From positions 160,001-224,000 of the forward strand of contig JAXCHI010000004.1 in NCBI GenBank assembly GCA_033977065.1: a stretch of DNA of 64,000 nt, written 5' to 3'. Numbering within the stretch: the stretch's first letter is position 1; each line of letters begins with the position of its first letter. The DNA comes from Candidatus Algichlamydia australiensis (GTDB taxonomy: Bacteria > Chlamydiota > Chlamydiia > Chlamydiales > JAJFMI01). Below the pieces are notes generated by a model. That model had not been told where the DNA came from, made no database searches, and worked only from the letters and a program-made list of their open reading frames with translations. Positions 1 to 64,000 of the stretch are shown piece after piece. A program made the position numbers and the translations under genes.

Positions 1-1023
1 CACTAAAATTTGTGAATCCATCGTAGAGATGGTAGCGGCTAAAATCGCGCAGAGGACAAATGCGCCGAGAAAGGGGAAAAAGAGTGTGCGAACCATATCG
101 ACAAAGAGTAGTTCTGTATTAGGAACTCCTTCTGGAAAAAAAGCAACCCCCATCAAACCGATCATGGTGGCACAACCAAGTGTAATGATCTGCCAACTCA
201 TTCCAACATATTTGGACTTATACATATTTTTTACATCTTGAATCCCCATAAATTTGGTGATGATATGGGGCTGTCCAAAATACCCCAAACCCCAGCTTAA
301 TGCGGCAAAGAGAGCTCCTTTCCAAGTGGCAAGTGAAAAATTGGGCAGGAGTTTCACAGATAAATTTTTTGCTTGTAGAGCAGCACCCACATCAGCAAAA
401 CTCCCAATTTTTCCTAACGCTAAAATAGGAACAAGTATGAGAACAGCTAACATAAAAAGGGCTTGAAAAGCGTCGGTAAAAGCAAGCGTACGATACCCAC
501 CAATAAAGAGGTAGGGAATAACAATTAAGACGGAGATCGTAATCCCGAGATGGTAGCTTACACCAAAAAGACTTTTGATCAAAAGACCCATCGCAACAAG
601 GCCTGCCGTGATATAAAATGCATAGAAAATCAGCTGCATGAGTGCAGTAAAAAAGAGAATCCAGCCAGAGGTATCAGCAAAGCGACTCTCAAAGTAGGAG
701 GAAAAAGTCATGCTGCCATAGCGCTCTGTCATCATTCGAATGCGCGGAGCAATCAGATGCCAATTGATAAACATAAAGATGACAAGACCGACAGCAACCC
801 ACGCTTGAAAAAGACCCTTGCCGAAAATAACTGCTGGGTAGCCCATTAAAAGCCAGCTGCTCATATCGCTAGAGTGTGCTGCAAAGGCGGTAAGCCAAAA
901 ACCAAGCGATCTCCCACCTAAAATAAAATCTTTAGATGTCTGCCTCCTTTTAAAAGAGAGAAAGGCGATGGCAAAGAGAATGCCCACATAGACAAGTACG
1001 GCAAAGATTTCAGTTCCTAACAT
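1..1023 (-). CDS. putP: Sodium/proline symporter (SSS family), runs off the window edge
   Basis: Manual translation from ATG 1023: MLGTEIFAVLVYVGILFAIAFLSFKRRQTSKDFILGGRSLGFWLTAFAAHSSDMSSWLLMGYP, matching the PutP N-terminal signature. Absent from the ORF track because its stop lies outside the window. Confidence 0.88.
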   Translation of the reverse strand, partial: MLGTEIFAVLVYVGILFAIAFLSFKRRQTSKDFILGGRSLGFWLTAFAAHSSDMSSWLLMGYPAVIFGKGLFQAWVAVGLVIFMFINWHLIAPRIRMMTERYGSMTFSSYFESRFADTSGWILFFTALMQLIFYAFYITAGLVAMGLLIKSLFGVSYHLGITISVLIVIPYLFIGGYRTLAFTDAFQALFMLAVLILVPILALGKIGSFADVGAALQAKNLSVKLLPNFSLATWKGALFAALSWGLGYFGQPHIITKFMGIQDVKNMYKSKYVGMSWQIITLGCATMIGLMGVAFFPEGVPNTELLFVDMVRTLFFPFLGAFVLCAILAATISTMDSQILV

Positions 1024-1049
1024 AGGAGAGAGTATAACGGATTTTTCGA

Positions 1050-1796
1050 TTAGGGGGAAGCTGCCTTTTGGGAGCCATAAAGCAGGCTGGCTCGTGCTAA
1101 ATTGTTACCTGCTTCAGGAAAGATTTCTTCCATCTCGGTAATCAAATTTTTCACTTTGCGCCGCTTTGAATTCGCGCCTACCGGACACTGGCAAGTGATT
1201 CGTGCAAAACCGTAAGACTCTGCAAACTTGCGAATCTCTGCCTCATCAGCATAAATGAGTGGGCGCACAATTGTTACCCCAACCTTTTTCATACAAATTT
1301 TTGGGAGCATTCCTGCAAATTCGCCCTTATGTAAAACATTTAATAATAAAGTCTCCGCAAGATCATCCTTATGATGACCAAAAGCAATAGTCTTTGCACC
1401 GACCTCTTTTGCAGTCGCAAAAATTGCATTGCGCCTTCTTCTCGAGCAGGAGTAACACTCCAATCCTTCTCTAGAGCCTTCTACTTCAATCTGACGAAAC
1501 TCTACATCCAACTCTTTACAAATGCTTTCCAAGTAATTCCTTTGTATCGACGCGCCGCAGGAAAACGCCCCGCTCACATGAATCGCATAAATTTTTTTCT
1601 TAGGAAAACCTCGCCCCAAAATCGCCTTTAACAGGAAAAGAAGTGTCAAACTGTCCTTGCCCCCACTCAAGGCAAGCGCAAGCGGCCCCTCCTCTTCTAA
1701 AAGAGCAAACTCATACAAAGCCTTGCGGCAGATGGACTCAAGCTTGCGACCCAAGGCCGTCCAGGGCGGTTTAGCAGTAGGAACGAACATATTCAC
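1050..1796 (-). CDS. ttcA: tRNA 2-thiocytidine(32) synthetase-like PP-loop ATPase
   Basis: SGGKDS PP-loop, CYSCSRRRR, GHHKDD, IVRPL and CPV motifs. Confidence 0.85.
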   Translation of the reverse strand: MNMFVPTAKPPWTALGRKLESICRKALYEFALLEEEGPLALALSGGKDSLTLLFLLKAILGRGFPKKKIYAIHVSGAFSCGASIQRNYLESICKELDVEFRQIEVEGSREGLECYSCSRRRRNAIFATAKEVGAKTIAFGHHKDDLAETLLLNVLHKGEFAGMLPKICMKKVGVTIVRPLIYADEAEIRKFAESYGFARITCQCPVGANSKRRKVKNLITEMEEIFPEAGNNLARASLLYGSQKAASP

Positions 1797-1854
1797 CCCT
1801 CAACTATACGCTTTTTCTGGAAAAAAATCCCAAAATATGATAAAATTTCGGGTA

Positions 1855-2043
1855 ATGAAGAAGCAAAATCGTAATGATCCTTGTAGCTGCGGCTCAGGTA
1901 AAAAATTTAAAAAATGTTGTGGCACCAACCGGCTCGGCCGAAAAGTGACCATGCTCTCAACCGCCGCACCTCTAAATTCTCTTTTTAATAAAAAAGTAGA
2001 TTGCGTCGAAACAACTCCTCGTGCTATAAAGGTATCGAAATAA
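1855..2043 (+). CDS. Small SEC-C motif (zinc-binding) protein
   Basis: RNDPCSCGSGKKFKKCCG; start trimmed to ATG 1855. Confidence 0.7.
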   Translation: MKKQNRNDPCSCGSGKKFKKCCGTNRLGRKVTMLSTAAPLNSLFNKKVDCVETTPRAIKVSK

Positions 2044-2096
2044 GAAACTCGTTTGCTACTCACTTTCTTCTAAGTATAGCAATCAAGTTTATTCAC

Positions 2097-2169
2097 GCTG
2101 GTGTAGCTCAATTGGTAGAGCACCCGACTTGTAATCGGACGGTTGAGGGTTCAATTCCTTTCGCCAGCA
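2097..2169 (+). tRNA. tRNA-Thr(TGT)
   Basis: Acceptor stem GCTGGTG/CGCCAGC, D-arm TAGCTCAATTGGTAGAGC, anticodon loop CT-TGT-AA, GGTTCAATTCC T-arm. Confidence 0.96.
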
Positions 2170-2207
2170 TCCTACTCTCGAGGTAACTGCTTGTTGCCTC
2201 CTTTCTC

Positions 2208-2291
2208 GGGGGTGTCGCATAGCGGCCAATTGCAGGAGACTGTAAATCTCCCAGCCTTCGGCTTACGCTGGTTCGAATCCAGCCGCCCCCA
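2208..2291 (+). tRNA. tRNA-Tyr(GTA)
   Basis: Acceptor GGGGGTG/CGCCCCC, anticodon loop CT-GTA-AA, long variable arm, GGTTCGAATCC. Confidence 0.96.
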
Positions 2292-2297
2292 TTTCAC

Positions 2298-2426
2298 GTG
2301 TTCAGGACATTTCTTTTTCTTTTTTGCCCAAAACTTCCAGCGCTCCTCGACAAGCTTATTCAAAGCTTGCCTTCGTCACGCTAAAAGTTTTGTTTCAAAA
2401 AATCTTAAAGAAATCCCTGTGAACAC
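2298..2426. repeat. About 129-bp imperfect palindromic element (family F, single copy in window)
   Basis: Nested arm pairs GTGTTCA/TGAACAC, ATTTCTTT/AAAGAAAT, CAAAACTT/AAGTTTTG, CAAGCTT/AAGCTTG. Confidence 0.75.
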
Positions 2427-2516
2427 CCTCATGGGGGCGGCTGCCGCCCCATTTCTCCTGCCATTCAAAGCTTGTTGAGGATTGCTGTCTCCTTGTTTTT
2501 TAAGCCCCAACTGTTA

Positions 2517-2560
2517 GATAGCGTCGTCAAAAGCATACAACCATCTTATTTTTCATGTTT
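2517..2560 (+). mobile_element. Truncated left arm of family A palindromic MITE-like element
   Basis: TA followed by GATAGCGTCGTCAAAAGCATACAACCATCTTATTTTTCATGTTT, identical to 13016-13059. Confidence 0.85.
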
Positions 2561-2566
2561 TGTGTG

Positions 2567-2637
2567 GTTTTTTTGTATTTTTAACCCTACTTATCGTACG
2601 GCGATGTAATATGGGTAGGGTTAAATGCCAAAAAAAC
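2567..2637. repeat. Imperfect inverted repeat (hairpin), remnant of another element
   Basis: TTTAACCCTACTTAT ... ATGGGTAGGGTTAAA with flanking T/A runs. Confidence 0.6.
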
Positions 2638-2669
2638 TATTTTCTTTTTGATACCCTTTATCGCAAATT

Positions 2670-3260
2670 TCAAAAGCTTTTGCTCATATCGAAATGGTTC
2701 TCAATCGGTAGATAATGCAGGATTTCATAGCGGCGACTTTTCGGTTTTTTTAAGCCGATTAGATGGGCGATGTGCGGGCTGTATGAGTGAATAAGTGCGT
2801 TGAGGTAGGTATTAAGGGGAGTGCTTTCTTCGAGGTGGAAATTTTCTAGGGCTGTAAGAAGCTCTTTTTTTGTTATAGAGGTTTCGCCTGTCACCCATTT
2901 GTTTGTTGTAAAGAGTGCAAGGGGCTTTCCTTGCTCGCTGATTGAAATCGCAATCAGGTGTGAGAAGGTCTTTTCATTAGCAACAAAGATGTGAAAGTGT
3001 CCATGCTCACTTTTGCGATGACTGTGGTAGTAATAGAGATACCCATTGCTCACTGTGTCCCCATTCGGACGGTGCTTCCATAGCGGCTTTTCTGCTGTAA
3101 TGAGCTGGGAGAGGGGGTTTTGTTTTTCAAGGTTGTCTAATTGCGTTTTTTTAAGTGGCTGCAGGTTGATTGTGATCAGTTGCGGTTTTGCTGGCCACGG
3201 TTTTTTTATGAGTGTGAGTAGGAGGAGCAGGGATGTAAGAATAAAAATCTTTCTTGCCAT
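2670..3260 (-). CDS. Signal-anchored hypothetical protein (DUF6969-like)
   Basis: YYYHSH...EHGHFHIF...LFTTNKWVTGE motifs; start trimmed to MARKIF at 3260. Confidence 0.65.
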   Translation of the reverse strand: MARKIFILTSLLLLLTLIKKPWPAKPQLITINLQPLKKTQLDNLEKQNPLSQLITAEKPLWKHRPNGDTVSNGYLYYYHSHRKSEHGHFHIFVANEKTFSHLIAISISEQGKPLALFTTNKWVTGETSITKKELLTALENFHLEESTPLNTYLNALIHSYSPHIAHLIGLKKPKSRRYEILHYLPIENHFDMSKSF

Positions 3261-3324
3261 AGTGAATTTTTTTTTATATATATTGTGAAATATGTTAGTC
3301 AAATATTTTTTGGAGTTTAGATAA

Positions 3325-3954
3325 ATGAAACGATTTAATTTTAAATCTGTCATTGGTGCTTCGATTGTTGCGTCAATTGTGATGACCATTTTCATGTGGA
3401 TTTTCGGTATGAATATCATGAAGATGCTCGGCATGATCGCGGGATATAGTGGCACGATGATGTATGTTATTGGCGGAGCCATTCATCTTATTGTGGGTAT
3501 TTTCTGGGGCTTTGTCTATGCGCTCTTCTTTGAGCCGTGGCTCAAAAAGCTTCCTGGATTTTTGTCAGGAGCATTTTTCTCTCTTGTCCCGTTTTTTGCG
3601 GCGATGTTCTTTATGGGAACTTTTGTCACTACTGTTCAAGGTGTCTTCAATGCGAACACTCCTGGTATACAGCAGTCGGGTGTTTACCCTTCTTTCCCAT
3701 GCCAGCCTGCATGTGCTCCTTGCAACCCCTACTACCCTTGTCAGCCGTCTAAGCCTTGCCATCCGTGTAATCCTTATGGATACTCGTCTGCTACTCAGCA
3801 GTATGGTTGTGCACCCGAAATGGGCACTTGTGCTCCATGCGCCCCAATGGGTTCAAAAGCAGGTTTGCCAATGTGGCTCTGGAGTCTTTTCAACCATCTA
3901 GTATTCGGTATTGTTTTGGGCTGGTCTTACAAGCCTAAAGTGAGTACTGAATAA
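3325..3954 (+). CDS. Four-TM membrane protein with Cys/Pro-rich insertion
   Basis: Hydrophobic helices with H-x-x-x-G motifs (IHLIVG, NHLVFG) and a PCxP-rich loop. Confidence 0.75.
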   Translation: MKRFNFKSVIGASIVASIVMTIFMWIFGMNIMKMLGMIAGYSGTMMYVIGGAIHLIVGIFWGFVYALFFEPWLKKLPGFLSGAFFSLVPFFAAMFFMGTFVTTVQGVFNANTPGIQQSGVYPSFPCQPACAPCNPYYPCQPSKPCHPCNPYGYSSATQQYGCAPEMGTCAPCAPMGSKAGLPMWLWSLFNHLVFGIVLGWSYKPKVSTE

Positions 3955-3966
3955 TTTTCATTATTT

Positions 3967-3988
3967 GAGGGCCTTAAGGCCCTCTTTT
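3967..3988 (+). terminator. Rho-independent terminator
   Basis: GAGGGCC-TTAA-GGCCCTC hairpin followed by TTTT, just after the stop at 3954. Confidence 0.75.
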
Positions 3989-4006
3989 CCTTCTAACTGA
4001 ATTGTA

Positions 4007-4062
4007 AAACTCAAGTTGTTACCCAGTTTCTCCTTTCGAAGGAGGGACTTTCGATGAGGTTG
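4007..4062 (+). repeat. Partial family D element
   Basis: AAACTCAAGTTGTTACCCAGTTTCTCCT resembles 50628, 53154 and 53346. Confidence 0.65.
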
Positions 4063-4174
4063 ACACGATATCAAGTCTTTATAATAATATGCCTTTGTTT
4101 ATTAAACTCAAGTTTAACGAAGGAAATACTGAACAAACACTTTTTTCGAAAAAATTTTGAAAATCGATGCAAAA

Positions 4175-4606
4175 ATGGATAATGAGACAAAAATATCTTT
4201 CACGTCAAAAGAAAAAACAATTCGAAGAATTTGGTTAGTCCTTCATATCTTTTCTTTTATATCGATAGCCATTTTCTTCTTAAGTGAGGACTCAAGCGAG
4301 GTGCCCTTTTTCTTTTTGCTTTCAGCTATCGAATTTATTGGTTTGTGGTACTGCGCCTACAAAAAAAATGGAACTAGATTATTAAAATTTTATTACAGAT
4401 TTTTATACCCTCTCAATCTATTAAATCTAATTAAGAATGCTCCTTTTTCTCAACAAGTACTTGAACTAGACCCATCTTTTTTGGGGAGTCTTTTTTTTAT
4501 CCCTGTGAAAATTTGGGTTACCTACCTTATGCATGAAATGAATCTCTCAAAAAAGAAATATGGGCCTTCTGATGCAGCTCCTACGGCTCCGAAGGTTTCT
4601 CTCTAG
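4175..4606 (+). CDS. Hypothetical AT-rich membrane protein between family B arms
   Basis: ORF with 3-4 hydrophobic segments; no family recognised. Confidence 0.55.
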   Translation: MDNETKISFTSKEKTIRRIWLVLHIFSFISIAIFFLSEDSSEVPFFFLLSAIEFIGLWYCAYKKNGTRLLKFYYRFLYPLNLLNLIKNAPFSQQVLELDPSFLGSLFFIPVKIWVTYLMHEMNLSKKKYGPSDAAPTAPKVSL

Positions 4607-4676
4607 ATGAACCTGTCTCAATTTCAAAACTTTTTCAAAAGGAGCAGTTATTCATTATGAGCTTAAAGAGGTTTTG

Positions 4677-5345
4677 ATGTATCGGGAAAATTTTTTGGAG
4701 TTGATTGAAAGGTTTGGGGCTGATCGAGTCGTCAATGTTTTGGCTCCCCATCTTTTGGATCGAAGAAAAGCGCGAATCGATGAAGTAATTGAGCGAAGGC
4801 TTGGTTCAGTAGAGGTGGCAATCGAATCTCTTGTCGATCCTTATAACGCTTTGGCTGTCATGCGCACTGCAGAGGCTTTAGGTGTAACAAGGATGCATTT
4901 GATTCAGACTCAGGTCAGAAAAAGGGCGCGCGCTTCGATGGGAACGTATCGCTGGATCGACTGCAGGAGATCCTCTTCTGTAGAGAGTTTTTTTGAGGGG
5001 AGGGGACGCGTTTTTGCGGCTGATGTGTCGGGAAAGATAGGGGTTGAAGAAATTCCTGTAGACAAGCCTTTAGTACTTCTTTTTGGAAATGAGCACTCGG
5101 GCTTATCAAAAGAGGCTTTGAATAGGGCAGATGCTACGTTCAAAATCCCAATTTATGGTATGGTTGAGAGCTACAATCTCTCGGTTGCTGCTGCAATTGC
5201 CCTTTTCGATGTGACAAAGCGAAGGCGGCAATTTCTCGGTAGTGAGGGAGATCTCTCTGAAAAAGAGAAGGTGATTGAGCGCGCTTTTGGGTACTACCAA
5301 ACCGTAGGGCCGGAAACAACTAAGAAAATATTATGTCGAAATTAA
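4677..5345 (+). CDS. trmH: TrmH/SpoU family RNA methyltransferase
   Basis: DPYNALAVMRTAEALG, FGNEHSG and IPIYGMVESYNLSVAAAI SPOUT motifs. Confidence 0.82.
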   Translation: MYRENFLELIERFGADRVVNVLAPHLLDRRKARIDEVIERRLGSVEVAIESLVDPYNALAVMRTAEALGVTRMHLIQTQVRKRARASMGTYRWIDCRRSSSVESFFEGRGRVFAADVSGKIGVEEIPVDKPLVLLFGNEHSGLSKEALNRADATFKIPIYGMVESYNLSVAAAIALFDVTKRRRQFLGSEGDLSEKEKVIERAFGYYQTVGPETTKKILCRN

Positions 5346-6136
5346 AATACTTCTGGGATGCTCTCTATAAAATTCAAATTGCAATTGGTGCTGTGACGGT
5401 TCCAACAGAAGAGTATATCTGGGAAGATCCTCTTTTCGCTGTTGAGGAGTGGGTTCATCCTGATGTGACCGGGTCAACCCGCATCATAGTTACTGTAAAG
5501 GGAGGGGAGCTGCCTGGGCACTTTTATGAAGGGGTGCAACATCTTCACGATAAGGGGATTGGAGTAAAATTTTCCCTACCTGTTCAAGAGATGCCAGTTG
5601 ATGAGTTCGCTTCTCAAGTTGCAGACTTGTGTCACTACTATGAACTTGATGGGATTGATCTTGTTTTTGATGGGGAGCTTGATTGTGATGTTGTGCAAGC
5701 GTGTAGAGGGGCTCTTGGTAAAGAATCTCTTTTAAGTTGCTCGATTTCTGCTAAGACGATTGAAAAATCGCAAGAAAAGATTGCCGCTATTCTCCCCTAT
5801 ATTTCTCAAATCATATTATTTGATTTTTTTGAAAAAAAATGTGATTTTGAAGAGGAGATGAGAAAGCTCTGGGGGTTTGGCGTTCCCTGCCAGAAGATCT
5901 CATTTGCTCTCGAAGTGGGACCTCATACTGAAGGTAAAGAGGTCACAACTGTTGCGCAATGTAAAAAAGTAGCGCAAGCCGTTCGAGAGCACGCCCTTTT
6001 TGGCTTGCAGTTGGACTCTATTCAACGCGATACCGATGAGAGAGAAGGCGCCCCGGCTGGGCCAAGCAAGTTGCAGTCAGGTCTCCCAACGGGGACTTTT
6101 GCAGGGGTTGTGCATAAAATTTTACTAGGAAATTAG
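5333..6136 (+). CDS. GH18-like TIM-barrel protein, catalytic motif degenerate
   Basis: YELDGIDLVFD resembles GH18 DGxDxDxE; late SIQRD segment. Confidence 0.5.
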   Translation: MSKLKYFWDALYKIQIAIGAVTVPTEEYIWEDPLFAVEEWVHPDVTGSTRIIVTVKGGELPGHFYEGVQHLHDKGIGVKFSLPVQEMPVDEFASQVADLCHYYELDGIDLVFDGELDCDVVQACRGALGKESLLSCSISAKTIEKSQEKIAAILPYISQIILFDFFEKKCDFEEEMRKLWGFGVPCQKISFALEVGPHTEGKEVTTVAQCKKVAQAVREHALFGLQLDSIQRDTDEREGAPAGPSKLQSGLPTGTFAGVVHKILLGN

Positions 6137-6138
6137 GT

Positions 6139-6600
6139 ATGAAGAAAGGCGTATTCTTATTTTCATTTTTTGTATTAGGAGTATTGAGTGCTTCAGATGT
6201 AGATTCACTTTTACATGAGAAAGAGTGGAAAGATAAGCAGTTTTATCTTAGCCAAGAGAATGCACGCAGAGCGCAGCAGTTTGAGCATAATCTCTATCAT
6301 CCTGTGGATAATCCCAAGATCTCTTTGAATATTTTTACTATCGATGGAAAAGAGAAGAACAAGTGGGCCTATCGCTTCACTAGTAATAAGATCTCTTTAA
6401 GTACAGATAGTGCTTCTACTGTCATGGAAAAAATGCGTATGAGAAACGCCTTTGAAAGAGGCGAGTGGCGTCAGGTTGCAGAGATGGCTCAAAAGCAGAT
6501 TTGTCATGCAATTGAAGACATCAAGCATATCCATGTTAGGACATTCCAAAAACTTGGAGAGGCTCTTCACCAATCTATTAAAGAGGGAGAAAATCTTTAA
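6139..6600 (+). CDS. Exported hypothetical protein
   Basis: Signal peptide MKKGVFLFSFFVLGVLSA; operonic spacing. Confidence 0.65.
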   Translation: MKKGVFLFSFFVLGVLSASDVDSLLHEKEWKDKQFYLSQENARRAQQFEHNLYHPVDNPKISLNIFTIDGKEKNKWAYRFTSNKISLSTDSASTVMEKMRMRNAFERGEWRQVAEMAQKQICHAIEDIKHIHVRTFQKLGEALHQSIKEGENL

Positions 6601-7436
6601 TGTATCCAGAGGCGAAAAATCCGAAAGTTGGAATTCCAAAACTTTTAAAAGGACAAAAAGCTCTTGTTACCGGTGGAAGCTCCGGGATTGGTGAGGGAAT
6701 CGCTTTGGCTCTTGGAGAAGCAGGAGCTGATGTTGTCGTGAATTGTCATTCACATCCAGAGACTGCAGAAGAGGTCGCAAAAAAGATTCGGGAATTTGGT
6801 GTAGAATCCTATGTGCATCAAGGAGATGTTTCGAGGGAAGAAGATGTCCTTGGCATGTTTGAGAAGATGAAAAGTGAATTTGGCACGATTGATATTTTGA
6901 TCAATAATGCAGGAATTCAAAAGGATTCGCCTTTCACTGAAATGTCTTTAGATTCGTGGAACAAGGTAATTGGTCTGAACTTAACAGGGCAATTTCTCTG
7001 CTCTCGTGAAGCGGCAAAAGAGTTTTTGCGTCGCGGTGTAAAAGAAGAAATTTCAGTTGCTGCCGGAAAAATTATCTGTATAAGTTCTGTTCACGAGGTG
7101 ATTCCTTGGGCAGGTCATGCGAACTATGCCTCATCAAAAGGCGGCATTCACATGATGATGCAGTCGATTTCACAGGAGCTAGCCCCTTATCGTATTCGTG
7201 TAAATTCTATTGGTCCTGGAGCAATCCGTACACCAATTAATAAGCAGGCGTGGGAGACAAAAGAGGCATATGATGAACTGATGCATCTGATTCCCTACAA
7301 CCGAATAGGCGAACCGGTAGACATTGCGCAAGCAGCAGTTTGGCTAGCCTCGGATCATGCTGATTACATCAATGGTACAACACTTTTTGTAGATGGGGGA
7401 ATGTGTCTCTTTCCGGGCTTTCGCACAGGCGGTTAA
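6600..7436 (+). CDS. SDR oxidoreductase, glucose 1-dehydrogenase-like
   Basis: TGGSSGIG, NNAG, SSVHEVIPW, YASSK, PGAIRTPIN. Confidence 0.88.
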   Translation: MYPEAKNPKVGIPKLLKGQKALVTGGSSGIGEGIALALGEAGADVVVNCHSHPETAEEVAKKIREFGVESYVHQGDVSREEDVLGMFEKMKSEFGTIDILINNAGIQKDSPFTEMSLDSWNKVIGLNLTGQFLCSREAAKEFLRRGVKEEISVAAGKIICISSVHEVIPWAGHANYASSKGGIHMMMQSISQELAPYRIRVNSIGPGAIRTPINKQAWETKEAYDELMHLIPYNRIGEPVDIAQAAVWLASDHADYINGTTLFVDGGMCLFPGFRTGG

Positions 7437-8209
7437 TTGCATCACTTTTTGCCCTTTTTGCAGCACTCTCTTTGGTTGGAAAAGAGCTTGCAATCTGCCA
7501 GGGATGCGTAAATGGTGTTCAGTACATCACATACGTAGGAATTGTTTACTTTTTGGGGCTCTCTCTTACCCTCTATTTTTGGCGAACTTTTCCCACAAAG
7601 CCAATTACATATGTAGGTTTTTTCTTTAGCTGCTTTGCTGCTTTTTTTCTCACTGTTTCAAAGCTTGAGTATTGTGTGTTTTGCGTTACCGCGCACATTT
7701 TGCATATCGCCGTTTGGTCCCTTCTTTTAACTACCTGCTACTTTCGCTCGTTGGCTATCTTTTTCAGCGCCATTTTAGTGATCAGTGTGCCTACCTTACA
7801 CATTAAAGAGAAACGATCTAAAGTTGTAGGCAGAGCCCCAAATTTTTCTTTTACGACAAAGGATGGAAAGATCATTCAGGATGGCCCTCCGCCTCCCTAC
7901 TCTGCTCTTGTTCTCCACTTTGTTCAAGAGGGGTGCCCCTATTGCGAAGAGCAAATTGAAGAAATTGAAAATCTTGTCGATTACTATCCAAATTATCTCT
8001 TTTATCACGTCTCATCAAGCGAATTAAAAAAGGGAGATCGCGTAGAACTCATCGTCTCAAAGGAGACCGCTCAAATCTTCCACATCAATCTTTTCCCCAC
8101 ACTTGTTGTAATTGATAAGAATGGGGATGTAATCAAGATTGTCAGGGGAAGAATGCCAGAAAACTCCACTCTCACGCAGTTCATTGGAAAAATTTTTCCA
8201 GATAATTAA
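7403..8209 (+). CDS. Membrane protein with VKOR-like CxxC domain fused to a thioredoxin-like domain
   Basis: CQGC and CVFC in the hydrophobic N-terminal half; APNFSF...CPYC...FPTLVVIDKNG in the C-terminal half; start uncertain. Confidence 0.65.
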   Translation: MSLSGLSHRRLIASLFALFAALSLVGKELAICQGCVNGVQYITYVGIVYFLGLSLTLYFWRTFPTKPITYVGFFFSCFAAFFLTVSKLEYCVFCVTAHILHIAVWSLLLTTCYFRSLAIFFSAILVISVPTLHIKEKRSKVVGRAPNFSFTTKDGKIIQDGPPPPYSALVLHFVQEGCPYCEEQIEEIENLVDYYPNYLFYHVSSSELKKGDRVELIVSKETAQIFHINLFPTLVVIDKNGDVIKIVRGRMPENSTLTQFIGKIFPDN

Positions 8210-8276
8210 TTTTTTCTTTCTTCATTAAATCGAAGTTGTTAGGATGCAGGATTAATAGACAACAATATTTTGAGAT

Positions 8277-10151
8277 ATGATACAAAAAAATTTTCTTAAC
8301 ATTTGCGTAGCCACGATCGCTTTTTCTTTTGCTCTTCGTGCCAATGAAGATCATCTTTGGGAGACGCAACCTTTAGAAAGAGTAGAAGAGCACTCATTTT
8401 CTGAAGAAGCTCCTTCTTTAGATGTAGTTGAAGAAAACTATTCAGTTACACCACTTCCAGAAGTAGTTCCTTCTACAGGCTATGAACCTGCGCAAGAAAA
8501 TATTGCTGCTTCATCATCTGGAACACAACTTCATGAGTGTTTAAAGGGACTTGTTCTTGTAGGCGCCTGTGAAGAGATCTATACACCAGAAGAAGTCTGC
8601 TGTGTCGACTGTTTTGAGACCAAAGGTCTTCTTATTCCAGGAGGAGAGTCGAAGCTGCGCGAGCGTTTGCTGCCTCTTTACATGAACAAAGAGCTTACCC
8701 AAGAGAGTTTGGCAGAAATTAAAAAGACCATTCTTGACTACTTTCATGAGTACTATTATCCACTTGTTGTGATCCAAGTTCCTGAACAAGACATTACTTG
8801 TGGTGTGCTCCAGCTTGTACTCATTGAAGGAAAATTGGGAAATGTTTGTGTTGAAGGAAACCAGTACTTTTCAGATGCACGCTTTCGCAAATATCTCAAT
8901 TTAATGCTTGATGAGACCATTAATGAGCGTGACTTGATTCGTAGCTTGAATTTCATGAATCGCAACCCTTTTAGACGCGTTGATGTGATCTATGCTCCAG
9001 GTACAGAGCCAGGGCAGACAGATGTAACGCTATTTGTCGACGATCGTCGTCCTTTAAGAATTTATTCTGGTGTGGAGAATTCAGGTGTACGTACAACAAA
9101 TCGTCAAAGATGGCTTGCAGGATTTAACTGGGGGGATGCTTTCTGGCTTGACCACGTTTTGGCATACCAGTTTACTTCTTCCTACCAAGTATCAGACTTT
9201 CACAGCCACACAGCCCAGTATATTGCTCCGCTCTCCTGGCAACATATCTTAAACATTTATGGAGGTTACGCACGCGTTGACCCCGATTTAAATAGTGTAG
9301 AAAAGAACACGGGACGAAGCTACCAGGCTTCGGGACGTTATGGAATTCCTCTTCCTCCTACACGCTATCTCTATCACGAGTTCACGTTCGGATATGATTG
9401 GAAACGCACCAATAACGTGATTCAGTTCAATGAATTTGCTGTTACAGGTGTAAATGAGAATACTACAGGTTCTGATCCCGATGCGAACCAAACAGGCGTA
9501 GGACAAAACGTAAACATTTCTCAATTTGTTCTTGGGTACTCAGGTAACTACGAAAAGCCCGACTACCGGGTAGACTTTGGGGTTGATATGTTCATCTCAC
9601 CTGGAAAGATGATGAGTGATCAATCTAAAGAAGATTATGAAACATTGCGACTTGGTGCTGATAATGATTGGGTAATCATCCAAGGTCAGCTCGCCTATCT
9701 AAAGAGGCTTCGTTACGATTTCTCTGTGCTCTTGACAGCATCAGGGCAGTGGACCTATCAAAACCTTCTTCCTTCAGAGCAGTTTGTTCTTGGGGGATAT
9801 GACACAGTTCGTGGGTACGATCAGCGTCAAGAAAACTTTGACAGTGGTTACCTTTTCAATGGGGAGATTCGCACACCTGCAATGCGCATACTGAAATACA
9901 TGAATGAGAGCTGGACAACTCCGGATGGACTCCAGTTCTTAGTCTTCCTTGATTATGGCCGTGGATGGGATCATACTGCTGTTCCCGGTACGCCAAAATC
10001 AGAGTGGTTGATGGGTGCAGGTCCCGGTGTTCGCTACACAATCGTGCCATACTTTACGGCAAGATGTGATCTAGGATTTAAATTACACAATAATGATTTT
10101 TTCACTGGAGGGTCACCTGAGGTGCACTTCTCTGTAATTGCGAGCTTCTAA
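8277..10151 (+). CDS. ShlB/FhaC/HecB (TpsB) family outer-membrane beta-barrel
   Basis: Signal peptide, POTRA-like VPEQDI..G.L.L.LIEGKLG, SEQFVLGGYDTVRGY (VRGY motif), terminal Phe. Confidence 0.88.
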   Translation: MIQKNFLNICVATIAFSFALRANEDHLWETQPLERVEEHSFSEEAPSLDVVEENYSVTPLPEVVPSTGYEPAQENIAASSSGTQLHECLKGLVLVGACEEIYTPEEVCCVDCFETKGLLIPGGESKLRERLLPLYMNKELTQESLAEIKKTILDYFHEYYYPLVVIQVPEQDITCGVLQLVLIEGKLGNVCVEGNQYFSDARFRKYLNLMLDETINERDLIRSLNFMNRNPFRRVDVIYAPGTEPGQTDVTLFVDDRRPLRIYSGVENSGVRTTNRQRWLAGFNWGDAFWLDHVLAYQFTSSYQVSDFHSHTAQYIAPLSWQHILNIYGGYARVDPDLNSVEKNTGRSYQASGRYGIPLPPTRYLYHEFTFGYDWKRTNNVIQFNEFAVTGVNENTTGSDPDANQTGVGQNVNISQFVLGYSGNYEKPDYRVDFGVDMFISPGKMMSDQSKEDYETLRLGADNDWVIIQGQLAYLKRLRYDFSVLLTASGQWTYQNLLPSEQFVLGGYDTVRGYDQRQENFDSGYLFNGEIRTPAMRILKYMNESWTTPDGLQFLVFLDYGRGWDHTAVPGTPKSEWLMGAGPGVRYTIVPYFTARCDLGFKLHNNDFFTGGSPEVHFSVIASF

Positions 10152-10684
10152 TGGAGAGAAACCACCCTTGGCGCATGCGCTTTATCGTCGGCTTAACCAT
10201 GATCATTCTCTCGCTTGTAGGGTTGATCTCATCAACCCTGCGTCAAGATGGCGCCTGGAATTACTGGCGCATCATGGTGCCAATCTACGCAGGGATGTGC
10301 ATCTTTCTTAGCTGGTATCTGCGCAGCAAGTCGGAGAGTCTTTCTGTTGTCAAAATTTGGCATGAGATTCTTCACTGGGCGGGACTCCTTCTCTCTGTTT
10401 ACCTCGTCTCTCTTTTCGTTGAACAGGGGTTGATTGAGCGTTTTGGAGGGAGCTTAGCTGTTCTTACGCTTCTCGCATTTGCGCTCTTTACTGCAGGTAT
10501 CTACATTGAAATATCCTTTATGCTTATCGGGGGTCTTCTAGGACTCTTCTCTGTTGGTGCAGGAGTTATCGCAGAATATCTCTACACAATTATTGTACCT
10601 TTGGGGATCATTGCAATTGTTGTCTTATATTTTATTGTTCGTCGCAAGAAAAGCAAGCCTGAAGATACAAACCCGCATGAATAG
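10151..10684 (+). CDS. Hypothetical integral membrane protein
   Basis: About 6 hydrophobic helices; start overlaps the upstream stop. Confidence 0.75.
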   Translation: MERNHPWRMRFIVGLTMIILSLVGLISSTLRQDGAWNYWRIMVPIYAGMCIFLSWYLRSKSESLSVVKIWHEILHWAGLLLSVYLVSLFVEQGLIERFGGSLAVLTLLAFALFTAGIYIEISFMLIGGLLGLFSVGAGVIAEYLYTIIVPLGIIAIVVLYFIVRRKKSKPEDTNPHE

Positions 10685-10694
10685 TGAGATAGTC

Positions 10695-11462
10695 TCAGAC
10701 ATAGCGATAGAGCAGTTCTTGATTTTTTTTGGGTCCAATAACGCGCCAGTGGAAGATCATCTCTTCAAGACTCCAGGACAAAGAACCAAGGTAGGTGTCC
10801 TCTCCACATAAATGTGCGTCCACCGACTCCAATTTTCCAGCTCGTACCGGTGAAAGGTGAAAGAGAAAAGTTGGTCTGTTTTCTCCATAACGGAGATGCT
10901 CTAAAGTAATAAGAGTGTTTTTTAAATCGAGAGTCCAGCGAAAAGAGTTATGAAAATTAGCTGGTGGATTCAGCCATTTTCCACTCTCTCTAAAGATAAG
11001 TGTATGGCTCTTTGACAGGGTTGAGGTGACTTCAGCTCTGCCATCCTTAAATCGGCTTTCTCCCCTAGACCTTACAGAAAGAGAGAGCGTCTCTACCTTA
11101 AGAAGTCTTTCCCAAAAGCGCTTAAGTTCTTTTTTAAAGTTGGGCTTTTTTTCTGACTGTTCAATTGCAAAGAAGTGGTAGAGCTTTTTTTCTTGCGTTG
11201 GAAGGGAAGTATATAACTTTTTCAAAAGATTTTCTATTTCCCACCGGATAGGCGAGTCTGGATTGAAATAGTAAAGACGTTTTTTTCCTTCAAATTTGCT
11301 TTTAATCACTCCACAATTTTCTAATCGCTTTAATGCATTTTGTATGGGGGATAGGGGAGTAGAAAAAAGTGTTTGAAGTTGGCTTCCGTAACACGTCTTG
11401 TTTACAAAAAGAAATAGCAATACTCGCTCAATATTTGTATTTGCGAAAAGCTCTCCAAGCAT
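10695..11462 (-). CDS. Winged-helix protein fused to DUF6314-like domain
   Basis: N-terminus paralogous to 24741-25088 (IQNALKRLE..GV...G..RLY.FNP); C-terminal FRW...HLCGEDTY...WRVIGPKK. Confidence 0.75.
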   Translation of the reverse strand: MLGELFANTNIERVLLFLFVNKTCYGSQLQTLFSTPLSPIQNALKRLENCGVIKSKFEGKKRLYYFNPDSPIRWEIENLLKKLYTSLPTQEKKLYHFFAIEQSEKKPNFKKELKRFWERLLKVETLSLSVRSRGESRFKDGRAEVTSTLSKSHTLIFRESGKWLNPPANFHNSFRWTLDLKNTLITLEHLRYGENRPTFLFHLSPVRAGKLESVDAHLCGEDTYLGSLSWSLEEMIFHWRVIGPKKNQELLYRYV

Positions 11463-11612
11463 AAAATCACCTAAAGTTTAGTCTGATTTTAACCTAAAAT
11501 GTGACTATTTTTCAATATATTACCTAATATTTAGGTTTCAAATGATTGGAGAATTTTGTCTTTTCAACATCTTCTAGTGAAAATAAGAATCAATATTAGC
11601 TTAGGAGTTTTT

Positions 11613-12140
11613 ATGGAAAAAGTGACAACGGATCTGTCCGAAAATTTAATGGAGGCGTTAAAAATTGTTCTTGCATCGGTATTTATCGCGCTCTTTGCTC
11701 AAATAAAAATACCAATTCCTTTTTCAATTGTTCCGTTTACTGGTGGCGCGTTTGCAGTACTACTTGTTGGGGGGATTCTTGGAAAGGAGAGAGGCGCTTT
11801 AGCTGTCATGCTTTATTTATTTGAAGGCGCGATTGGGTTTCCTGTTTTTGCGGGAGGTAGTAGTGGAATTTCTGTATTAATCGGGCCACATGTTGGCTAT
11901 CTGCTCTCTTACCCGCTTGAAGCCTTTCTATTTGGCTGGGCACTTGAAAAACGAAGTCGATTCCTATTTGCTTTCTTGGCACCAATCGTGAATTTGGTTT
12001 TTGGCACGCTCGGATTAATGCTTTTCATGGGGACGAAGATGGCTCTTGCTATGGGCTTTTATCCATTTATTATGATTGATATTGCAAAAGCTCTATTTGC
12101 TTTTACACTTATGACAAGGAGGATTCGTGCTAACGGTTAA
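11613..12140 (+). CDS. bioY: Biotin transporter BioY
   Basis: AQIKIPIPFSIVPFT, YLFEGAIGFPVFAGG, GPHVGYL; AGGAG RBS. Confidence 0.9.
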   Translation: MEKVTTDLSENLMEALKIVLASVFIALFAQIKIPIPFSIVPFTGGAFAVLLVGGILGKERGALAVMLYLFEGAIGFPVFAGGSSGISVLIGPHVGYLLSYPLEAFLFGWALEKRSRFLFAFLAPIVNLVFGTLGLMLFMGTKMALAMGFYPFIMIDIAKALFAFTLMTRRIRANG

Positions 12141-13318
12141 ATGTGAATTTCCTCTCATTATGAAAATGCAGTTTCCCGGAATAACTGTTCGAATTGATAA
12201 AAAGACAACTTTTAAAGAACTACAAGATCGCGTTTTTGCAGAGACTTGGAATGAGTCTCGACGCTTCTGTCCGCATATGCCAAATCATGGTGAGCCGAGC
12301 CAGATTTCTTTTTTTGATTTGAGGAATGAGGTGGAGAATATGGAGAAAATTTGGGAGAGGGAAAAAGAGGGAATTGTAGAGCTTAATGTTCGATTTCGTA
12401 AGTCGATGGATGAGCAGGATAAAAATATTCTTATTTTCGGTGGTTATGGGGCGGATGAGTATTGTGTGGAGCAAACATTTTACATTTTCCAATCCCTATT
12501 TGGATCAAAATATGGGGTAGTTATTGTTGAGGAAAAATATTTTGATGAGGATTTCTGGGAAGAGAAAACGGTGATGATTGTGATGCCAGGAGGCGAAGAT
12601 TGCAAGTATCTTGAAACCTTACAAGGTGAAAGAAATCGTCGGATTCAGAACTTTGTCTTAGGAGGAGGCAAGTACTTAGGTTTTTGTGCAGCAGCTTACT
12701 ATGCAGGAAAGAGTATCATTTATGGTCCAGGTACTCCTGATGAAGTGATTGCAGATCGCCCACTTGCATTTTTTCCTGGCACAGTGACAGGGCCGCATTT
12801 AGCTCCTTATAATGACGAGACGAAAAGCGGTGCAAGAGCGACGGTGATTCGGTTTCATGATATCTCCTTGCCTCTCTATTATCATGGAGGATGCTCATTT
12901 CCTCAGCATCACTCTGTTGAAGTAATCGCCACTTATTCAACAGGGGAAGCGGCGATAGTGCAAGGAAGAGCGGGGGAGGGTAAGTACTTGCTTTCAGGTG
13001 TGCACCCCGAAATTAGATAGCGTCGTCAAAAGCATACAACCATCTTATTTTTCATGTTTGGGCTCCATTTTTGTGCTCAAATGAAGCGGAATTTACAAAT
13101 TCAGCTTCAATTTCCGCACAAAAATAAGCTGCAAACATGAAAAATAATCTGATTATAGCCTTTTGACGACACTATCTAATCCTTACTCTCTTGATGAAAA
13201 GAATTTCCCCAATTTAGAGCCCATTAAAGCTTCGTTGGTGGAAGCGAATAAGGAAAGGTTGACTCTTTTCAAAGAGCTAGTAGGCGGGTTTTTAGAAGAA
13301 GAGGTTACAACAGAGTGA
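12127..13318 (+). pseudogene. Biotin-protein ligase N-terminal-like (BPL_N, class I GATase-like) gene interrupted by a MITE
   Basis: MPGGED, YLGFCAAAYY and SGVHPE motifs. The ORF stops at 13020 inside the element; removing 13016-13178 restores 46 more codons ending at TGA 13318. Confidence 0.8.
13016..13176 (+). mobile_element. 161-bp palindromic MITE-like element, family A, TA duplication
   Basis: Ends GATAGCGTCGTCAAAAG / CTTTTGACGACACTATC, TA on both sides; 4 mismatches to the reverse complement of 34216-34376. Confidence 0.92.
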
Positions 13319-13931
13319 CAGTGCTCATTGGGGTGTTGGGACCGCGATTGCCTTTATACTTGACCATGTGGCCTGTTTCGGTGTCAAACCAGGCGTAGGC
13401 GGTCCAGAAGAGAGCTTTGGGTCCTTGAAGAGTAATTTTTACTTTTTGCGCGCGGTAGGTCTCCTTCCCGGTTTTGATCAGCTCAATATGCTGCTTTTTA
13501 GCGATCATTCTGTTGAGAGAGAGGTCGCTCGGATTAATAATGCAAAATCTAAAGGAGCCTAATCCCGACCTAACAAAAGGGCGCAGGCCAAAATTAAATT
13601 CCTGAATCCAGTTGCAATTGCCGATGTTATACTCTTTCAGGGATTCGTTTTCACCGGAAACACGTTTTACTTTTAAGATTTTCCCCTCTCTGTAACACTC
13701 ATACTGCTCATCTTTATCATGCTTGGATGAGAGGTAGGTAACATGACTCATGATGTAGTCGGGGTCACATACAAGTTTAAAATTGGTTTTAGGGCTTTTC
13801 CCCTCCAATGTCAGTGAGCTCTCTTCTTTTTGTGTGAACCACTCTGTTTTGACACTGATTCCCTTAATCTCCTCATTGTAGGAGAGCTCTGGCAAGCTAG
13901 CACAGAGCAGTGATAAAGCAATTATGTACAT
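13305..13931 (-). CDS. Exported hypothetical beta-rich protein
   Basis: Short signal-like N-terminus; coupled to tdk. Confidence 0.65.
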   Translation of the reverse strand: MYIIALSLLCASLPELSYNEEIKGISVKTEWFTQKEESSLTLEGKSPKTNFKLVCDPDYIMSHVTYLSSKHDKDEQYECYREGKILKVKRVSGENESLKEYNIGNCNWIQEFNFGLRPFVRSGLGSFRFCIINPSDLSLNRMIAKKQHIELIKTGKETYRAQKVKITLQGPKALFWTAYAWFDTETGHMVKYKGNRGPNTPMSTVTLL

Positions 13932-14521
13932 ACTCCCTCTTTCGCAGCCTCTACGGCATTGCGAATCAGTTTTCGATAGCAGGGATAGCAGGCAGGATGA
14001 TATTTTTCCTCTGCACCCAATTCAACAGTGGGGCCCTCAACAACGGGCTTACCATTGACATATTTTAAATTCATAACAGCTTTGCGATTACAGTAAAAGC
14101 ATGTAGATTTAACCTCCTCAATCGAGTCAGAGAGTTCCATCAAGCGTTTTGCTCCAGGAAAGAGGTTTCCTCTAAAGTCAGTGCGCAAGCCGTAACAGAT
14201 TACGGGGACATCTTTGTCGATAGAAAGAATGCGCAATTTTTCAATGATGTCTGGTAAGAGGAACTGCGCTTCATCAACAAGGATGCAGCTAATATCATCT
14301 AAATCAAGCTGTTGGAAATCAGTGTGATCATCAACGAGAAGGTCCGCTTCGGCTTGAAGGCCAGCACGCGATTTAATTATCGGCTTGCCAAAACGCGTAT
14401 CAAGGGCAGGTTTTAGTCGGATTACTCGCTTGCCTTGCTGCTCATAGTTGTGAGCTACTGCAAGCAAGTTTAATGTTTTTGCGCTGCCAACTGCGCCATA
14501 TCGAAAATAGAGTTTAGCCAT
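13922..14521 (-). CDS. tdk: Thymidine kinase
   Basis: MAKLYFRYG..GSAKT, LVDEAQFL, CYGLRTDF, Zn-binding CxxC. Confidence 0.93.
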   Translation of the reverse strand: MAKLYFRYGAVGSAKTLNLLAVAHNYEQQGKRVIRLKPALDTRFGKPIIKSRAGLQAEADLLVDDHTDFQQLDLDDISCILVDEAQFLLPDIIEKLRILSIDKDVPVICYGLRTDFRGNLFPGAKRLMELSDSIEEVKSTCFYCNRKAVMNLKYVNGKPVVEGPTVELGAEEKYHPACYPCYRKLIRNAVEAAKEGVCT

Positions 14522-14522
14522 A

Positions 14523-15440
14523 TTAACCTCCGAAAATCATGTGCCATTGAACTGAACCCAAGATCAATCCACCTACAGAAAGATATTGAGGTAACCATTG
14601 AATTTTTTCTTTGAAAAAATAGATTCCAAAGAGATTACAAATCTCAATCACTGCAATAGAGAAAAGGGGAAATAGAATCGCGTTTTGCCAAGAGAATGCA
14701 GCGCTCACAGCATAGAGCATAAAAAACATGGATGAGCCGTTTGCAATTCCTCCTAAGATACCATAAACAAGTGTCTCTTTGGAAAATTTCATACCCTCTT
14801 TTTTTGTTGTAACAAACTGGAAAAGAGCGGCAGACAAAAAGATAAACGGCATGAGCCAGTTCCCCTTGTGAGGATCAATTGAGAAGGGGAGCATAAAGGA
14901 ACTTCCTCCATTGGTCTCAAGGAGAACCTTCCACTGTGTTCCTGCAGAGAAAATGACATACGAACAGGAGGCAAGTGCGATGAAAAAGATCCAACGCATC
15001 TTATTTTTGCAGCTAATATCGCGCCAAGAGCTCCAAAAAATTCCTGCAATGACAAGAAGAGAGCCCAGACCATTGAACCAGCGATAGGGATGGCCAAGTG
15101 ACGCTCCAAAAAGAAGGGCCATTAAAACAGCCGGCAAGATTGAAGAAGAATTCAATGTTGCAAAACTTAAAGCAGAAGATCCTGATTTCAAAGCTTCGCC
15201 CAAGCCCCACATCATCAGTCCTAGAAGAAGTCCGAGTCCAACTCCTACAAGAGCAACTTTTGGGTCAAAAGCGTAGTTCCCACTTCTTACGGGATTGAGC
15301 AAAATTGCGATCAAGCAGGAGATGAGCAGTTGAGAGAAGACATAAAAACCTGTCGAGCCTTTTGTGTCGACACTTCTTCGCATAAACAGATTCTGCATAG
15401 CGGCAAAGAGCGCCGACATTAAAATTAGATATAGAGCCAT
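14523..15440 (-). CDS. EamA/DMT family transporter
   Basis: About 10 TM helices in two repeats. Confidence 0.7.
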   Translation of the reverse strand: MALYLILMSALFAAMQNLFMRRSVDTKGSTGFYVFSQLLISCLIAILLNPVRSGNYAFDPKVALVGVGLGLLLGLMMWGLGEALKSGSSALSFATLNSSSILPAVLMALLFGASLGHPYRWFNGLGSLLVIAGIFWSSWRDISCKNKMRWIFFIALASCSYVIFSAGTQWKVLLETNGGSSFMLPFSIDPHKGNWLMPFIFLSAALFQFVTTKKEGMKFSKETLVYGILGGIANGSSMFFMLYAVSAAFSWQNAILFPLFSIAVIEICNLFGIYFFKEKIQWLPQYLSVGGLILGSVQWHMIFGG

Positions 15441-15520
15441 ACTATTTACCCTTTTCGGACCACTCTATCCCGATGTAGATTTTGCTTGCAAGCAGTGAAT
15501 GAAATGCTTATGTGTAAATT

Positions 15521-16102
15521 ATGGGAAAAATATTTATGAGGGGGCTCATTGCAATTGCCCCGATCGCAATTACAATTGCTGTTTTAATTTGGCTCTTGGG
15601 TTTTTTAGAAGACTTAGTGAGCGTTCCAATGAAAGATCTGATGGGAGAGTACTACTTTCCAGGTCTTGGCATCCTTGCTGCTCTGATCTTGATCTTCTTT
15701 GTAGGCCTGATTATCAATAACTTTCTTATTCAGAAGATCTATAGCTGGGGAGAAAATTTGATGACACGCATCCCTCTTGTCAAAACTCTCTATGGTGCTG
15801 TCACGGATATGATGAGCTTTTTTAACTCAAAAGATAAGAAAGAGGGAAGAGTTGTTGCTTTGGAGTGGCAAGGCTGTCGCATGTTAGGACTTGTGACTCG
15901 CGAGAACTTTGAAGGGCTTCCTCAAGAAGTGGGAAGCGGGGATGAGGTAGCCGTTTATATCCCTCTGAGCTACCAAATTGGCGGCTTTACGATCATGATG
16001 CCAAAGAGCATGTTGAAACCTGTGCCCATCTCTGTTGAAGAGGGAATGCGGTTTGTTGTAACTGCAGGAGCGCCGGGGAAAAATGCCGTACCAAAAAAAT
16101 AG
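15521..16102 (+). CDS. DUF502 membrane protein
   Basis: RIPLVKTLY, VAVYIPLSYQIGGFT, SVEEGMRFVVTAG. Confidence 0.85.
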   Translation: MGKIFMRGLIAIAPIAITIAVLIWLLGFLEDLVSVPMKDLMGEYYFPGLGILAALILIFFVGLIINNFLIQKIYSWGENLMTRIPLVKTLYGAVTDMMSFFNSKDKKEGRVVALEWQGCRMLGLVTRENFEGLPQEVGSGDEVAVYIPLSYQIGGFTIMMPKSMLKPVPISVEEGMRFVVTAGAPGKNAVPKK

Positions 16103-16283
16103 TGACCTACCCGACTCGGTCCGCCACGTACTTCCTGCTAAGGCACAAGAGATTTATCGCAAAGCCTTCAACAACGCGTGGAAGCAGTATGACGGCGATG
16201 AGGAGCTCACCCATAAAGTTGCCTGGTCTGCGGTGAAAAAGAGCTATCAGAAAAATGCGTTAGGCGCTTGGGTGCAAAAATGA
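16083..16283 (+). CDS. chaB: ChaB family protein
   Basis: MPY...DLPDSVRHVLP..AQEIYRKAFN.AW...HKVAWSAVKKSY. Confidence 0.9.
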   Translation: MPYQKNSDLPDSVRHVLPAKAQEIYRKAFNNAWKQYDGDEELTHKVAWSAVKKSYQKNALGAWVQK

Positions 16284-16955
16284 CGCAATCAAAGAGATCA
16301 GTTTTTGCGGCTGCTCGATTGGAGCAAGGTGTCCACACTCTTCAATGATTTCAAGCTTGGCATCTTTAATTCCATCGCGCAACGCTTCTTGCTCGGAAAG
16401 GGGAAAGAGTTCATCTTGCCTCCCATGAATGATCATTGTCGGGCTAAGAATTTTATCAAGCAAACTTTTTGTAGAATAATCCTTTAAAATTGCCGTTAGT
16501 TGCCTGACATAAACCTCTTCTGGTTGCCGAAATTGACAATACTTGAGCAGCTCCAGAAACTTGGGATCTTCAAGTTTTGGGGGATAGATCATCTTCGGTC
16601 TTTGTGCCAAGACCACATCATTGAGATGGCCCGCTTTGATTGCAGGAATAGCAAGCTCAAGAAGCCTCTTATTCTCTTCTTTCACTCCGGTCCAAGAGCT
16701 AAGCAGGATCAATTTTTCGACGCGCTCAGGCGCCTCTGCTGCAACCTCTTGCGCAACCCATCCGCCCATCGAATGGCCCAGAAGGAAGAATTTTTCCGGA
16801 GCATTTTTTAAAACGAACTCTGCCATCTCATGGCGGTTCTCTTGATCATCCAAAACAAGAATTTGCGGATCAAAAGCTTGCTTTAACTTAGCAATTGGCG
16901 CAGAAAAAAAACTCCCATCGCCCCCAGCCCCTGGAAGAATAATGAGCTTGCTCAT
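16260..16955 (-). CDS. Alpha/beta hydrolase
   Basis: GHSMGG nucleophile elbow, HGRQD, CGHL. Confidence 0.88.
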   Translation of the reverse strand: MSKLIILPGAGGDGSFFSAPIAKLKQAFDPQILVLDDQENRHEMAEFVLKNAPEKFFLLGHSMGGWVAQEVAAEAPERVEKLILLSSWTGVKEENKRLLELAIPAIKAGHLNDVVLAQRPKMIYPPKLEDPKFLELLKYCQFRQPEEVYVRQLTAILKDYSTKSLLDKILSPTMIIHGRQDELFPLSEQEALRDGIKDAKLEIIEECGHLAPIEQPQKLISLIASFLHPSA

Positions 16956-18220
16956 CTTTTTTTGGGATGCGATTTTTTGTAGGGACGATCATCTAAAAAG
17001 AGGGTAAGGACAATTGTTGCAATGAGCATGATAGGCAAGATAGCCAAAGCGATGCGAAAGTCATGAACGGTATAGTCTGGTACGCCTCCTACCATTTTTC
17101 CATTCCAAGTAGAGTCTAGAAGATATCCGATCAAGGGAGCTAAAAACGTCCCACCAGCAGCAACTAAAAAGTTTGTAAAAGCAGCAGCTGTTCCTTTTGC
17201 CTCTTCCGGATTGATCTCAATCGAGATAGGAAATGTGAGAATTTGTGCAGAGGAGAAGATCCCAACAAAGAAAAAAGTTGTGTAGAGCAGCCAGATTGGC
17301 ATTGGTGGAAGATAAATAATAGCAAGAAGAGTAAGAAGCGCTAAGAAAGCGGAAGCGATAATAAACAGACGGCGGTTGTGGATGCGATCGGAAAAGTATC
17401 CCAAGATCGGTCCCCCAAAAAGCCATCCTACAAAGTTCATCGAGACAATTGTGGCAGCTAAAACCTTACTAATCCCATAAGCTTGCACGATGAAAGGAAT
17501 GCCCCAAAGGCCAGCAAAGGCACTCATTGTCGCATAAAAAGTAAGACTCATAATTCCATTGATCCAACTATGTTTGTTGCGAGCAATCAACTTAAAATTA
17601 TCAAACACAGCCTTTAATGAGGTCGCTTTTGGCTCATGATGGCCCGCCTTACTCTCACCACGGACACCTAAGAAAATAATAGCGGTTCCAATCAAGCCGA
17701 TAATGGCAAGGACAAACATCGATTGACGCCACCCAAATTCGTTTACGAGAATACTTAAGAGATCTTCGCCAGCGATTGCTCCAATCATTCCAAAAGAGTT
17801 TCCAAGTCCCACAAGCAGAGCTAAAAGCGCAGGAGCAAACCAGTGGGAACTCACATAGACAATTCCCACAAAGGCAAACGAGGAACCAAGACCAATTAAG
17901 AGTCGTCCTACCCCTGCATAAACTAGATTTGGAGCAAGAGCAAAGAGCAGAGAGCCCAAGCCACAAGTTAAAGCAGCAAAAGAGAGAAGACGCCGTGCAC
18001 CGTAGCGATCCATCAACATCCCAACAGGAATTTGCATAGGGGAGTAGGCGTAAAAATAGATCGCAGTTAAGACCCCAATGGCACCCGCATTTACTTGGAA
18101 AGTAGCCATCAGCTCCTTAACCATTACACTGGGAGAGACACGAAGAAAGTATTCATATAAATAGAAGAATGAAGCGCAAGACCAGACAAAAATGCCCATC
18201 CACGTAAAACGTTTTGCCAT
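16952..18220 (-). CDS. MFS transporter
   Basis: GMLMDRYGARR and GYFSDRIHNRR motif A; 12 TM; start trimmed to MAKRF at 18220. Confidence 0.88.
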   Translation of the reverse strand: MAKRFTWMGIFVWSCASFFYLYEYFLRVSPSVMVKELMATFQVNAGAIGVLTAIYFYAYSPMQIPVGMLMDRYGARRLLSFAALTCGLGSLLFALAPNLVYAGVGRLLIGLGSSFAFVGIVYVSSHWFAPALLALLVGLGNSFGMIGAIAGEDLLSILVNEFGWRQSMFVLAIIGLIGTAIIFLGVRGESKAGHHEPKATSLKAVFDNFKLIARNKHSWINGIMSLTFYATMSAFAGLWGIPFIVQAYGISKVLAATIVSMNFVGWLFGGPILGYFSDRIHNRRLFIIASAFLALLTLLAIIYLPPMPIWLLYTTFFFVGIFSSAQILTFPISIEINPEEAKGTAAAFTNFLVAAGGTFLAPLIGYLLDSTWNGKMVGGVPDYTVHDFRIALAILPIMLIATIVLTLFLDDRPYKKSHPKKR

Positions 18221-18233
18221 AAAAATTCCTTTT

Positions 18234-18394
18234 GGAGACACTGAACAACTCATTATTTCCAATAAGGACCTGAAAATTGGCCAAAATTAATTTTTCAAAC
18301 TCACTAACTCTTAAAGAGTTAGTTCCGTTTTCCAAAATTGATTTTGTCACAATTTTGAGGCCCTTTTTGAAAAGAGTAGTTATTCAGTATCTCC
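18234..18394 (+). mobile_element. 161-bp palindromic MITE-like element, family B
   Basis: Ends GGAGACACTGAACAACT / AGTTATTCAGTATCTCC, TTTT on both sides; collinear with the reverse complement of 19561-19721. Confidence 0.82.
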
Positions 18395-18459
18395 TTTTTC
18401 TCCCTTCTATATCAAAAAATAAATTGAAACAAAAGGCCTTTGTAGCTTTTATAACGGGT

Positions 18460-19560
18460 ATGGGAAGCTGGCCAAATTTACTAAAATTTTTTGTTTCGAA
18501 GATTGGGTTACCTGTAGTTGCAGTCTATCATGTCATTATTAGTAGCGTTTTTTTAAATGTTGCGGCAGTAGATGCGAACTGGCTTGAGCGAGCAGGAAAC
18601 GAACTTCTCGCCCCATCCCAATATCTCTTTGTTGGGAAAGTCGCTCTGCCGCAAACAGATGGCACCTACCTCATCGAGCAACGCTTTAGTTATGACGACC
18701 AGTTTATGCAAAAAAGTGTTGGTGCGGCTATCATCCTCCCCGTCTCATGGGTAGTTGGGGCGTCACTAAAATCTTTAGCCTATCTCGATCCAAAAGCGCG
18801 TGCGCGCCACCATGAAATTGTACACGCCTATCACTACGCAAAAACAAAACACAATCTTGTCCACTATCGCTCCCTTGGAATGAAAGTGGGGAAAAAACCG
18901 AAAAAAGTACAGCTTACAGGTCCGCACTTTCAAAGGCGGCCAGGAGATGAAAAAAATCTCTCTGTAGAAAAGCAGGCCTTAGCACAAATCGCATCGATCT
19001 TAACAGCAGAAGGAATTCCTTTTTGGATAGACCGCGGCACATGCCTTGGCGCAATGCGCTATCAAGGCGTTGTCCCATGGGATTACGATATTGATATTGG
19101 GGTTATTGCAAATGATTTTCAAAATGTCTATTGCGCACTAAAAAAATTAGATCCGAAAAAATACCAAGTGCAAGACTGGTCCTCAAGAAGACAAGACGCG
19201 CCATTTTTAAAAGTCTATGTGAAAGAGTCTGGTGCACTGATCGATATTTTCCACTATAGAATTAATAAAGCGGATAAGACATTGCAAGTCATTGTTGCCA
19301 ATAATGATAGCCTCTTTCTTTCTGACGGCTGGCGCGCTTACGAAGCGCGCTATGAAAAACCGATTCCCTTCTCAACAATTTTCCCCTTAAAAGTGGCAGA
19401 GTTTGATGGGCTTTGGTTGCCCGTACCGCATAAAACTAAAGAGTTTCTCACCACTTTTTATGGTGACATAGACAGGCCAGTGCGCTACTATTCTGAAGAG
19501 ACGGATGCATATGAAAAAGATTTAGAGCATCCCTACTGGCAAGAAGTCAATGTTTATTAA
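18460..19560 (+). CDS. LicD/fukutin family nucleotidyl-diphospho transferase
   Basis: GTCLGAMRYQGVVPWDYDIDIG, LIDIF, IFPLKVAEFDG...P...FL..FYG; start trimmed to ATG 18460. Confidence 0.85.
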   Translation: MGSWPNLLKFFVSKIGLPVVAVYHVIISSVFLNVAAVDANWLERAGNELLAPSQYLFVGKVALPQTDGTYLIEQRFSYDDQFMQKSVGAAIILPVSWVVGASLKSLAYLDPKARARHHEIVHAYHYAKTKHNLVHYRSLGMKVGKKPKKVQLTGPHFQRRPGDEKNLSVEKQALAQIASILTAEGIPFWIDRGTCLGAMRYQGVVPWDYDIDIGVIANDFQNVYCALKKLDPKKYQVQDWSSRRQDAPFLKVYVKESGALIDIFHYRINKADKTLQVIVANNDSLFLSDGWRAYEARYEKPIPFSTIFPLKVAEFDGLWLPVPHKTKEFLTTFYGDIDRPVRYYSEETDAYEKDLEHPYWQEVNVY

Positions 19561-20193
19561 GGAAAGAGTGAACAACTGCTCTTTTCGAGAGGAGTGCAAA
19601 AATTGAGATCAAATTGGTTTTGGAGAACGAAGCTAACTTGTTTAAAGTTAGCGAGTGCGAAAAATCGATTTGGACCAATTTTTGGTCGCCTATCGAAAAG
19701 TCTGAGTTGTTCAGTCTTTCCGAAGAAAGCAGCAATTTTTATCTTTTTTGTTCTTGTGGTCTACGGCATCGGTGCGCTTGGATCCTATATGACCGATCTT
19801 ACGGTAATGAATTGGTACCAGAGCCTTAATCGCCCCGATTGGACGCCACCTGATTGGCTTTTTGGACCCGTCTGGATGCTGCTCTATTTTGTTATCGCAC
19901 TTGTTGGCTTTCTTCTCTGGAAAAATCGCCGCGCCATCGATAGCAATGCGCTCTTTGGTCTCTATTGGGCGGGACTCATTTTCAACGGACTTTGGACCTT
20001 TCTCTTCTTTGCTCTGAAACAACCACTAGCTGCAGCAATTGACATCCTCTTTATCTGGCTTTTTGTCTTACTCTTTATGTGCAAAGCTTGGAGATATAAA
20101 AAAGTATTGACTTGGCTTTTTCTTCCCTACTTTCTTTGGATTACCTACGCTGCAGCAATCAACTGGGCGATTGTCTACTTGAATCCTAAATAA
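19550..20193 (+). CDS. tspO: TspO/MBR family protein whose 5' end is interrupted by a family B element
   Basis: WYQSLNRPDWTPPDWLFGPVW, LWTFLFF, LPYFLWITYAAAIN. ATG 19550 is in frame only if 19561-19721 is removed. Confidence 0.8.
19561..19721 (-). mobile_element. 161-bp palindromic MITE-like element, family B
   Basis: Ends GGAAAGAGTGAACAACT / AGTTGTTCAGTCTTTCC; central GCTAACTTG..AAGTTAGC hairpin. Confidence 0.85.
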
Positions 20194-20234
20194 ACTATCC
20201 AGCATAATTCTTCTCTTACGAAAAAGGAGAAGAG

Positions 20235-20549
20235 ATGTCTTTAGCAGTAGTAAAAGGGAGAATGAGTCAAAGAGAAATTGAACAAGTGAGCCTGATGTGT
20301 GAAGGTGCGTTCCAAACGGTGATAGGCTGTATGTCTCGATTCTCTCTAGGAGTCGATCTACAAGTTCCTTATAAGGAGAAGTTGCAATTCATTGAAAAAG
20401 TCGCACATTTTATAGTGTCGAAAAATCAAGAAGATGAGACTGGAAAAGTTTCCTTAAATTTCAGAATTGGAAACCAAGTTTTAAATTTTAATTTTAATTT
20501 TATAAAAGGTCAATTGCAGCTGAATTCAACGAAAAGACTTGCTCTTTAG
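20235..20549 (+). CDS. Hypothetical protein
   Basis: AAGGAG RBS, 104-aa ORF filling the intergenic space. Confidence 0.6.
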   Translation: MSLAVVKGRMSQREIEQVSLMCEGAFQTVIGCMSRFSLGVDLQVPYKEKLQFIEKVAHFIVSKNQEDETGKVSLNFRIGNQVLNFNFNFIKGQLQLNSTKRLAL

Positions 20550-20589
20550 CTGTTATTAGGGTAAAATAATTTAAACCTTGTGGGAGGAG

Positions 20590-22086
20590 ATGGCATCCGA
20601 TAACGAACCCCAGTTTGGAAAATGGCGTCAGAGACTCTGGCCCATCCATCGATTTGAGCTGAAAAAGTTTCTTCCGCTCTTAATATTAAAATTTTTAGTC
20701 TCCTTCAATTATGTTCTTCTCTACAACACCAAAGATACTCTTGTTGTAACAGGGGAGCACTCCGGCGCTGAAGTGATCTCCATCCTAAAGGGATGGTTTG
20801 TTCTTCCTTGCGCCTTTCTTGTCCTCCTGCTCTATACAAAATTGAGCAATAAACTCTCAGTTCAAAAATTAATTTACGCATTTTTAACACCATTTCTTGT
20901 TTTCTTCTTTGTATTTGGTTTTATCCTCTTCCCAAATAAAGAATTTTTTACACCCTATGCGCTTACAGAGAAGCTTTTCGCCTTTGTGGGGCAGGGACAT
21001 ACCCATTGGATTGCTCCGATTCACAACTGGATGAACTCGATTTTCTACGTCGTAGCAGAGCTTTGGGGGCAGGTAGTCATCATGCTTCTCTTTTGGACCT
21101 ATGCCAATAATATTACTCGGATGAAAGAGGCAAAGCGCTACTATACCCTTTTCACAGCAGCAGGCGATTTTGGCCCGATGATTGGAGGGGCGCTAGTTGC
21201 CTGGATTGCTGCCTCGCAGAGCAAAGGAAATTTTGTAGCTACTGTGCAGCAAGTCTCTACAATGGCAATTCTGGTTGGTTTCTTAATCATGGGAGTCTTT
21301 TGGTGGATGGGGCGCTATGTGATGACAGATCCGCGCTTTGTCGATCAGGAAGAGAGAAAAGAGAAGAAGCAAAAGCCAAAACTCTCTCTTGCAAAAAGCT
21401 TTAAGTACATCCTTTCATCAAAGTATCTACTCTGCTTAGCTGCCATGGTTATTGGTTACGGTTTAGCCATGAACTTAGTTGAGATTGCGTTTAAGGCGCA
21501 TCTAAAACAGCTCTATCCAGTTGCCAATGACTATCAAAACTTTAGTGGAAAGTTGATGTTTTACACGGGACTTGTGCCCTTTTTTGTGGCGCTTTTTGCG
21601 GGAGGAAATATTCTGCGTGTATTCGGCTGGACCAAAACTGCCATGATTACCCCAGTTGTTGTGGGAGGATGCGGAGTGCTTTTTCTTCTCGTGTCGATGT
21701 CTATAGGAAGAATGGAGGGACTCTCTGCTATTTTAGGCGTAACACCTCTTGTGCTCGTCGTGGGAATCGGAGCGTTTCAGAGTGTGATGGCCAAGACAAT
21801 GAAGTACTCACTTTTTGACCCAACAAAAGAGATGGCGTTTATCCCTCTTGATCCGGAAGCTAAAATCAAAGGGAAAGCAGCAATTGATGTTGTTGGTTCG
21901 CGTCTTGGAAAGTCAGGATCGTCTTGGCTGCAAGCAGGCCTGCTGGATACCATTGCAGGCGGATCGATTCTCAACGTCACCTGGTTTTTAGCACCAGTTG
22001 TGACTCTGGTTGTCTTTGGGTGGTTAATGGCCATCCGCAAAATTAGCCCAGAATTTACAAAAGTTGCGGAGGAAGCGCGTGGATAA
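20590..22086 (+). CDS. ntt: Nucleotide transporter (Npt/Tlc ATP/ADP translocase family)
   Basis: WPIHRFELKKFLP, KDTLVV, FYVVAELWG, KYSLFDPTKEMAFIPLD, KGKAAIDVVGSRLGKSG; substrate not assignable by eye. Confidence 0.95.
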   Translation: MASDNEPQFGKWRQRLWPIHRFELKKFLPLLILKFLVSFNYVLLYNTKDTLVVTGEHSGAEVISILKGWFVLPCAFLVLLLYTKLSNKLSVQKLIYAFLTPFLVFFFVFGFILFPNKEFFTPYALTEKLFAFVGQGHTHWIAPIHNWMNSIFYVVAELWGQVVIMLLFWTYANNITRMKEAKRYYTLFTAAGDFGPMIGGALVAWIAASQSKGNFVATVQQVSTMAILVGFLIMGVFWWMGRYVMTDPRFVDQEERKEKKQKPKLSLAKSFKYILSSKYLLCLAAMVIGYGLAMNLVEIAFKAHLKQLYPVANDYQNFSGKLMFYTGLVPFFVALFAGGNILRVFGWTKTAMITPVVVGGCGVLFLLVSMSIGRMEGLSAILGVTPLVLVVGIGAFQSVMAKTMKYSLFDPTKEMAFIPLDPEAKIKGKAAIDVVGSRLGKSGSSWLQAGLLDTIAGGSILNVTWFLAPVVTLVVFGWLMAIRKISPEFTKVAEEARG

Positions 22087-23137
22087 TTTAGAAAATTGCC
22101 TTTGGGGATTTGGGTGGCTGATTGCAATTGCTGCGATCTTTTGTGGAACCTTTGTCTTTCACATCATCTACTCATCGCTCTACCGTAAATTTTATAATCG
22201 TGCGAAGAAAAAAGACAAAATTTGGGAGAGTGCCTTTTTGCGCGCGATGTACACCCCAGTAAAAGTTTTAGTCTGGCTTGTTGCCATTAGTTATTCAGCC
22301 GATATTGCGATCTCCCATTTTCAAACCGATGCGCTAAAGGAGGTGGCAAAAGCCTTCCGGATGCTGGGAGTTACCTTTAGCTTCATCTGGTTCTTGATTC
22401 GCTTTATCAAAGGTGTAGAGCAAAACCTCTCTAAGCCAAAGAGCTCTGGGCAGAAGATGGACGCCACAACTGTGCGTGCAATCGGGCAACTGCTACGAAT
22501 TGCCACTTTTGTGACGGGAATACTCATTATTTTACCGACGCTCGGAATCCCTATTTCGGGGATTGTGGCTTTTGGTGGAGTTGGAGGTATCGCCGTCGGT
22601 TTTGCCTCCAAGGATCTGCTAGCTAACTTTTTTGGCTGTCTGATGGTCTTTCTCGATCGTCCTTTTGCGATAGGGGATTGGATTCGCATCCCGGAGAAAG
22701 ATATTCAGGGAACCGTTGAACATATAGGCTGGCGTACAACCCGTATTCGCTCCTTTGAGAGACGTCCACTCTTTGTTCCAAATTCTCTTTTTACAACGGC
22801 CTCCATCGAAAACCCCTCCCGAATGAGCAACCGCCGTATCAAAACAGATATTGGGGTTCGCTACGGCGATGCAACAAAAGTGCGCAAGATCGTGGAAGAT
22901 ATTGAAAAAATGATCCAGACTCATGAAGATATCGACCAAGGTAAAACGATCATGGTCCACTTTGTGAATTTTGGGCCCTCATCACTCGACCTCAACATCT
23001 ACTGCTTTACGAAAACAGTAATTTGGGGAGAGTACCGCGCTGTCCAGCAAGATGTCTTCTTAAAATGTATAGACATTATCACAGCCAACGGCGCTAGTTG
23101 TGCCTTTCCTACGACAACTGTGCATCTTCATCAATAA
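22079..23137 (+). CDS. mscS: Small-conductance mechanosensitive channel
   Basis: GFASKDLLANFFG, DRPFAIGDWI, GTVEHIGWRTT, AFPT; GTG start with GGAGG RBS. Confidence 0.9.
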   Translation: MDNLENCLWGFGWLIAIAAIFCGTFVFHIIYSSLYRKFYNRAKKKDKIWESAFLRAMYTPVKVLVWLVAISYSADIAISHFQTDALKEVAKAFRMLGVTFSFIWFLIRFIKGVEQNLSKPKSSGQKMDATTVRAIGQLLRIATFVTGILIILPTLGIPISGIVAFGGVGGIAVGFASKDLLANFFGCLMVFLDRPFAIGDWIRIPEKDIQGTVEHIGWRTTRIRSFERRPLFVPNSLFTTASIENPSRMSNRRIKTDIGVRYGDATKVRKIVEDIEKMIQTHEDIDQGKTIMVHFVNFGPSSLDLNIYCFTKTVIWGEYRAVQQDVFLKCIDIITANGASCAFPTTTVHLHQ

Positions 23138-24552
23138 CCAGCCAGCTTCTTGGCCATTTTGCGAAAAATAATGAGATGGAAAGGGAACATGGCCCACCAG
23201 TAGAGACGACCCCAAACACCTTTCGGGCGATAGGTTGCTTCCTGAGTGAGCTGACCACCTTTTTGGATGCGCCACTCTAGCCACGCCTCGCCAGGAAGTT
23301 TCATCTCAGCATAGAGAAGCAATCTTTTATTCGGTTTGTCTGCTAAAATGACCCGCCAAAAATCCAAAGTATCTCCGCAGCGCAAGTCCTTCGGATCGCG
23401 CCTGCCGCGCCGCATCCCAACACCTCCAAAGATCTTATCGATTTTTCCTCGAATGGCCCAGAGGTAGTTTACACCATACCAGCCTTGCTTCCCTCCAATC
23501 GACCAAATTCTATCGAGAGTACTCTCTTCAGAATCTTTTATAGAAACTGTCTGTTTGTCTTTTAAACAGCCGTGGTGAGGGGGGTAGACATAGTGGCTAA
23601 GATCGGTTGAGAGCGAACTAAAGACAAAACTATCTTTCCAGCTAGAGATCACACCACTCTCTTCAATTTTAGAAAAGGCGCGCTGCAGTGCCTCCTCATA
23701 CGTAAGGCATTTATGAGGAAGAATACGATCTACCGCGTCATCTTTTTTAATCGCCTCGTTCTTCACTCCCTCTATGAGTGAGCGGGAGAGTGCAAAATTT
23801 ACCGAAGTTACAAAAAAGAGCCAAAGAGCCGAGAGGTGGGGAGTCAAAATAGGAATAGGAATAATAAAACGTTGAAGATTACGAGCTTTGGCATAGCGCT
23901 TCATCACATCTTTGTAAGTCATGACTTCGGGTCCGCCAATTTCAAAAGTCTGCCCAGCACACCCTTTATTCCCAAGACTTTGTGTGAGATAGTACAAAAC
24001 ATCATGAATAGCAATCGGCTGGCAGCGGCAGCGAATCCATTTGGGTGCAACCATTACCGGGAGTTTTTCTGTAAGATCGCGAATGATTTCAAAAGAGGCG
24101 CTTCCGCTACCAATAATGATTCCGGAGCGAAATGTTGTAAGAGGGATTTTTCCCCTCTGTAAAATTTCCTCTACTAGTCGACGAGAACTCAGATGCTTTG
24201 AGAGAGATTTGTCATTTGCAATTCCACTCAAGTAGATGACCTGTTTTGCATCTGTCTTTTCAATCGCATTTAAGAAATTCAGAGCTGCCTTAGAATCAAG
24301 CTGCTCAAAACTTGACTTTGACGAAGTCATAGAGTGAACGAGATAGTAAGCAGCGTCGAGATCTTTTGGAAAGTCCAAAGTCTCAGGCTCGAGAAGATCT
24401 CCCTTAATGACTTTTGCATTTCCCACATCTCCTAGACGTTCAGGGGAGCGTGCAAGACAGATAACCTCATGGCCTTCCGCAGTTAACTTCGGTAGTAGTC
24501 TTCTAGCAATATATCCCGTGGAACCTGTAAGCAGTACTTTCATTGCGGTCAT
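23131..24552 (-). CDS. NAD(P)-binding SDR with DUF2867 domain (YbjT-like)
   Basis: LTGSTGYIA, HLSSR, IIIGSGSASFE, LDFWRV, AEMKLPGEAWL. Confidence 0.88.
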   Translation of the reverse strand: MTAMKVLLTGSTGYIARRLLPKLTAEGHEVICLARSPERLGDVGNAKVIKGDLLEPETLDFPKDLDAAYYLVHSMTSSKSSFEQLDSKAALNFLNAIEKTDAKQVIYLSGIANDKSLSKHLSSRRLVEEILQRGKIPLTTFRSGIIIGSGSASFEIIRDLTEKLPVMVAPKWIRCRCQPIAIHDVLYYLTQSLGNKGCAGQTFEIGGPEVMTYKDVMKRYAKARNLQRFIIPIPILTPHLSALWLFFVTSVNFALSRSLIEGVKNEAIKKDDAVDRILPHKCLTYEEALQRAFSKIEESGVISSWKDSFVFSSLSTDLSHYVYPPHHGCLKDKQTVSIKDSEESTLDRIWSIGGKQGWYGVNYLWAIRGKIDKIFGGVGMRRGRRDPKDLRCGDTLDFWRVILADKPNKRLLLYAEMKLPGEAWLEWRIQKGGQLTQEATYRPKGVWGRLYWWAMFPFHLIIFRKMAKKLAGY

Positions 24553-24694
24553 GATGAATGAAGATTAAAATAACAGCAACGAAAAAAAAATTGTTTTCTG
24601 TAGAAACATAAGCTCCATAGCCATATCAAAACGCCCCATCGCTGAAGGGATGCCCGACGCCTAAAAAAATGTTGACCTTGTTCTCAAAGGTTGA

Positions 24695-24740
24695 AATATA
24701 CCAACTTTATTGGTTATATAACCAATAAAGTTGGTATATT
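24695..24740. promoter_or_regulatory. Perfect 46-bp palindrome, putative double operator
   Basis: AATATACCAACTTTATTGGTTAT followed by its exact reverse complement, ending at the base before ATG 24741. Confidence 0.8.
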
Positions 24741-25088
24741 ATGCTCGAAGCAATTTTTGGAAAGGCAATCTATGAAAAAATTCTGTTTTATCTCATTGCC
24801 AATGAAAAAGCGTATCCATTGCAATTAAAAACCGCATTGGATCTTCATCTATATAGTGTGCAAAAAGCACTGGATCGCTTGGAGTATGGGGGAATTCTTG
24901 TACATCAGAAAACAGGCAAAACTCTTGTATATCAATTCAATCCTAGATATTTTTTTCTCAAAGAGTTGAAACAACTTTTAAAAAAAGCCTATTCTGCGAT
25001 ACCGAAAGAGCAGGTAAAAAAGTATTATCAGCCGCAAGTTCGTAAGCGACCAAGAAGACGTGGCAAACCCCCAATGCGCGATGAGTAA
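24741..25088 (+). CDS. Winged-helix DNA-binding protein
   Basis: VQKALDRLEYGGIL...GKTLVYQFNPRY; basic tail RKRPRRRGKP. Confidence 0.8.
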   Translation: MLEAIFGKAIYEKILFYLIANEKAYPLQLKTALDLHLYSVQKALDRLEYGGILVHQKTGKTLVYQFNPRYFFLKELKQLLKKAYSAIPKEQVKKYYQPQVRKRPRRRGKPPMRDE

Positions 25089-25321
25089 AATAGACCTTTC
25101 AAATATATCTCTCAAAAATTTTGCCGGATATATTTCGTAAAAATTGGCCAAAATGAGGGAAAAAGACAAAAACCTGTTTATCCGGATAGGTTCCAAGAAG
25201 TGGTCTAAAAATGAAAATAAATCAAAAGAATACAACCTGTTTATTTGTAGGTTTGATAAATTAAGAGAAAATTAATTATAGTTTGTTTAATTAAATAGCA
25301 GGTTTATTTATATAAAACAGT

Positions 25322-26221
25322 ATGCATAAAGATCACATGGGCCTTGCAATTACCTATTCGCTTCTTGCTGCCTTTTTCTATACACTTATGGGAGTGCTTG
25401 TAAAAATTAGCGAGCAGACCCTTCCCAATGAAGTTGTAGTCTTCTTTCGACAACTCTTTTCTCTACTGCTTTTCGCACCCATCTTTTTTATCAAGATGAA
25501 CGTAGGTAGAAGAAAATCCTATAGAACTAACCGATTTCCTCTCTATCTCATTCGCGCCTTTTCAAGTATTGCAGCTTCATACTGTCTCTTTTATGCGATT
25601 TCAAAGTTGCCTCTTGTTGATGCGGTCTTGCTTAGCTACACGCGTCCACTTTTTTTACCTATAGTTGCCTACCTTTGGCGTGGCAAACGCTGGTCTAAAA
25701 ATGTCTGGTTTGGTTTGTTGATCGGATTTTTAGGCGTTATCTTGATTTTAAAACCTGCTGGGCGAGTCTTTGATATCGCCACACTCGTTGGTTTAGCAGC
25801 AGGTCTATTTGGTGCAATTGCCTTTATCACAATTCGCCGCATGACCAAAACAGAATCCTCGGAAAAAATTCTCTTTTACTACCTGCTCCTCTCGATGCCC
25901 ATCACAGCACTCCCCATGGTTGGTGTCTGGACCAAACTCAACATGCAACAAGTTTGGATGATGCTCGCCATCGGTCTTGTTGCAATGCTCTACCAGCTAA
26001 TGATGACAAAAGCCTACCAGCGGGGCAAAGCGTATAAAGTCGCATCGCTCCTCTATTCTACCGTGATCTTTGCTGCTCTCTTTGACTGGTACATGGGCAG
26101 AAAGTTTCTCGACTATGTCTCGTGTATCGGAATTCTCCTGATCCTCATCGGTTCTGTCTTCTCCCTTGTGAAGATGTCTAAGGAGAAGAAGGCTTCTGCT
26201 GATTTTCTCGATAAAAGCTAG
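25322..26221 (+). CDS. EamA/DMT family transporter
   Basis: VVFFR, LPLVDAVLLSYTRPLF, GFLGVILILKP; 10 TM. Confidence 0.88.
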   Translation: MHKDHMGLAITYSLLAAFFYTLMGVLVKISEQTLPNEVVVFFRQLFSLLLFAPIFFIKMNVGRRKSYRTNRFPLYLIRAFSSIAASYCLFYAISKLPLVDAVLLSYTRPLFLPIVAYLWRGKRWSKNVWFGLLIGFLGVILILKPAGRVFDIATLVGLAAGLFGAIAFITIRRMTKTESSEKILFYYLLLSMPITALPMVGVWTKLNMQQVWMMLAIGLVAMLYQLMMTKAYQRGKAYKVASLLYSTVIFAALFDWYMGRKFLDYVSCIGILLILIGSVFSLVKMSKEKKASADFLDKS

Positions 26222-26346
26222 GCAATAGTAATCTGTAACAGAAAATGGTATTGTCAAAAGGGCAGACAGTCAGATTGTAATTGCTCAAATCTATTTGACA
26301 ATTACTTTTGACTCTGTATTATTTTTTACTAAGCGGGTGGTTGAAG

Positions 26347-26841
26347 ATGAACGAATTAAGAAAATATACTGAAATGCAGAATCCTTGCGTTGCTAATTGT
26401 GGCCATACATATGAAGATGAAAAACTCAACGAGTTAATTGAACAGGGTAAAGACTGTAGCTTTTGTGGAGTGCCTCTTCAGACCAGCACGCCCAATCTTG
26501 CTTTGATAGAGATAGTAAAGCATCAAGAAAACCAGGAGCTGTATGAGGACCCTGATGAACTTTATAGATCGGTTGAAGAAGTGCGCAGATGTGTTAATTT
26601 TATTTTGGAAACTCAGCACTTTTTTGCTATTAATAGAAATGAAATCATTAGGAATAAAAGAATCCATAGCGAAAGATATGTAGAATTTAAAAGTGACTCT
26701 GGAATTTTTAGAAGTTATCCAGATCTACAGCTTGATACCTGGATAAAAAACACTATAGTAAAAAGAGAAGAGAATAAAAAAGAGTCAGAAGATGTATTAG
26801 CACCTATAAATGCCCAATATGGGTGTTGTATTATCCAGTAG
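26347..26841 (+). CDS. U-box/RING-like putative E3 ligase effector with C-terminal CaaX
   Basis: MQNPCVANCGHTYE...CSFCGVPL...PNLAL; ends GCCIIQ. Confidence 0.72.
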   Translation: MNELRKYTEMQNPCVANCGHTYEDEKLNELIEQGKDCSFCGVPLQTSTPNLALIEIVKHQENQELYEDPDELYRSVEEVRRCVNFILETQHFFAINRNEIIRNKRIHSERYVEFKSDSGIFRSYPDLQLDTWIKNTIVKREENKKESEDVLAPINAQYGCCIIQ

Positions 26842-26887
26842 TTGTCTGATTTTATCACGTCTCCCAAAATTATTTTATTCTAAGATT

Positions 26888-26983
26888 GCTAATCTCTGGC
26901 TTATTATAAATAACTTGGATGACTCTTTTGAGGCAATACAACGAGTTCTTCATTCGTTAATAAGAACAAAGTCAATAATTTAA
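26888..26983 (+). pseudogene. C-terminal remnant of an ankyrin gene
   Basis: Reads ANLWLIINNLDDSFEAIQRVLHSLIRTKSII*, versus ANSTLVMNDLESFSDTTQQVLHSLTKTKRAF* at the end of 27442-30126. Confidence 0.75.
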
Positions 26984-27058
26984 AAAATCACTAGTTTTGG
27001 CTGCGCTCGGCTTCTGTTGCTTCGATCGTGGAGCGGAGCTCTTGGAAGTTGGCGATCA
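26981..27058 (-). repeat. Duplicate of the ndh 3' end (30124-30201)
   Basis: 78 bp with 2 mismatches, both synonymous in the ndh frame. Confidence 0.93.
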
Positions 27059-27375
27059 CAGCACTCCCCATGGTTGGTGTCTGGACCACACTCAACATGC
27101 AACAAATTTGGATAATGCTTGCCATCGGTCTTGTTGCTATGCTCTATCAGCTAATGATGACCAAAGCCTACCAGCGCGGAAAGGCTTACAAAGTTGCTTC
27201 ACTTCTCTACTCAACTGTCATCTTTGCTGCTCTCTTTGACTGGTACATGGGCAGAAAGTTTCTCGACTATGTCTCGTGTATCGGAATTCTCCTGATCCTC
27301 ATTGGCTCTGTCTTCTCTCTCGTGAAGATGTCCAAAGAGAAGAAGGCTTCTGCCGAATTCCTCGATAAGCATTAA
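27055..27375 (+). pseudogene. Duplicate 3' third of the eamA gene (25901-26221)
   Basis: 321-bp collinear copy joined to the ndh fragment at ATCA; lacks the 5' two-thirds. Confidence 0.92.
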
Positions 27376-27441
27376 GAATAAATTGATCAAAATGTCCTTT
27401 TGTTATATCATTTGTCCTGAGAAAAATCTTAATTTCTAATT

Positions 27442-30126
27442 ATGAATCATTTAGCAAGTGTAAGTAGTAGTGCTGAAAGTACAGGATTTAAAAATCTTAC
27501 TGGTACTCAAGCGTCTGAAAAATTAAATTTATATATTTTTTTTAATCATTTTAATAATCTATTAAGTTTTGATTCCAAAATTAATAAAAATAAATATTTA
27601 ATAAATAAAAGAACTGTTGTCTTGTCGTCAGTTTTAATGTTAGGAGGATCCATATTCTTATGGTTTTTATGGAACCGATTCAAAACTTATCCATCTTGTT
27701 ACTCAATAATCGATAGGGTAGCTCGATCGTTCGAAGGACCTTTTGAGATTAATGCAAAAGACTCCCGTGGCAACACAAAACTATATAATGCTTGTAAAAG
27801 AGAAAATGTTGAGGAGGTAAAAGCTCTTCTAGAATACGAAGGTGTTGATCTTAATCTTCGTCGTGCAGGATGGTATAGTACCCCTTTTAGGAAGGCTTAT
27901 AATGTTGGTAATTGTGAGATTATCGAACTTTTTTCTAAGAGTGGAAAAATAAGCCTCCATACCCTTGAAGATGTACTCGCAGATGCATGTAGAGAAAAAA
28001 AATTAAAGATCATTGAGGTTTTGCTCCAGAATGAAGAAATAGATCCAAATGGGAAATCGCATAGGTGGAGACATAGTCCTTTACAAACGGCTGTTAAAAA
28101 TGGGAGTTTAGAGGTAGTAAGGCTATTACTTCAACACAAGAATATAGATCCAAACTTCTGTAATGATGGAAATTGGACCCCTCTTCAGTCTGCTTGTGAG
28201 AACGGAAATTCAGATATAGTTGAACTTCTACTCCAACATGATAAAATAGATCCGAATATAGGCAGTGAAGTAAAATATAAGCCTCTTTTTTTAGCTTTTA
28301 GAAATAAACATTTTGAAATTGTAAGGATTCTTCTTGAAGATCCAAGAATTGATCCAAACATTTCTGATCCAAACAATAGGCCTCTTCTTTTTCAAATAGA
28401 TAGAAAGTCAGGTGGTATTGAATTAATGAGAGTTTTGCTTCAAAACCCAAATACTGATCTAAATAAAAGAGATTATTTTGACAGGCTACCATTGATTGAG
28501 TTTTATAAAAAATCATTTAATGACAATGACAAAGACTTTCAATTAGAAAAATTTAATCTAATAATTTTTGACAAAAGAATTGATATTAACAAATTTGATG
28601 GTTCTGGTCGATGCTTATTTCATTTCGCTTGTATACAAGGCGATTTAAATACCATAAAATCACTCTTTGAAAGCGAAAGTTTAAACCCTAATTTACCCGA
28701 AAAATCTGGCATTATATGGCATGAGGGTTTTTTTGGAGCTCCTCCAAGGATGGAACGTAATAATAAAGATGGTTTTGGTTACACCGGCTTTCACCAAGCA
28801 GCTCTTTTTGGACATATTGAAACAGTTCGGTTTTTACTTAATGAAGATAGGGTGGATCCAAGTCCAATTTTGGAAACTAGTAGAGGAAGGTTTTCTTTAT
28901 TAAACATATTGCTCTTTGAAGAGAAGATTAAAAAGCAGCAAAATCTAGAAGTATTTAAGCTGTTATGTGAGAGCAATAGAGTTAATTTAGAAGTATCAGA
29001 TGATCATTTTGGCACTCCTTTACAATATTTAATTTTTAAATATGTCCATTTAAGGTGTAGCTTTAGACGTAATGGCCGATGGCAATATGGTCAATACGAA
29101 AAATATCTCAATGAGCTGGTAGATTATTGTCAGTACTTGCAATTGCTTCTTGATAATGGAGCTGATCCAAATATTAGAACTAAAGAAGGAAAAACACCCC
29201 TTTGTGTGGTTGCTGGCATGCTTGGATCACATGAGTTAATCGCGCCTTCCAAGTTGTTATTACAAGCTGGAGCAAATCCAAATGCTGTTGATGGTGATGG
29301 CAAAACTGCTTTTTATCAATTATCTTCTAATTCTTCTTTACAACAAGATCCACATGTATATTTGGATTTAATATCAATGTGGCTTGATTATGAGGCAGAA
29401 GCAGATCAGAAATATTTAAAAAGATTAGTACGATTAGAATATGAAAATGATAATAATGTATTAGTTGATAAAATTATTAATATTTCAGATCGTCTTTATG
29501 GAGGAGATGACTGTATTAATGAACTTCTTCATTATGCCACTCTTGAAAGAAATAGAAAATTAGTTGAGCGCCTTCTCCATGTTGGGGCGGATCCAAATGC
29601 TGTTGATGGGGATGGCAAAACAGCTTTTCAAAAATTCATTTCAGTTAATGAAAGTGAATGGGGCAATCGTAGTACGCAATTCATAATAGATCTACTTCCA
29701 ATATGGCTTGATAGTGAGGCGGATCCAAATATTACTAGTGATAAAAAGAGCAGGACATTACTACATATAATAGCACCTTATTTCAATGATGTTAATCATA
29801 CTTTAAGGGACAGAATTATTAATGCTAATATAAATATTAATTCAGTGGATGATCTTGGTGATACATCCCTTCATTTAGCTTGTAAAGAGGCTAAATATGA
29901 GTCAGTACAACTTCTTTTAAAGCAGGAAAGTATTGATGTAAATATTGAAAATAAGCAAGGAAAGACCCCGCTTTACTATGCTTGTGTAGGAGGTGATGAA
30001 GAGCTTATAAGGTTGCTTCATTCTTGTGGTGCTAATTCAACGCTTGTCATGAATGACTTGGAAAGCTTTTCTGATACAACACAACAAGTTCTTCACTCGT
30101 TAACGAAAACAAAGAGAGCATTCTAA
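27442..30126 (+). CDS. Ankyrin-repeat protein with N-terminal TM segment, putative effector
   Basis: Many TPL/SPLQ.A...G..EVV.LLL....DPN repeats; AT-rich. Confidence 0.88.
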   Translation: MNHLASVSSSAESTGFKNLTGTQASEKLNLYIFFNHFNNLLSFDSKINKNKYLINKRTVVLSSVLMLGGSIFLWFLWNRFKTYPSCYSIIDRVARSFEGPFEINAKDSRGNTKLYNACKRENVEEVKALLEYEGVDLNLRRAGWYSTPFRKAYNVGNCEIIELFSKSGKISLHTLEDVLADACREKKLKIIEVLLQNEEIDPNGKSHRWRHSPLQTAVKNGSLEVVRLLLQHKNIDPNFCNDGNWTPLQSACENGNSDIVELLLQHDKIDPNIGSEVKYKPLFLAFRNKHFEIVRILLEDPRIDPNISDPNNRPLLFQIDRKSGGIELMRVLLQNPNTDLNKRDYFDRLPLIEFYKKSFNDNDKDFQLEKFNLIIFDKRIDINKFDGSGRCLFHFACIQGDLNTIKSLFESESLNPNLPEKSGIIWHEGFFGAPPRMERNNKDGFGYTGFHQAALFGHIETVRFLLNEDRVDPSPILETSRGRFSLLNILLFEEKIKKQQNLEVFKLLCESNRVNLEVSDDHFGTPLQYLIFKYVHLRCSFRRNGRWQYGQYEKYLNELVDYCQYLQLLLDNGADPNIRTKEGKTPLCVVAGMLGSHELIAPSKLLLQAGANPNAVDGDGKTAFYQLSSNSSLQQDPHVYLDLISMWLDYEAEADQKYLKRLVRLEYENDNNVLVDKIINISDRLYGGDDCINELLHYATLERNRKLVERLLHVGADPNAVDGDGKTAFQKFISVNESEWGNRSTQFIIDLLPIWLDSEADPNITSDKKSRTLLHIIAPYFNDVNHTLRDRIINANININSVDDLGDTSLHLACKEAKYESVQLLLKQESIDVNIENKQGKTPLYYACVGGDEELIRLLHSCGANSTLVMNDLESFSDTTQQVLHSLTKTKRAF

Positions 30127-30133
30127 AAAATCA

Positions 30134-31723
30134 CTAGTTTTGGCTGCGCTCAGCTTCTGTCGCTTCGATCGTGGAGCGGAGCTCTTGGAAGTTGGCGATC
30201 AGCAGACCAAAGTCATTTTTGCGAAGAGCAAGTAGGTCAACAGGTGTTTTAGCGCGGACGGTTGCGGAACGTGTTCGCTGATTCAGCAGGGCCATTTCCC
30301 CAAAATATTTTCCTTTATCAAGCTCGGCCACTTTTTGATCGCTCTCTTTAAGCACTTCGACGCTGCCATCAACAATAATGTAGAGATAATCGCCAATATC
30401 ACCTTCGTTGAAGATGATTTCTCCTGGTTCAAAGTGGAGGGGAGCGATGCCAGATGTTGGAGCAATTTTGAGTTGAACAGCTTCAGCTGGGAAGATGGCA
30501 TCAAGTAGCCATGAGAAGGCGACTTTGCATTTGCGGTCGGCACCGGGCAGCTTCATCCAGTAGACAGCGCGCCAGAAAAACCAGGCAAGTAGCCCAGAAA
30601 ATTTGATTTTACCAAAGAGTTCTGCGACAGCGCGGCGGTGGCCGAGGGCGCCAAGCATCCCCATCCCTTTGAACCCAAAGGAATTTTTTTGTTTACCCTG
30701 GATGGTGGCGATGATGTTGTCTGCAGCAATTTTGCCTTGGCGCATCGCAAATTGTGCGGTAGGAGGGCAGGTGCCTTCTCCAGAGGGGTGGGGTGTGGAA
30801 GCGCAATCGCCTAGCGCCCAGAGGTGGTCGCTATTTTCCACTTGGAAGGCAAGGTCCGTTTTAATCCGGCCGCGCTCTTGTGGAATGGAAAGGCCCTCAA
30901 TAAGGGGATTAGGAGAGGAAGGCACGGAAGAGACAATGGTCATTGCAGGGATACGCTCGCCTGATTTTAAAATGGCTTCTTGTGGTGTGGCTGAGGCGAG
31001 ATGTTCACCAAAGCGAATTTCTACTCCGCGTTTTTGCAAAATTTTTCCCGCATATTCGCCAAGCGAGGGGCTAAGCTCGCGATCCATCAAGCGGTCTTTG
31101 CTATGAATAAGAACAACGCGTAGATCCTCTTTTTTTAAGGAGGGCGATTTTTTAATGAGGTGGTGTGCAAAGTCATTCATCTCGGCCACGACCTCTGTTC
31201 CAGAAAACCCACCGCCACCTACGACAAAGGTTAGAAGACGCTTTTTTAAATCGGGATCAGTTTCGATTGCCGCTGCTTCAATGGCATCGATCATATGGTT
31301 TCGGATGCGCAGCGCGTCTGCTAAATTTTTAAATGGCAGGGCGTGTTCATGGATCCCGGTCATTCCACGAAAATCGGTAACAGTGCCGAGTGTAAAAACG
31401 AGATGATCGTAGGAGACTTCAAGGGGTTTATGAGTGAACTGCGGAGCTAAGATAATTTTTTTGTTTTCTAGATCGACTTGATCAATCTCGCGAATGAAAA
31501 GTTTTGTTTTAGGGAGGAGTTTGCGCAGGGAGCTAACGGTATCAAAGACGCCAAGTGAGCCGCCAACAACTTCGGGTAGCATAGGCTGATAGACAAAGTA
31601 GTTTTCGCGATTGATGAGAACGAGTTCCCAATCGGGAAGTTTTTTTAGCAGCTTCTCAAGCCGCATGGCGGTGTAGACACCCCCAAAGCCACCCCCAAGG
31701 ATGACGATACGCTTTTTCTCCAT
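30134..31723 (-). CDS. ndh: Type II NADH dehydrogenase fused to a C-terminal cyclic-nucleotide-binding domain
   Basis: GGGFGG, GGGFSGTEVVAE, ALGDCA, PPTAQFAMRQG; then FEPGEIIFNEGDIGD...YFGEMALL...RSATVRA. Confidence 0.88.
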   Translation of the reverse strand: MEKKRIVILGGGFGGVYTAMRLEKLLKKLPDWELVLINRENYFVYQPMLPEVVGGSLGVFDTVSSLRKLLPKTKLFIREIDQVDLENKKIILAPQFTHKPLEVSYDHLVFTLGTVTDFRGMTGIHEHALPFKNLADALRIRNHMIDAIEAAAIETDPDLKKRLLTFVVGGGGFSGTEVVAEMNDFAHHLIKKSPSLKKEDLRVVLIHSKDRLMDRELSPSLGEYAGKILQKRGVEIRFGEHLASATPQEAILKSGERIPAMTIVSSVPSSPNPLIEGLSIPQERGRIKTDLAFQVENSDHLWALGDCASTPHPSGEGTCPPTAQFAMRQGKIAADNIIATIQGKQKNSFGFKGMGMLGALGHRRAVAELFGKIKFSGLLAWFFWRAVYWMKLPGADRKCKVAFSWLLDAIFPAEAVQLKIAPTSGIAPLHFEPGEIIFNEGDIGDYLYIIVDGSVEVLKESDQKVAELDKGKYFGEMALLNQRTRSATVRAKTPVDLLALRKNDFGLLIANFQELRSTIEATEAERSQN

Positions 31724-31744
31724 ACCCGCAAATTAAAGAAATTT

Positions 31745-32533
31745 CTAATATATTTCGAGTCTTACTTCAAGCTGGGATGAAGTGTGAACTGGTTTGCGGG
31801 GATTTTTTGCCGTGAGAGGCTCAACGCAGACGTAGCTTGCTCCTTCAGGATGAAAGAGTTGCCAAGAGTTTTCTTCCGATGCAGTTTCGTAGAAGAGATG
31901 CAATGAGTAATTTTTAGTGTTGAGCAGGATGCGGTTTTCAATGAGGGGATTTTGGGGATGGAAGTTGGTATCGATAGATCCTTCTACCGGGATGGGTTTT
32001 TTTCCATCATCGATAACTTCAGCAGGGGCTCCATCTATGGCGTAATAAGTATGAAAGCCGATAACAGACGGCTTGTCACTTTCAACAGAGTAGTGAAAAA
32101 GCAGACCCCACGGCATTAGAGTTGCTTCCAAGTGCATTTCAAAATCAAATCCTTCCAGCTTGCGCAGGGGGATGCCGGCAACCTCACTTGATGATTTAAG
32201 TTTTGCTTTGATCTGAGTGGAACTTGCTTCATATTCCCAAGGGACATAGCGCGCGATACCGTGAGAGAAGGGCTCTTTTGTGCCATGTTTTTTGATTCGC
32301 TGAATATGAGGGAAGGCGACTTGGTTAAAATCTGTAGGAATTTCAAAGGCTTCGCGATGGTGAAAGTGCGGACCAATGAGGGCACCAAGGCCAGCAAAGC
32401 GCTCTTCAAAAAGCGGGAGAGTGCTCTGGTCGATTACTTCGACATCACCTCGTTTAAAGCTGAGCAAATTCATGCCGCACTCCGGGGCAAAAGTCGCTTC
32501 AAAAGAGTTATTTGTGAGTCTGATTTTTTTCAT
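31745..32533 (-). CDS. Aldose 1-epimerase-like (galactose mutarotase fold) protein
   Basis: HGIARYVPW, GFHTYY, YVCVEP. Confidence 0.78.
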   Translation of the reverse strand: MKKIRLTNNSFEATFAPECGMNLLSFKRGDVEVIDQSTLPLFEERFAGLGALIGPHFHHREAFEIPTDFNQVAFPHIQRIKKHGTKEPFSHGIARYVPWEYEASSTQIKAKLKSSSEVAGIPLRKLEGFDFEMHLEATLMPWGLLFHYSVESDKPSVIGFHTYYAIDGAPAEVIDDGKKPIPVEGSIDTNFHPQNPLIENRILLNTKNYSLHLFYETASEENSWQLFHPEGASYVCVEPLTAKNPRKPVHTSSQLEVRLEIY

Positions 32534-33131
32534 GCGGTTTTCCTACGAAGATCGCAAAGCGAACATGGTCTTGAACTTCAGGGGAGACGAGCGTAATTTC
32601 CCAATGTTTAGCTACCTGATCGATCCACCACTGCCGTGACTTTAATGTGAGGTGAAGTGTCTCACCAATCAGCTCGCCAAACGGCTCCTCCTCTAAATAA
32701 ATTTGTAACATACCGCCCTTTTTCGTGCGGCTTGCCATGTTGTGAAGAGCGGCATCAACGCGCTCTTCAGGTAGGTGCTCCAAAAGGTCTGCAGAAAAAA
32801 TCCAATCCGTTTTGACGACTTCTTCGGGTAGCTCCCAGACAGAGGCCTCAATAAAACTCACACGCTCATCGATATGACAGAGAGTTTTTATAGATTCGTC
32901 CAGCGCATTTTTTGTGATATCAACAAGCTGAACGTGCATGCCATTGCCTAAAAAGCGTAGCGCGGCGCGGCCGGTACCGCATCCAAAATCTGTTACCGAT
33001 TCGCCTTTGGAGTTTTTTGCAAAATAAAAAAACAGTTTTGCAAGTTTATAGCCGGGGGAGCTATTGCGATAGCGTTTGTCTTGCCAAATTTTTTTGTACT
33101 TTTCTTTTTCAGAGAGTGTAATCGGGTCCAT
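32508..33131 (-). CDS. Class I SAM-dependent methyltransferase
   Basis: VTDFGCGTG, VDI, ADLLEHLP. Confidence 0.85.
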   Translation of the reverse strand: MDPITLSEKEKYKKIWQDKRYRNSSPGYKLAKLFFYFAKNSKGESVTDFGCGTGRAALRFLGNGMHVQLVDITKNALDESIKTLCHIDERVSFIEASVWELPEEVVKTDWIFSADLLEHLPEERVDAALHNMASRTKKGGMLQIYLEEEPFGELIGETLHLTLKSRQWWIDQVAKHWEITLVSPEVQDHVRFAIFVGKPHEKNQTHK

Positions 33132-34194
33132 TGCCTATTCGTGATTGGGCTTGTTGAATTGCTTTATGTAATCTTTCTTGAAGGATTTCTTTTGGAGGTA
33201 GTACTGTAACATACTCTGCAACATGAATTCCAGATGAACTGAGCTCGAGAAGTTCAATTTGCTCTTCTTTTTTTCCTGCGCATAAGATTAAGCCAATAGG
33301 AGGATTTTCACCAGTTCGTCGCTCATGCTTGTCTAGCCAACGTAGGTAGAGCTCCATTTGACCTTTATGCTCTGCTTTGAAGTCACCAAGTTTAAGATCT
33401 ATAACAACTAATCTATTCAAATCTCTATGGAAAAAAAGCAAGTCTATATGAAAATCTTCGTTATCAATGATAATCCGTTTTTGTCTCGCTAAAAAGCAGA
33501 ACCCTGATCCTAATTCTAATAAAAACATTTCTAGTTCTCTCATGATTGCATCTTCGAGGTCGCGTTCTAGATAACGATCATTGAGGTTTAAAAATTCAAG
33601 TACATAAGGATTCTGAAAAACTAAACTTTGAGAGAGTTTGTTTTCGTTTTGTAGTTCATGAAGTTCTTTCTTGGCAATAAGCTCCGATTTTTTTGAAATA
33701 GCAGTGCGTTCAAAAAGAAGAGAATTAATTTTTTTTCGAAGTATTCTAACACTCCATCCTTCAATACGACACATTTGCGCATAGAATTCTCTTTTCATTT
33801 GGTCCTTGATTGGAATAAGGACAGTAAAATGTGTCCAGCTCAATTGTCGTGTCAGTGAAACGACAATTTCCTTGCAAGGGAAAATTTGAGCAAATTGCAT
33901 CATTCTGCGCAAGTTTTTAACTGTGAAACTATTTCCAAATTCAGTGGTTAGTTGGCATGATAGAGAGGTTATAATATTCTCTCCATATTTAGCCCTTTTT
34001 CCTTTTAAAATTTCATTGTTGATGCGGAGGCCCACACGCCAAAAAAGCAATATGAGGCTAGAGTTGGTTGAGAAAGTGATTGCTTTTTTTGTGCTGTCAA
34101 TCATCTCCCGGAGATCTTCTAGCAACTCTAAATTGGATCCAACAGATTTAGATAAAAGCTCTTGATGCATAGCTATTTGTATAGCATGCATCAT
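33109..34194 (-). CDS. YhcG/DUF1016 PD-(D/E)xK nuclease-domain protein
   Basis: LSWTHF, WSVRIL, PYVLEFL, LELGSGF, IDLLFFHR, GQMELYL, PPIGLILC. Confidence 0.92.
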   Translation of the reverse strand: MMHAIQIAMHQELLSKSVGSNLELLEDLREMIDSTKKAITFSTNSSLILLFWRVGLRINNEILKGKRAKYGENIITSLSCQLTTEFGNSFTVKNLRRMMQFAQIFPCKEIVVSLTRQLSWTHFTVLIPIKDQMKREFYAQMCRIEGWSVRILRKKINSLLFERTAISKKSELIAKKELHELQNENKLSQSLVFQNPYVLEFLNLNDRYLERDLEDAIMRELEMFLLELGSGFCFLARQKRIIIDNEDFHIDLLFFHRDLNRLVVIDLKLGDFKAEHKGQMELYLRWLDKHERRTGENPPIGLILCAGKKEEQIELLELSSSGIHVAEYVTVLPPKEILQERLHKAIQQAQSRIGNGPDYTL

Positions 34195-34215
34195 GATTTT
34201 TTTTAAGTTTTTTTA

Positions 34216-34376
34216 GATAGCGTCGTCAAAAGGCTATAATCAGATTATTTTTCATGTTTGTAGCTTATTTTTGTGCGGAAATTGAAGCTGAATTTGTAAA
34301 TTCCGCTTCATTTGAGCACAAAAATGGAGCCCAAACATGAAAAATAAGATGGCTGTATGCTTTTGACAACGCTATC
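34216..34376 (-). mobile_element. 161-bp palindromic MITE-like element, family A, TA duplication
   Basis: Reverse complement of 13016-13176 with 4 mismatches; TA at 34214-15 and 34377-78. Confidence 0.92.
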
Positions 34377-34722
34377 TAGGACCTGTTGCGGGTTTGTTAG
34401 CGGGCCATAGAATCTTGCGCGCCCAGTGGTTGGCGCTCCATGGATCGTTTTTAGTTAACTCTCCGGCCTTATTGCGAATTCCAGCGCTTCGCGAAAGATA
34501 ATTTTTCTTCGCCTCTTTGCTGTAATTGTGACCATATCCCACAGCACCAAAATGAATCAATTTAACGCGACGCTCTCCATTTACCGTTTTTGCTGCTAAA
34601 ACCATCATTTTCTTGGATTTAGAGGTAGATTTTACAGGATGGTTCAATTTCCAAAGCCGACCGTTATATTCGTAGAGGTTTCCGACTTTTTTGAGATCTT
34701 TAACACGTTTTCCCATTTGCAT
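34372..34722 (-). CDS. Small basic protein resembling virus-associated DUF5754-like family
   Basis: KKMMV...KLIHFGAVGY...YLSR...SANHWARKILW; family name from memory. Confidence 0.7.
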   Translation of the reverse strand: MQMGKRVKDLKKVGNLYEYNGRLWKLNHPVKSTSKSKKMMVLAAKTVNGERRVKLIHFGAVGYGHNYSKEAKKNYLSRSAGIRNKAGELTKNDPWSANHWARKILWPANKPATGPR

Positions 34723-34774
34723 AAGAATCTCCTTTTAGTTAAGTTTATTATATAATATATCCAATAAAATTATT

Positions 34775-35155
34775 ATGTCTAATGCAAAGAAAAACAAACC
34801 CAAATTATGGGAGAGGGTGAAAAATAAAGTGATGTCGGCTGCAAAAGGAGGCAAGGCTGGGCAGTGGTCGGCGCGTAAAGCGCAGATTGCAACAGCTTTA
34901 TATAAAAAAATGGGGGGAGGTTACATTGGGAAAAAACGATCTGATAATTCATTAAAGAAGTGGACTGAGCAAGAGTGGGACTATGTAGGAGAACCGAAAA
35001 AAAGTCGCTATTTGCCAAAGAGAGCGGCCGAAAAATTGACCCCAGGAGAAAAAGCTGCTACTAGCCGGGCGAAAAATCGTGGTACTAAAGAGGGGAAGCA
35101 GTTTGTGAAACAGCCCTCAAATGTGGCCAAAAAAACGGCAAAATATCGTAAATAA
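34775..35155 (+). CDS. Small basic protein resembling DUF5872-like family
   Basis: KGGKAGQWSARKAQ...YKKMGGGY...SLKKWTEQEW...RYLPK...GKQFVKQP; family name from memory. Confidence 0.75.
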   Translation: MSNAKKNKPKLWERVKNKVMSAAKGGKAGQWSARKAQIATALYKKMGGGYIGKKRSDNSLKKWTEQEWDYVGEPKKSRYLPKRAAEKLTPGEKAATSRAKNRGTKEGKQFVKQPSNVAKKTAKYRK

Positions 35156-35211
35156 TTCTTTTATTTTGCCGGAAAAATCTAAGCTGTAGTATATTGGAAC
35201 CATTCTGATGT

Positions 35212-35287
35212 GGGGGCTTAGCTCAGTTGGTAGAGCGTCTGATTTGCATTCAGAAGGTCAGGAGTTCGACTCTCCTAGCCTCCACCA
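35212..35287 (+). tRNA. tRNA-Ala(TGC)
   Basis: GGGGGCT/AGCCTCC acceptor with G3-U70, anticodon loop TT-TGC-AT, encoded CCA. Confidence 0.96.
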
Positions 35288-35299
35288 TTTTCACCATGT

Positions 35300-35373
35300 G
35301 CGGTTATAGCTCAGTTGGTTAGAGCGCGACACTGATAATGTCGAGGTCCCTAGTTCGAGTCTAGGTAACCGCA
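35300..35373 (+). tRNA. tRNA-Ile(GAT)
   Basis: GCGGTTA/TAACCGC acceptor, anticodon loop CT-GAT-AA, AGTTCGAGTCT T-arm. Confidence 0.96.
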
Positions 35374-35383
35374 TTCCTTCAGA

Positions 35384-35617
35384 TTAATCTCTTTGAACCC
35401 GCATTTGCCCAAGCCGCTCTGATCCTGCAAGAGCTGCCATGGCAGCAATGTTTGAAAAGTTTACTATAGCGTAACTACGTGTGCTCTCAAGCTCTCCTTC
35501 CCCCCTCTCTTGTCTAAGGTTGCTTCTTGTTGTGTCTGTCGGTTGCCCTTCGATTTGGTTAGGCTGGGCTTTTGGTGGAATTCCTTCTCCAGATGTTACT
35601 GTTGGTCCAACTCGCAT
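35384..35617 (-). CDS. Small hypothetical protein
   Basis: AAGGA RBS before ATG; disordered-looking N-terminus. Confidence 0.5.
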   Translation of the reverse strand: MRVGPTVTSGEGIPPKAQPNQIEGQPTDTTRSNLRQERGEGELESTRSYAIVNFSNIAAMAALAGSERLGQMRVQRD

Positions 35618-35732
35618 AATTTATCCTTTTTTATTATAACTATTAATTTTTAAATATTAATTATAATAAAAAATTAATAAAATAACAAAAATTTTAATAA
35701 GTGATTAATTATTAATTGTTTGCAAATTACGT

Positions 35733-35924
35733 TTAGGAGGATTTGCGAATGGTTTCTAACAATTCTTGCAAAAAGCGCTCTACTTCTGCGTTCAAATCAG
35801 AATTTGATAGAGGGCTTACGGAACGCCTTCCTCCCTCAATTTGAAGAGGGGGAGTCTCTTTTTCACCTTCTTCTAGTCGTTGAAAAGATTGTCCTTCAGG
35901 TAAAGGATTAATTCCGGAAGGCAC
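35733..35924 (-). CDS. Small hypothetical protein (uncertain)
   Basis: 63-aa GTG-start ORF in the intergenic space. Confidence 0.3.
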   Translation of the reverse strand: MPSGINPLPEGQSFQRLEEGEKETPPLQIEGGRRSVSPLSNSDLNAEVERFLQELLETIRKSS

Positions 35925-35936
35925 AATACAACCTAC

Positions 35937-36866
35937 TCATGTGGTTTTGGAAAGAATATAGCCTTGAGAGAGCTCTGCTTTGTATACAAGGTAGAGTCCA
36001 GTTCCAATGATGGAGGTGGCAATGATGATTGGTGGAGAGAAGCTCTCTCCCAAGATAAGCCAACTTGCGATCGAGGCGAAGATAGGGCTAAGCAAGCCAA
36101 CAAAAGAGAGAAAGGTAGCTGTAAGCTTTCGTAGCAAATAGCCATAGAGGTTGTAGCCGATGACATTTGAGAGCAGAGCAGAGAGAAGCATCACTTTTGT
36201 TAGCGGCCACCAGCTGCCAGCTAAAACTGGTGTGGGGGTCCAGCTTTCCGTTAAAAAGGAGTGGCCAAGGGCCATTGCTCCACCAATAAGCATACTCGTT
36301 GCATTAGCCATAAGGGGAGAGACTGAATCCTCTTTTACCGACATGCGGAGCAGAACCCAGCCGTAAACAGAAAAAAGGGCTGCACCAATGATGGCAAGCT
36401 CGGGCCAGCTGATAAAGCCAAAGGCTTTTAAGAAGCCTTCTGAGCCTGTTTGAGTGAGTAAGACAGGTATAATGCCGCAAAATCCGATCGACATCCCGAT
36501 CCACTTTCGCATATTCATCTTTTCGTTAAAGTGCAGATAGGAGAAAAAAGCAGTGAAAAATGGAGAGAGGCTGTAGATAAAGCACGCTTTTCCAGCAGTA
36601 AGGTGGCCTAATCCCCAGTATTCTAAAATATTTGTTAGGTAGATACTAAAAAATCCAAGGATCGTTAGGGAAAGGAGTTGTTTTTTACTAATACGAAAAG
36701 ATTTGCGATCAGTAAAAAAAAGAATACTATAAATCATTGCTGAGCCAAGCAGCATGCGAAAAGCGGTCAAAAAGATCGGGGGACAGAATTCTAGGGCGTA
36801 TTTCCCTAGAGGAAAGCTCATCGACCAGATGGCGTAAAGAAGTATAGATAACCCGATAGATAACAT
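35937..36866 (-). CDS. EamA/DMT family transporter
   Basis: PPIFLTAFRM, LSPFFTAFFSYLHFNEK, LSPIFA..ILGE. Confidence 0.85.
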   Translation of the reverse strand: MLSIGLSILLYAIWSMSFPLGKYALEFCPPIFLTAFRMLLGSAMIYSILFFTDRKSFRISKKQLLSLTILGFFSIYLTNILEYWGLGHLTAGKACFIYSLSPFFTAFFSYLHFNEKMNMRKWIGMSIGFCGIIPVLLTQTGSEGFLKAFGFISWPELAIIGAALFSVYGWVLLRMSVKEDSVSPLMANATSMLIGGAMALGHSFLTESWTPTPVLAGSWWPLTKVMLLSALLSNVIGYNLYGYLLRKLTATFLSFVGLLSPIFASIASWLILGESFSPPIIIATSIIGTGLYLVYKAELSQGYILSKTT

Positions 36867-36888
36867 GAGCCTATTTTATCACGGTTTT

Positions 36889-38016
36889 TTAAATTTTGTC
36901 TTCCATAATTTGCGCGCGGTACTCCTTCATAAGCTCGACCATGTAGTGGAGATTGTGGATAGAGGCAAGGGTTAGTCCGGTAATTTCTTTAGCTTTAAAG
37001 AGGTGGTGCAGGTAGGCGAGGGTGTATTTTTTGCAGGTGGGGCAGGTGCAATTTTCCTCAATAGGACTAAAAATATTTTTATACTTACCGCTAGAAATTT
37101 TAAGATTTCCCTTCTTCGTCAGAAGGGTTCCATGACGAGCAGCTTTGGTTGGGTAGGAGCTATCAAAGGTATCAATTCCAAGGGGGATTGATGCAGCAAG
37201 TGAGGGAAGATCACCGATGCCTAGCAAATGATTAGGAGCTTCTTTTGGCAGGCGTGGGACTGTTTGTGAAAGCATCTCAATCATCTCATCTTTTGTTTTA
37301 CCAACACTGCCACCAATGGCAAAACCATCGAAAGCAAGATCGGTCAAGAAGTCACAACTTTTTTTTCTTAATTCAGGATCAACCCCACCGTGAACGACGG
37401 CGTACATTGCTTGTGAGTTGGGATTTTTTTTGTGCTCAAGCAGAGAGCGTTTTTCCCAGCGATGGGTGCGTTCTAAAGATTTGATCAGTGCATCGCGCTT
37501 GATGTGGTAGGGGGGCAGTTCATCAAAGGGGATGATGATGTCAGCGCCAAAGTCTTTTTGTGCGCGCACAGAAGTTTCAGGCGTTAAAAGCAATTTTTTG
37601 CCGTCACGATAAGAGCGAAAAAGAACGCCCTCCTCATTGATTTTTAGAACAGAGCCACCCGCTTTTTTTGTCCCTTGGCTCTTCAGTTCCGAAGCGACAG
37701 AGCCGTAGGCTAAACTAAAGACTTGAAAGCCTCCAGAATCGGTAATAATCGGGAAAGTGCGATTCATAAATTTATGCAAACCACCCGCTTTTTTTACGAT
37801 CTCTTGTCCCGGTTGAAGCATTAAGTGGTAGGTGTTGCAAAACATGAGCTGCAAGCCAATTTCGTTGACTGTAGTGTTATCAAGCGTTTTGAGTGTGCCA
37901 TTTGTGCCAACTGCAACAAATCCGGGTGTGTCGATAATACCGTGCGGGGTATGAATGCGACCGACACGTGCGCGCGACTTTTTGGATTCATGAAGAATTT
38001 CAAATTTAAACGACAT
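36889..38016 (-). CDS. tgt: tRNA-guanine transglycosylase
   Basis: ARVGRIHTPHG, NTYHL, TDSGGFQVFSL, CTCPTC, HNL. Confidence 0.95.
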   Translation of the reverse strand: MSFKFEILHESKKSRARVGRIHTPHGIIDTPGFVAVGTNGTLKTLDNTTVNEIGLQLMFCNTYHLMLQPGQEIVKKAGGLHKFMNRTFPIITDSGGFQVFSLAYGSVASELKSQGTKKAGGSVLKINEEGVLFRSYRDGKKLLLTPETSVRAQKDFGADIIIPFDELPPYHIKRDALIKSLERTHRWEKRSLLEHKKNPNSQAMYAVVHGGVDPELRKKSCDFLTDLAFDGFAIGGSVGKTKDEMIEMLSQTVPRLPKEAPNHLLGIGDLPSLAASIPLGIDTFDSSYPTKAARHGTLLTKKGNLKISSGKYKNIFSPIEENCTCPTCKKYTLAYLHHLFKAKEITGLTLASIHNLHYMVELMKEYRAQIMEDKI

Positions 38017-38670
38017 GAGGCTTCCTTATTCGTTTTGCAAGCACGATAAATGGAGTCATGCTAGCTGCTACAAGCATTTTTACAAGGTAGCTGACAATCA
38101 TAATGGGGATGATCGAGTGTACGATTCCTTTGAGAGCTAAAATAGAGAAGAGCACAGTATCAAGAAGTTGAGAAACACTTAAAGAGATGAGGTTGCGAAA
38201 AACAAGAAGTTTTTTATCCCATCGTTTTTTCATCCAACCGTAAAAAGCCATATCAAAACGCAGAGTAGAAAAAGAGACAACTAGAGAGGTAACAAGGATA
38301 CGAGGGGAGTGCTGTAAAATCTGTGCATACGCGCTATGGTGTATGTCGTGAGGGCTTGGTCTATAAAGGAGATGAAATTGTCCTAGAAGAGCAAAGAGTG
38401 TAAGTAGAAAAAAGCTGCAGCGAATCGCTTTTTTTGCTAAGTCCCTTCCCCAATACTCCTGAACAAGGTTCAATGAGAGAATACAACCGATTGTCATCGC
38501 CTCTGTGCAGGTGATTGTGAAGCCAAAAAAGTCGATCTGCTTAATAACAAAAAGATTTGCCGTAATAATCAATAGGCAAAAAGTACTTATTAACGTCTCT
38601 TTCCCGAGGCGCAGAGCAAAGATAATAGCGGTGATGACCAGGAGAATATGGCCTAAAAAGAGAAGCTCAT
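38006..38670 (-). CDS. yhhQ: Queuosine-precursor/queuine transporter (YhhQ/VUT family); 5' start out of frame
   Basis: ANLFVIKQI, QEYWG, PRILVTSL, RNLISLSVSQLLDTVLF; no in-frame ATG at the expected position. Confidence 0.8.
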
Positions 38671-38975
38671 TGGAAAAGAAGATCTTGTAACTCTCCTGTT
38701 TGGTGCAATTGTTCCACAATATCGCAGCCGCCGATGAATTTTCCACGGATGTAGAGTTGTGGGAGAGTCGGCCAGTTAGAAAACTCTTTAATTGCTTGGC
38801 GCAAAGTATCGTCTTGCAGAACGTCGCGCGTTTCAAATGCAACACCAGAGCGCTTTAAAATATCAACAACGCGAGCGGAGAAGCCGCACATAGGTAAATT
38901 TTTGTTTCCCTTCATATAAAGAATTACAGGGAAATCTTTGACATCTATAGCGATTTTTTTAAGTGTTTGTTCCAT
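38667..38975 (-). CDS. grxD: Monothiol glutaredoxin Grx4
   Basis: YMKG...PMCGFS, WPTLPQLY, FIGGCDI. Confidence 0.93.
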   Translation of the reverse strand: MEQTLKKIAIDVKDFPVILYMKGNKNLPMCGFSARVVDILKRSGVAFETRDVLQDDTLRQAIKEFSNWPTLPQLYIRGKFIGGCDIVEQLHQTGELQDLLFQ

Positions 38976-39210
38976 TTTTCTCCTTTGGCGTAAAAGTTTT
39001 CAGACCTAAAGCGTGTAAATTTGTAGCAAAATTTGTTTTTAATGCGTTCATCACCATCTGGTGGCGTTCGATTAAAGACATTCCTTCAAACTCTTTCGCA
39101 ATAACGACCGCTTCAAAGTGGGCATTATCACACATGGGATCAGAGACTTCGATTTCTGCCCCTGGCAAGATTTCAAGAATCTTCTCTCTAATTTCAACTT
39201 GTATACTCAT
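38959..39210 (-). CDS. bolA: BolA family protein
   Basis: HFEAVVIAKEFEG..LIERHQMV...LHALGLKTFTP; adjacent to grxD. Confidence 0.9.
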   Translation of the reverse strand: MSIQVEIREKILEILPGAEIEVSDPMCDNAHFEAVVIAKEFEGMSLIERHQMVMNALKTNFATNLHALGLKTFTPKEKNGTNT

Positions 39211-39258
39211 AGAGAAGTAGCATAACATTCTGTACAAATTTTTCCTACCCTTGCAATA

Positions 39259-40899
39259 ATGAGCACTATGTCGACAAAGTCTCAACCAAAAATTTTAATT
39301 GTAGGGGCAGGACCCACAGGCTTAATGATGGGAATTTTGCTTGCCCGTGAAGGGATCCCATTTCGAATTATTGAAAAAGATAAAGAGCGCTCTCCTTTTT
39401 CACGAGCCTTAGCTCTTCAAACTCGCTCCTTAGAACTCTTGCAGGATATTCGCCTACTGCAAAAATTTATGCAGAGAGGTTTTGAAATTCGTGAGCTGAC
39501 CTTCCATACGCCCAAAAAGCAGATTGGTCACTTTACTTTAGAGGGAGTCCCATCTCCATTCTCTTTTATTCTTGTTCACCCTCAGGAGCGTACGGAAGAG
39601 CTTTTAGAGGAGCATCTAGTAAGTAGGGGAGTCAAAGTTGAGCGTGGAGTGACACTGACAGAAGTATCCACTACAGGAGAGGTTACACTGCAATCTGATA
39701 AAGAGGAGAAGTGCAAATTTGACTATGTTCTTGCTTGCGATGGAGGGCATTCAGCTGTTCGTGAAAAAGTAAAAATCCCCTTTGAAGGAGTCGATCGCAA
39801 AGAGGTTTTTGCTTTAGCTGACCTTAAAGTGCAAAGCTCTATCGACCCTAAGGCAATGAGTGGGTTTTTTAGTCCAGACGGTGTTGTCGCATTTATTCCC
39901 ATGCCGGAAGGGTATATGCGATTGATTCTGGCCAATATGAAAGAGCACAAAGATTTGACGCTTGAGGAATTAAAACAAGTTGTCGAAAAACGCACCAAGC
40001 GTACATTTCACCTCTCTGATATAAAGTGGACTTCGCATTTTATCACCCACTTTCGTCACTCAGCAACCATGCGCAGAGGCTCTGTCTTCCTTTTTGGTGA
40101 TAGTGCACATATTCACTCACCTGTTGGGGGACAGGGAATGAATACTGGACTCCAAGATAGCTATAACTTTGCCTGGAAACTTGCACGCGTAATACGAAAA
40201 GAGGCGAGCAGCTCCTTGCTTGAGACGTACGAAGAGGAGCGTATGCAAGTCGCAGAGAGCCTAATTCGTTGGACAAGTCAGATGACAAAATTTGTGACCT
40301 TACAAAGGAATCCCTTTCTTTTTCTGCGTAATCAACTATTAAGCTATCTCTTTAAACGTAAATTTTTTCAGAAAAAATTGCGTCTTTGGATGACGCAAAC
40401 GCGTATCCATTATCGCGAGAGCCCCCTCTCAAAAGAGCATGCGCCCTCTTTTCTCTCTGCGCTTTTTTCGCGCAAGCAGCGCGAATTTCGCTTAGGACCG
40501 CGTGCAGGAGACCGAGCTCTTGATGCAGAAGTCTCTCTTAAAGATCAGCTGGAGATTTCTACTCTCTTTGAGGCCCTTTCTGGTTCTAAATTTGTCCTTC
40601 TTGTATTTGCAAGTAAACGTTTAAAGCCCAAACTTTTGCAAGAGCTCAAAGAGCTTCTGCCGCAAGATTTTGTCGCCTATCTCATCGCTTCTGATGAGCA
40701 GCATCCTCTTATAGAAACGTGGAATGGAGACGTGATCTTTGATCGCTCCGGCTCTTTAAGAAAAAATTACGGTGTCAGCCACTCAAGCCTCTACCTCATT
40801 CGCCCCGATAACTATATTGCCTATAGAAGTTACGGCTTTGAGCTTCCCGCTTTTAAGAAGTACCTTCACGGCGCCTCTTTTTCTCTTGCGCACCCTTAA
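39259..40899 (+). CDS. FAD-dependent monooxygenase (PheA/TfdB-like)
   Basis: GAGPTG, ACDGGHSAVR, GDSAHIHSPVGGQGMNTGLQD, LIRPD. Confidence 0.9.
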   Translation: MSTMSTKSQPKILIVGAGPTGLMMGILLAREGIPFRIIEKDKERSPFSRALALQTRSLELLQDIRLLQKFMQRGFEIRELTFHTPKKQIGHFTLEGVPSPFSFILVHPQERTEELLEEHLVSRGVKVERGVTLTEVSTTGEVTLQSDKEEKCKFDYVLACDGGHSAVREKVKIPFEGVDRKEVFALADLKVQSSIDPKAMSGFFSPDGVVAFIPMPEGYMRLILANMKEHKDLTLEELKQVVEKRTKRTFHLSDIKWTSHFITHFRHSATMRRGSVFLFGDSAHIHSPVGGQGMNTGLQDSYNFAWKLARVIRKEASSSLLETYEEERMQVAESLIRWTSQMTKFVTLQRNPFLFLRNQLLSYLFKRKFFQKKLRLWMTQTRIHYRESPLSKEHAPSFLSALFSRKQREFRLGPRAGDRALDAEVSLKDQLEISTLFEALSGSKFVLLVFASKRLKPKLLQELKELLPQDFVAYLIASDEQHPLIETWNGDVIFDRSGSLRKNYGVSHSSLYLIRPDNYIAYRSYGFELPAFKKYLHGASFSLAHP

Positions 40900-41356
40900 A
40901 TCGATGCTGGCGGCGCATCTCTGCCTCTTCAAACCTGCGCTTTTCATCACTGGTTTCAGGACTTAAAGGAGGAACAGTTGTTGGTTTGCGATGCTCATCG
41001 AGTGCAACAAACGTTAAATAAGCGGAGACAATGTGTCTTCTTTTGCGATCATTTAAATTATCTTCGGCAATCACTTTGACACCAATCTCCATCGATGTAT
41101 TCCAGGTGCGGTTGACCGAGCCCATAAAAATCAAATTTTCTCCGCGCCCTGCTGGAGCTAGAAAATGAATCGCATCAACGGACGCTGTCACACACGTATT
41201 TTGCGCATGACGCTCGGCAACAACAGCTGCAACACGATCGATAATGCTCATGATCATCCCGCCAAAGGCAGTACCATGCGAATTCAAATCATTAGGAAAA
41301 ATACGATAAGTGTGGTCATTGACCGCACTCTCTGCTGGGGGCTTTGCTTCACTCAT
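40853..41356 (-). CDS. Acyl-CoA thioesterase (hotdog, YciA-like)
   Basis: PNDLNSHGTAFGG, VTASVD, TSMEIGV, AYLTFVALD. Confidence 0.9.
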   Translation of the reverse strand: MSEAKPPAESAVNDHTYRIFPNDLNSHGTAFGGMIMSIIDRVAAVVAERHAQNTCVTASVDAIHFLAPAGRGENLIFMGSVNRTWNTSMEIGVKVIAEDNLNDRKRRHIVSAYLTFVALDEHRKPTTVPPLSPETSDEKRRFEEAEMRRQHRFKGAQEKKRRREGTS

Positions 41357-41547
41357 ACCCTCTTACTATCATAAACCAATTATTTTAGTTTACGACAAAT
41401 CTAAAGTTGTTTCCTTTCAAAGACCAAAGAGCAAAAGATAGAGCGCTTATTTATGGGGGCGATCAGTCACAAAAAATTGGAAAATTTCAATTGAGCTTAC
41501 CCTAATAAAGCTGTAATTGGATTTTTTCTCAGTTTTGAGAAGGATTC

Positions 41548-43857
41548 CTATTCAACCTCGTTCAAAAAATGGAAGCGGTTGAGGCGAGAATGTTGAGATC
41601 TCGGAGGAAGATCAACTCTACGTTGTGAAAAATTTGCGGTTCTTAAACTTAACGCTTGAGGTCTTAGTGTAAATCTCGGAACCTCTATAGGTCTTGGTAA
41701 CTCTTGTGGTCTAGAAAACTGACGAGAACACCGATGAGGAAGCGTTTCTTCTGTAAGAATAGTTAAAAATTTCTTTGAAAGATCAATCAATCGTTGCTCA
41801 TAAGTATCATCATCAATCTCTTCGATCTCATTCATTTTACCAGGAAATTTCTTTTTTAAAGCTTCGTGCCATTTTTTATTTGCCAGCAAACGAGAATAGT
41901 ATTTATCGGGGTTACTTAGTTCTGCATGAACATAATTTTTGGCATCTTCTTTATCTTTTTCTGTTACGAGTGAGCAAGCTTCAAAACTCATTCTTGTAAT
42001 ATCGATTTCAAGATTTGGATAGGAGAGAATAATAGCGAGTTGCGTCTCTATGTCATCAATAGTAATGCGTTGGAAATTATTTATTAGATTGGCAAGCGCT
42101 GCGCAGACTTCGCGGATCTTTTGCTCTCTATATTGAGGCACAAGGTTTTCCACTATGCTGTCTACATTCATGTCATGAAGCCCTGTCCGGTTTGATGCAG
42201 ATATTTTTTTAAAAACCTCTCTAGCTTCAACGAGAGTTTCTCGTAACTCAATTTTATAGTTTTCGGAATTAGAATCGAGGTTTTGGAGTTTTTCATATAG
42301 AATAGGAAATTGACTTTGAATATTTCGAAGCTTTACGAGAACCCCATCTGAAAATTCTTTTAATAACTCAACGACCCAAGCTGTCTTCCCAATAAAAGTT
42401 GCGAGGGTAAACGAATCGTCGATTCCAAAATCAAGAAGTCTTTTTGCGATTCCAATATCAATGATCATAAGCGCGACGCTGTCGCTGCAGCTAATTGTAG
42501 CTGAGGTGATAGTAGAGAGAAGCTCTTCCTTCCAGTTTTGATCTTCAATAGCAAGTTCAAAATATTCACAGATTTTCACGGCCATCTCAACTTTGCTCTC
42601 CTCTGAGTAAGTTGACTGTGCCATATCTCCAACTTTACGAAGCCACTCTCCTAGAGCATTCTTCTGCTGACGATTCAGATCAAGACGTGAGAGGTCTACC
42701 TGTTTTCCTGCAACTCGATTGAGCTTATCCCAATTTGATTGTAAAGTTTGTAAAAAGCCCCTATTAGAGGAGAGCGAAGTCGTTACCCGAGGCCCTTCTT
42801 GGGGCTCTTGTGAAGGAACTCTACGACTAGCTTCTAAGCTTTCTCTTAGTGCTTGGAGGATTTCTGCTATTCTAGCATGTTGATGATTTAGAGCTTGGTG
42901 AATTCGCGGATCCAGATTATTTTGAGAGCTTGTCTGCGCAGCCCTTGTATAAGCACCATTTCCTCGAAAATTAGAATTATCCAGAAAGATATTAGGAGAA
43001 GAACTTTCCTGTGGAAGCTCGGGCTGTTCAACAGGGGCAGGTGCGCGTTGAGTTTGAAAAACTTGACAGTCTCTGTGAAGATGATTAACACACTGAGGAA
43101 GCTCATCGAAATTATTGTATTGAATATCGAGGTGGCGTAGAGATCTTAATTCACCAACTACCAAAGGAAGGGAATTAAGACTGTTATGACTGAGGTTAAG
43201 AGTGTTTAGGTTGGGTAGAATAGAAATGGTTGGGGGAACTTCAGAAATTTCATTATGGTCAAGTTTTAGGGTTCTAAGGAATTGAAGATTGAAAATATTT
43301 ATGGGAATAGTTCGCAGTCCTGTCGAAGAGAGATGTAGATCTTGAAGGCTAGGGGGAAGAATGAGTCTATTGGAATCGAAATTGCTATTATGTGATAGCT
43401 TTAATGTTTTTAGGGGGAGTTCGTAGAACCAGTCGGGCAATCCTTCTAACTCGTTATATGAAAGATCAAACGTTTTTAACCTTTTTAGTTGTTGAATTTC
43501 AGGTGGAATCGAGCAAAGTCTATTTTCTTTTAGCTCGAGATCAGTAATCCAAGTCAGTCGTTCTAGATTGGGTGGGAGTTCCGTTAATTTTAAATTGGAG
43601 AGATCGAGATAGCGGCTATTCTCGCGAATGCATCTCTTGACTCTTTTGATGGCCTCTCCACGTTTCTCACCTTCTCTGCCTTGAGAGATCCACGCCTTAT
43701 CAATCAAATTTTGTCTATAATTTTGATAACGACAATATAGGAAGTAGAGGCTCAAAGCACCAATACCTAAGTAGGCAACTGTAGTAATTTTATTTTCAAT
43801 GGATAGGCTTCTAAAATAATTTGTGTATTCTATGCCTGCACTCTTTACTTTGTTCAT
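41548..43857 (-). CDS. LRR plus NEL-like E3 ubiquitin ligase effector with N-terminal TM
   Basis: LxLSxNxLxxLP repeats; helical C-terminal domain with ATISCSDSVAL (CxD) and DDIETQL. Confidence 0.78.
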   Translation of the reverse strand: MNKVKSAGIEYTNYFRSLSIENKITTVAYLGIGALSLYFLYCRYQNYRQNLIDKAWISQGREGEKRGEAIKRVKRCIRENSRYLDLSNLKLTELPPNLERLTWITDLELKENRLCSIPPEIQQLKRLKTFDLSYNELEGLPDWFYELPLKTLKLSHNSNFDSNRLILPPSLQDLHLSSTGLRTIPINIFNLQFLRTLKLDHNEISEVPPTISILPNLNTLNLSHNSLNSLPLVVGELRSLRHLDIQYNNFDELPQCVNHLHRDCQVFQTQRAPAPVEQPELPQESSSPNIFLDNSNFRGNGAYTRAAQTSSQNNLDPRIHQALNHQHARIAEILQALRESLEASRRVPSQEPQEGPRVTTSLSSNRGFLQTLQSNWDKLNRVAGKQVDLSRLDLNRQQKNALGEWLRKVGDMAQSTYSEESKVEMAVKICEYFELAIEDQNWKEELLSTITSATISCSDSVALMIIDIGIAKRLLDFGIDDSFTLATFIGKTAWVVELLKEFSDGVLVKLRNIQSQFPILYEKLQNLDSNSENYKIELRETLVEAREVFKKISASNRTGLHDMNVDSIVENLVPQYREQKIREVCAALANLINNFQRITIDDIETQLAIILSYPNLEIDITRMSFEACSLVTEKDKEDAKNYVHAELSNPDKYYSRLLANKKWHEALKKKFPGKMNEIEEIDDDTYEQRLIDLSKKFLTILTEETLPHRCSRQFSRPQELPRPIEVPRFTLRPQALSLRTANFSQRRVDLPPRSQHSRLNRFHFLNEVE

Positions 43858-43952
43858 CGTTTTCTTCGGTTTTGAAGCAGCATGGTAACATATATAGAGA
43901 ATATTGAAAAGATGAAGATGGGCTGTTAGTATATGTCAAAAAAGGAGTTTAT

Positions 43953-44927
43953 GTGAAGAAAGCCATAAGAGTTGCGGTAACAGGAGGAGCAGGACAGATT
44001 AGCTATAGCGCGCTTTTTCGAATTGGAAATGGAGATCTGTTTGGTAAGGATCAACCAGTAGAGCTCTCAATTTTAGAGTTGCCAATTTCTATGGACGCAT
44101 TGAAAGGTGTTGTGATGGAGCTTGAAGATTGCGCCTTTCCGCTGCTGAAAGAAATTCATATAAGCTCTGAGCCAAAAGAGGCGTTTGCTGATGCAGATGT
44201 TGTCCTGTTCATTGGGGCAAAGCCGCGCGGGCCCGGGCAGGAGCGCAAAGATCTTTTAGCTGAAAATGGCAAAATTTTTGTGGGCCAGGGTAAGGCGCTA
44301 AATGAGGTAGCAAAACGCGATGCGAAAATGCTTGTGGTGGGAAATCCTTGCAACACCAATGCTCTTGTGTTGATGCATAACGCTCCCAATCTGCCAAGAG
44401 AAAACTTTTTTGCGATGACGCGTCTGGATCAGAATCGCGCGCAGGCACAGCTTGCTGCAAAAGCAGGTGTGGATTCTAATCAAGTCGAAAATCTTGTGAT
44501 TTGGGGCAACCATTCAGCTACGCAGGTACCAGACTTTCTCAATGCAAAAATTTCTGGTAAACCGGTTCTTGATGTGATTACGGATCGCGATTGGCTAGAA
44601 GGCGAGTTTTTTACTACGGTGCAGCAGCGTGGAGCCGCTATCATTAAAGCACGCGGCAAATCTTCAGCGGCCAGCGCAGCCAGTGCAGCAGTTGATACGG
44701 TAAATTCTATTTTTAGCCATGAACTCTACTCTGCAGGTGTAATTTCTGATGGCAATCCTTACGGCATAGCAGATGGTCTTATTTTTTCTCTTCCACTCCT
44801 TGCCAAATCGGGAAGTTGGGAGATTGTAAAAGGGTTTACTCACGATGATTTCCTTGAAAAAAAGATCAAAGAGACAGAAAAGGAACTCATGGAGGAGCGC
44901 GATATGGTTGCGAGCTTATTACGATGA
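43953..44927 (+). CDS. mdh: Malate dehydrogenase
   Basis: [41 protein letters not shown]. Confidence 0.95.
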
Positions 44928-46147
44928 GTGATGTTTTATTTGAGATAAAAGAGGAAAATCTTGAGACGGGTTTGCGTGGCATTCCTGTTGGTTATTGCAT
45001 CACATCACGTGTTGATGCGGAAAAAGGGCTTTTCTATCGCGATAAAGCGGTAACAGAGTGTGTACAGATGCAGCCCGAAGAGGTACTCTCTTACCTTTAT
45101 GGTAGTGATCTTTCTAAAGAGCTTGTTTCGCGTGGCGTGTGTGATCAAGCTGTAATCGATCATATTGAAAAATTGCCTGGAAAAGTAGCACCCATGAAAC
45201 TCTTCTCTACGGCCATTTTGCTCCTTGGCATGTTTGAGAGTAAACAAGATTATCGCGAAGACGCGCTCAATCTCATCGCTAAAATTCCTCATCTAGCTGC
45301 AGCAGTCATCAATTACCACGCAGGCTGGGGCAAAACGCCTCCTTCAAATCCTGAGCTTGGTTACATGCAAAATTTTACTCATCTGCTGAATGTTCCCGAT
45401 TCTGATAAGAAAATTTTAGGCGAAGTTCTTACCCTCTTCAACATTTTACATTACGATCACGGTGGTGGTAACCTCTCTGCATTTGTGGGTAAGGCCGTTG
45501 CTTCAGGTCTTACCGATCTCTATGGCTCTATCGCCTCAAGTATGTGTGCTTTAGCCGGACCGCGGCACGGGTGCGCCAATCAAGTGGCTCTTGAATTTGT
45601 ACAAAGCGTTCTTGATGAAGCGGGAACAGAAGCAACAGAAAAAGATTTAGAAAATCTGCTGCGCAAACGCCTTGCAGAAAAAAAACTTGTTTTTGGATTT
45701 GGCCACGCTGTTTTGCGCGTTGAGGACCCGCGCGCTGCTATCATGTATGATTACTCGGCAAAAAATTTCCCCGATCATCCACTCGTGCGTACCGCACTTT
45801 TGCTTCGCAAAGCAGGTCCTACAGTCTTAAAAGAGAACCCTAAAATTCAAAATCCCTATCCCAATCTCGATGCCATTAGTGGCTCGATGCTCTCAGGCGC
45901 TGGCTTCCCTTATCCTGAGTATTACACCATTCTGTTTGGAGTTGCGCGCGCTTGCGGCATCGCGATGCAAATTGTCTACGAGCGCCTCGAGGCGCGCGAT
46001 GGCAAGGGGACTCCCATTGTCCGCTCCCAAATACCTCTACAGGAACCACTGAACAATTCATGCACCGATATCTCGGCCGAAAAATTCTATAAAATTTTAT
46101 TTTCGATCTCCATCAACTTTCCAAAGTTGATTCCGATCTCCAAATAA
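44924..46147 (+). CDS. gltA: Citrate synthase; C-terminus altered by a 1-nt frameshift and element insertion
   Basis: [33 protein letters not shown]; expected PKYLY lies in another frame. Confidence 0.88.
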
Positions 46148-46202
46148 CGTTTTTTAGAATTTTCGGTTCGACCTATCGGTACAGCAATTATTCAGTGGCT
46201 CC
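46042..46202 (+). mobile_element. 161-bp palindromic MITE-like element, divergent family B, TACA duplication
   Basis: Ends GGAACCACTGAACAATT / AATTATTCAGTGGCTCC; TACA at 46038-41 and 46203-06. Confidence 0.88.
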
Positions 46203-46321
46203 TACAAAAAATAAAAACTTTATTTTTTCATAGTAATTTCTTATAATTTCCGTAGATTGGGGTGAAAACTATCCCTGTATTCGAAATTAAGCAATACACA
46301 CTTAGTTGCTTGTGTATTTTA

Positions 46322-46351
46322 TTGACCAATATATTGGTCATATGGTACTAT
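46322..46351 (+). promoter_or_regulatory. TA operon promoter with 18-bp palindromic operator
   Basis: TTGACC (-35), TGnTACTAT (extended -10), perfect palindrome TGACCAATATATTGGTCA at 46323-46340. Confidence 0.7.
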
Positions 46352-46352
46352 C

Positions 46353-46652
46353 ATGCTAGTAAGGAAATCAAAGGAGTTTAACTCCTGGATGAAAGCTTTG
46401 CGCGAGGCTGAAAGAAAGTTAGTTGAGTCAAGGCTAAATCGAATAGAGTGTTCTTGTCACTTTGGAGATGCCAAGTATTTAGGAGAGCATCTAGCAGAGC
46501 TACGATGAAAAAATGGAATAAGAATTTATTTTTATAAAATAAATAATGAAGAGGTTTTTCTTTTATTAGGAGGATATAAAAATGCCCAAGCCAAAGAGAT
46601 CAAAAAAGCAAGAATTTTGCTTCGCCGATATGCCCGCTCTTGGACGGGATAA
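46353..46652 (+). pseudogene. RelE/HigB-like addiction-module toxin with in-frame TGA
   Basis: MLVRKSKEFNSWMKAL...RLNRIE...HFGDAKYLGEHLAELR*KNGIRIYF...LLLGGYKNAQAKEIKKAR; TGA at 46506-46508 (codon 52 of 100). Confidence 0.85.
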
Positions 46653-46911
46653 GAGATTCAAATCATACGTTCATGATTCAAAAAAGCCTTTTAGAGATAA
46701 AAAAGCTGTGGCTCTTGCTCTTTTTCAGTGTCTTGAAGATAACGATCCAGAATCCTTTGTAGAAATTCTTGAAACTTATTTGGAAGTGAATAAAACAGAA
46801 ATTGCAAAAAAGGCCAATCTCTCACGATCAACAGTACAGAATGCTTTTTCGAATAAAGGAAATCCTACAATTCGAACAATTGCTCAAATTGTTCATAAAG
46901 CTGTTGCTTAA
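46582..46911 (+). CDS. Addiction-module antitoxin, XRE-type HTH
   Basis: NKTEIAKKANLSRSTVQNAFSNKGNPTIRTIAQI; downstream of and overlapping the toxin. Confidence 0.82.
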   Translation: MPKPKRSKKQEFCFADMPALGRDKRFKSYVHDSKKPFRDKKAVALALFQCLEDNDPESFVEILETYLEVNKTEIAKKANLSRSTVQNAFSNKGNPTIRTIAQIVHKAVA

Positions 46912-46931
46912 TCAAATAGAATGAAAAATTT

Positions 46932-47858
46932 GTGAATCAAAAGAAGATTGCTGTAATTGGTGGGGGGTTAGCAGGTCTGGGGGTGGCGTATTCGCTCTTG
47001 GTAAAGGGCTGTAGGGTCACGCTATTTGAAAGGGAGCGGGTAGGTGCGGGAGCCTCCGGTGTTGGATCAGGACTATTACACCCGTTTATCGGAGAAAAGG
47101 CTCTCTATTCAAAGAGGGGCCATGAGGGGATGGTTGCGACAAGAGAGCTGCTTGAGGTAGCAAGTGAGCAGCTGGGACGATCGGTTTTTTCTGAATCGGG
47201 GATTATGCGCTACATGGTTAAGGAATCCCAGAAGGAGCATTTTGCCAAGCGCGCAGCAGAGTTTGAGGAGCTTTTGTTAACAGAAGAGGGGCTCTTTATT
47301 TCAAATGGAATTACAGTCTTCATGTCTCTTTATTTGCAGGGGCTTTTGAAGAAATGTTTGACACTAGGGCTTAAGGTTCGCAACGAGGAGGTGCGGCAGC
47401 TGCCCGAATTTGACCATGTTATTTTAGCGGTTGGTAGGGGAATTTTCTCTTTTGGACTCGATTTGGAGGTAAAACCTGTGAAGGGACAGGCTCTGCGCTG
47501 TCGTGGTTCTTTTGAAAGGAGTTTAATTGGTAAAGGGCATTTGGCGGTGACAGAGGATCCAAACTGCGTACACTTGGGATCCACGTATGAGCATTACTTT
47601 ACCGATGATGAGCCAGACTTAGAAAAGGCGAAGGAAAATATTTTGCGGCAGGTGGAATCTTTTTTACCAGATGCTCGTGGTCTTGAGATTTTAGATTGCA
47701 TAGCAGGGGTACGCGTTTGTCGGAAAAATGGATATGAGCCGATTGCCAAGGTATTAAATGAAAAGTGCAGTGTTTTCACAGGTTTAGGATCGCGCGGTCT
47801 TCTCTATCACGCTTTGCTTGGCAAAGAGCTAGCAGATAGAGTATATTGCCTGGTATGA
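46932..47858 (+). CDS. FAD-dependent oxidoreductase (DAO/MnmC C-terminal-like)
   Basis: IGGGLAG, GASG, PVKGQ, GSTYE, GLGSRGL. Confidence 0.85.
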   Translation: MNQKKIAVIGGGLAGLGVAYSLLVKGCRVTLFERERVGAGASGVGSGLLHPFIGEKALYSKRGHEGMVATRELLEVASEQLGRSVFSESGIMRYMVKESQKEHFAKRAAEFEELLLTEEGLFISNGITVFMSLYLQGLLKKCLTLGLKVRNEEVRQLPEFDHVILAVGRGIFSFGLDLEVKPVKGQALRCRGSFERSLIGKGHLAVTEDPNCVHLGSTYEHYFTDDEPDLEKAKENILRQVESFLPDARGLEILDCIAGVRVCRKNGYEPIAKVLNEKCSVFTGLGSRGLLYHALLGKELADRVYCLV

Positions 47859-48628
47859 AAGGTTCATTTTTATTCTTGGGAACGGGCTCGTCCATGGGAA
47901 TTCCTGTGCTGCTTTGTGACTGCTCTGTTTGCAAGTCTCTTTCTCCACACAATAAGAGGCAGAGATCGGCGGGTATTATTACGCTTGAGAATAAAAAATT
48001 TTTACTTGATGTGGGTCCTGACTTTCGTCAGCAGGCGATTCAGTATAAAGTGAATGAGATTGACGGTCTGATTTTAACGCACAGTCACTTCGATCATGTA
48101 GCTGGATTTGATGATTTAAGAGTTTTTTCTTTTTTTGATCGCGGCCCTTTTCCCGTGTTGCTTTTTGAAGAGACTTATGCAGAGTTAACAAGATGTTTTC
48201 CCTATCTAGCCCAGATTGATCCTTTTTTACCGCGAAAAAAGTTCTCTTTTCAACAGGTGAAAGGGGATTATGGAGAGGTGATTTTTTTGGATATGCCAAT
48301 CAAATATGTGAGTTTTACTCAGGCAAAGATGAAGGTCATGGGCATAAGGATGGGAAATTTTGCTTTTGTCTCCGATATTAAGGAGTACGAAGAGACGATT
48401 TTCGACCACCTGCAGGGAGTAGAGACGCTTGTCTTAAGTGCCTTGAGGGAGGAAAGGTCTCCTGTTCATCTAAGTTTAGGTGAGAGTTTGGCTTTTGCAG
48501 AAAGAGTGGGGGCAAAACGGACTCTGCTCACGCATATTGCGCATGAGATGGATCATGAAATTGTTTCAAAGAAATTACCAGAGGGTGTGGAGCTCGCTTA
48601 TGATGGAATGGAGGTAGAGTTTGGCTGA
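47855..48628 (+). CDS. MBL-fold metallohydrolase (PhnP-like)
   Basis: LGTGSSMGIP...C.C.VC, THSHFDHVAG, THIAH. Confidence 0.88.
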   Translation: MKGSFLFLGTGSSMGIPVLLCDCSVCKSLSPHNKRQRSAGIITLENKKFLLDVGPDFRQQAIQYKVNEIDGLILTHSHFDHVAGFDDLRVFSFFDRGPFPVLLFEETYAELTRCFPYLAQIDPFLPRKKFSFQQVKGDYGEVIFLDMPIKYVSFTQAKMKVMGIRMGNFAFVSDIKEYEETIFDHLQGVETLVLSALREERSPVHLSLGESLAFAERVGAKRTLLTHIAHEMDHEIVSKKLPEGVELAYDGMEVEFG

Positions 48629-49925
48629 GCTCAAAGGAGATCTTTACGAAGAGCAGAGAGCTGCTGTTGAGGGGCTATCGCGCGCACTTTTACTTGGGGT
48701 ATACACAGCTGCCCAGGAAAAAGAGCAAGCGAAAGAGCATTTAAACGAGCTTGAAGATCTTTCTAATACGTATGGTTTTGAGGTGGTCAAAAAACTGCCT
48801 GTGCATTTAAGACAAATCTCTTCAAAAACAGTTTTTGGTTCGGGAAAGATTGAAGAGATTCGTGAGATGATTGAAGAGCTCAAAATCGATCTTGTGATTT
48901 TGGATGATGAGGTTTCACCTAATCAGCAGCGCAACTTAGAAAAAGAGTTTAAAAAACCGATTCTGGATCGTACGGAGCTAATTTTAGAGATTTTTTCCAA
49001 GCATGCGAAGACAAAAGAGGCCAAGCTGCAAATTGAATTGGCAAGCTCCCGTTATCAGTTACCGCGCCTAAAGCGCCTCTGGACCCACTTATCCCGTGAA
49101 ACTTCAAAAGGTGGATCGAGTTTTTCTCGTGGGATGGGGGAGAAGCAGATTGAGGTCGATCGCAGATTGATCAAGAGCCGTATCGCTTTTTTGCAAAAAG
49201 AGATTGAAAAAGTGCGTGTGATACGCAAGACGCAGCGCCGACAACGCCAGCGTACAAAGATTCCAACTTTTGGAATTATTGGGTATACAAATGCGGGAAA
49301 ATCGACTCTTTTGCACGCTCTTACCGAGGCAGATGTACTGCGCGAAGATAAGCTTTTTGCTACTCTTGACACAACAACGCGTAAGTTTCATCTCCCCAGC
49401 GGTCAGCCCATTTTATTAATTGATACAGTGGGCTTTATTCGCAAAATCCCCCACCATCTCGTTGCGGCTTTTAAAAGCACTTTGGAAGAGGTGCTCTACA
49501 CCGATATTTTATTGCATGTAATCGATACCTCTCATCCCGCGGCGGTGGAGCAGGCTTTAGAGTCATTAAAGGTTTTAAAGGAGCTTGGCGGAGAAAAAAA
49601 ACCGATGGTTACGCTGCTCAATAAGACAGACAAGCTTACATCTTCCGCTTTTTTGCATCGCTTAAAACTGCGCTTTGTTAAGACTGTTCCCATTTCAGCT
49701 CTCTCTAAAGAGGGCTTTGAGGAGCTTTTAGAACGCATGGAGCATGAGATTCGCGCCCTGCGATCAAGTGTGCGTTTGCGTGTACCTCAAAGTAAATTTG
49801 AGCTGATTGCACGCGTTCAGCGTGAGGGACGGGTGGACAAGATCGACTATGAAGAAAATGATGTGCTCTTGGAGGCAGATATTCCCAAGGTGCTTGAGCG
49901 TGAAATGAAGGAGTATGTCCTATGA
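48621..49925 (+). CDS. hflX: GTPase HflX
   Basis: GSGK, DRTELILEIF, GYTNAGKST, LFATLD, DTVGF, NKTD. Confidence 0.95.
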   Translation: MAELKGDLYEEQRAAVEGLSRALLLGVYTAAQEKEQAKEHLNELEDLSNTYGFEVVKKLPVHLRQISSKTVFGSGKIEEIREMIEELKIDLVILDDEVSPNQQRNLEKEFKKPILDRTELILEIFSKHAKTKEAKLQIELASSRYQLPRLKRLWTHLSRETSKGGSSFSRGMGEKQIEVDRRLIKSRIAFLQKEIEKVRVIRKTQRRQRQRTKIPTFGIIGYTNAGKSTLLHALTEADVLREDKLFATLDTTTRKFHLPSGQPILLIDTVGFIRKIPHHLVAAFKSTLEEVLYTDILLHVIDTSHPAAVEQALESLKVLKELGGEKKPMVTLLNKTDKLTSSAFLHRLKLRFVKTVPISALSKEGFEELLERMEHEIRALRSSVRLRVPQSKFELIARVQREGRVDKIDYEENDVLLEADIPKVLEREMKEYVL

Positions 49926-50599
49926 TCGCAGAAGAGATGCCAAGAGAGAGAATGCTTGCACAGGGACCCGATGCGCTCTCTGTGAGCGAGCTGATTGCCA
50001 TTTTGCTTGGCACTGGAGTTCGCGGAAAGGGGGTTACAGACTTTGCTAAAGATTTGCTTACGCAGTTTGGGAGCATGCGCGCGCTTTTTGAGGCGCCGCT
50101 GCAAGAACTGATGGCAGTCAAAGGCATTGGCACAGCTAAAGCTGTTCAACTTAAAGCTGCTTTCTCATTAGCCCTGCGACTTCTCCAGGAGAGTCGCCAA
50201 AGAAAAAAAGAGATTGTAACACCGAGAGATGCCTATGAGCAGCTAAGCACACACTTTTTCTTTCACGATCGTGAGGAGATGGTGGTGCTTTGCCGTGATA
50301 CACGAGGCAATTGCATTGCTCTTGAGCCGATTACAAAAGGCGTTTTAAATGAGGTCAGCTATCACCCTCGCGAAGTACTACGTGAGGTCTTGCGTCATCA
50401 AGCTTACTCGTTTGTTCTAGCGCATAACCATCCCAGCGGAGATCCCACTCCCTCACAAGCAGATAAAGAGGTGACATTTGCCTTAGTGCAAGCAGCGCAT
50501 GTTGTGGGCATTCGTCTTGATGATCATCTTATTGTGGGGGATCACTCTTATTATTCGTTCTTTGAATCTAGAAATATCCCTAGTCGAACTCGTTACTAA
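49922..50599 (+). CDS. radC: RadC/JAB domain protein
   Basis: PRERM, ELIAILL, HPREV, HNHPSGDPTPSQAD, DHLIVG. Confidence 0.93.
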   Translation: MIAEEMPRERMLAQGPDALSVSELIAILLGTGVRGKGVTDFAKDLLTQFGSMRALFEAPLQELMAVKGIGTAKAVQLKAAFSLALRLLQESRQRKKEIVTPRDAYEQLSTHFFFHDREEMVVLCRDTRGNCIALEPITKGVLNEVSYHPREVLREVLRHQAYSFVLAHNHPSGDPTPSQADKEVTFALVQAAHVVGIRLDDHLIVGDHSYYSFFESRNIPSRTRY

Positions 50600-50627
50600 T
50601 AACTAAGTTAATTTTTTAAAATTTACA

Positions 50628-50752
50628 AAACTCGGGTTACTACCCAATTTCTCCTATGGAGAGAGTATTTTATAAATATTTCTGAAATTTGAAACTAAAC
50701 AGATTACGAAAAGGCTCCTTCTAGAGGGGGAAGGGGGCTGCAATTCGAGTTT
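50628..50752. mobile_element. About 125-bp family D element
   Basis: Ends AAACTCGGGTTAC / GCAATTCGAGTTT; shares TCTAGAGGGGGAAG with 53346-53461. Confidence 0.7.
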
Positions 50753-50764
50753 ACAAAATCGCAA

Positions 50765-52951
50765 TTAAAAGATTGCTCCCTTAGGAGGGAGGATTCGGCT
50801 TCTGATGAAATTAGCTGCCTCTTCATTTGCCTCTTCATTCTGTAAATTTTCAATTTCGCGATCAATCGAGCTCCGTTCTCCTTGGCTAATTAGCTTGTCT
50901 ATTAACAAACGCACACAATCATCATCGCCTGCTTTGGCAGCTACCGAAAGTAGTGAATGTTTTGCTAGTTGAATATCTTCTTGTTCCAAAAAGAATTTTA
51001 CAATTTCTCTTGTTTCTTCTATTTTTTCATTTTCAGGATTAGTGACGTTTTGTATCGCGCAATGAAGAGGTGTGTTGTACGCTTTATCAAGAGCATTAAT
51101 ATTTGCTTTAAAATCTTCTACAAGGGAAGTTACCATTTTTAAATTATTTTGCATTACAGCAATATGCAAAACAGTAAAGTAGTTCTTAGGCTCTCTTGTA
51201 TTAATATTAAAATATCGACTAACTGACTCTAAAATCTTTGATTGTGGGTATGCTATTTTATGTACTACTGCCATATGTAGAGGAGTTACGTGAGGAAATA
51301 ATAGATCCTGGGATTTATCAAGCAGCATCTTGGCTATCTCAATATTCCCGTGTCTAGTTGCAAGTGCTGCAAGCGAAATCTCACCTTCCAATAAAATATC
51401 AGCGGTAGCTCCCTTTTCCAATAAAAAATTTACAGTCTCGTTATTACTAGAACATACTGCACAATACAGAGGAGTGCAGTAGTCATTTGTTTTTGCCTCA
51501 ATATTTGCCCCTGCCCCATGCAAAGCCTTAACAACTTTTGTGCTACTATACATCACTGCAAGATGAAGAGGAGTGTAGCCGCCATTTGTTTTTGCCTCAA
51601 TATTTGCACCTACACGAAGAAAAGCCTTAACAATTTCTAAGCAATTATATCGTGCTGCAAAATGAAGAGGAGTGTAGCCGTCATCTGTTTTTGCCTCAAT
51701 ATTTGCCCCTGCCCCATGCAAAGCCTTAACAATTTCTAAGCAATTATATCGTGCTGCAAAATGAAGAGGAGTCGAATTATCGTCTGTAAGTGCATTAATA
51801 TTTGCCCTTGCCTCAAGCAAAGCCTTAACAGCTTCTGTGCGATCATATTCCGCTGCAAGATGAAGAGGAGTTAAATTATCGTCTTCAACTGCATTAATAT
51901 TTGCCCCTGCCTCAAGCAAAGCCTTAACAGCTTTTGTGCAACCATTTTGTGCTGCAAGATGAAGAGGAGTCTTATCTTTATTTGTTTTTGCCTCAATATT
52001 TGCATTTGCACTAAGAAAAGCTTCAACAATTTCTAGGTGATTATTTCGTGCTGCAAGATGAAGAGGAGTCTTACCTTTATTTGTTTTTGCCTCAATATTT
52101 GCACTTGCACTAAAAAAAGCTTCAACAGTTTCTAGGTGATTATTTCGTGCCGCAAGATGAAGAGGAGTTAAATTATCGTCTTCAACTGCATTAATATCTG
52201 CCCCTGCCTGAAGCAAAAACCTGCTAGTTTGTGTGAGACCATAGTCCGCTGCAAGATGAAGAGGAGTCGAGTTTTCGTCTGTAACTGCATTAATATCTGC
52301 CCCTTTCTTAAGCAAAGCCTTAATAATTTCTATGTGATCATATTGCACTGCAATATGAAGAGAAGTCCAACGATTATTTTTAGTTGCATTAGGATCTGCT
52401 TTTGCGTCAAGCAAAGCCTTAACAATTTCTAAGCAATTATATCGTGCTGCAATATGAAGAGGAGTCAAATCATTGTCTGTAACTTCATTAATATCTTTCT
52501 CTCTACGAAGATAAAAATTTACAGCTTCTAAATGGTTTAATTTTATAGCCATAAAAATTGGGTGAACTTTAGGCTTTTCCTTGTTTTCAAAGTAATTAGA
52601 TAGTTTTTCACACACTCTAACCCAAAAGTCTAAGTCACCAGTTATCGATTCTTTATTTTTAATGAGCCAGTCGATGTCCCCTTTGTCTGCATAATCTAAC
52701 ACTGTTTTATTTGAATTTATCTCAGCTTCTGATTGAGAAGCTTCTGTTAGACGTTGACGTTTTTTGGGTATTTGGGAAGAGGTGGGATTTTCTTCATCTG
52801 CAAGCCTTTTCCCAGTGTGAGTAACTCTGTCTTTTAAAGTCGGTGGAGTATTGCCATTTGACACGTTTGGTAAAATAGGCAAAGTATTTGGTTTGCTGGT
52901 ATGGCTAGTAGGTTCTTCTTGATGTTTAGGGCCTGCTTGAATTGATTGCAT
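50765..52951 (-). CDS. Ankyrin-repeat protein, putative effector
   Basis: Many TPLHLAA...VKALL.AGANINA repeats; disordered N-terminus containing PKKRQRL. Confidence 0.92.
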   Translation of the reverse strand: MQSIQAGPKHQEEPTSHTSKPNTLPILPNVSNGNTPPTLKDRVTHTGKRLADEENPTSSQIPKKRQRLTEASQSEAEINSNKTVLDYADKGDIDWLIKNKESITGDLDFWVRVCEKLSNYFENKEKPKVHPIFMAIKLNHLEAVNFYLRREKDINEVTDNDLTPLHIAARYNCLEIVKALLDAKADPNATKNNRWTSLHIAVQYDHIEIIKALLKKGADINAVTDENSTPLHLAADYGLTQTSRFLLQAGADINAVEDDNLTPLHLAARNNHLETVEAFFSASANIEAKTNKGKTPLHLAARNNHLEIVEAFLSANANIEAKTNKDKTPLHLAAQNGCTKAVKALLEAGANINAVEDDNLTPLHLAAEYDRTEAVKALLEARANINALTDDNSTPLHFAARYNCLEIVKALHGAGANIEAKTDDGYTPLHFAARYNCLEIVKAFLRVGANIEAKTNGGYTPLHLAVMYSSTKVVKALHGAGANIEAKTNDYCTPLYCAVCSSNNETVNFLLEKGATADILLEGEISLAALATRHGNIEIAKMLLDKSQDLLFPHVTPLHMAVVHKIAYPQSKILESVSRYFNINTREPKNYFTVLHIAVMQNNLKMVTSLVEDFKANINALDKAYNTPLHCAIQNVTNPENEKIEETREIVKFFLEQEDIQLAKHSLLSVAAKAGDDDCVRLLIDKLISQGERSSIDREIENLQNEEANEEAANFIRSRILPPKGAIF
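51470..52480 (-). repeat. Tandem 99-bp ankyrin-coding repeats
   Basis: GCAAGATGAAGAGGAGT and TTTTGCCTCAATATTTGC recur at 99-bp spacing; boundaries approximate. Confidence 0.85.
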
Positions 52952-53028
52952 AATAATATTTTTTGTTTATTCATTAATAATAAGGGATTTTGATCTATTT
53001 TTCAATAAAAATCCCTTGTTTTATAAGA

Positions 53029-53153
53029 AGATATCTTCAAATTAATTTTTGTTGAGCTTTTGAACTCAATTTAAGCGAGTAATATCAATCTACGGATATA
53101 ATTCGCTTAAAATGAACCGAAACATCGACTGAATTTTAATTTGAAGACAACCT
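53029..53153. repeat. About 125-bp imperfect palindromic element (family E)
   Basis: TCTTCAAATTAA/TTAATTTGAAGA outer arms; TTTAAGCGA/TCGCTTAAA inner arms. Confidence 0.72.
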
Positions 53154-53230
53154 ACTCAAGTTGCTACCCCCTTTCCCCCTCTGGAGAGATCCTTTTTGCG
53201 ACCTGTTTCGTTTAAAATTTCTGTAGATTT
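53154..53230. repeat. Partial family D element abutting family E
   Basis: ACTCAAGTTGCTACCCCCTTTCCCCCTCTGGA matches the reverse complement of the right arm of 50628-50752. Confidence 0.68.
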
Positions 53231-53345
53231 TTAAATTTTTTTTATTTAGATAAAAATTTAGTGATTACACAAAGCGAATAAATATAAAGTACAGTGCTTG
53301 GAGTCGCCTTGAATATAAAATATTTTTAAGTGGTTTTTTTCTTAA

Positions 53346-53461
53346 AAACTCAAGTTGCTGACCAGTCTCCTCTATAGTAAGAGGGATTTTTGATGAGGTG
53401 TTTCGTTTTAAATTGCAGGTTGCGAAAAGGGTCTGTCTAGAGGGGGAAGCAACGTGAGTTT
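53346..53461. mobile_element. About 116-bp family D element overlapping the marC stop
   Basis: Ends AAACTCAAGTTGC / GCAACGTGAGTTT. Confidence 0.72.
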
Positions 53462-54047
53462 AAAAGGCTTGACGAATCTGTTCAAAAACCCCATTCATAA
53501 TCATTTGAACAGCAATTAAGGTTACGAGTAAGCCACCAATTCTTTCAAAAGCAGAGATCCCTTTTTCGCCAAGGAGTTTTTTGATTGTAGGTGCAAAAAG
53601 GGCGATAGCAAGGGAGGGAATCCATGCGATTAAAATGAGGAGAGAAGTGAGAGCGCCACTATCTAACTGCTCAGCAAAAATCATGACAGCGCTTAACGAT
53701 CCAGGACCTGCGATGCAGGGGATTGCCATAGGGAAGACAAAGGGTTCTTGAGTGGGCTGCATATCCATATCTCGCTCTTCGGGGAAGACCATTTTTACCC
53801 CAATTAGGACAAGGAGGATACCGCCACCAATACTGAGAATAGCAGGAGTAATTCCGAGAGCACTTAAAGCTTTAGCGCCTGTGAATCCAAATAGAAAGTA
53901 GGCTCCGAGTGCAATAGACATCTCGCGTAAAATAATTTTTCGCTGTCTAGCAATTTCATAACGCGCAAGCAGGCCGATAAAGATCGGTAGATTTCCAATA
54001 ATGTTGATGATCGCAAAGAGCGAAATAATTTTTGGGCCAATTTCCAT
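53460..54047 (-). CDS. MarC family membrane protein
   Basis: INIIGNLPIF, GGILL, PMAIPCIAGPG, ERIGGLLV. Confidence 0.9.
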   Translation of the reverse strand: MEIGPKIISLFAIINIIGNLPIFIGLLARYEIARQRKIILREMSIALGAYFLFGFTGAKALSALGITPAILSIGGGILLVLIGVKMVFPEERDMDMQPTQEPFVFPMAIPCIAGPGSLSAVMIFAEQLDSGALTSLLILIAWIPSLAIALFAPTIKKLLGEKGISAFERIGGLLVTLIAVQMIMNGVFEQIRQAF

Positions 54048-54104
54048 AAGTACTTCTTATGTTACTCAATTTCGTTATAATTGGAAAGTTGATACACTAT
54101 ATGG

Positions 54105-55352
54105 ATGCATCAAAAGAAGTTTACCATTGCAACACTTGGTTGCCGTACCAATCAATACGAATCACAAGCCTATACGGATCAACTTGAAGCTGCTGGTTTT
54201 GTGCAAGCAAAAAAGGGTGAAGAGGCAGGTGTCTGTATTGTCAATACTTGCACTGTAACACAATCGGCAGATGGGCGTAGTTTTGCTGCAATTCGCAAAC
54301 TGATGCGCAACCACCCCAATGCAAAAATTGTCGTGACAGGCTGCATGGCCGAGCGCGAAAAGCAAAAAATTGAATCTATTGATCCTAAAATTCAGGTAGT
54401 AGGCAATAACGAGAAGGAGCATCTACTTGAGCTCGCGCTGCCTGAAGTGGAAAATTTTCCGGAGTTTTCAATTAAAAATTTTGAGGCGCATACGCGCGCG
54501 TTTGTAAAAATCCAAGATGGCTGCAACTCTTACTGCTCCTATTGCATTATTCCTTATGTACGGGGTCGTTCGCGCTGCAAGGATCGCAAGGTCATTTTGC
54601 AGGAGGTCAAAGATCTTATTGCCAATGGGTATAAAGAGATTGTTTTAACTGGGATTAATATTGGTGATTTTGAAGGATTGGCTAGCTTAGTTCGTGAGAT
54701 TGACCAGATGGAAGGTTTGAGGCGTTTGCGTCTCTCTTCTATTGATCCCGATGAGGTCGATGAAGAGCTCTTGCGCGCGATCATTGATGGCAAGCGTACA
54801 TGCAAATCGATGCACATTGTTTTGCAGGCAGGCTCGAATGTTGTGTTAAAACGCATGCGGCGCAAATACACAAGGGAAGAATTTTTTGATACGGTGCATC
54901 GCTTGCGCGCTGCACATCCCGACTTTACTTTCACAACAGATGTCATTGTTGGCTTTCCCGGTGAGACAGAAGAGGATCATGCAGAGACTTTAGATGTAAT
55001 CTCTCAAGTACGTTTTGCTAAGGTGCATATGTTTCCCTACTCTGATCGTCCTAAAACACGCTCTGCGCGCATGCCGAATAAGGTGCCCAAAGCGATGAAA
55101 GAGAAGAGGCGTCAAGAGGTAATGCGTAAAGCGGAAAAAGTGGCGTTTGACATGCGTAAAGAGTATGTTGGTAGAGTGATGGATGTGCTTTTAGAAGGAG
55201 AAGATCCGCTAAGAGAGGGCTACATCCGCGGACACACTGATAACTTTTTGCTTGTCTCTCTTCCTAAAGAGGGGGTGCGCTCCAACGAAATTGTCTCTGT
55301 AAAATTAGAAAAAAATGAACCCGACTGCTTAGTAGGTACTCATGCAAATTAA
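54105..55352 (+). CDS. mtaB: tRNA t6A37 methylthiotransferase
   Basis: TLGCRTNQYES, NTCTVT, KIQDGCNSYCSYC, HMFPYSDRP. Confidence 0.92.
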   Translation: MHQKKFTIATLGCRTNQYESQAYTDQLEAAGFVQAKKGEEAGVCIVNTCTVTQSADGRSFAAIRKLMRNHPNAKIVVTGCMAEREKQKIESIDPKIQVVGNNEKEHLLELALPEVENFPEFSIKNFEAHTRAFVKIQDGCNSYCSYCIIPYVRGRSRCKDRKVILQEVKDLIANGYKEIVLTGINIGDFEGLASLVREIDQMEGLRRLRLSSIDPDEVDEELLRAIIDGKRTCKSMHIVLQAGSNVVLKRMRRKYTREEFFDTVHRLRAAHPDFTFTTDVIVGFPGETEEDHAETLDVISQVRFAKVHMFPYSDRPKTRSARMPNKVPKAMKEKRRQEVMRKAEKVAFDMRKEYVGRVMDVLLEGEDPLREGYIRGHTDNFLLVSLPKEGVRSNEIVSVKLEKNEPDCLVGTHAN

Positions 55353-56298
55353 AGTTGCGCAGCGTTTTAAACCCTTTTCTCACACTCCCGGCGTAAAAGC
55401 GTCTCTGCCATGGAGCCATTTATGTGTACAAGCCTTTCCTACAAAGATTATAGTTGGGGATCAAGAGCTAAATTTAGAAGTTACAGGCCCAGTAAAAAAC
55501 TTTACTCTAATTCAAGATTTAGAGAGAGGGGAGATTCGTGTTTTTGGCACACCTTTGGAAGGCTACTTTGAATTTATTATCCGCGCAAATGAGTGGATTC
55601 TCTCCCGCTGTCCGAAAAATGGGTTGAAGATCAATGGTAGAGTGCACCAACACGCTGATCGAGTCGAAATTGCGTCTGAGAGCATGCCCAAAAAAGATCT
55701 GGAGCGCCTCGCTCTTGGCTGTCACAAAGAGCAGGAGTTTGTCAAAATGGCAAAACGCCAAGATATGGCAGAGATTTTGCCTTTCTGGTTTTTTCTGGGG
55801 CAGCAGTTGCCCAAAGCAGACGGGGTACACCCTCTTTTAACAGAGGGTAAGTTGGAAGAGCTTTTTCAAGTAGGTTTTGATGATCTCTTTTGCCCCGATT
55901 TTTCTGATAAAAAACACTTGGGAATGAATGTTGAAGGGGCGCGAGGAAATAGGCGCGTACTTTTAACGGAGGGGGCTCAGCAGATTCGTGAGCGTTTTTT
56001 CAAACGCGAAGGAAACAGACTTACGCTCTTAACAGATTCCACTTTCTCTGAGGGGCGCTTTATTGATCTGCAAGAGAAGGGCCTGGGAAGGGTGCATTTT
56101 GAGTGGACAAAGCATAAAATGCGCCGCTTTATCTTAGAGAGTGATCTTGAAGGAGAGGTTTCTCTTCTCTTGCCTAAATCGCTTAAATCGTGCAGGTTGC
56201 GATTCTCTGTTCAAGAGCGAGGCCGAGAACTATTACTAGACTCTCCATTTTTTGTGCAAAAAGGGCAGAAAGTTTATCTAGATCGATTTCAGAAGTAA
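55342..56298 (+). CDS. Conserved chlamydial hypothetical protein upstream of glgB
   Basis: RFKPFSHTPG, GPVKNFT..QDLE, EWTK, YLDRFQK; resembles the glgB-adjacent chlamydial family as I recall it. Confidence 0.75.
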   Translation: MQIKVAQRFKPFSHTPGVKASLPWSHLCVQAFPTKIIVGDQELNLEVTGPVKNFTLIQDLERGEIRVFGTPLEGYFEFIIRANEWILSRCPKNGLKINGRVHQHADRVEIASESMPKKDLERLALGCHKEQEFVKMAKRQDMAEILPFWFFLGQQLPKADGVHPLLTEGKLEELFQVGFDDLFCPDFSDKKHLGMNVEGARGNRRVLLTEGAQQIRERFFKREGNRLTLLTDSTFSEGRFIDLQEKGLGRVHFEWTKHKMRRFILESDLEGEVSLLLPKSLKSCRLRFSVQERGRELLLDSPFFVQKGQKVYLDRFQK

Positions 56299-56381
56299 CT
56301 AATAATTAGCCATTTGTATTATTAGTATAATTAAATTAATATATTGTTATAATTAAATTAAGAATAAATATAGGTTTAATT

Positions 56382-56684
56382 ATGACAAAGGTTTCTGAAA
56401 CAGCACAAAAAACAACTATAGCAGCACAAGAGAGTAAAAGTATAAGCTCGCTTACCAAGCTAGTAAAGTCTCTTCTTAACAAACTTTCTGAATTGTTTTT
56501 CTCGAAAAAGCCCGTAGATTTAAAAGAAAAAGAGGTTGTGCAAATAGATCCTCTCACCAGAAAAGAAGGAATGGAGAAATTCGCAAAACTTGTTGCTGCA
56601 AAACCAGTAAGCTCTTCCGATGCTCAGAAAAAAATTGCAGCCAGTTTTAGGTTTATGAGAAGAGTAGATGTGGAAGGTGTCTAA
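56382..56684 (+). CDS. Small hypothetical protein
   Basis: 100-aa ORF after an AT-rich spacer; S/T/K-rich N-terminus. Confidence 0.55.
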   Translation: MTKVSETAQKTTIAAQESKSISSLTKLVKSLLNKLSELFFSKKPVDLKEKEVVQIDPLTRKEGMEKFAKLVAAKPVSSSDAQKKIAASFRFMRRVDVEGV

Positions 56685-56722
56685 CTCTTGAGTATAGTCG
56701 CTCATAGTGTTACTATGGGCGC

Positions 56723-60735
<4,013 letters not shown>

Positions 60736-60773
60736 TTCCTATAATAACTGTTTCTTAACAAGGAGTTTTTCTA

Positions 60774-61361
60774 ATGTGGAGAGCAATTATTAAAGGAAGT
60801 ATCGTAGGCGCGCTTGTTGCCTTTGCGTGGAGTTTTTTTTCTTGGGTAGTTCTGCCCTGGCATGAAAACACAGTACATCAATTTCAAAATGAAGAGTATG
60901 TCTCATGGGCCTTAAAAGAGAATACGAAGAAGCATGGCATCTATGTTTACCCCTCCTGTAGTGAAAAAGAGGGCATGACTAAAGCAGAGAGAAACGCCTC
61001 CTGGAAAGATTACCAAGAAAAAGTAGAAAAAGGGCCTTACGTTTTTGCCTCTGTTGTCCCAAAGGGATTTAAGTTTAATATGCTTTTGAGCCAATTACAA
61101 ATGATTGTTGCGCTGCTAATAGCAGCTGGTATCATAAGCTTTTTGCTGCTCAAGTCACAATTTACGACTTATTTTGGAAAAGTTTTTTTTGTTACACTTA
61201 TCGCTCTAGTAGCGGGAATTTTAGTCGATTCGATTAATTGGATCTGGTGGCAATTTCCGACACACTTCACAGCAGTAAACATGATTGATCAAGTGATCAC
61301 TTGGTTTATTGCAGGTTTAGCAATGGCCCCTGTTGTGAAGATCAAACACCAACGGGGATAA
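60774..61361 (+). CDS. Hypothetical membrane protein
   Basis: AAGGAG RBS; SWVVLPWH, GIYVYP; four TM segments. Confidence 0.75.
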   Translation: MWRAIIKGSIVGALVAFAWSFFSWVVLPWHENTVHQFQNEEYVSWALKENTKKHGIYVYPSCSEKEGMTKAERNASWKDYQEKVEKGPYVFASVVPKGFKFNMLLSQLQMIVALLIAAGIISFLLLKSQFTTYFGKVFFVTLIALVAGILVDSINWIWWQFPTHFTAVNMIDQVITWFIAGLAMAPVVKIKHQRG

Positions 61362-62673
61362 TTTCCCCAATAAGAGTTTGGTGGTTATGACTGTGAAGCT
61401 TAACATTTTGCAGTGTGCCTACCAGACTCTTATCCCCTTCAAAAATCACATTTTTCCAGCAGCGCGTACGCCCTTTTAATCGTCCATCTTTTTTGTTGAT
61501 CGATTCAACAAGTACCTCTACGGTATCACCAATCATGTGAGCTCTCTCTTCTGATGCAAAACCGTTGTAAAGGTCCATTAAGCGATGGAGGCGCTCCTGT
61601 TTTACCTCTTCTGGAACATTGTCTTTCCAGCGCATAGCAGGTGTGCCTTTGCGCGGGCTAAAGGCGTAGAGAAAGGCAACAGAGTAACGAAGTTCTTTAA
61701 AAGCGTCATACGTCTCTTCAAACTCCTCATCTGTTTCGGTTGGAAAGCCGACAATGATGTCAGTGCCGAGAGAGACGTTAGGAACGATCTCGCGTAACAT
61801 CGCCACTTTTTCAAAATACTGCTCCTTGGTATAGATACGGTGCATCTTTTTTAAGATGCGCGAAGAGCCAGCTTGAATAGGAAAATGGACAAATTCACAG
61901 AGTGATGGCAGATCGCGAATTGCCTCCATCAGCTCTTTAGTGATATCGATAGGATGGCTTGTCATAAATCGTATGCGCTCTATGCCATCAATTTTATCCA
62001 ATCGGTGGAGTAGATCGTGAAAGAGGCAGTTCCACTCCAGCTGATCTTTTCCATAACTATTTACATTTTGGCCAAGAAGAGTGATTTCCTTGTAGCCAGC
62101 GTCTGCAAGTCGCTTAACCTCTTCTTCAATACTTTCGGGAGGGCGGGAGACCTCTTTTCCTCTTGTGTAAGGGACAACACAGTAAGTACAAAATTTATCA
62201 CAACCGCGAATGATAGAGACATAAGCTTTTACTTTGTCATCGCGTTCCGCAACAAGATAATCTAAATTTTCTTCAAAACGATCATCTGTTTTGAAGCTTT
62301 TTTTGCCCTCAATCACTTCGTCTAGAACAAGATTTAAGTCGGTAATGTTATTGGTACCGAGAACAAAGTCAACATTGGGAAGTTTGCGAAATAACGTCTC
62401 CTTTTTGGCCATTGCCATGCATCCCGTAACACCTATGATAGGACGATGTGTCTTGCTGCGGCCTAAAATTCCAATTTTACCCATCGCCTTACGCTCTGCT
62501 AAATCGCGTATTGAACAAGTATTAAAAATAATTAGATCAGCCGAATCTTCCGTTAAGGCACGAGCAAGACCGCGGCGTTTGAGTTGGCCATGCATGATCT
62601 CAGAGTCGAGTTCATTCATTTGGCAACCGTAGGTTTTTATAAAATAACTTTTTGGATCTCGTAAGGTGCTCAT
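61342..62673 (-). CDS. miaB: tRNA i6A37 methylthiotransferase
   Basis: TYGCQMN, NTCSIR, GCDKFCTYCVVP, TSHP, TRAM domain. Confidence 0.95.
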   Translation of the reverse strand: MSTLRDPKSYFIKTYGCQMNELDSEIMHGQLKRRGLARALTEDSADLIIFNTCSIRDLAERKAMGKIGILGRSKTHRPIIGVTGCMAMAKKETLFRKLPNVDFVLGTNNITDLNLVLDEVIEGKKSFKTDDRFEENLDYLVAERDDKVKAYVSIIRGCDKFCTYCVVPYTRGKEVSRPPESIEEEVKRLADAGYKEITLLGQNVNSYGKDQLEWNCLFHDLLHRLDKIDGIERIRFMTSHPIDITKELMEAIRDLPSLCEFVHFPIQAGSSRILKKMHRIYTKEQYFEKVAMLREIVPNVSLGTDIIVGFPTETDEEFEETYDAFKELRYSVAFLYAFSPRKGTPAMRWKDNVPEEVKQERLHRLMDLYNGFASEERAHMIGDTVEVLVESINKKDGRLKGRTRCWKNVIFEGDKSLVGTLQNVKLHSHNHQTLIGEIIPVGV

Positions 62674-62747
62674 AGTGTATGATATTACTCGATTACCCTT
62701 CCAAAATCAATAACCCTTAGCAAGAAGAAAATTGATAGAGTTTAAAC

Positions 62748-63113
62748 AAAAAAATGATAGCCGCGCGAGGTCTTAAGCGAAGCTCATCCGAAGCGCTCGA
62801 TGGCTTCAGGTCGGCAGTGAAAAATCGCGGAGCAAGAGGAAGGAGCAGTGCTGTGCACGGCCTTAAGTACTCCAAGCCAAAAGTTTTCAGCTTAAAACGG
62901 CGTCAAAGCCACGCGATTGAACTATCGAAATGGACCTAGTATTTTGAATACGAGGTCGATTTCGATAACCCAATCGCGAGAGCTTTCACGTCGTTTAAAG
63001 TTTAAAAACTTTTGGCTTGGAGTACTGAGATGAAACGCGATTTGGCATGGCGAGATGAAGCTCAAGGGGAGCGGGGGCGCAGCCCCGACTGATCTACTTG
63101 GCTATTATTTTTT
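62748..63113. mobile_element. GC-rich inverted-repeat-bounded element hosting a nested 161-bp element
   Basis: AAAAAATGATAGCC / GGCTATTATTTTTT ends; internal GGGGCGCAGCCCC hairpin. Confidence 0.55.
62866..63026. mobile_element. 161-bp palindromic element, family C
   Basis: Perfect 22-bp ends AGTACTCCAAGCCAAAAGTTTT / AAAACTTTTGGCTTGGAGTACT; pairing continues to the centre. Confidence 0.85.
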
Positions 63114-63226
63114 CTACTAACAATTTTAAATTTTATTTTGCCTTCATTAGTCAATGATAATCAATGCTTGGCAAAAAGATCTCTATTGCGTATACTCAAG
63201 ATCTAAATCGAAAATGGATTGTGGCA

Positions 63227-63679
63227 ATGGCCAATACGAGAAATAATCAAACAATTTTTATCACAGCAGAAGAGGCCCAAAAAAACCATAACTGGTTTGT
63301 TGTGGATGCTGCTGGAAAAACACTTGGCCGCTTCGCGTCTGAAGTAGCAAAAATTTTAAGAGGGAAGCACAAGGCAACCTTCACTCCCCATGTGGATTGC
63401 GGTGATGGCATCGTAATTCTCAATGCGGAAAAAATTACTTTAACAGGTAGCAAGCCTGCAAGAAAAACCTACAAGTACCATACAGGTCATGTAGGTGGTC
63501 TTCGTGAGGTAACTTATGCGACTATGCATGAGCGCAAGCCAGATTATATTCTGCGTCATGCGATTCAAAAAATGATGCCACGCACAAAGCTTGGTAGAGC
63601 GCAACTCAAGCGTTTACGTATTTTTGTTGGAGAAGAGCATAATCTGCAAGCGCAGCAACCTGTAAAAATTAATCTTTAG
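63227..63679 (+). CDS. rplM: 50S ribosomal protein L13
   Basis: WFVVDAAGKTLGR, LRGKHK..FTPHVDCGD, HTGHVGGL. Confidence 0.97.
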   Translation: MANTRNNQTIFITAEEAQKNHNWFVVDAAGKTLGRFASEVAKILRGKHKATFTPHVDCGDGIVILNAEKITLTGSKPARKTYKYHTGHVGGLREVTYATMHERKPDYILRHAIQKMMPRTKLGRAQLKRLRIFVGEEHNLQAQQPVKINL

Positions 63680-63685
63680 GAATAG

Positions 63686-64000
63686 ATGATGGAAGAGAAA
63701 CTTGGAGTAGGAAGAAGAAAGAGCGCTGTGGCTTCGGTTCGCGTTCGTAAAGGAAGTGGAAAGTTCACCATTAATGGACGTGAATTAAAAGAGTATTTTC
63801 CTCTAGATTTCCAAAGAGAAATTATCTTGAGTCCCTTGAAAAAATTCGAGCTTGAAAGCGCTTACGATGTCGTTGTAAGCCTGAAAGGTGGAGGAGTAGA
63901 GGCGCAAGCCTCAGCTCTACGTCTTGGAATCTCGCGCGCTCTAGTAGCGGATGATGAGGCGAGACGTGGTGAGCTCAAAGAACTTGGCTTTCTAACGCGT
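63686..64000 (+). CDS. rpsI: 30S ribosomal protein S9 (truncated by the window edge)
   Basis: Manual translation MMEEKLGVGRRKSAVASVRV...GGGVEAQASALRLGISRAL...GFLTR. Confidence 0.95.
   Translation, partial: MMEEKLGVGRRKSAVASVRVRKGSGKFTINGRELKEYFPLDFQREIILSPLKKFELESAYDVVVSLKGGGVEAQASALRLGISRALVADDEARRGELKELGFLTR

Follow-up and report, generated by a model that had tools for sequence, protein, structure and literature searches.

Chlamydial hairpin MITEs with several end-types share a length of about 161 bp

Analysis of a 64,000-nucleotide stretch of the Candidatus Algichlamydia australiensis genome (the window) together with related genomes established that chlamydial hairpin MITEs include a whole class with a genuine common length of about 161 bp, which is not a coincidence among three families. 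With a probability of roughly 0.55, the elements can be read as non-autonomous hairpin MITEs built on an old chassis of about 160 bp, with swapped ends and with selection on the folded strand. They look like ordinary transposase clients, in that family A carries the end of an IS5-family insertion sequence and A and B each have target duplications of their own kind. They are small, carry no transposase gene and occur in many copies (33 full copies of family A, 33 of family B and 14 of a C-like family). Every family, and each of the six copies in the window, bears terminal inverted repeats. As is usual for MITEs, 92 of 106 full copies fall between crude open reading frames, even though such frames cover 88.6% of the genome.

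An earlier note on this DNA had described six palindromic elements of 161 bp each, belonging to three families that do not align to each other, and the length was confirmed for all six while neither blastn nor nhmmer gave any cross match between A, B and C. Family A is represented by A1 (13016..13176, plus strand), with TA at 13014-13015 and 13177-13178 and with the stop codon of the open reading frame at 12127-13020 falling on element bases 3-5, and by the TA-flanked A2 (34216..34376, minus strand), which is inverted relative to A1 and 97.5% identical to it. A solo 44-bp end of the same family (2517..2560, plus strand; 100% identity to A positions 1-44) adjoins tRNA genes. The family B copies are B1 (18234..18394, minus strand), which has an MFS transporter gene on one side and a LicD gene on the other and sits within a T-run (TTTT on either side); B2 (19561..19721, plus strand), placed between the LicD and TspO genes and flanked by TTAA on the left and GAAG on the right, with no duplication visible; and B3 (46042..46202, plus strand), which is bordered by a 4-bp duplication, TACA, at 46038-46041 and 46203-46206 and into which the open reading frame at 44924-46147 extends. 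The single family C copy occupies 62866..63026 on the plus strand as delimited by AGTACT...AGTACT, and no target duplication was seen at it. Two shortened copies of a further hairpin type, cl3, which has the ends AACTCAAGTTGCTACCCC and full copies of 160-161 bp, are also present: one of 122 bp (50629..50750, plus strand) and one of 113 bp (53348..53460, minus strand) within a nest of palindromic repeats at 53002-53460.

All six elements fold as a single rod with small bubbles from the ends to the centre, with DNA free energies of -46.1, -34.5 and -60.2 kcal/mol and z-scores of -11.2, -8.4 and -16.5, values that none of 200 shuffles equalled. Such whole-length pairing had been thought to set these elements apart from ordinary MITEs, a view that did not hold, as the Delihas review describes MITEs that form long hairpin-like structures (PMC3184786).

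The shared length extends well beyond the window. Among the foldbacks of at least 90 bp in the genome, 79 of 118 have a raw length of 158-169 bp, and two further end-types of 160-161 bp were found among them. Distances between paired ends were 161 bp in family A (31 of 33), in the B1/B2 type (8 of 11) and in the B3 type (5 of 6), 160 bp in cl2 (15 of 15) and 161-162 bp in cl3 (5 of the 8 pairs under 5 kb); a separate hairpin family of 98-101 bp is present as well. The 161-bp mode thus occurs genome-wide with at least five end-types, and the same mode appears in a Simkania genome, where all five foldbacks of at least 90 bp in the 400 kb sampled measure 160-166 bp and carry five different ends. 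Foldback lengths are broad in other genomes of the order, with 1 of 10 in G019 and 4 of 15 in G009 lying at 158-169 bp.

The near-identical copies of family A stem from a recent burst. The family comprises 33 full-length loci with 97.5-100% identity, 31 of them at 161 bp, one at 160 and one at 162. TA stands on the left of 33/33 copies and on the right of 32/33, so the figure of 161 bp leaves out the TA, which is duplicated within YTAR-like sites. The partner of this family can be traced: an insertion sequence at C2, approximately 415011-415816, of the same genome begins with TA followed by the family A end (13-14 of the first 14 nt match), and its open reading frames match DUF4096 (E 4.7e-20) and DDE_Tnp_1 (E 1.4e-17). 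It survives as a single copy truncated by a cl2 MITE. The right end of family A is, in addition, the 17-nt end of a multi-copy insertion sequence in Alphaproteobacteria MAGs. On these sequence matches family A is identified as a MITE carrying the end of an IS5-family insertion sequence (DUF4096 plus DDE domain). The first guess from the TA duplication, an IS630/Tc1-type MITE, was rejected, there being no PF13358 (DDE_3) match in this 93.4% complete genome, and it also fails because the A ends belong to an IS5-family element.

Family B consists of two homologous subfamilies that together number 33 full copies. Their identity is 63-87%, and 22 are exactly 161 bp long. The B1/B2 type accounts for 19 of the 33 (12 at 161, five at 162, one at 160 and one at 135 bp) and the B3 type for 14 (10 at 161 bp, the others at 132, 162, 163 and 184); since the profiles of the two types match each other over their full length, B is one superfamily. 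Many copies are bordered by 4-bp direct repeats such as TTAA, TACA, TTAC and CTAA. The comparison with empty sites proposed in the earlier note was informative, in that B1 and B2 are absent from the orthologous spacers of a sister species (G001), and the empty site sets the borders of B2 such that the insert is exactly 161 bp. The B ends may resemble an IS5 end, as the earlier note had proposed; the end of a plasmid insertion sequence resembles family B only weakly. This genome yielded no insertion sequence bearing B ends, and the scan for ends gave no long pair for B or C.

Diverged as they are, the family B copies preserve their pairing. Both sides have changed in 23 of 55 pairs as against 12.5 +/- 2.0 in shuffles, a value that none of 500 shuffles reached, and slid controls gave 5-12, which bears out the compensatory change suspected earlier. 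Paired cells amount to 93.3% versus 87.3% in shuffles, and the best pairing partner of an arm was the copy's own other arm in 14 of 18 copies. The idea of a shared constraint therefore stands as regards length and fold, given that B keeps 161 bp at 63-87% identity, that its pairs covary far beyond the shuffled and slid controls, and that at least five end-types here and five in a Simkania genome lie at 160-166 bp; the three agents put forward for it, namely a structure-reading mobiliser, synapsis geometry and a nucleoid-protein footprint, are not separated by the data. Selection appears to act on both length and fold.

Interiors are found to be common where ends differ: B shares its interior with G013, G009 and k11, cl2 with k16 and N4, k8a with S5, and cl3 with S3. 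This recurrence of interiors under other ends points to inheritance, which the earlier note did not raise, as the source of part of the shared length. Searched with a covariance model of B, 17 of 151 genomes from the order, this one among them, gave matches (14 of 111 genera), with at least four end types and with per-genome modes of 159-161 bp. These length counts are partly circular, since the model is biased towards hits as long as itself and no more than 19 candidates were scored in each genome. Conservation of the B core spans at least ten of the order's families. Among A, B, C-like, cl2 and cl3 there is a weak centre-anchored likeness (mean z of 1.84, against 1.20 when the register is wrong); as they are unalignable and alike weakly at most, common descent of all classes is not demonstrated.

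According to the reading that we favour, the whole-length-folding MITEs would be moved by transposases made elsewhere, and the class would go back to an old hairpin of about 160 bp, a chassis that would have kept its interior and length while its terminal 15-25 bp were replaced, allowing the use of whichever transposase happened to be present. Replacing ends in this way is a demanding step, since the duplications differ in length and so imply that the transposases differ as well. Length and pairing may be maintained by selection acting on the single strand in its folded state, to judge by the compensatory substitutions, the scarcity of indels and the way copies are oriented with the replication fork and not with adjacent genes. 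Relative to the GC-skew strand, copies are oriented 14:4 in the B1/B2 type, 8:4 in B3, 12:2 in C-like, 10:3 in cl2, 10:1 in cl3 and 12:1 in cl4, set against 575:528 for crude genes, and no bias was seen with respect to transcripts that enter the elements (46:39, p 0.52). Several points count against this reading: replication bias is absent (18:14) from family A, although no other family has an identified partner; foldback lengths are broad in other genomes of the order; in the C-like family the better-folding strand varies with the energy model; and, as given below, new mismatches are symmetric between strands and some elements with the same ends have other lengths.

Length could also be measured on double-stranded DNA, whereby unrelated MITEs would converge on about 161 bp for the synapsis of their ends, aided by phased A-tracts or by a host protein that bends or wraps the DNA at the centre, and with palindromy as a by-product of symmetry. 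We hold this to be rather improbable. It would account for one length common to unalignable end-types and for a family in a Simkania genome that has A ends and TA flanks around an unrelated interior, with 14 whole-query matches all of 159-162 bp and five at 161; in two genera, then, A ends enclose interiors that are unrelated to each other and yet agree in the length of 161 bp. The phasing of A/T tracts at roughly 10 bp, reported earlier for these elements, was upheld for A (10.25 bp, p<0.001) and not for B (p 0.12-0.14); it also reached significance in the C-like family (11.5 bp, p<0.001) and, in two other genomes, in 5 of 9 elements, but not in B, cl2 or cl3 (p 0.12-0.34). Against this explanation, the compensatory double changes indicate base pairing beyond mere symmetry, and a bias of orientation with the replication strand is unexpected of a purely double-stranded mechanism. 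Moreover, the same ends also bound elements of other lengths, an 118-bp variant in the case of family A and a 405-407-bp element (11 copies) in the case of the C-like ends, indicating that the transposases are not strictly length-limited.

A role for the elements in the cell itself, whether as hairpins in RNA at the ends of genes or as sites for gyrase or a nucleoid protein, with mobility a thing of the past, seems quite unlikely. The breadth of the B core across the order would suit such domestication, as would the closeness of A and B copies behind stop codons (median 4-21 nt) and the fact that in each family one strand of the consensus gives the better fold. Nevertheless, orientation towards incoming transcripts is unbiased, a scan of the window with Rfam 15 at gathering score returned four tRNAs and matched none of the elements, family A is a recent burst, and the B sites are empty in the sister species. 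New mismatches in single copies also build up symmetrically between strands, the G-T versus A-C counts being 10:9, 37:25, 25:23, 7:6, 5:6 and 17:29 in the six 161-bp families.

That three families of similar size arose by chance, with borders chosen by eye, is very improbable, and family C is where this view finds its footing. The window copy is the diverged sole member of its C subtype in this genome and sits in a spacer of 479 nt that measures 23 nt in the sister species; its core (36-126) is 84% identical to the 14-copy C-like sister family. By the AGTACT...AGTACT borders that family measures 165 bp, and 161 bp if the invariable flanking CTAG is a duplication, so that the 161 bp of family C hinges on the choice of border and C is a weak case for the 161-bp rule. 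Published bacterial MITEs are, besides, often of 100-170 bp (PMC3184786, Table 1). The narrow band occupied by most foldbacks here and by all five of the Simkania sample speaks against chance, as do the A and B borders, which are pinned by duplications, an insertion sequence end and an empty site. Equally hard to credit is a single-strand transposition by Y1 (HUH) enzymes, as in REPINs or IS200/IS605, with the hairpin read directly: the conserved whole-length fold and the replication bias, which is likewise reported for IS200/IS605 elements, would agree with it, but no Y1_Tnp (PF01797) match exists in the 93.4% complete genome, the A ends belong to a DDE element, and Y1 enzymes are not known to make the terminal inverted repeats and target duplications that are seen here. 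Membership of REPIN/RAYT or IS200/IS605 was accordingly rejected.

The chassis reading can be extended to a tentative and rather doubtful generalisation, wherein an ancient chassis of about 161 nt may have served as a platform in the order, with interior, length and fold conserved across bacterial families, ends exchanged, and fate set by the parental strand at the fork; the core and not the ends would then be the heritable unit, equipped with a molecular ruler. MITE length is usually taken as an accident of a family's origin. Several end-types and different target duplications at one length within 1-2 bp, in more than one genus, imply a ruler, which could reside in the synapsis of short transposons, in hairpin survival at replication or in descent from a common chassis. 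In practical terms, the elements supply stop codons and change gene ends, break chlamydial genome assemblies, and mark the recent activity of transposases that have since decayed. Our literature search found no paper describing MITEs in Chlamydiae, and the term MITE is absent from the genome paper of this organism.

Among known systems, Rickettsia palindromic elements (RPEs) likewise belong to an obligate intracellular bacterium and consist of palindromic repeats. They are known for in-frame sites inside genes, and membership was rejected, as 92 of 106 full copies here are intergenic and a family A insertion together with its duplication comes to 163 bp, a length not divisible by three. RPEs measure about 105-146 bp within a published range for bacterial MITE families of about 100 to over 400 bp (PMC3184786, Table 1). 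The Correia elements (CREE/NEMIS) of Neisseria, of about 104-157 bp and said to carry an IHF binding site, are by description similarly small, non-coding and present in many intergenic copies with terminal inverted repeats (PMC3184786). Unlike them, the present elements have several end-types of one length, and it is the interior rather than the ends that is conserved between genomes. ERIC (about 127 bp) and YPAL/RU-2 (about 168 bp), of enterobacteria and Yersinia, are also imperfect palindromes along their full length, located at the 3' ends of genes and with TA flanks for the ERIC type (PMC3184786). Their effects on mRNA depend on orientation according to the same review (PMC3184786), whereas here orientation is random towards transcripts (46:39) and follows the replication strand. 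IS5-family insertion sequences with an N-terminal DUF4096 frame and a DDE frame, and their MITEs, offer a parallel for family A, which bears such an end and a TA duplication; the cases differ in that this genome keeps a truncated insertion sequence only and partners for B and C were not found in it. The Stowaway and Tourist elements of plants have been formalised as MITEs (PMC3184786). They are not known to keep a fixed common length across families. They differ in having eukaryotic hosts and are alike in being non-autonomous, in having TA or short A/T-rich duplications and in being moved in trans.

Each of the six window elements measures 161 bp, as the earlier note had read from the sequence: two copies of family A (A1, 13016-13176; A2, 34216-34376), three of family B (B1, 18234-18394; B2, 19561-19721; B3, 46042-46202) and the lone C1 of family C (62866-63026). 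The coordinates were read back and the lengths confirmed, with the value for family C being the weakest. The described pairing from ends to centre through mismatch bubbles was also reproduced, as A1, B3 and C1 each fold as single-stranded DNA into one rod with small bubbles (free energies of -46.1, -34.5 and -60.2 kcal/mol; z-scores of -11.2, -8.4 and -16.5, respectively), and none of 200 dinucleotide shuffles folded equally well. Megablast self-comparison separately revealed a 1052-bp stretch at window positions 51445-52496 that is repeated about five times genome-wide.

A self-complementary blastn scan of the genome under study (1,799,045 bp in 7 contigs, 93.4% complete) returned 211 foldbacks, i.e. 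self-complementary stretches. Among the 118 merged foldbacks of at least 90 bp, the raw length, which takes in palindromic flanks such as TA, was 158-169 bp in 79, shorter in 21 and longer in 18. The lengths therefore gather in one band and not in a broad distribution, and the 161-bp mode is real. Outside the window families, this band holds the hairpin families cl2 (15 copies, all of 160 bp, with 2-bp duplications) and cl3 (10 copies of 160-161 bp, duplication of about 5 bp); other foldbacks, of 151-166 bp, are singletons or come in pairs. A distinct hairpin family, cl4, comprises 14-15 copies of 98-101 bp (for example C4:65229-65329) with a kept 3' flank (CTAGGCCGCTTC-like).

Foldbacks of at least 90 bp were also collected from samples of other genomes of the order. 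All five in 400 kb of a Simkania MAG (G031) measured 160-166 bp and had five different ends, while 320 kb of G009 held 15, of which four with four different ends fell within 158-169 bp (actual 160-165 bp) and the others spanned 97-458 bp. Only 1 of 10 in 400 kb of G019 lay within 158-169 bp (range 94-308 bp), and 200 kb of G029 gave two, of 96 and 165 bp. The samples of G002 (118 kb, one foldback of 172 bp), G007 (200 kb, none) and G003 (18 kb, none) say little. Judged from these lengths, two Simkaniaceae-type genomes follow the rule strongly and one other family follows it in part; it is not universal.

For family A, blastn located 58 loci, 33 of them full length with 97.5-100% identity; 31 of these measure 161 bp, one 160 and one 162. 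TA stands on the left of all 33 and on the right of 32, usually in the context YTAR, and as these TA flanks lie outside both ends, the 161 bp exclude the duplication. An IS630-type partner was rejected, PF13358 (DDE_3) having no match in the genome. The locus L003 (C2:415011-415816, minus strand) instead carries TA and an A end; an ORF with DUF4096 (E 4.7e-20) begins 68 nt on, and behind it comes a second ORF, with DDE_Tnp_1 (E 1.4e-17), that is cut off 3' by a cl2 MITE. It is the sole DUF4096-type IS5-family element of the genome and likely the mobiliser of family A, itself now dead since its 3' part was removed by the cl2 MITE. Because its ends are common to a DUF4096/DDE_Tnp_1 element, family A is an ordinary, recently amplified MITE of an IS5-family element, and the uniform length of its copies in this genome calls for no special cause. 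Two A-like ends that span 2099 bp on contig C7 were discarded as an element: ordinary genes lie between them, and the left one matches by chance.

The 17-nt end of family A was found in at least 87 stretches of public genomes, mostly lone chance matches in unrelated phyla; the meaningful matches were confined to Alphaproteobacteria MAGs and a Simkania MAG, and the interior of A was absent from all of these stretches. In the Alphaproteobacteria MAGs, a multi-copy insertion sequence starts with this end after TA and has a DUF4096 ORF first (E 7.9e-25). With this end and its TA flanks, the insertion sequence breaks many contigs of these MAGs (loci L054-L133; WFFMC_MAG_370, _684 and _371). The common end and TA in unrelated MAGs hint at a transfer of the insertion sequence lineage between phyla. 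The Simkania genome bears a family with the ends and TA flanks of A and an interior unrelated to it (14 whole-query matches of 159-162 bp, 5 of exactly 161). In the genome under study, one family A copy contains a 1108-bp IS903-like element (L002, C3:388891-389998; ends GGCCTTGTTGCGTAAATAGC, 9-bp duplication) whose DDE_Tnp_1 ORFs are interrupted by stops, and a DDE search matched a second IS903-like copy on C2 (398093-398494). The stop codon of the ORF at window 12127-13020, with a biotin-protein ligase N-terminal domain, is formed by bases 3-5 of A1.

Family B comprises two subfamilies. The B1/B2 subfamily has 19 full copies (161 bp in twelve, 162 in five, 160 and 135 in one each) and the B3 subfamily 14 (161 bp in ten; the rest 132, 162, 163 and 184 bp), with identities of 70-87% inside subfamilies and 63% between the two consensus sequences. 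They form one superfamily, since the nhmmer profile of either matches the copies of the other over the full length. Direct repeats of 4 bp (TTAA, TTAC, TACT, TACA, CTAA, TTTA) stand beside many copies, with TACA on either side of B3. B1 and B2 are missing from the MFS/LicD and LicD/TspO spacers of the sister species G001 (same genus, about 72% DNA identity), the window carrying exactly 161 additional bases at the B2 site. B-like copies are present at other places in G001; family B has thus been mobile since the split of the two species. For A1, A2, B3 and C1, G001 and G002 were too diverged or fragmented for such a comparison. No empty-site form was seen in two DNA runs, in which repeats collapse and which may underlie the assembly. 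The searches of the genome gave no insertion sequence bearing B ends; a transposase with matching TIRs was recovered for A and not for B. B1-LicD-B2 is not a composite transposon or insertion sequence, as B1 and B2 enclose a LicD-family gene and not a transposase, and a plasmid insertion sequence (DUF772 and DDE) was rejected as partner, about 11 of 15 end bases being alike by eye but the duplication differing. The ORF at window 44924-46147 stops within B3, which supplies its final ~35 codons.

C1 is the sole copy of its own subtype in the genome, and 16 copies of a sister family, termed C-like, match its core (positions 36-126) at 82-84% identity. The 14 full C-like copies measure 165 bp between AGTACT borders identical to those of C1 and always lie within CTAG; with CTAG taken as a 4-bp duplication their length becomes 161 bp, and with TA taken as the duplication 163 bp. 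As these relatives are 165 bp by the same borders, C is the weakest 161-bp case of the three families. The ends of the C-like family are the same as those of a 405-407-bp element with 11 copies in the genome; this element (e.g. C4:389864-390270 and C4:453493-453897) often directly adjoins C-like copies with one CTAG in common. G001 gave 12 matches to C1, one over 161/161 bp and most ungapped over 13-149 with other ends. The C1 spacer (window 62675-63160) is 479 nt long against 23 nt at the orthologous G001 site and is packed with fragments from several repeat families; C1 appears placed between two halves of a cl4 element (window 62793-62863 and 63036-63114).

As the earlier note had held, A, B and C do not align to each other: neither nhmmer (E up to 1e-3) nor sensitive blastn gave cross matches among A, B, C-like, cl2 and cl3. 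Across genomes, common interiors were nevertheless seen with different ends: the singleton k11 and foldbacks from G013 and G009 are linked in this way to B, k16 and a G009 element to cl2, one Simkania element to k8a and another to cl3. A covariance model of B (18 copies), which prefers matches of its own length and for which at most 19 candidates were scored per genome, was matched over its whole extent in 17 of the order's 151 sampled genomes, the genome under study included (14 of 111 genera). Its length modes were 161 bp in G067 (10/12) and G142 (8/13), 160 bp in G013 (14/19) and G145 (9/15) and 159 bp in G099, and the best matches showed at least four end types on one conserved core. Cores thus outlive ends. 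In a B-type core alignment of ten genomes (A3), a purine-rich unpaired stretch is kept on either side of the apical hairpin (TTTGGAGA... and ...GAGnTCGAAAA), and the small helix between the purine-rich stretches covaries (GAAC/GTTC vs GATC/GATC).

Compensatory change, suspected from the three window copies of B, was substantiated and keeps the fold. Over 55 predicted pairs in 18 copies, 93.3% of cells hold a standard pair against 87.3 +/- 0.5 in shuffles, 23 pairs are changed on both sides (shuffles 12.5 +/- 2.0, equalled in 0/500; slid controls 5-12), and both-side changes fill 70 cells against 24.5. Watson-Crick pairing of the left arm is 0.849 with the own right arm and 0.760 with those of other copies, and for 14 of 18 copies the own arm pairs best. 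B1/B2-type copies differ from their consensus by 34 double compensatory states beside mismatches of 37 G-T, 25 A-C and 64 transversion type; by rough reasoning, the double states far exceed independent decay. The hairpin elements are MITEs, A belonging to an IS5-family element. We infer that the class would descend from an old chassis whose ends were replaced over time, its length and pairing probably held by selection that acts on the hairpin as single-stranded DNA during replication or transposition.

According to the main rival, unrelated families converged on a length that is geometrically optimal for the synapsis of short, curved double-stranded DNA. With a null model that retained the tracts and moved their positions, phasing was significant in A (10.25 bp, p<0.001), C-like (11.5 bp, p<0.001) and 5 of 9 elements from G031 and G009, and not in B (p 0.12-0.14), cl2 (0.34) or cl3 (0.13); the roughly 10-bp phasing noticed earlier therefore stands for A and lacks significance in B. 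When 36 consensus pairs were aligned centre to centre without gaps, z averaged 1.84, while wrong registers gave 1.20 (sd 0.80, n 144). This weak positional likeness may stem from A tracts at corresponding positions or from very old homology.

One strand of every family consensus folds better by 8-17 kcal/mol with RNA parameters; with DNA parameters the difference is clear in B, cl2, cl3 and cl4, small in A and absent in C-like. This asymmetry was not accepted as proof of one functional strand, since the consensus mismatches, which favour one strand (31:6 summed over families), are per family within chance by hand calculation, and those newly arisen in single copies are spread symmetrically over the two strands. 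Relative to the GC-skew strand, orientation was 14:4 for B1/B2-type, 8:4 for B3, 12:2 for C-like, 10:3 for cl2, 10:1 for cl3 and, most strongly biased, 12:1 for cl4, while family A (18:14) lacked the bias of the others. With neighbours collapsed and A left out, the ratio was 43:22 (p 0.013), copies within one genome being not fully independent; gene direction cannot explain it, as crude genes split 575:528. In the families with a clear asymmetry, it is the sequence of the C-rich strand that folds better; by standard fork geometry, this strand is the leading-strand template and so, of the two parental strands, the one less exposed in single-stranded form. Either the insertion of the elements or their survival would therefore depend on the fork. 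Neither SbcD (TIGR00619) nor a Y1 transposase was found in this 93.4% complete genome, and lack of the SbcD hairpin nuclease could partly explain the tolerance of many long palindromes. An RNA-level reading was rejected, the hairpin elements having no Rfam match in the window and being oriented at random with respect to the transcripts that enter them (46:39, p 0.52); the public runs listed included no RNA set. Insertion in frame, as in RPE-like elements, was likewise rejected.

The genome paper, in the parts available, mentions 11 transposases and does not use the term MITE (PMC11317633), and a literature search on titles and abstract openings found no publication on MITEs in Chlamydiae. Whole-length hairpin MITEs as such are already known, with Correia (~104-157 bp), ERIC (~127 bp), YPAL (~168 bp), Nezha (~130-170 bp) and RPE (~105-146 bp) among those described (PMC3184786). 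New here are one length common to several end types, a conserved core with variable ends across the order, the identification of a partner for family A and the replication-strand bias of the hairpin families.
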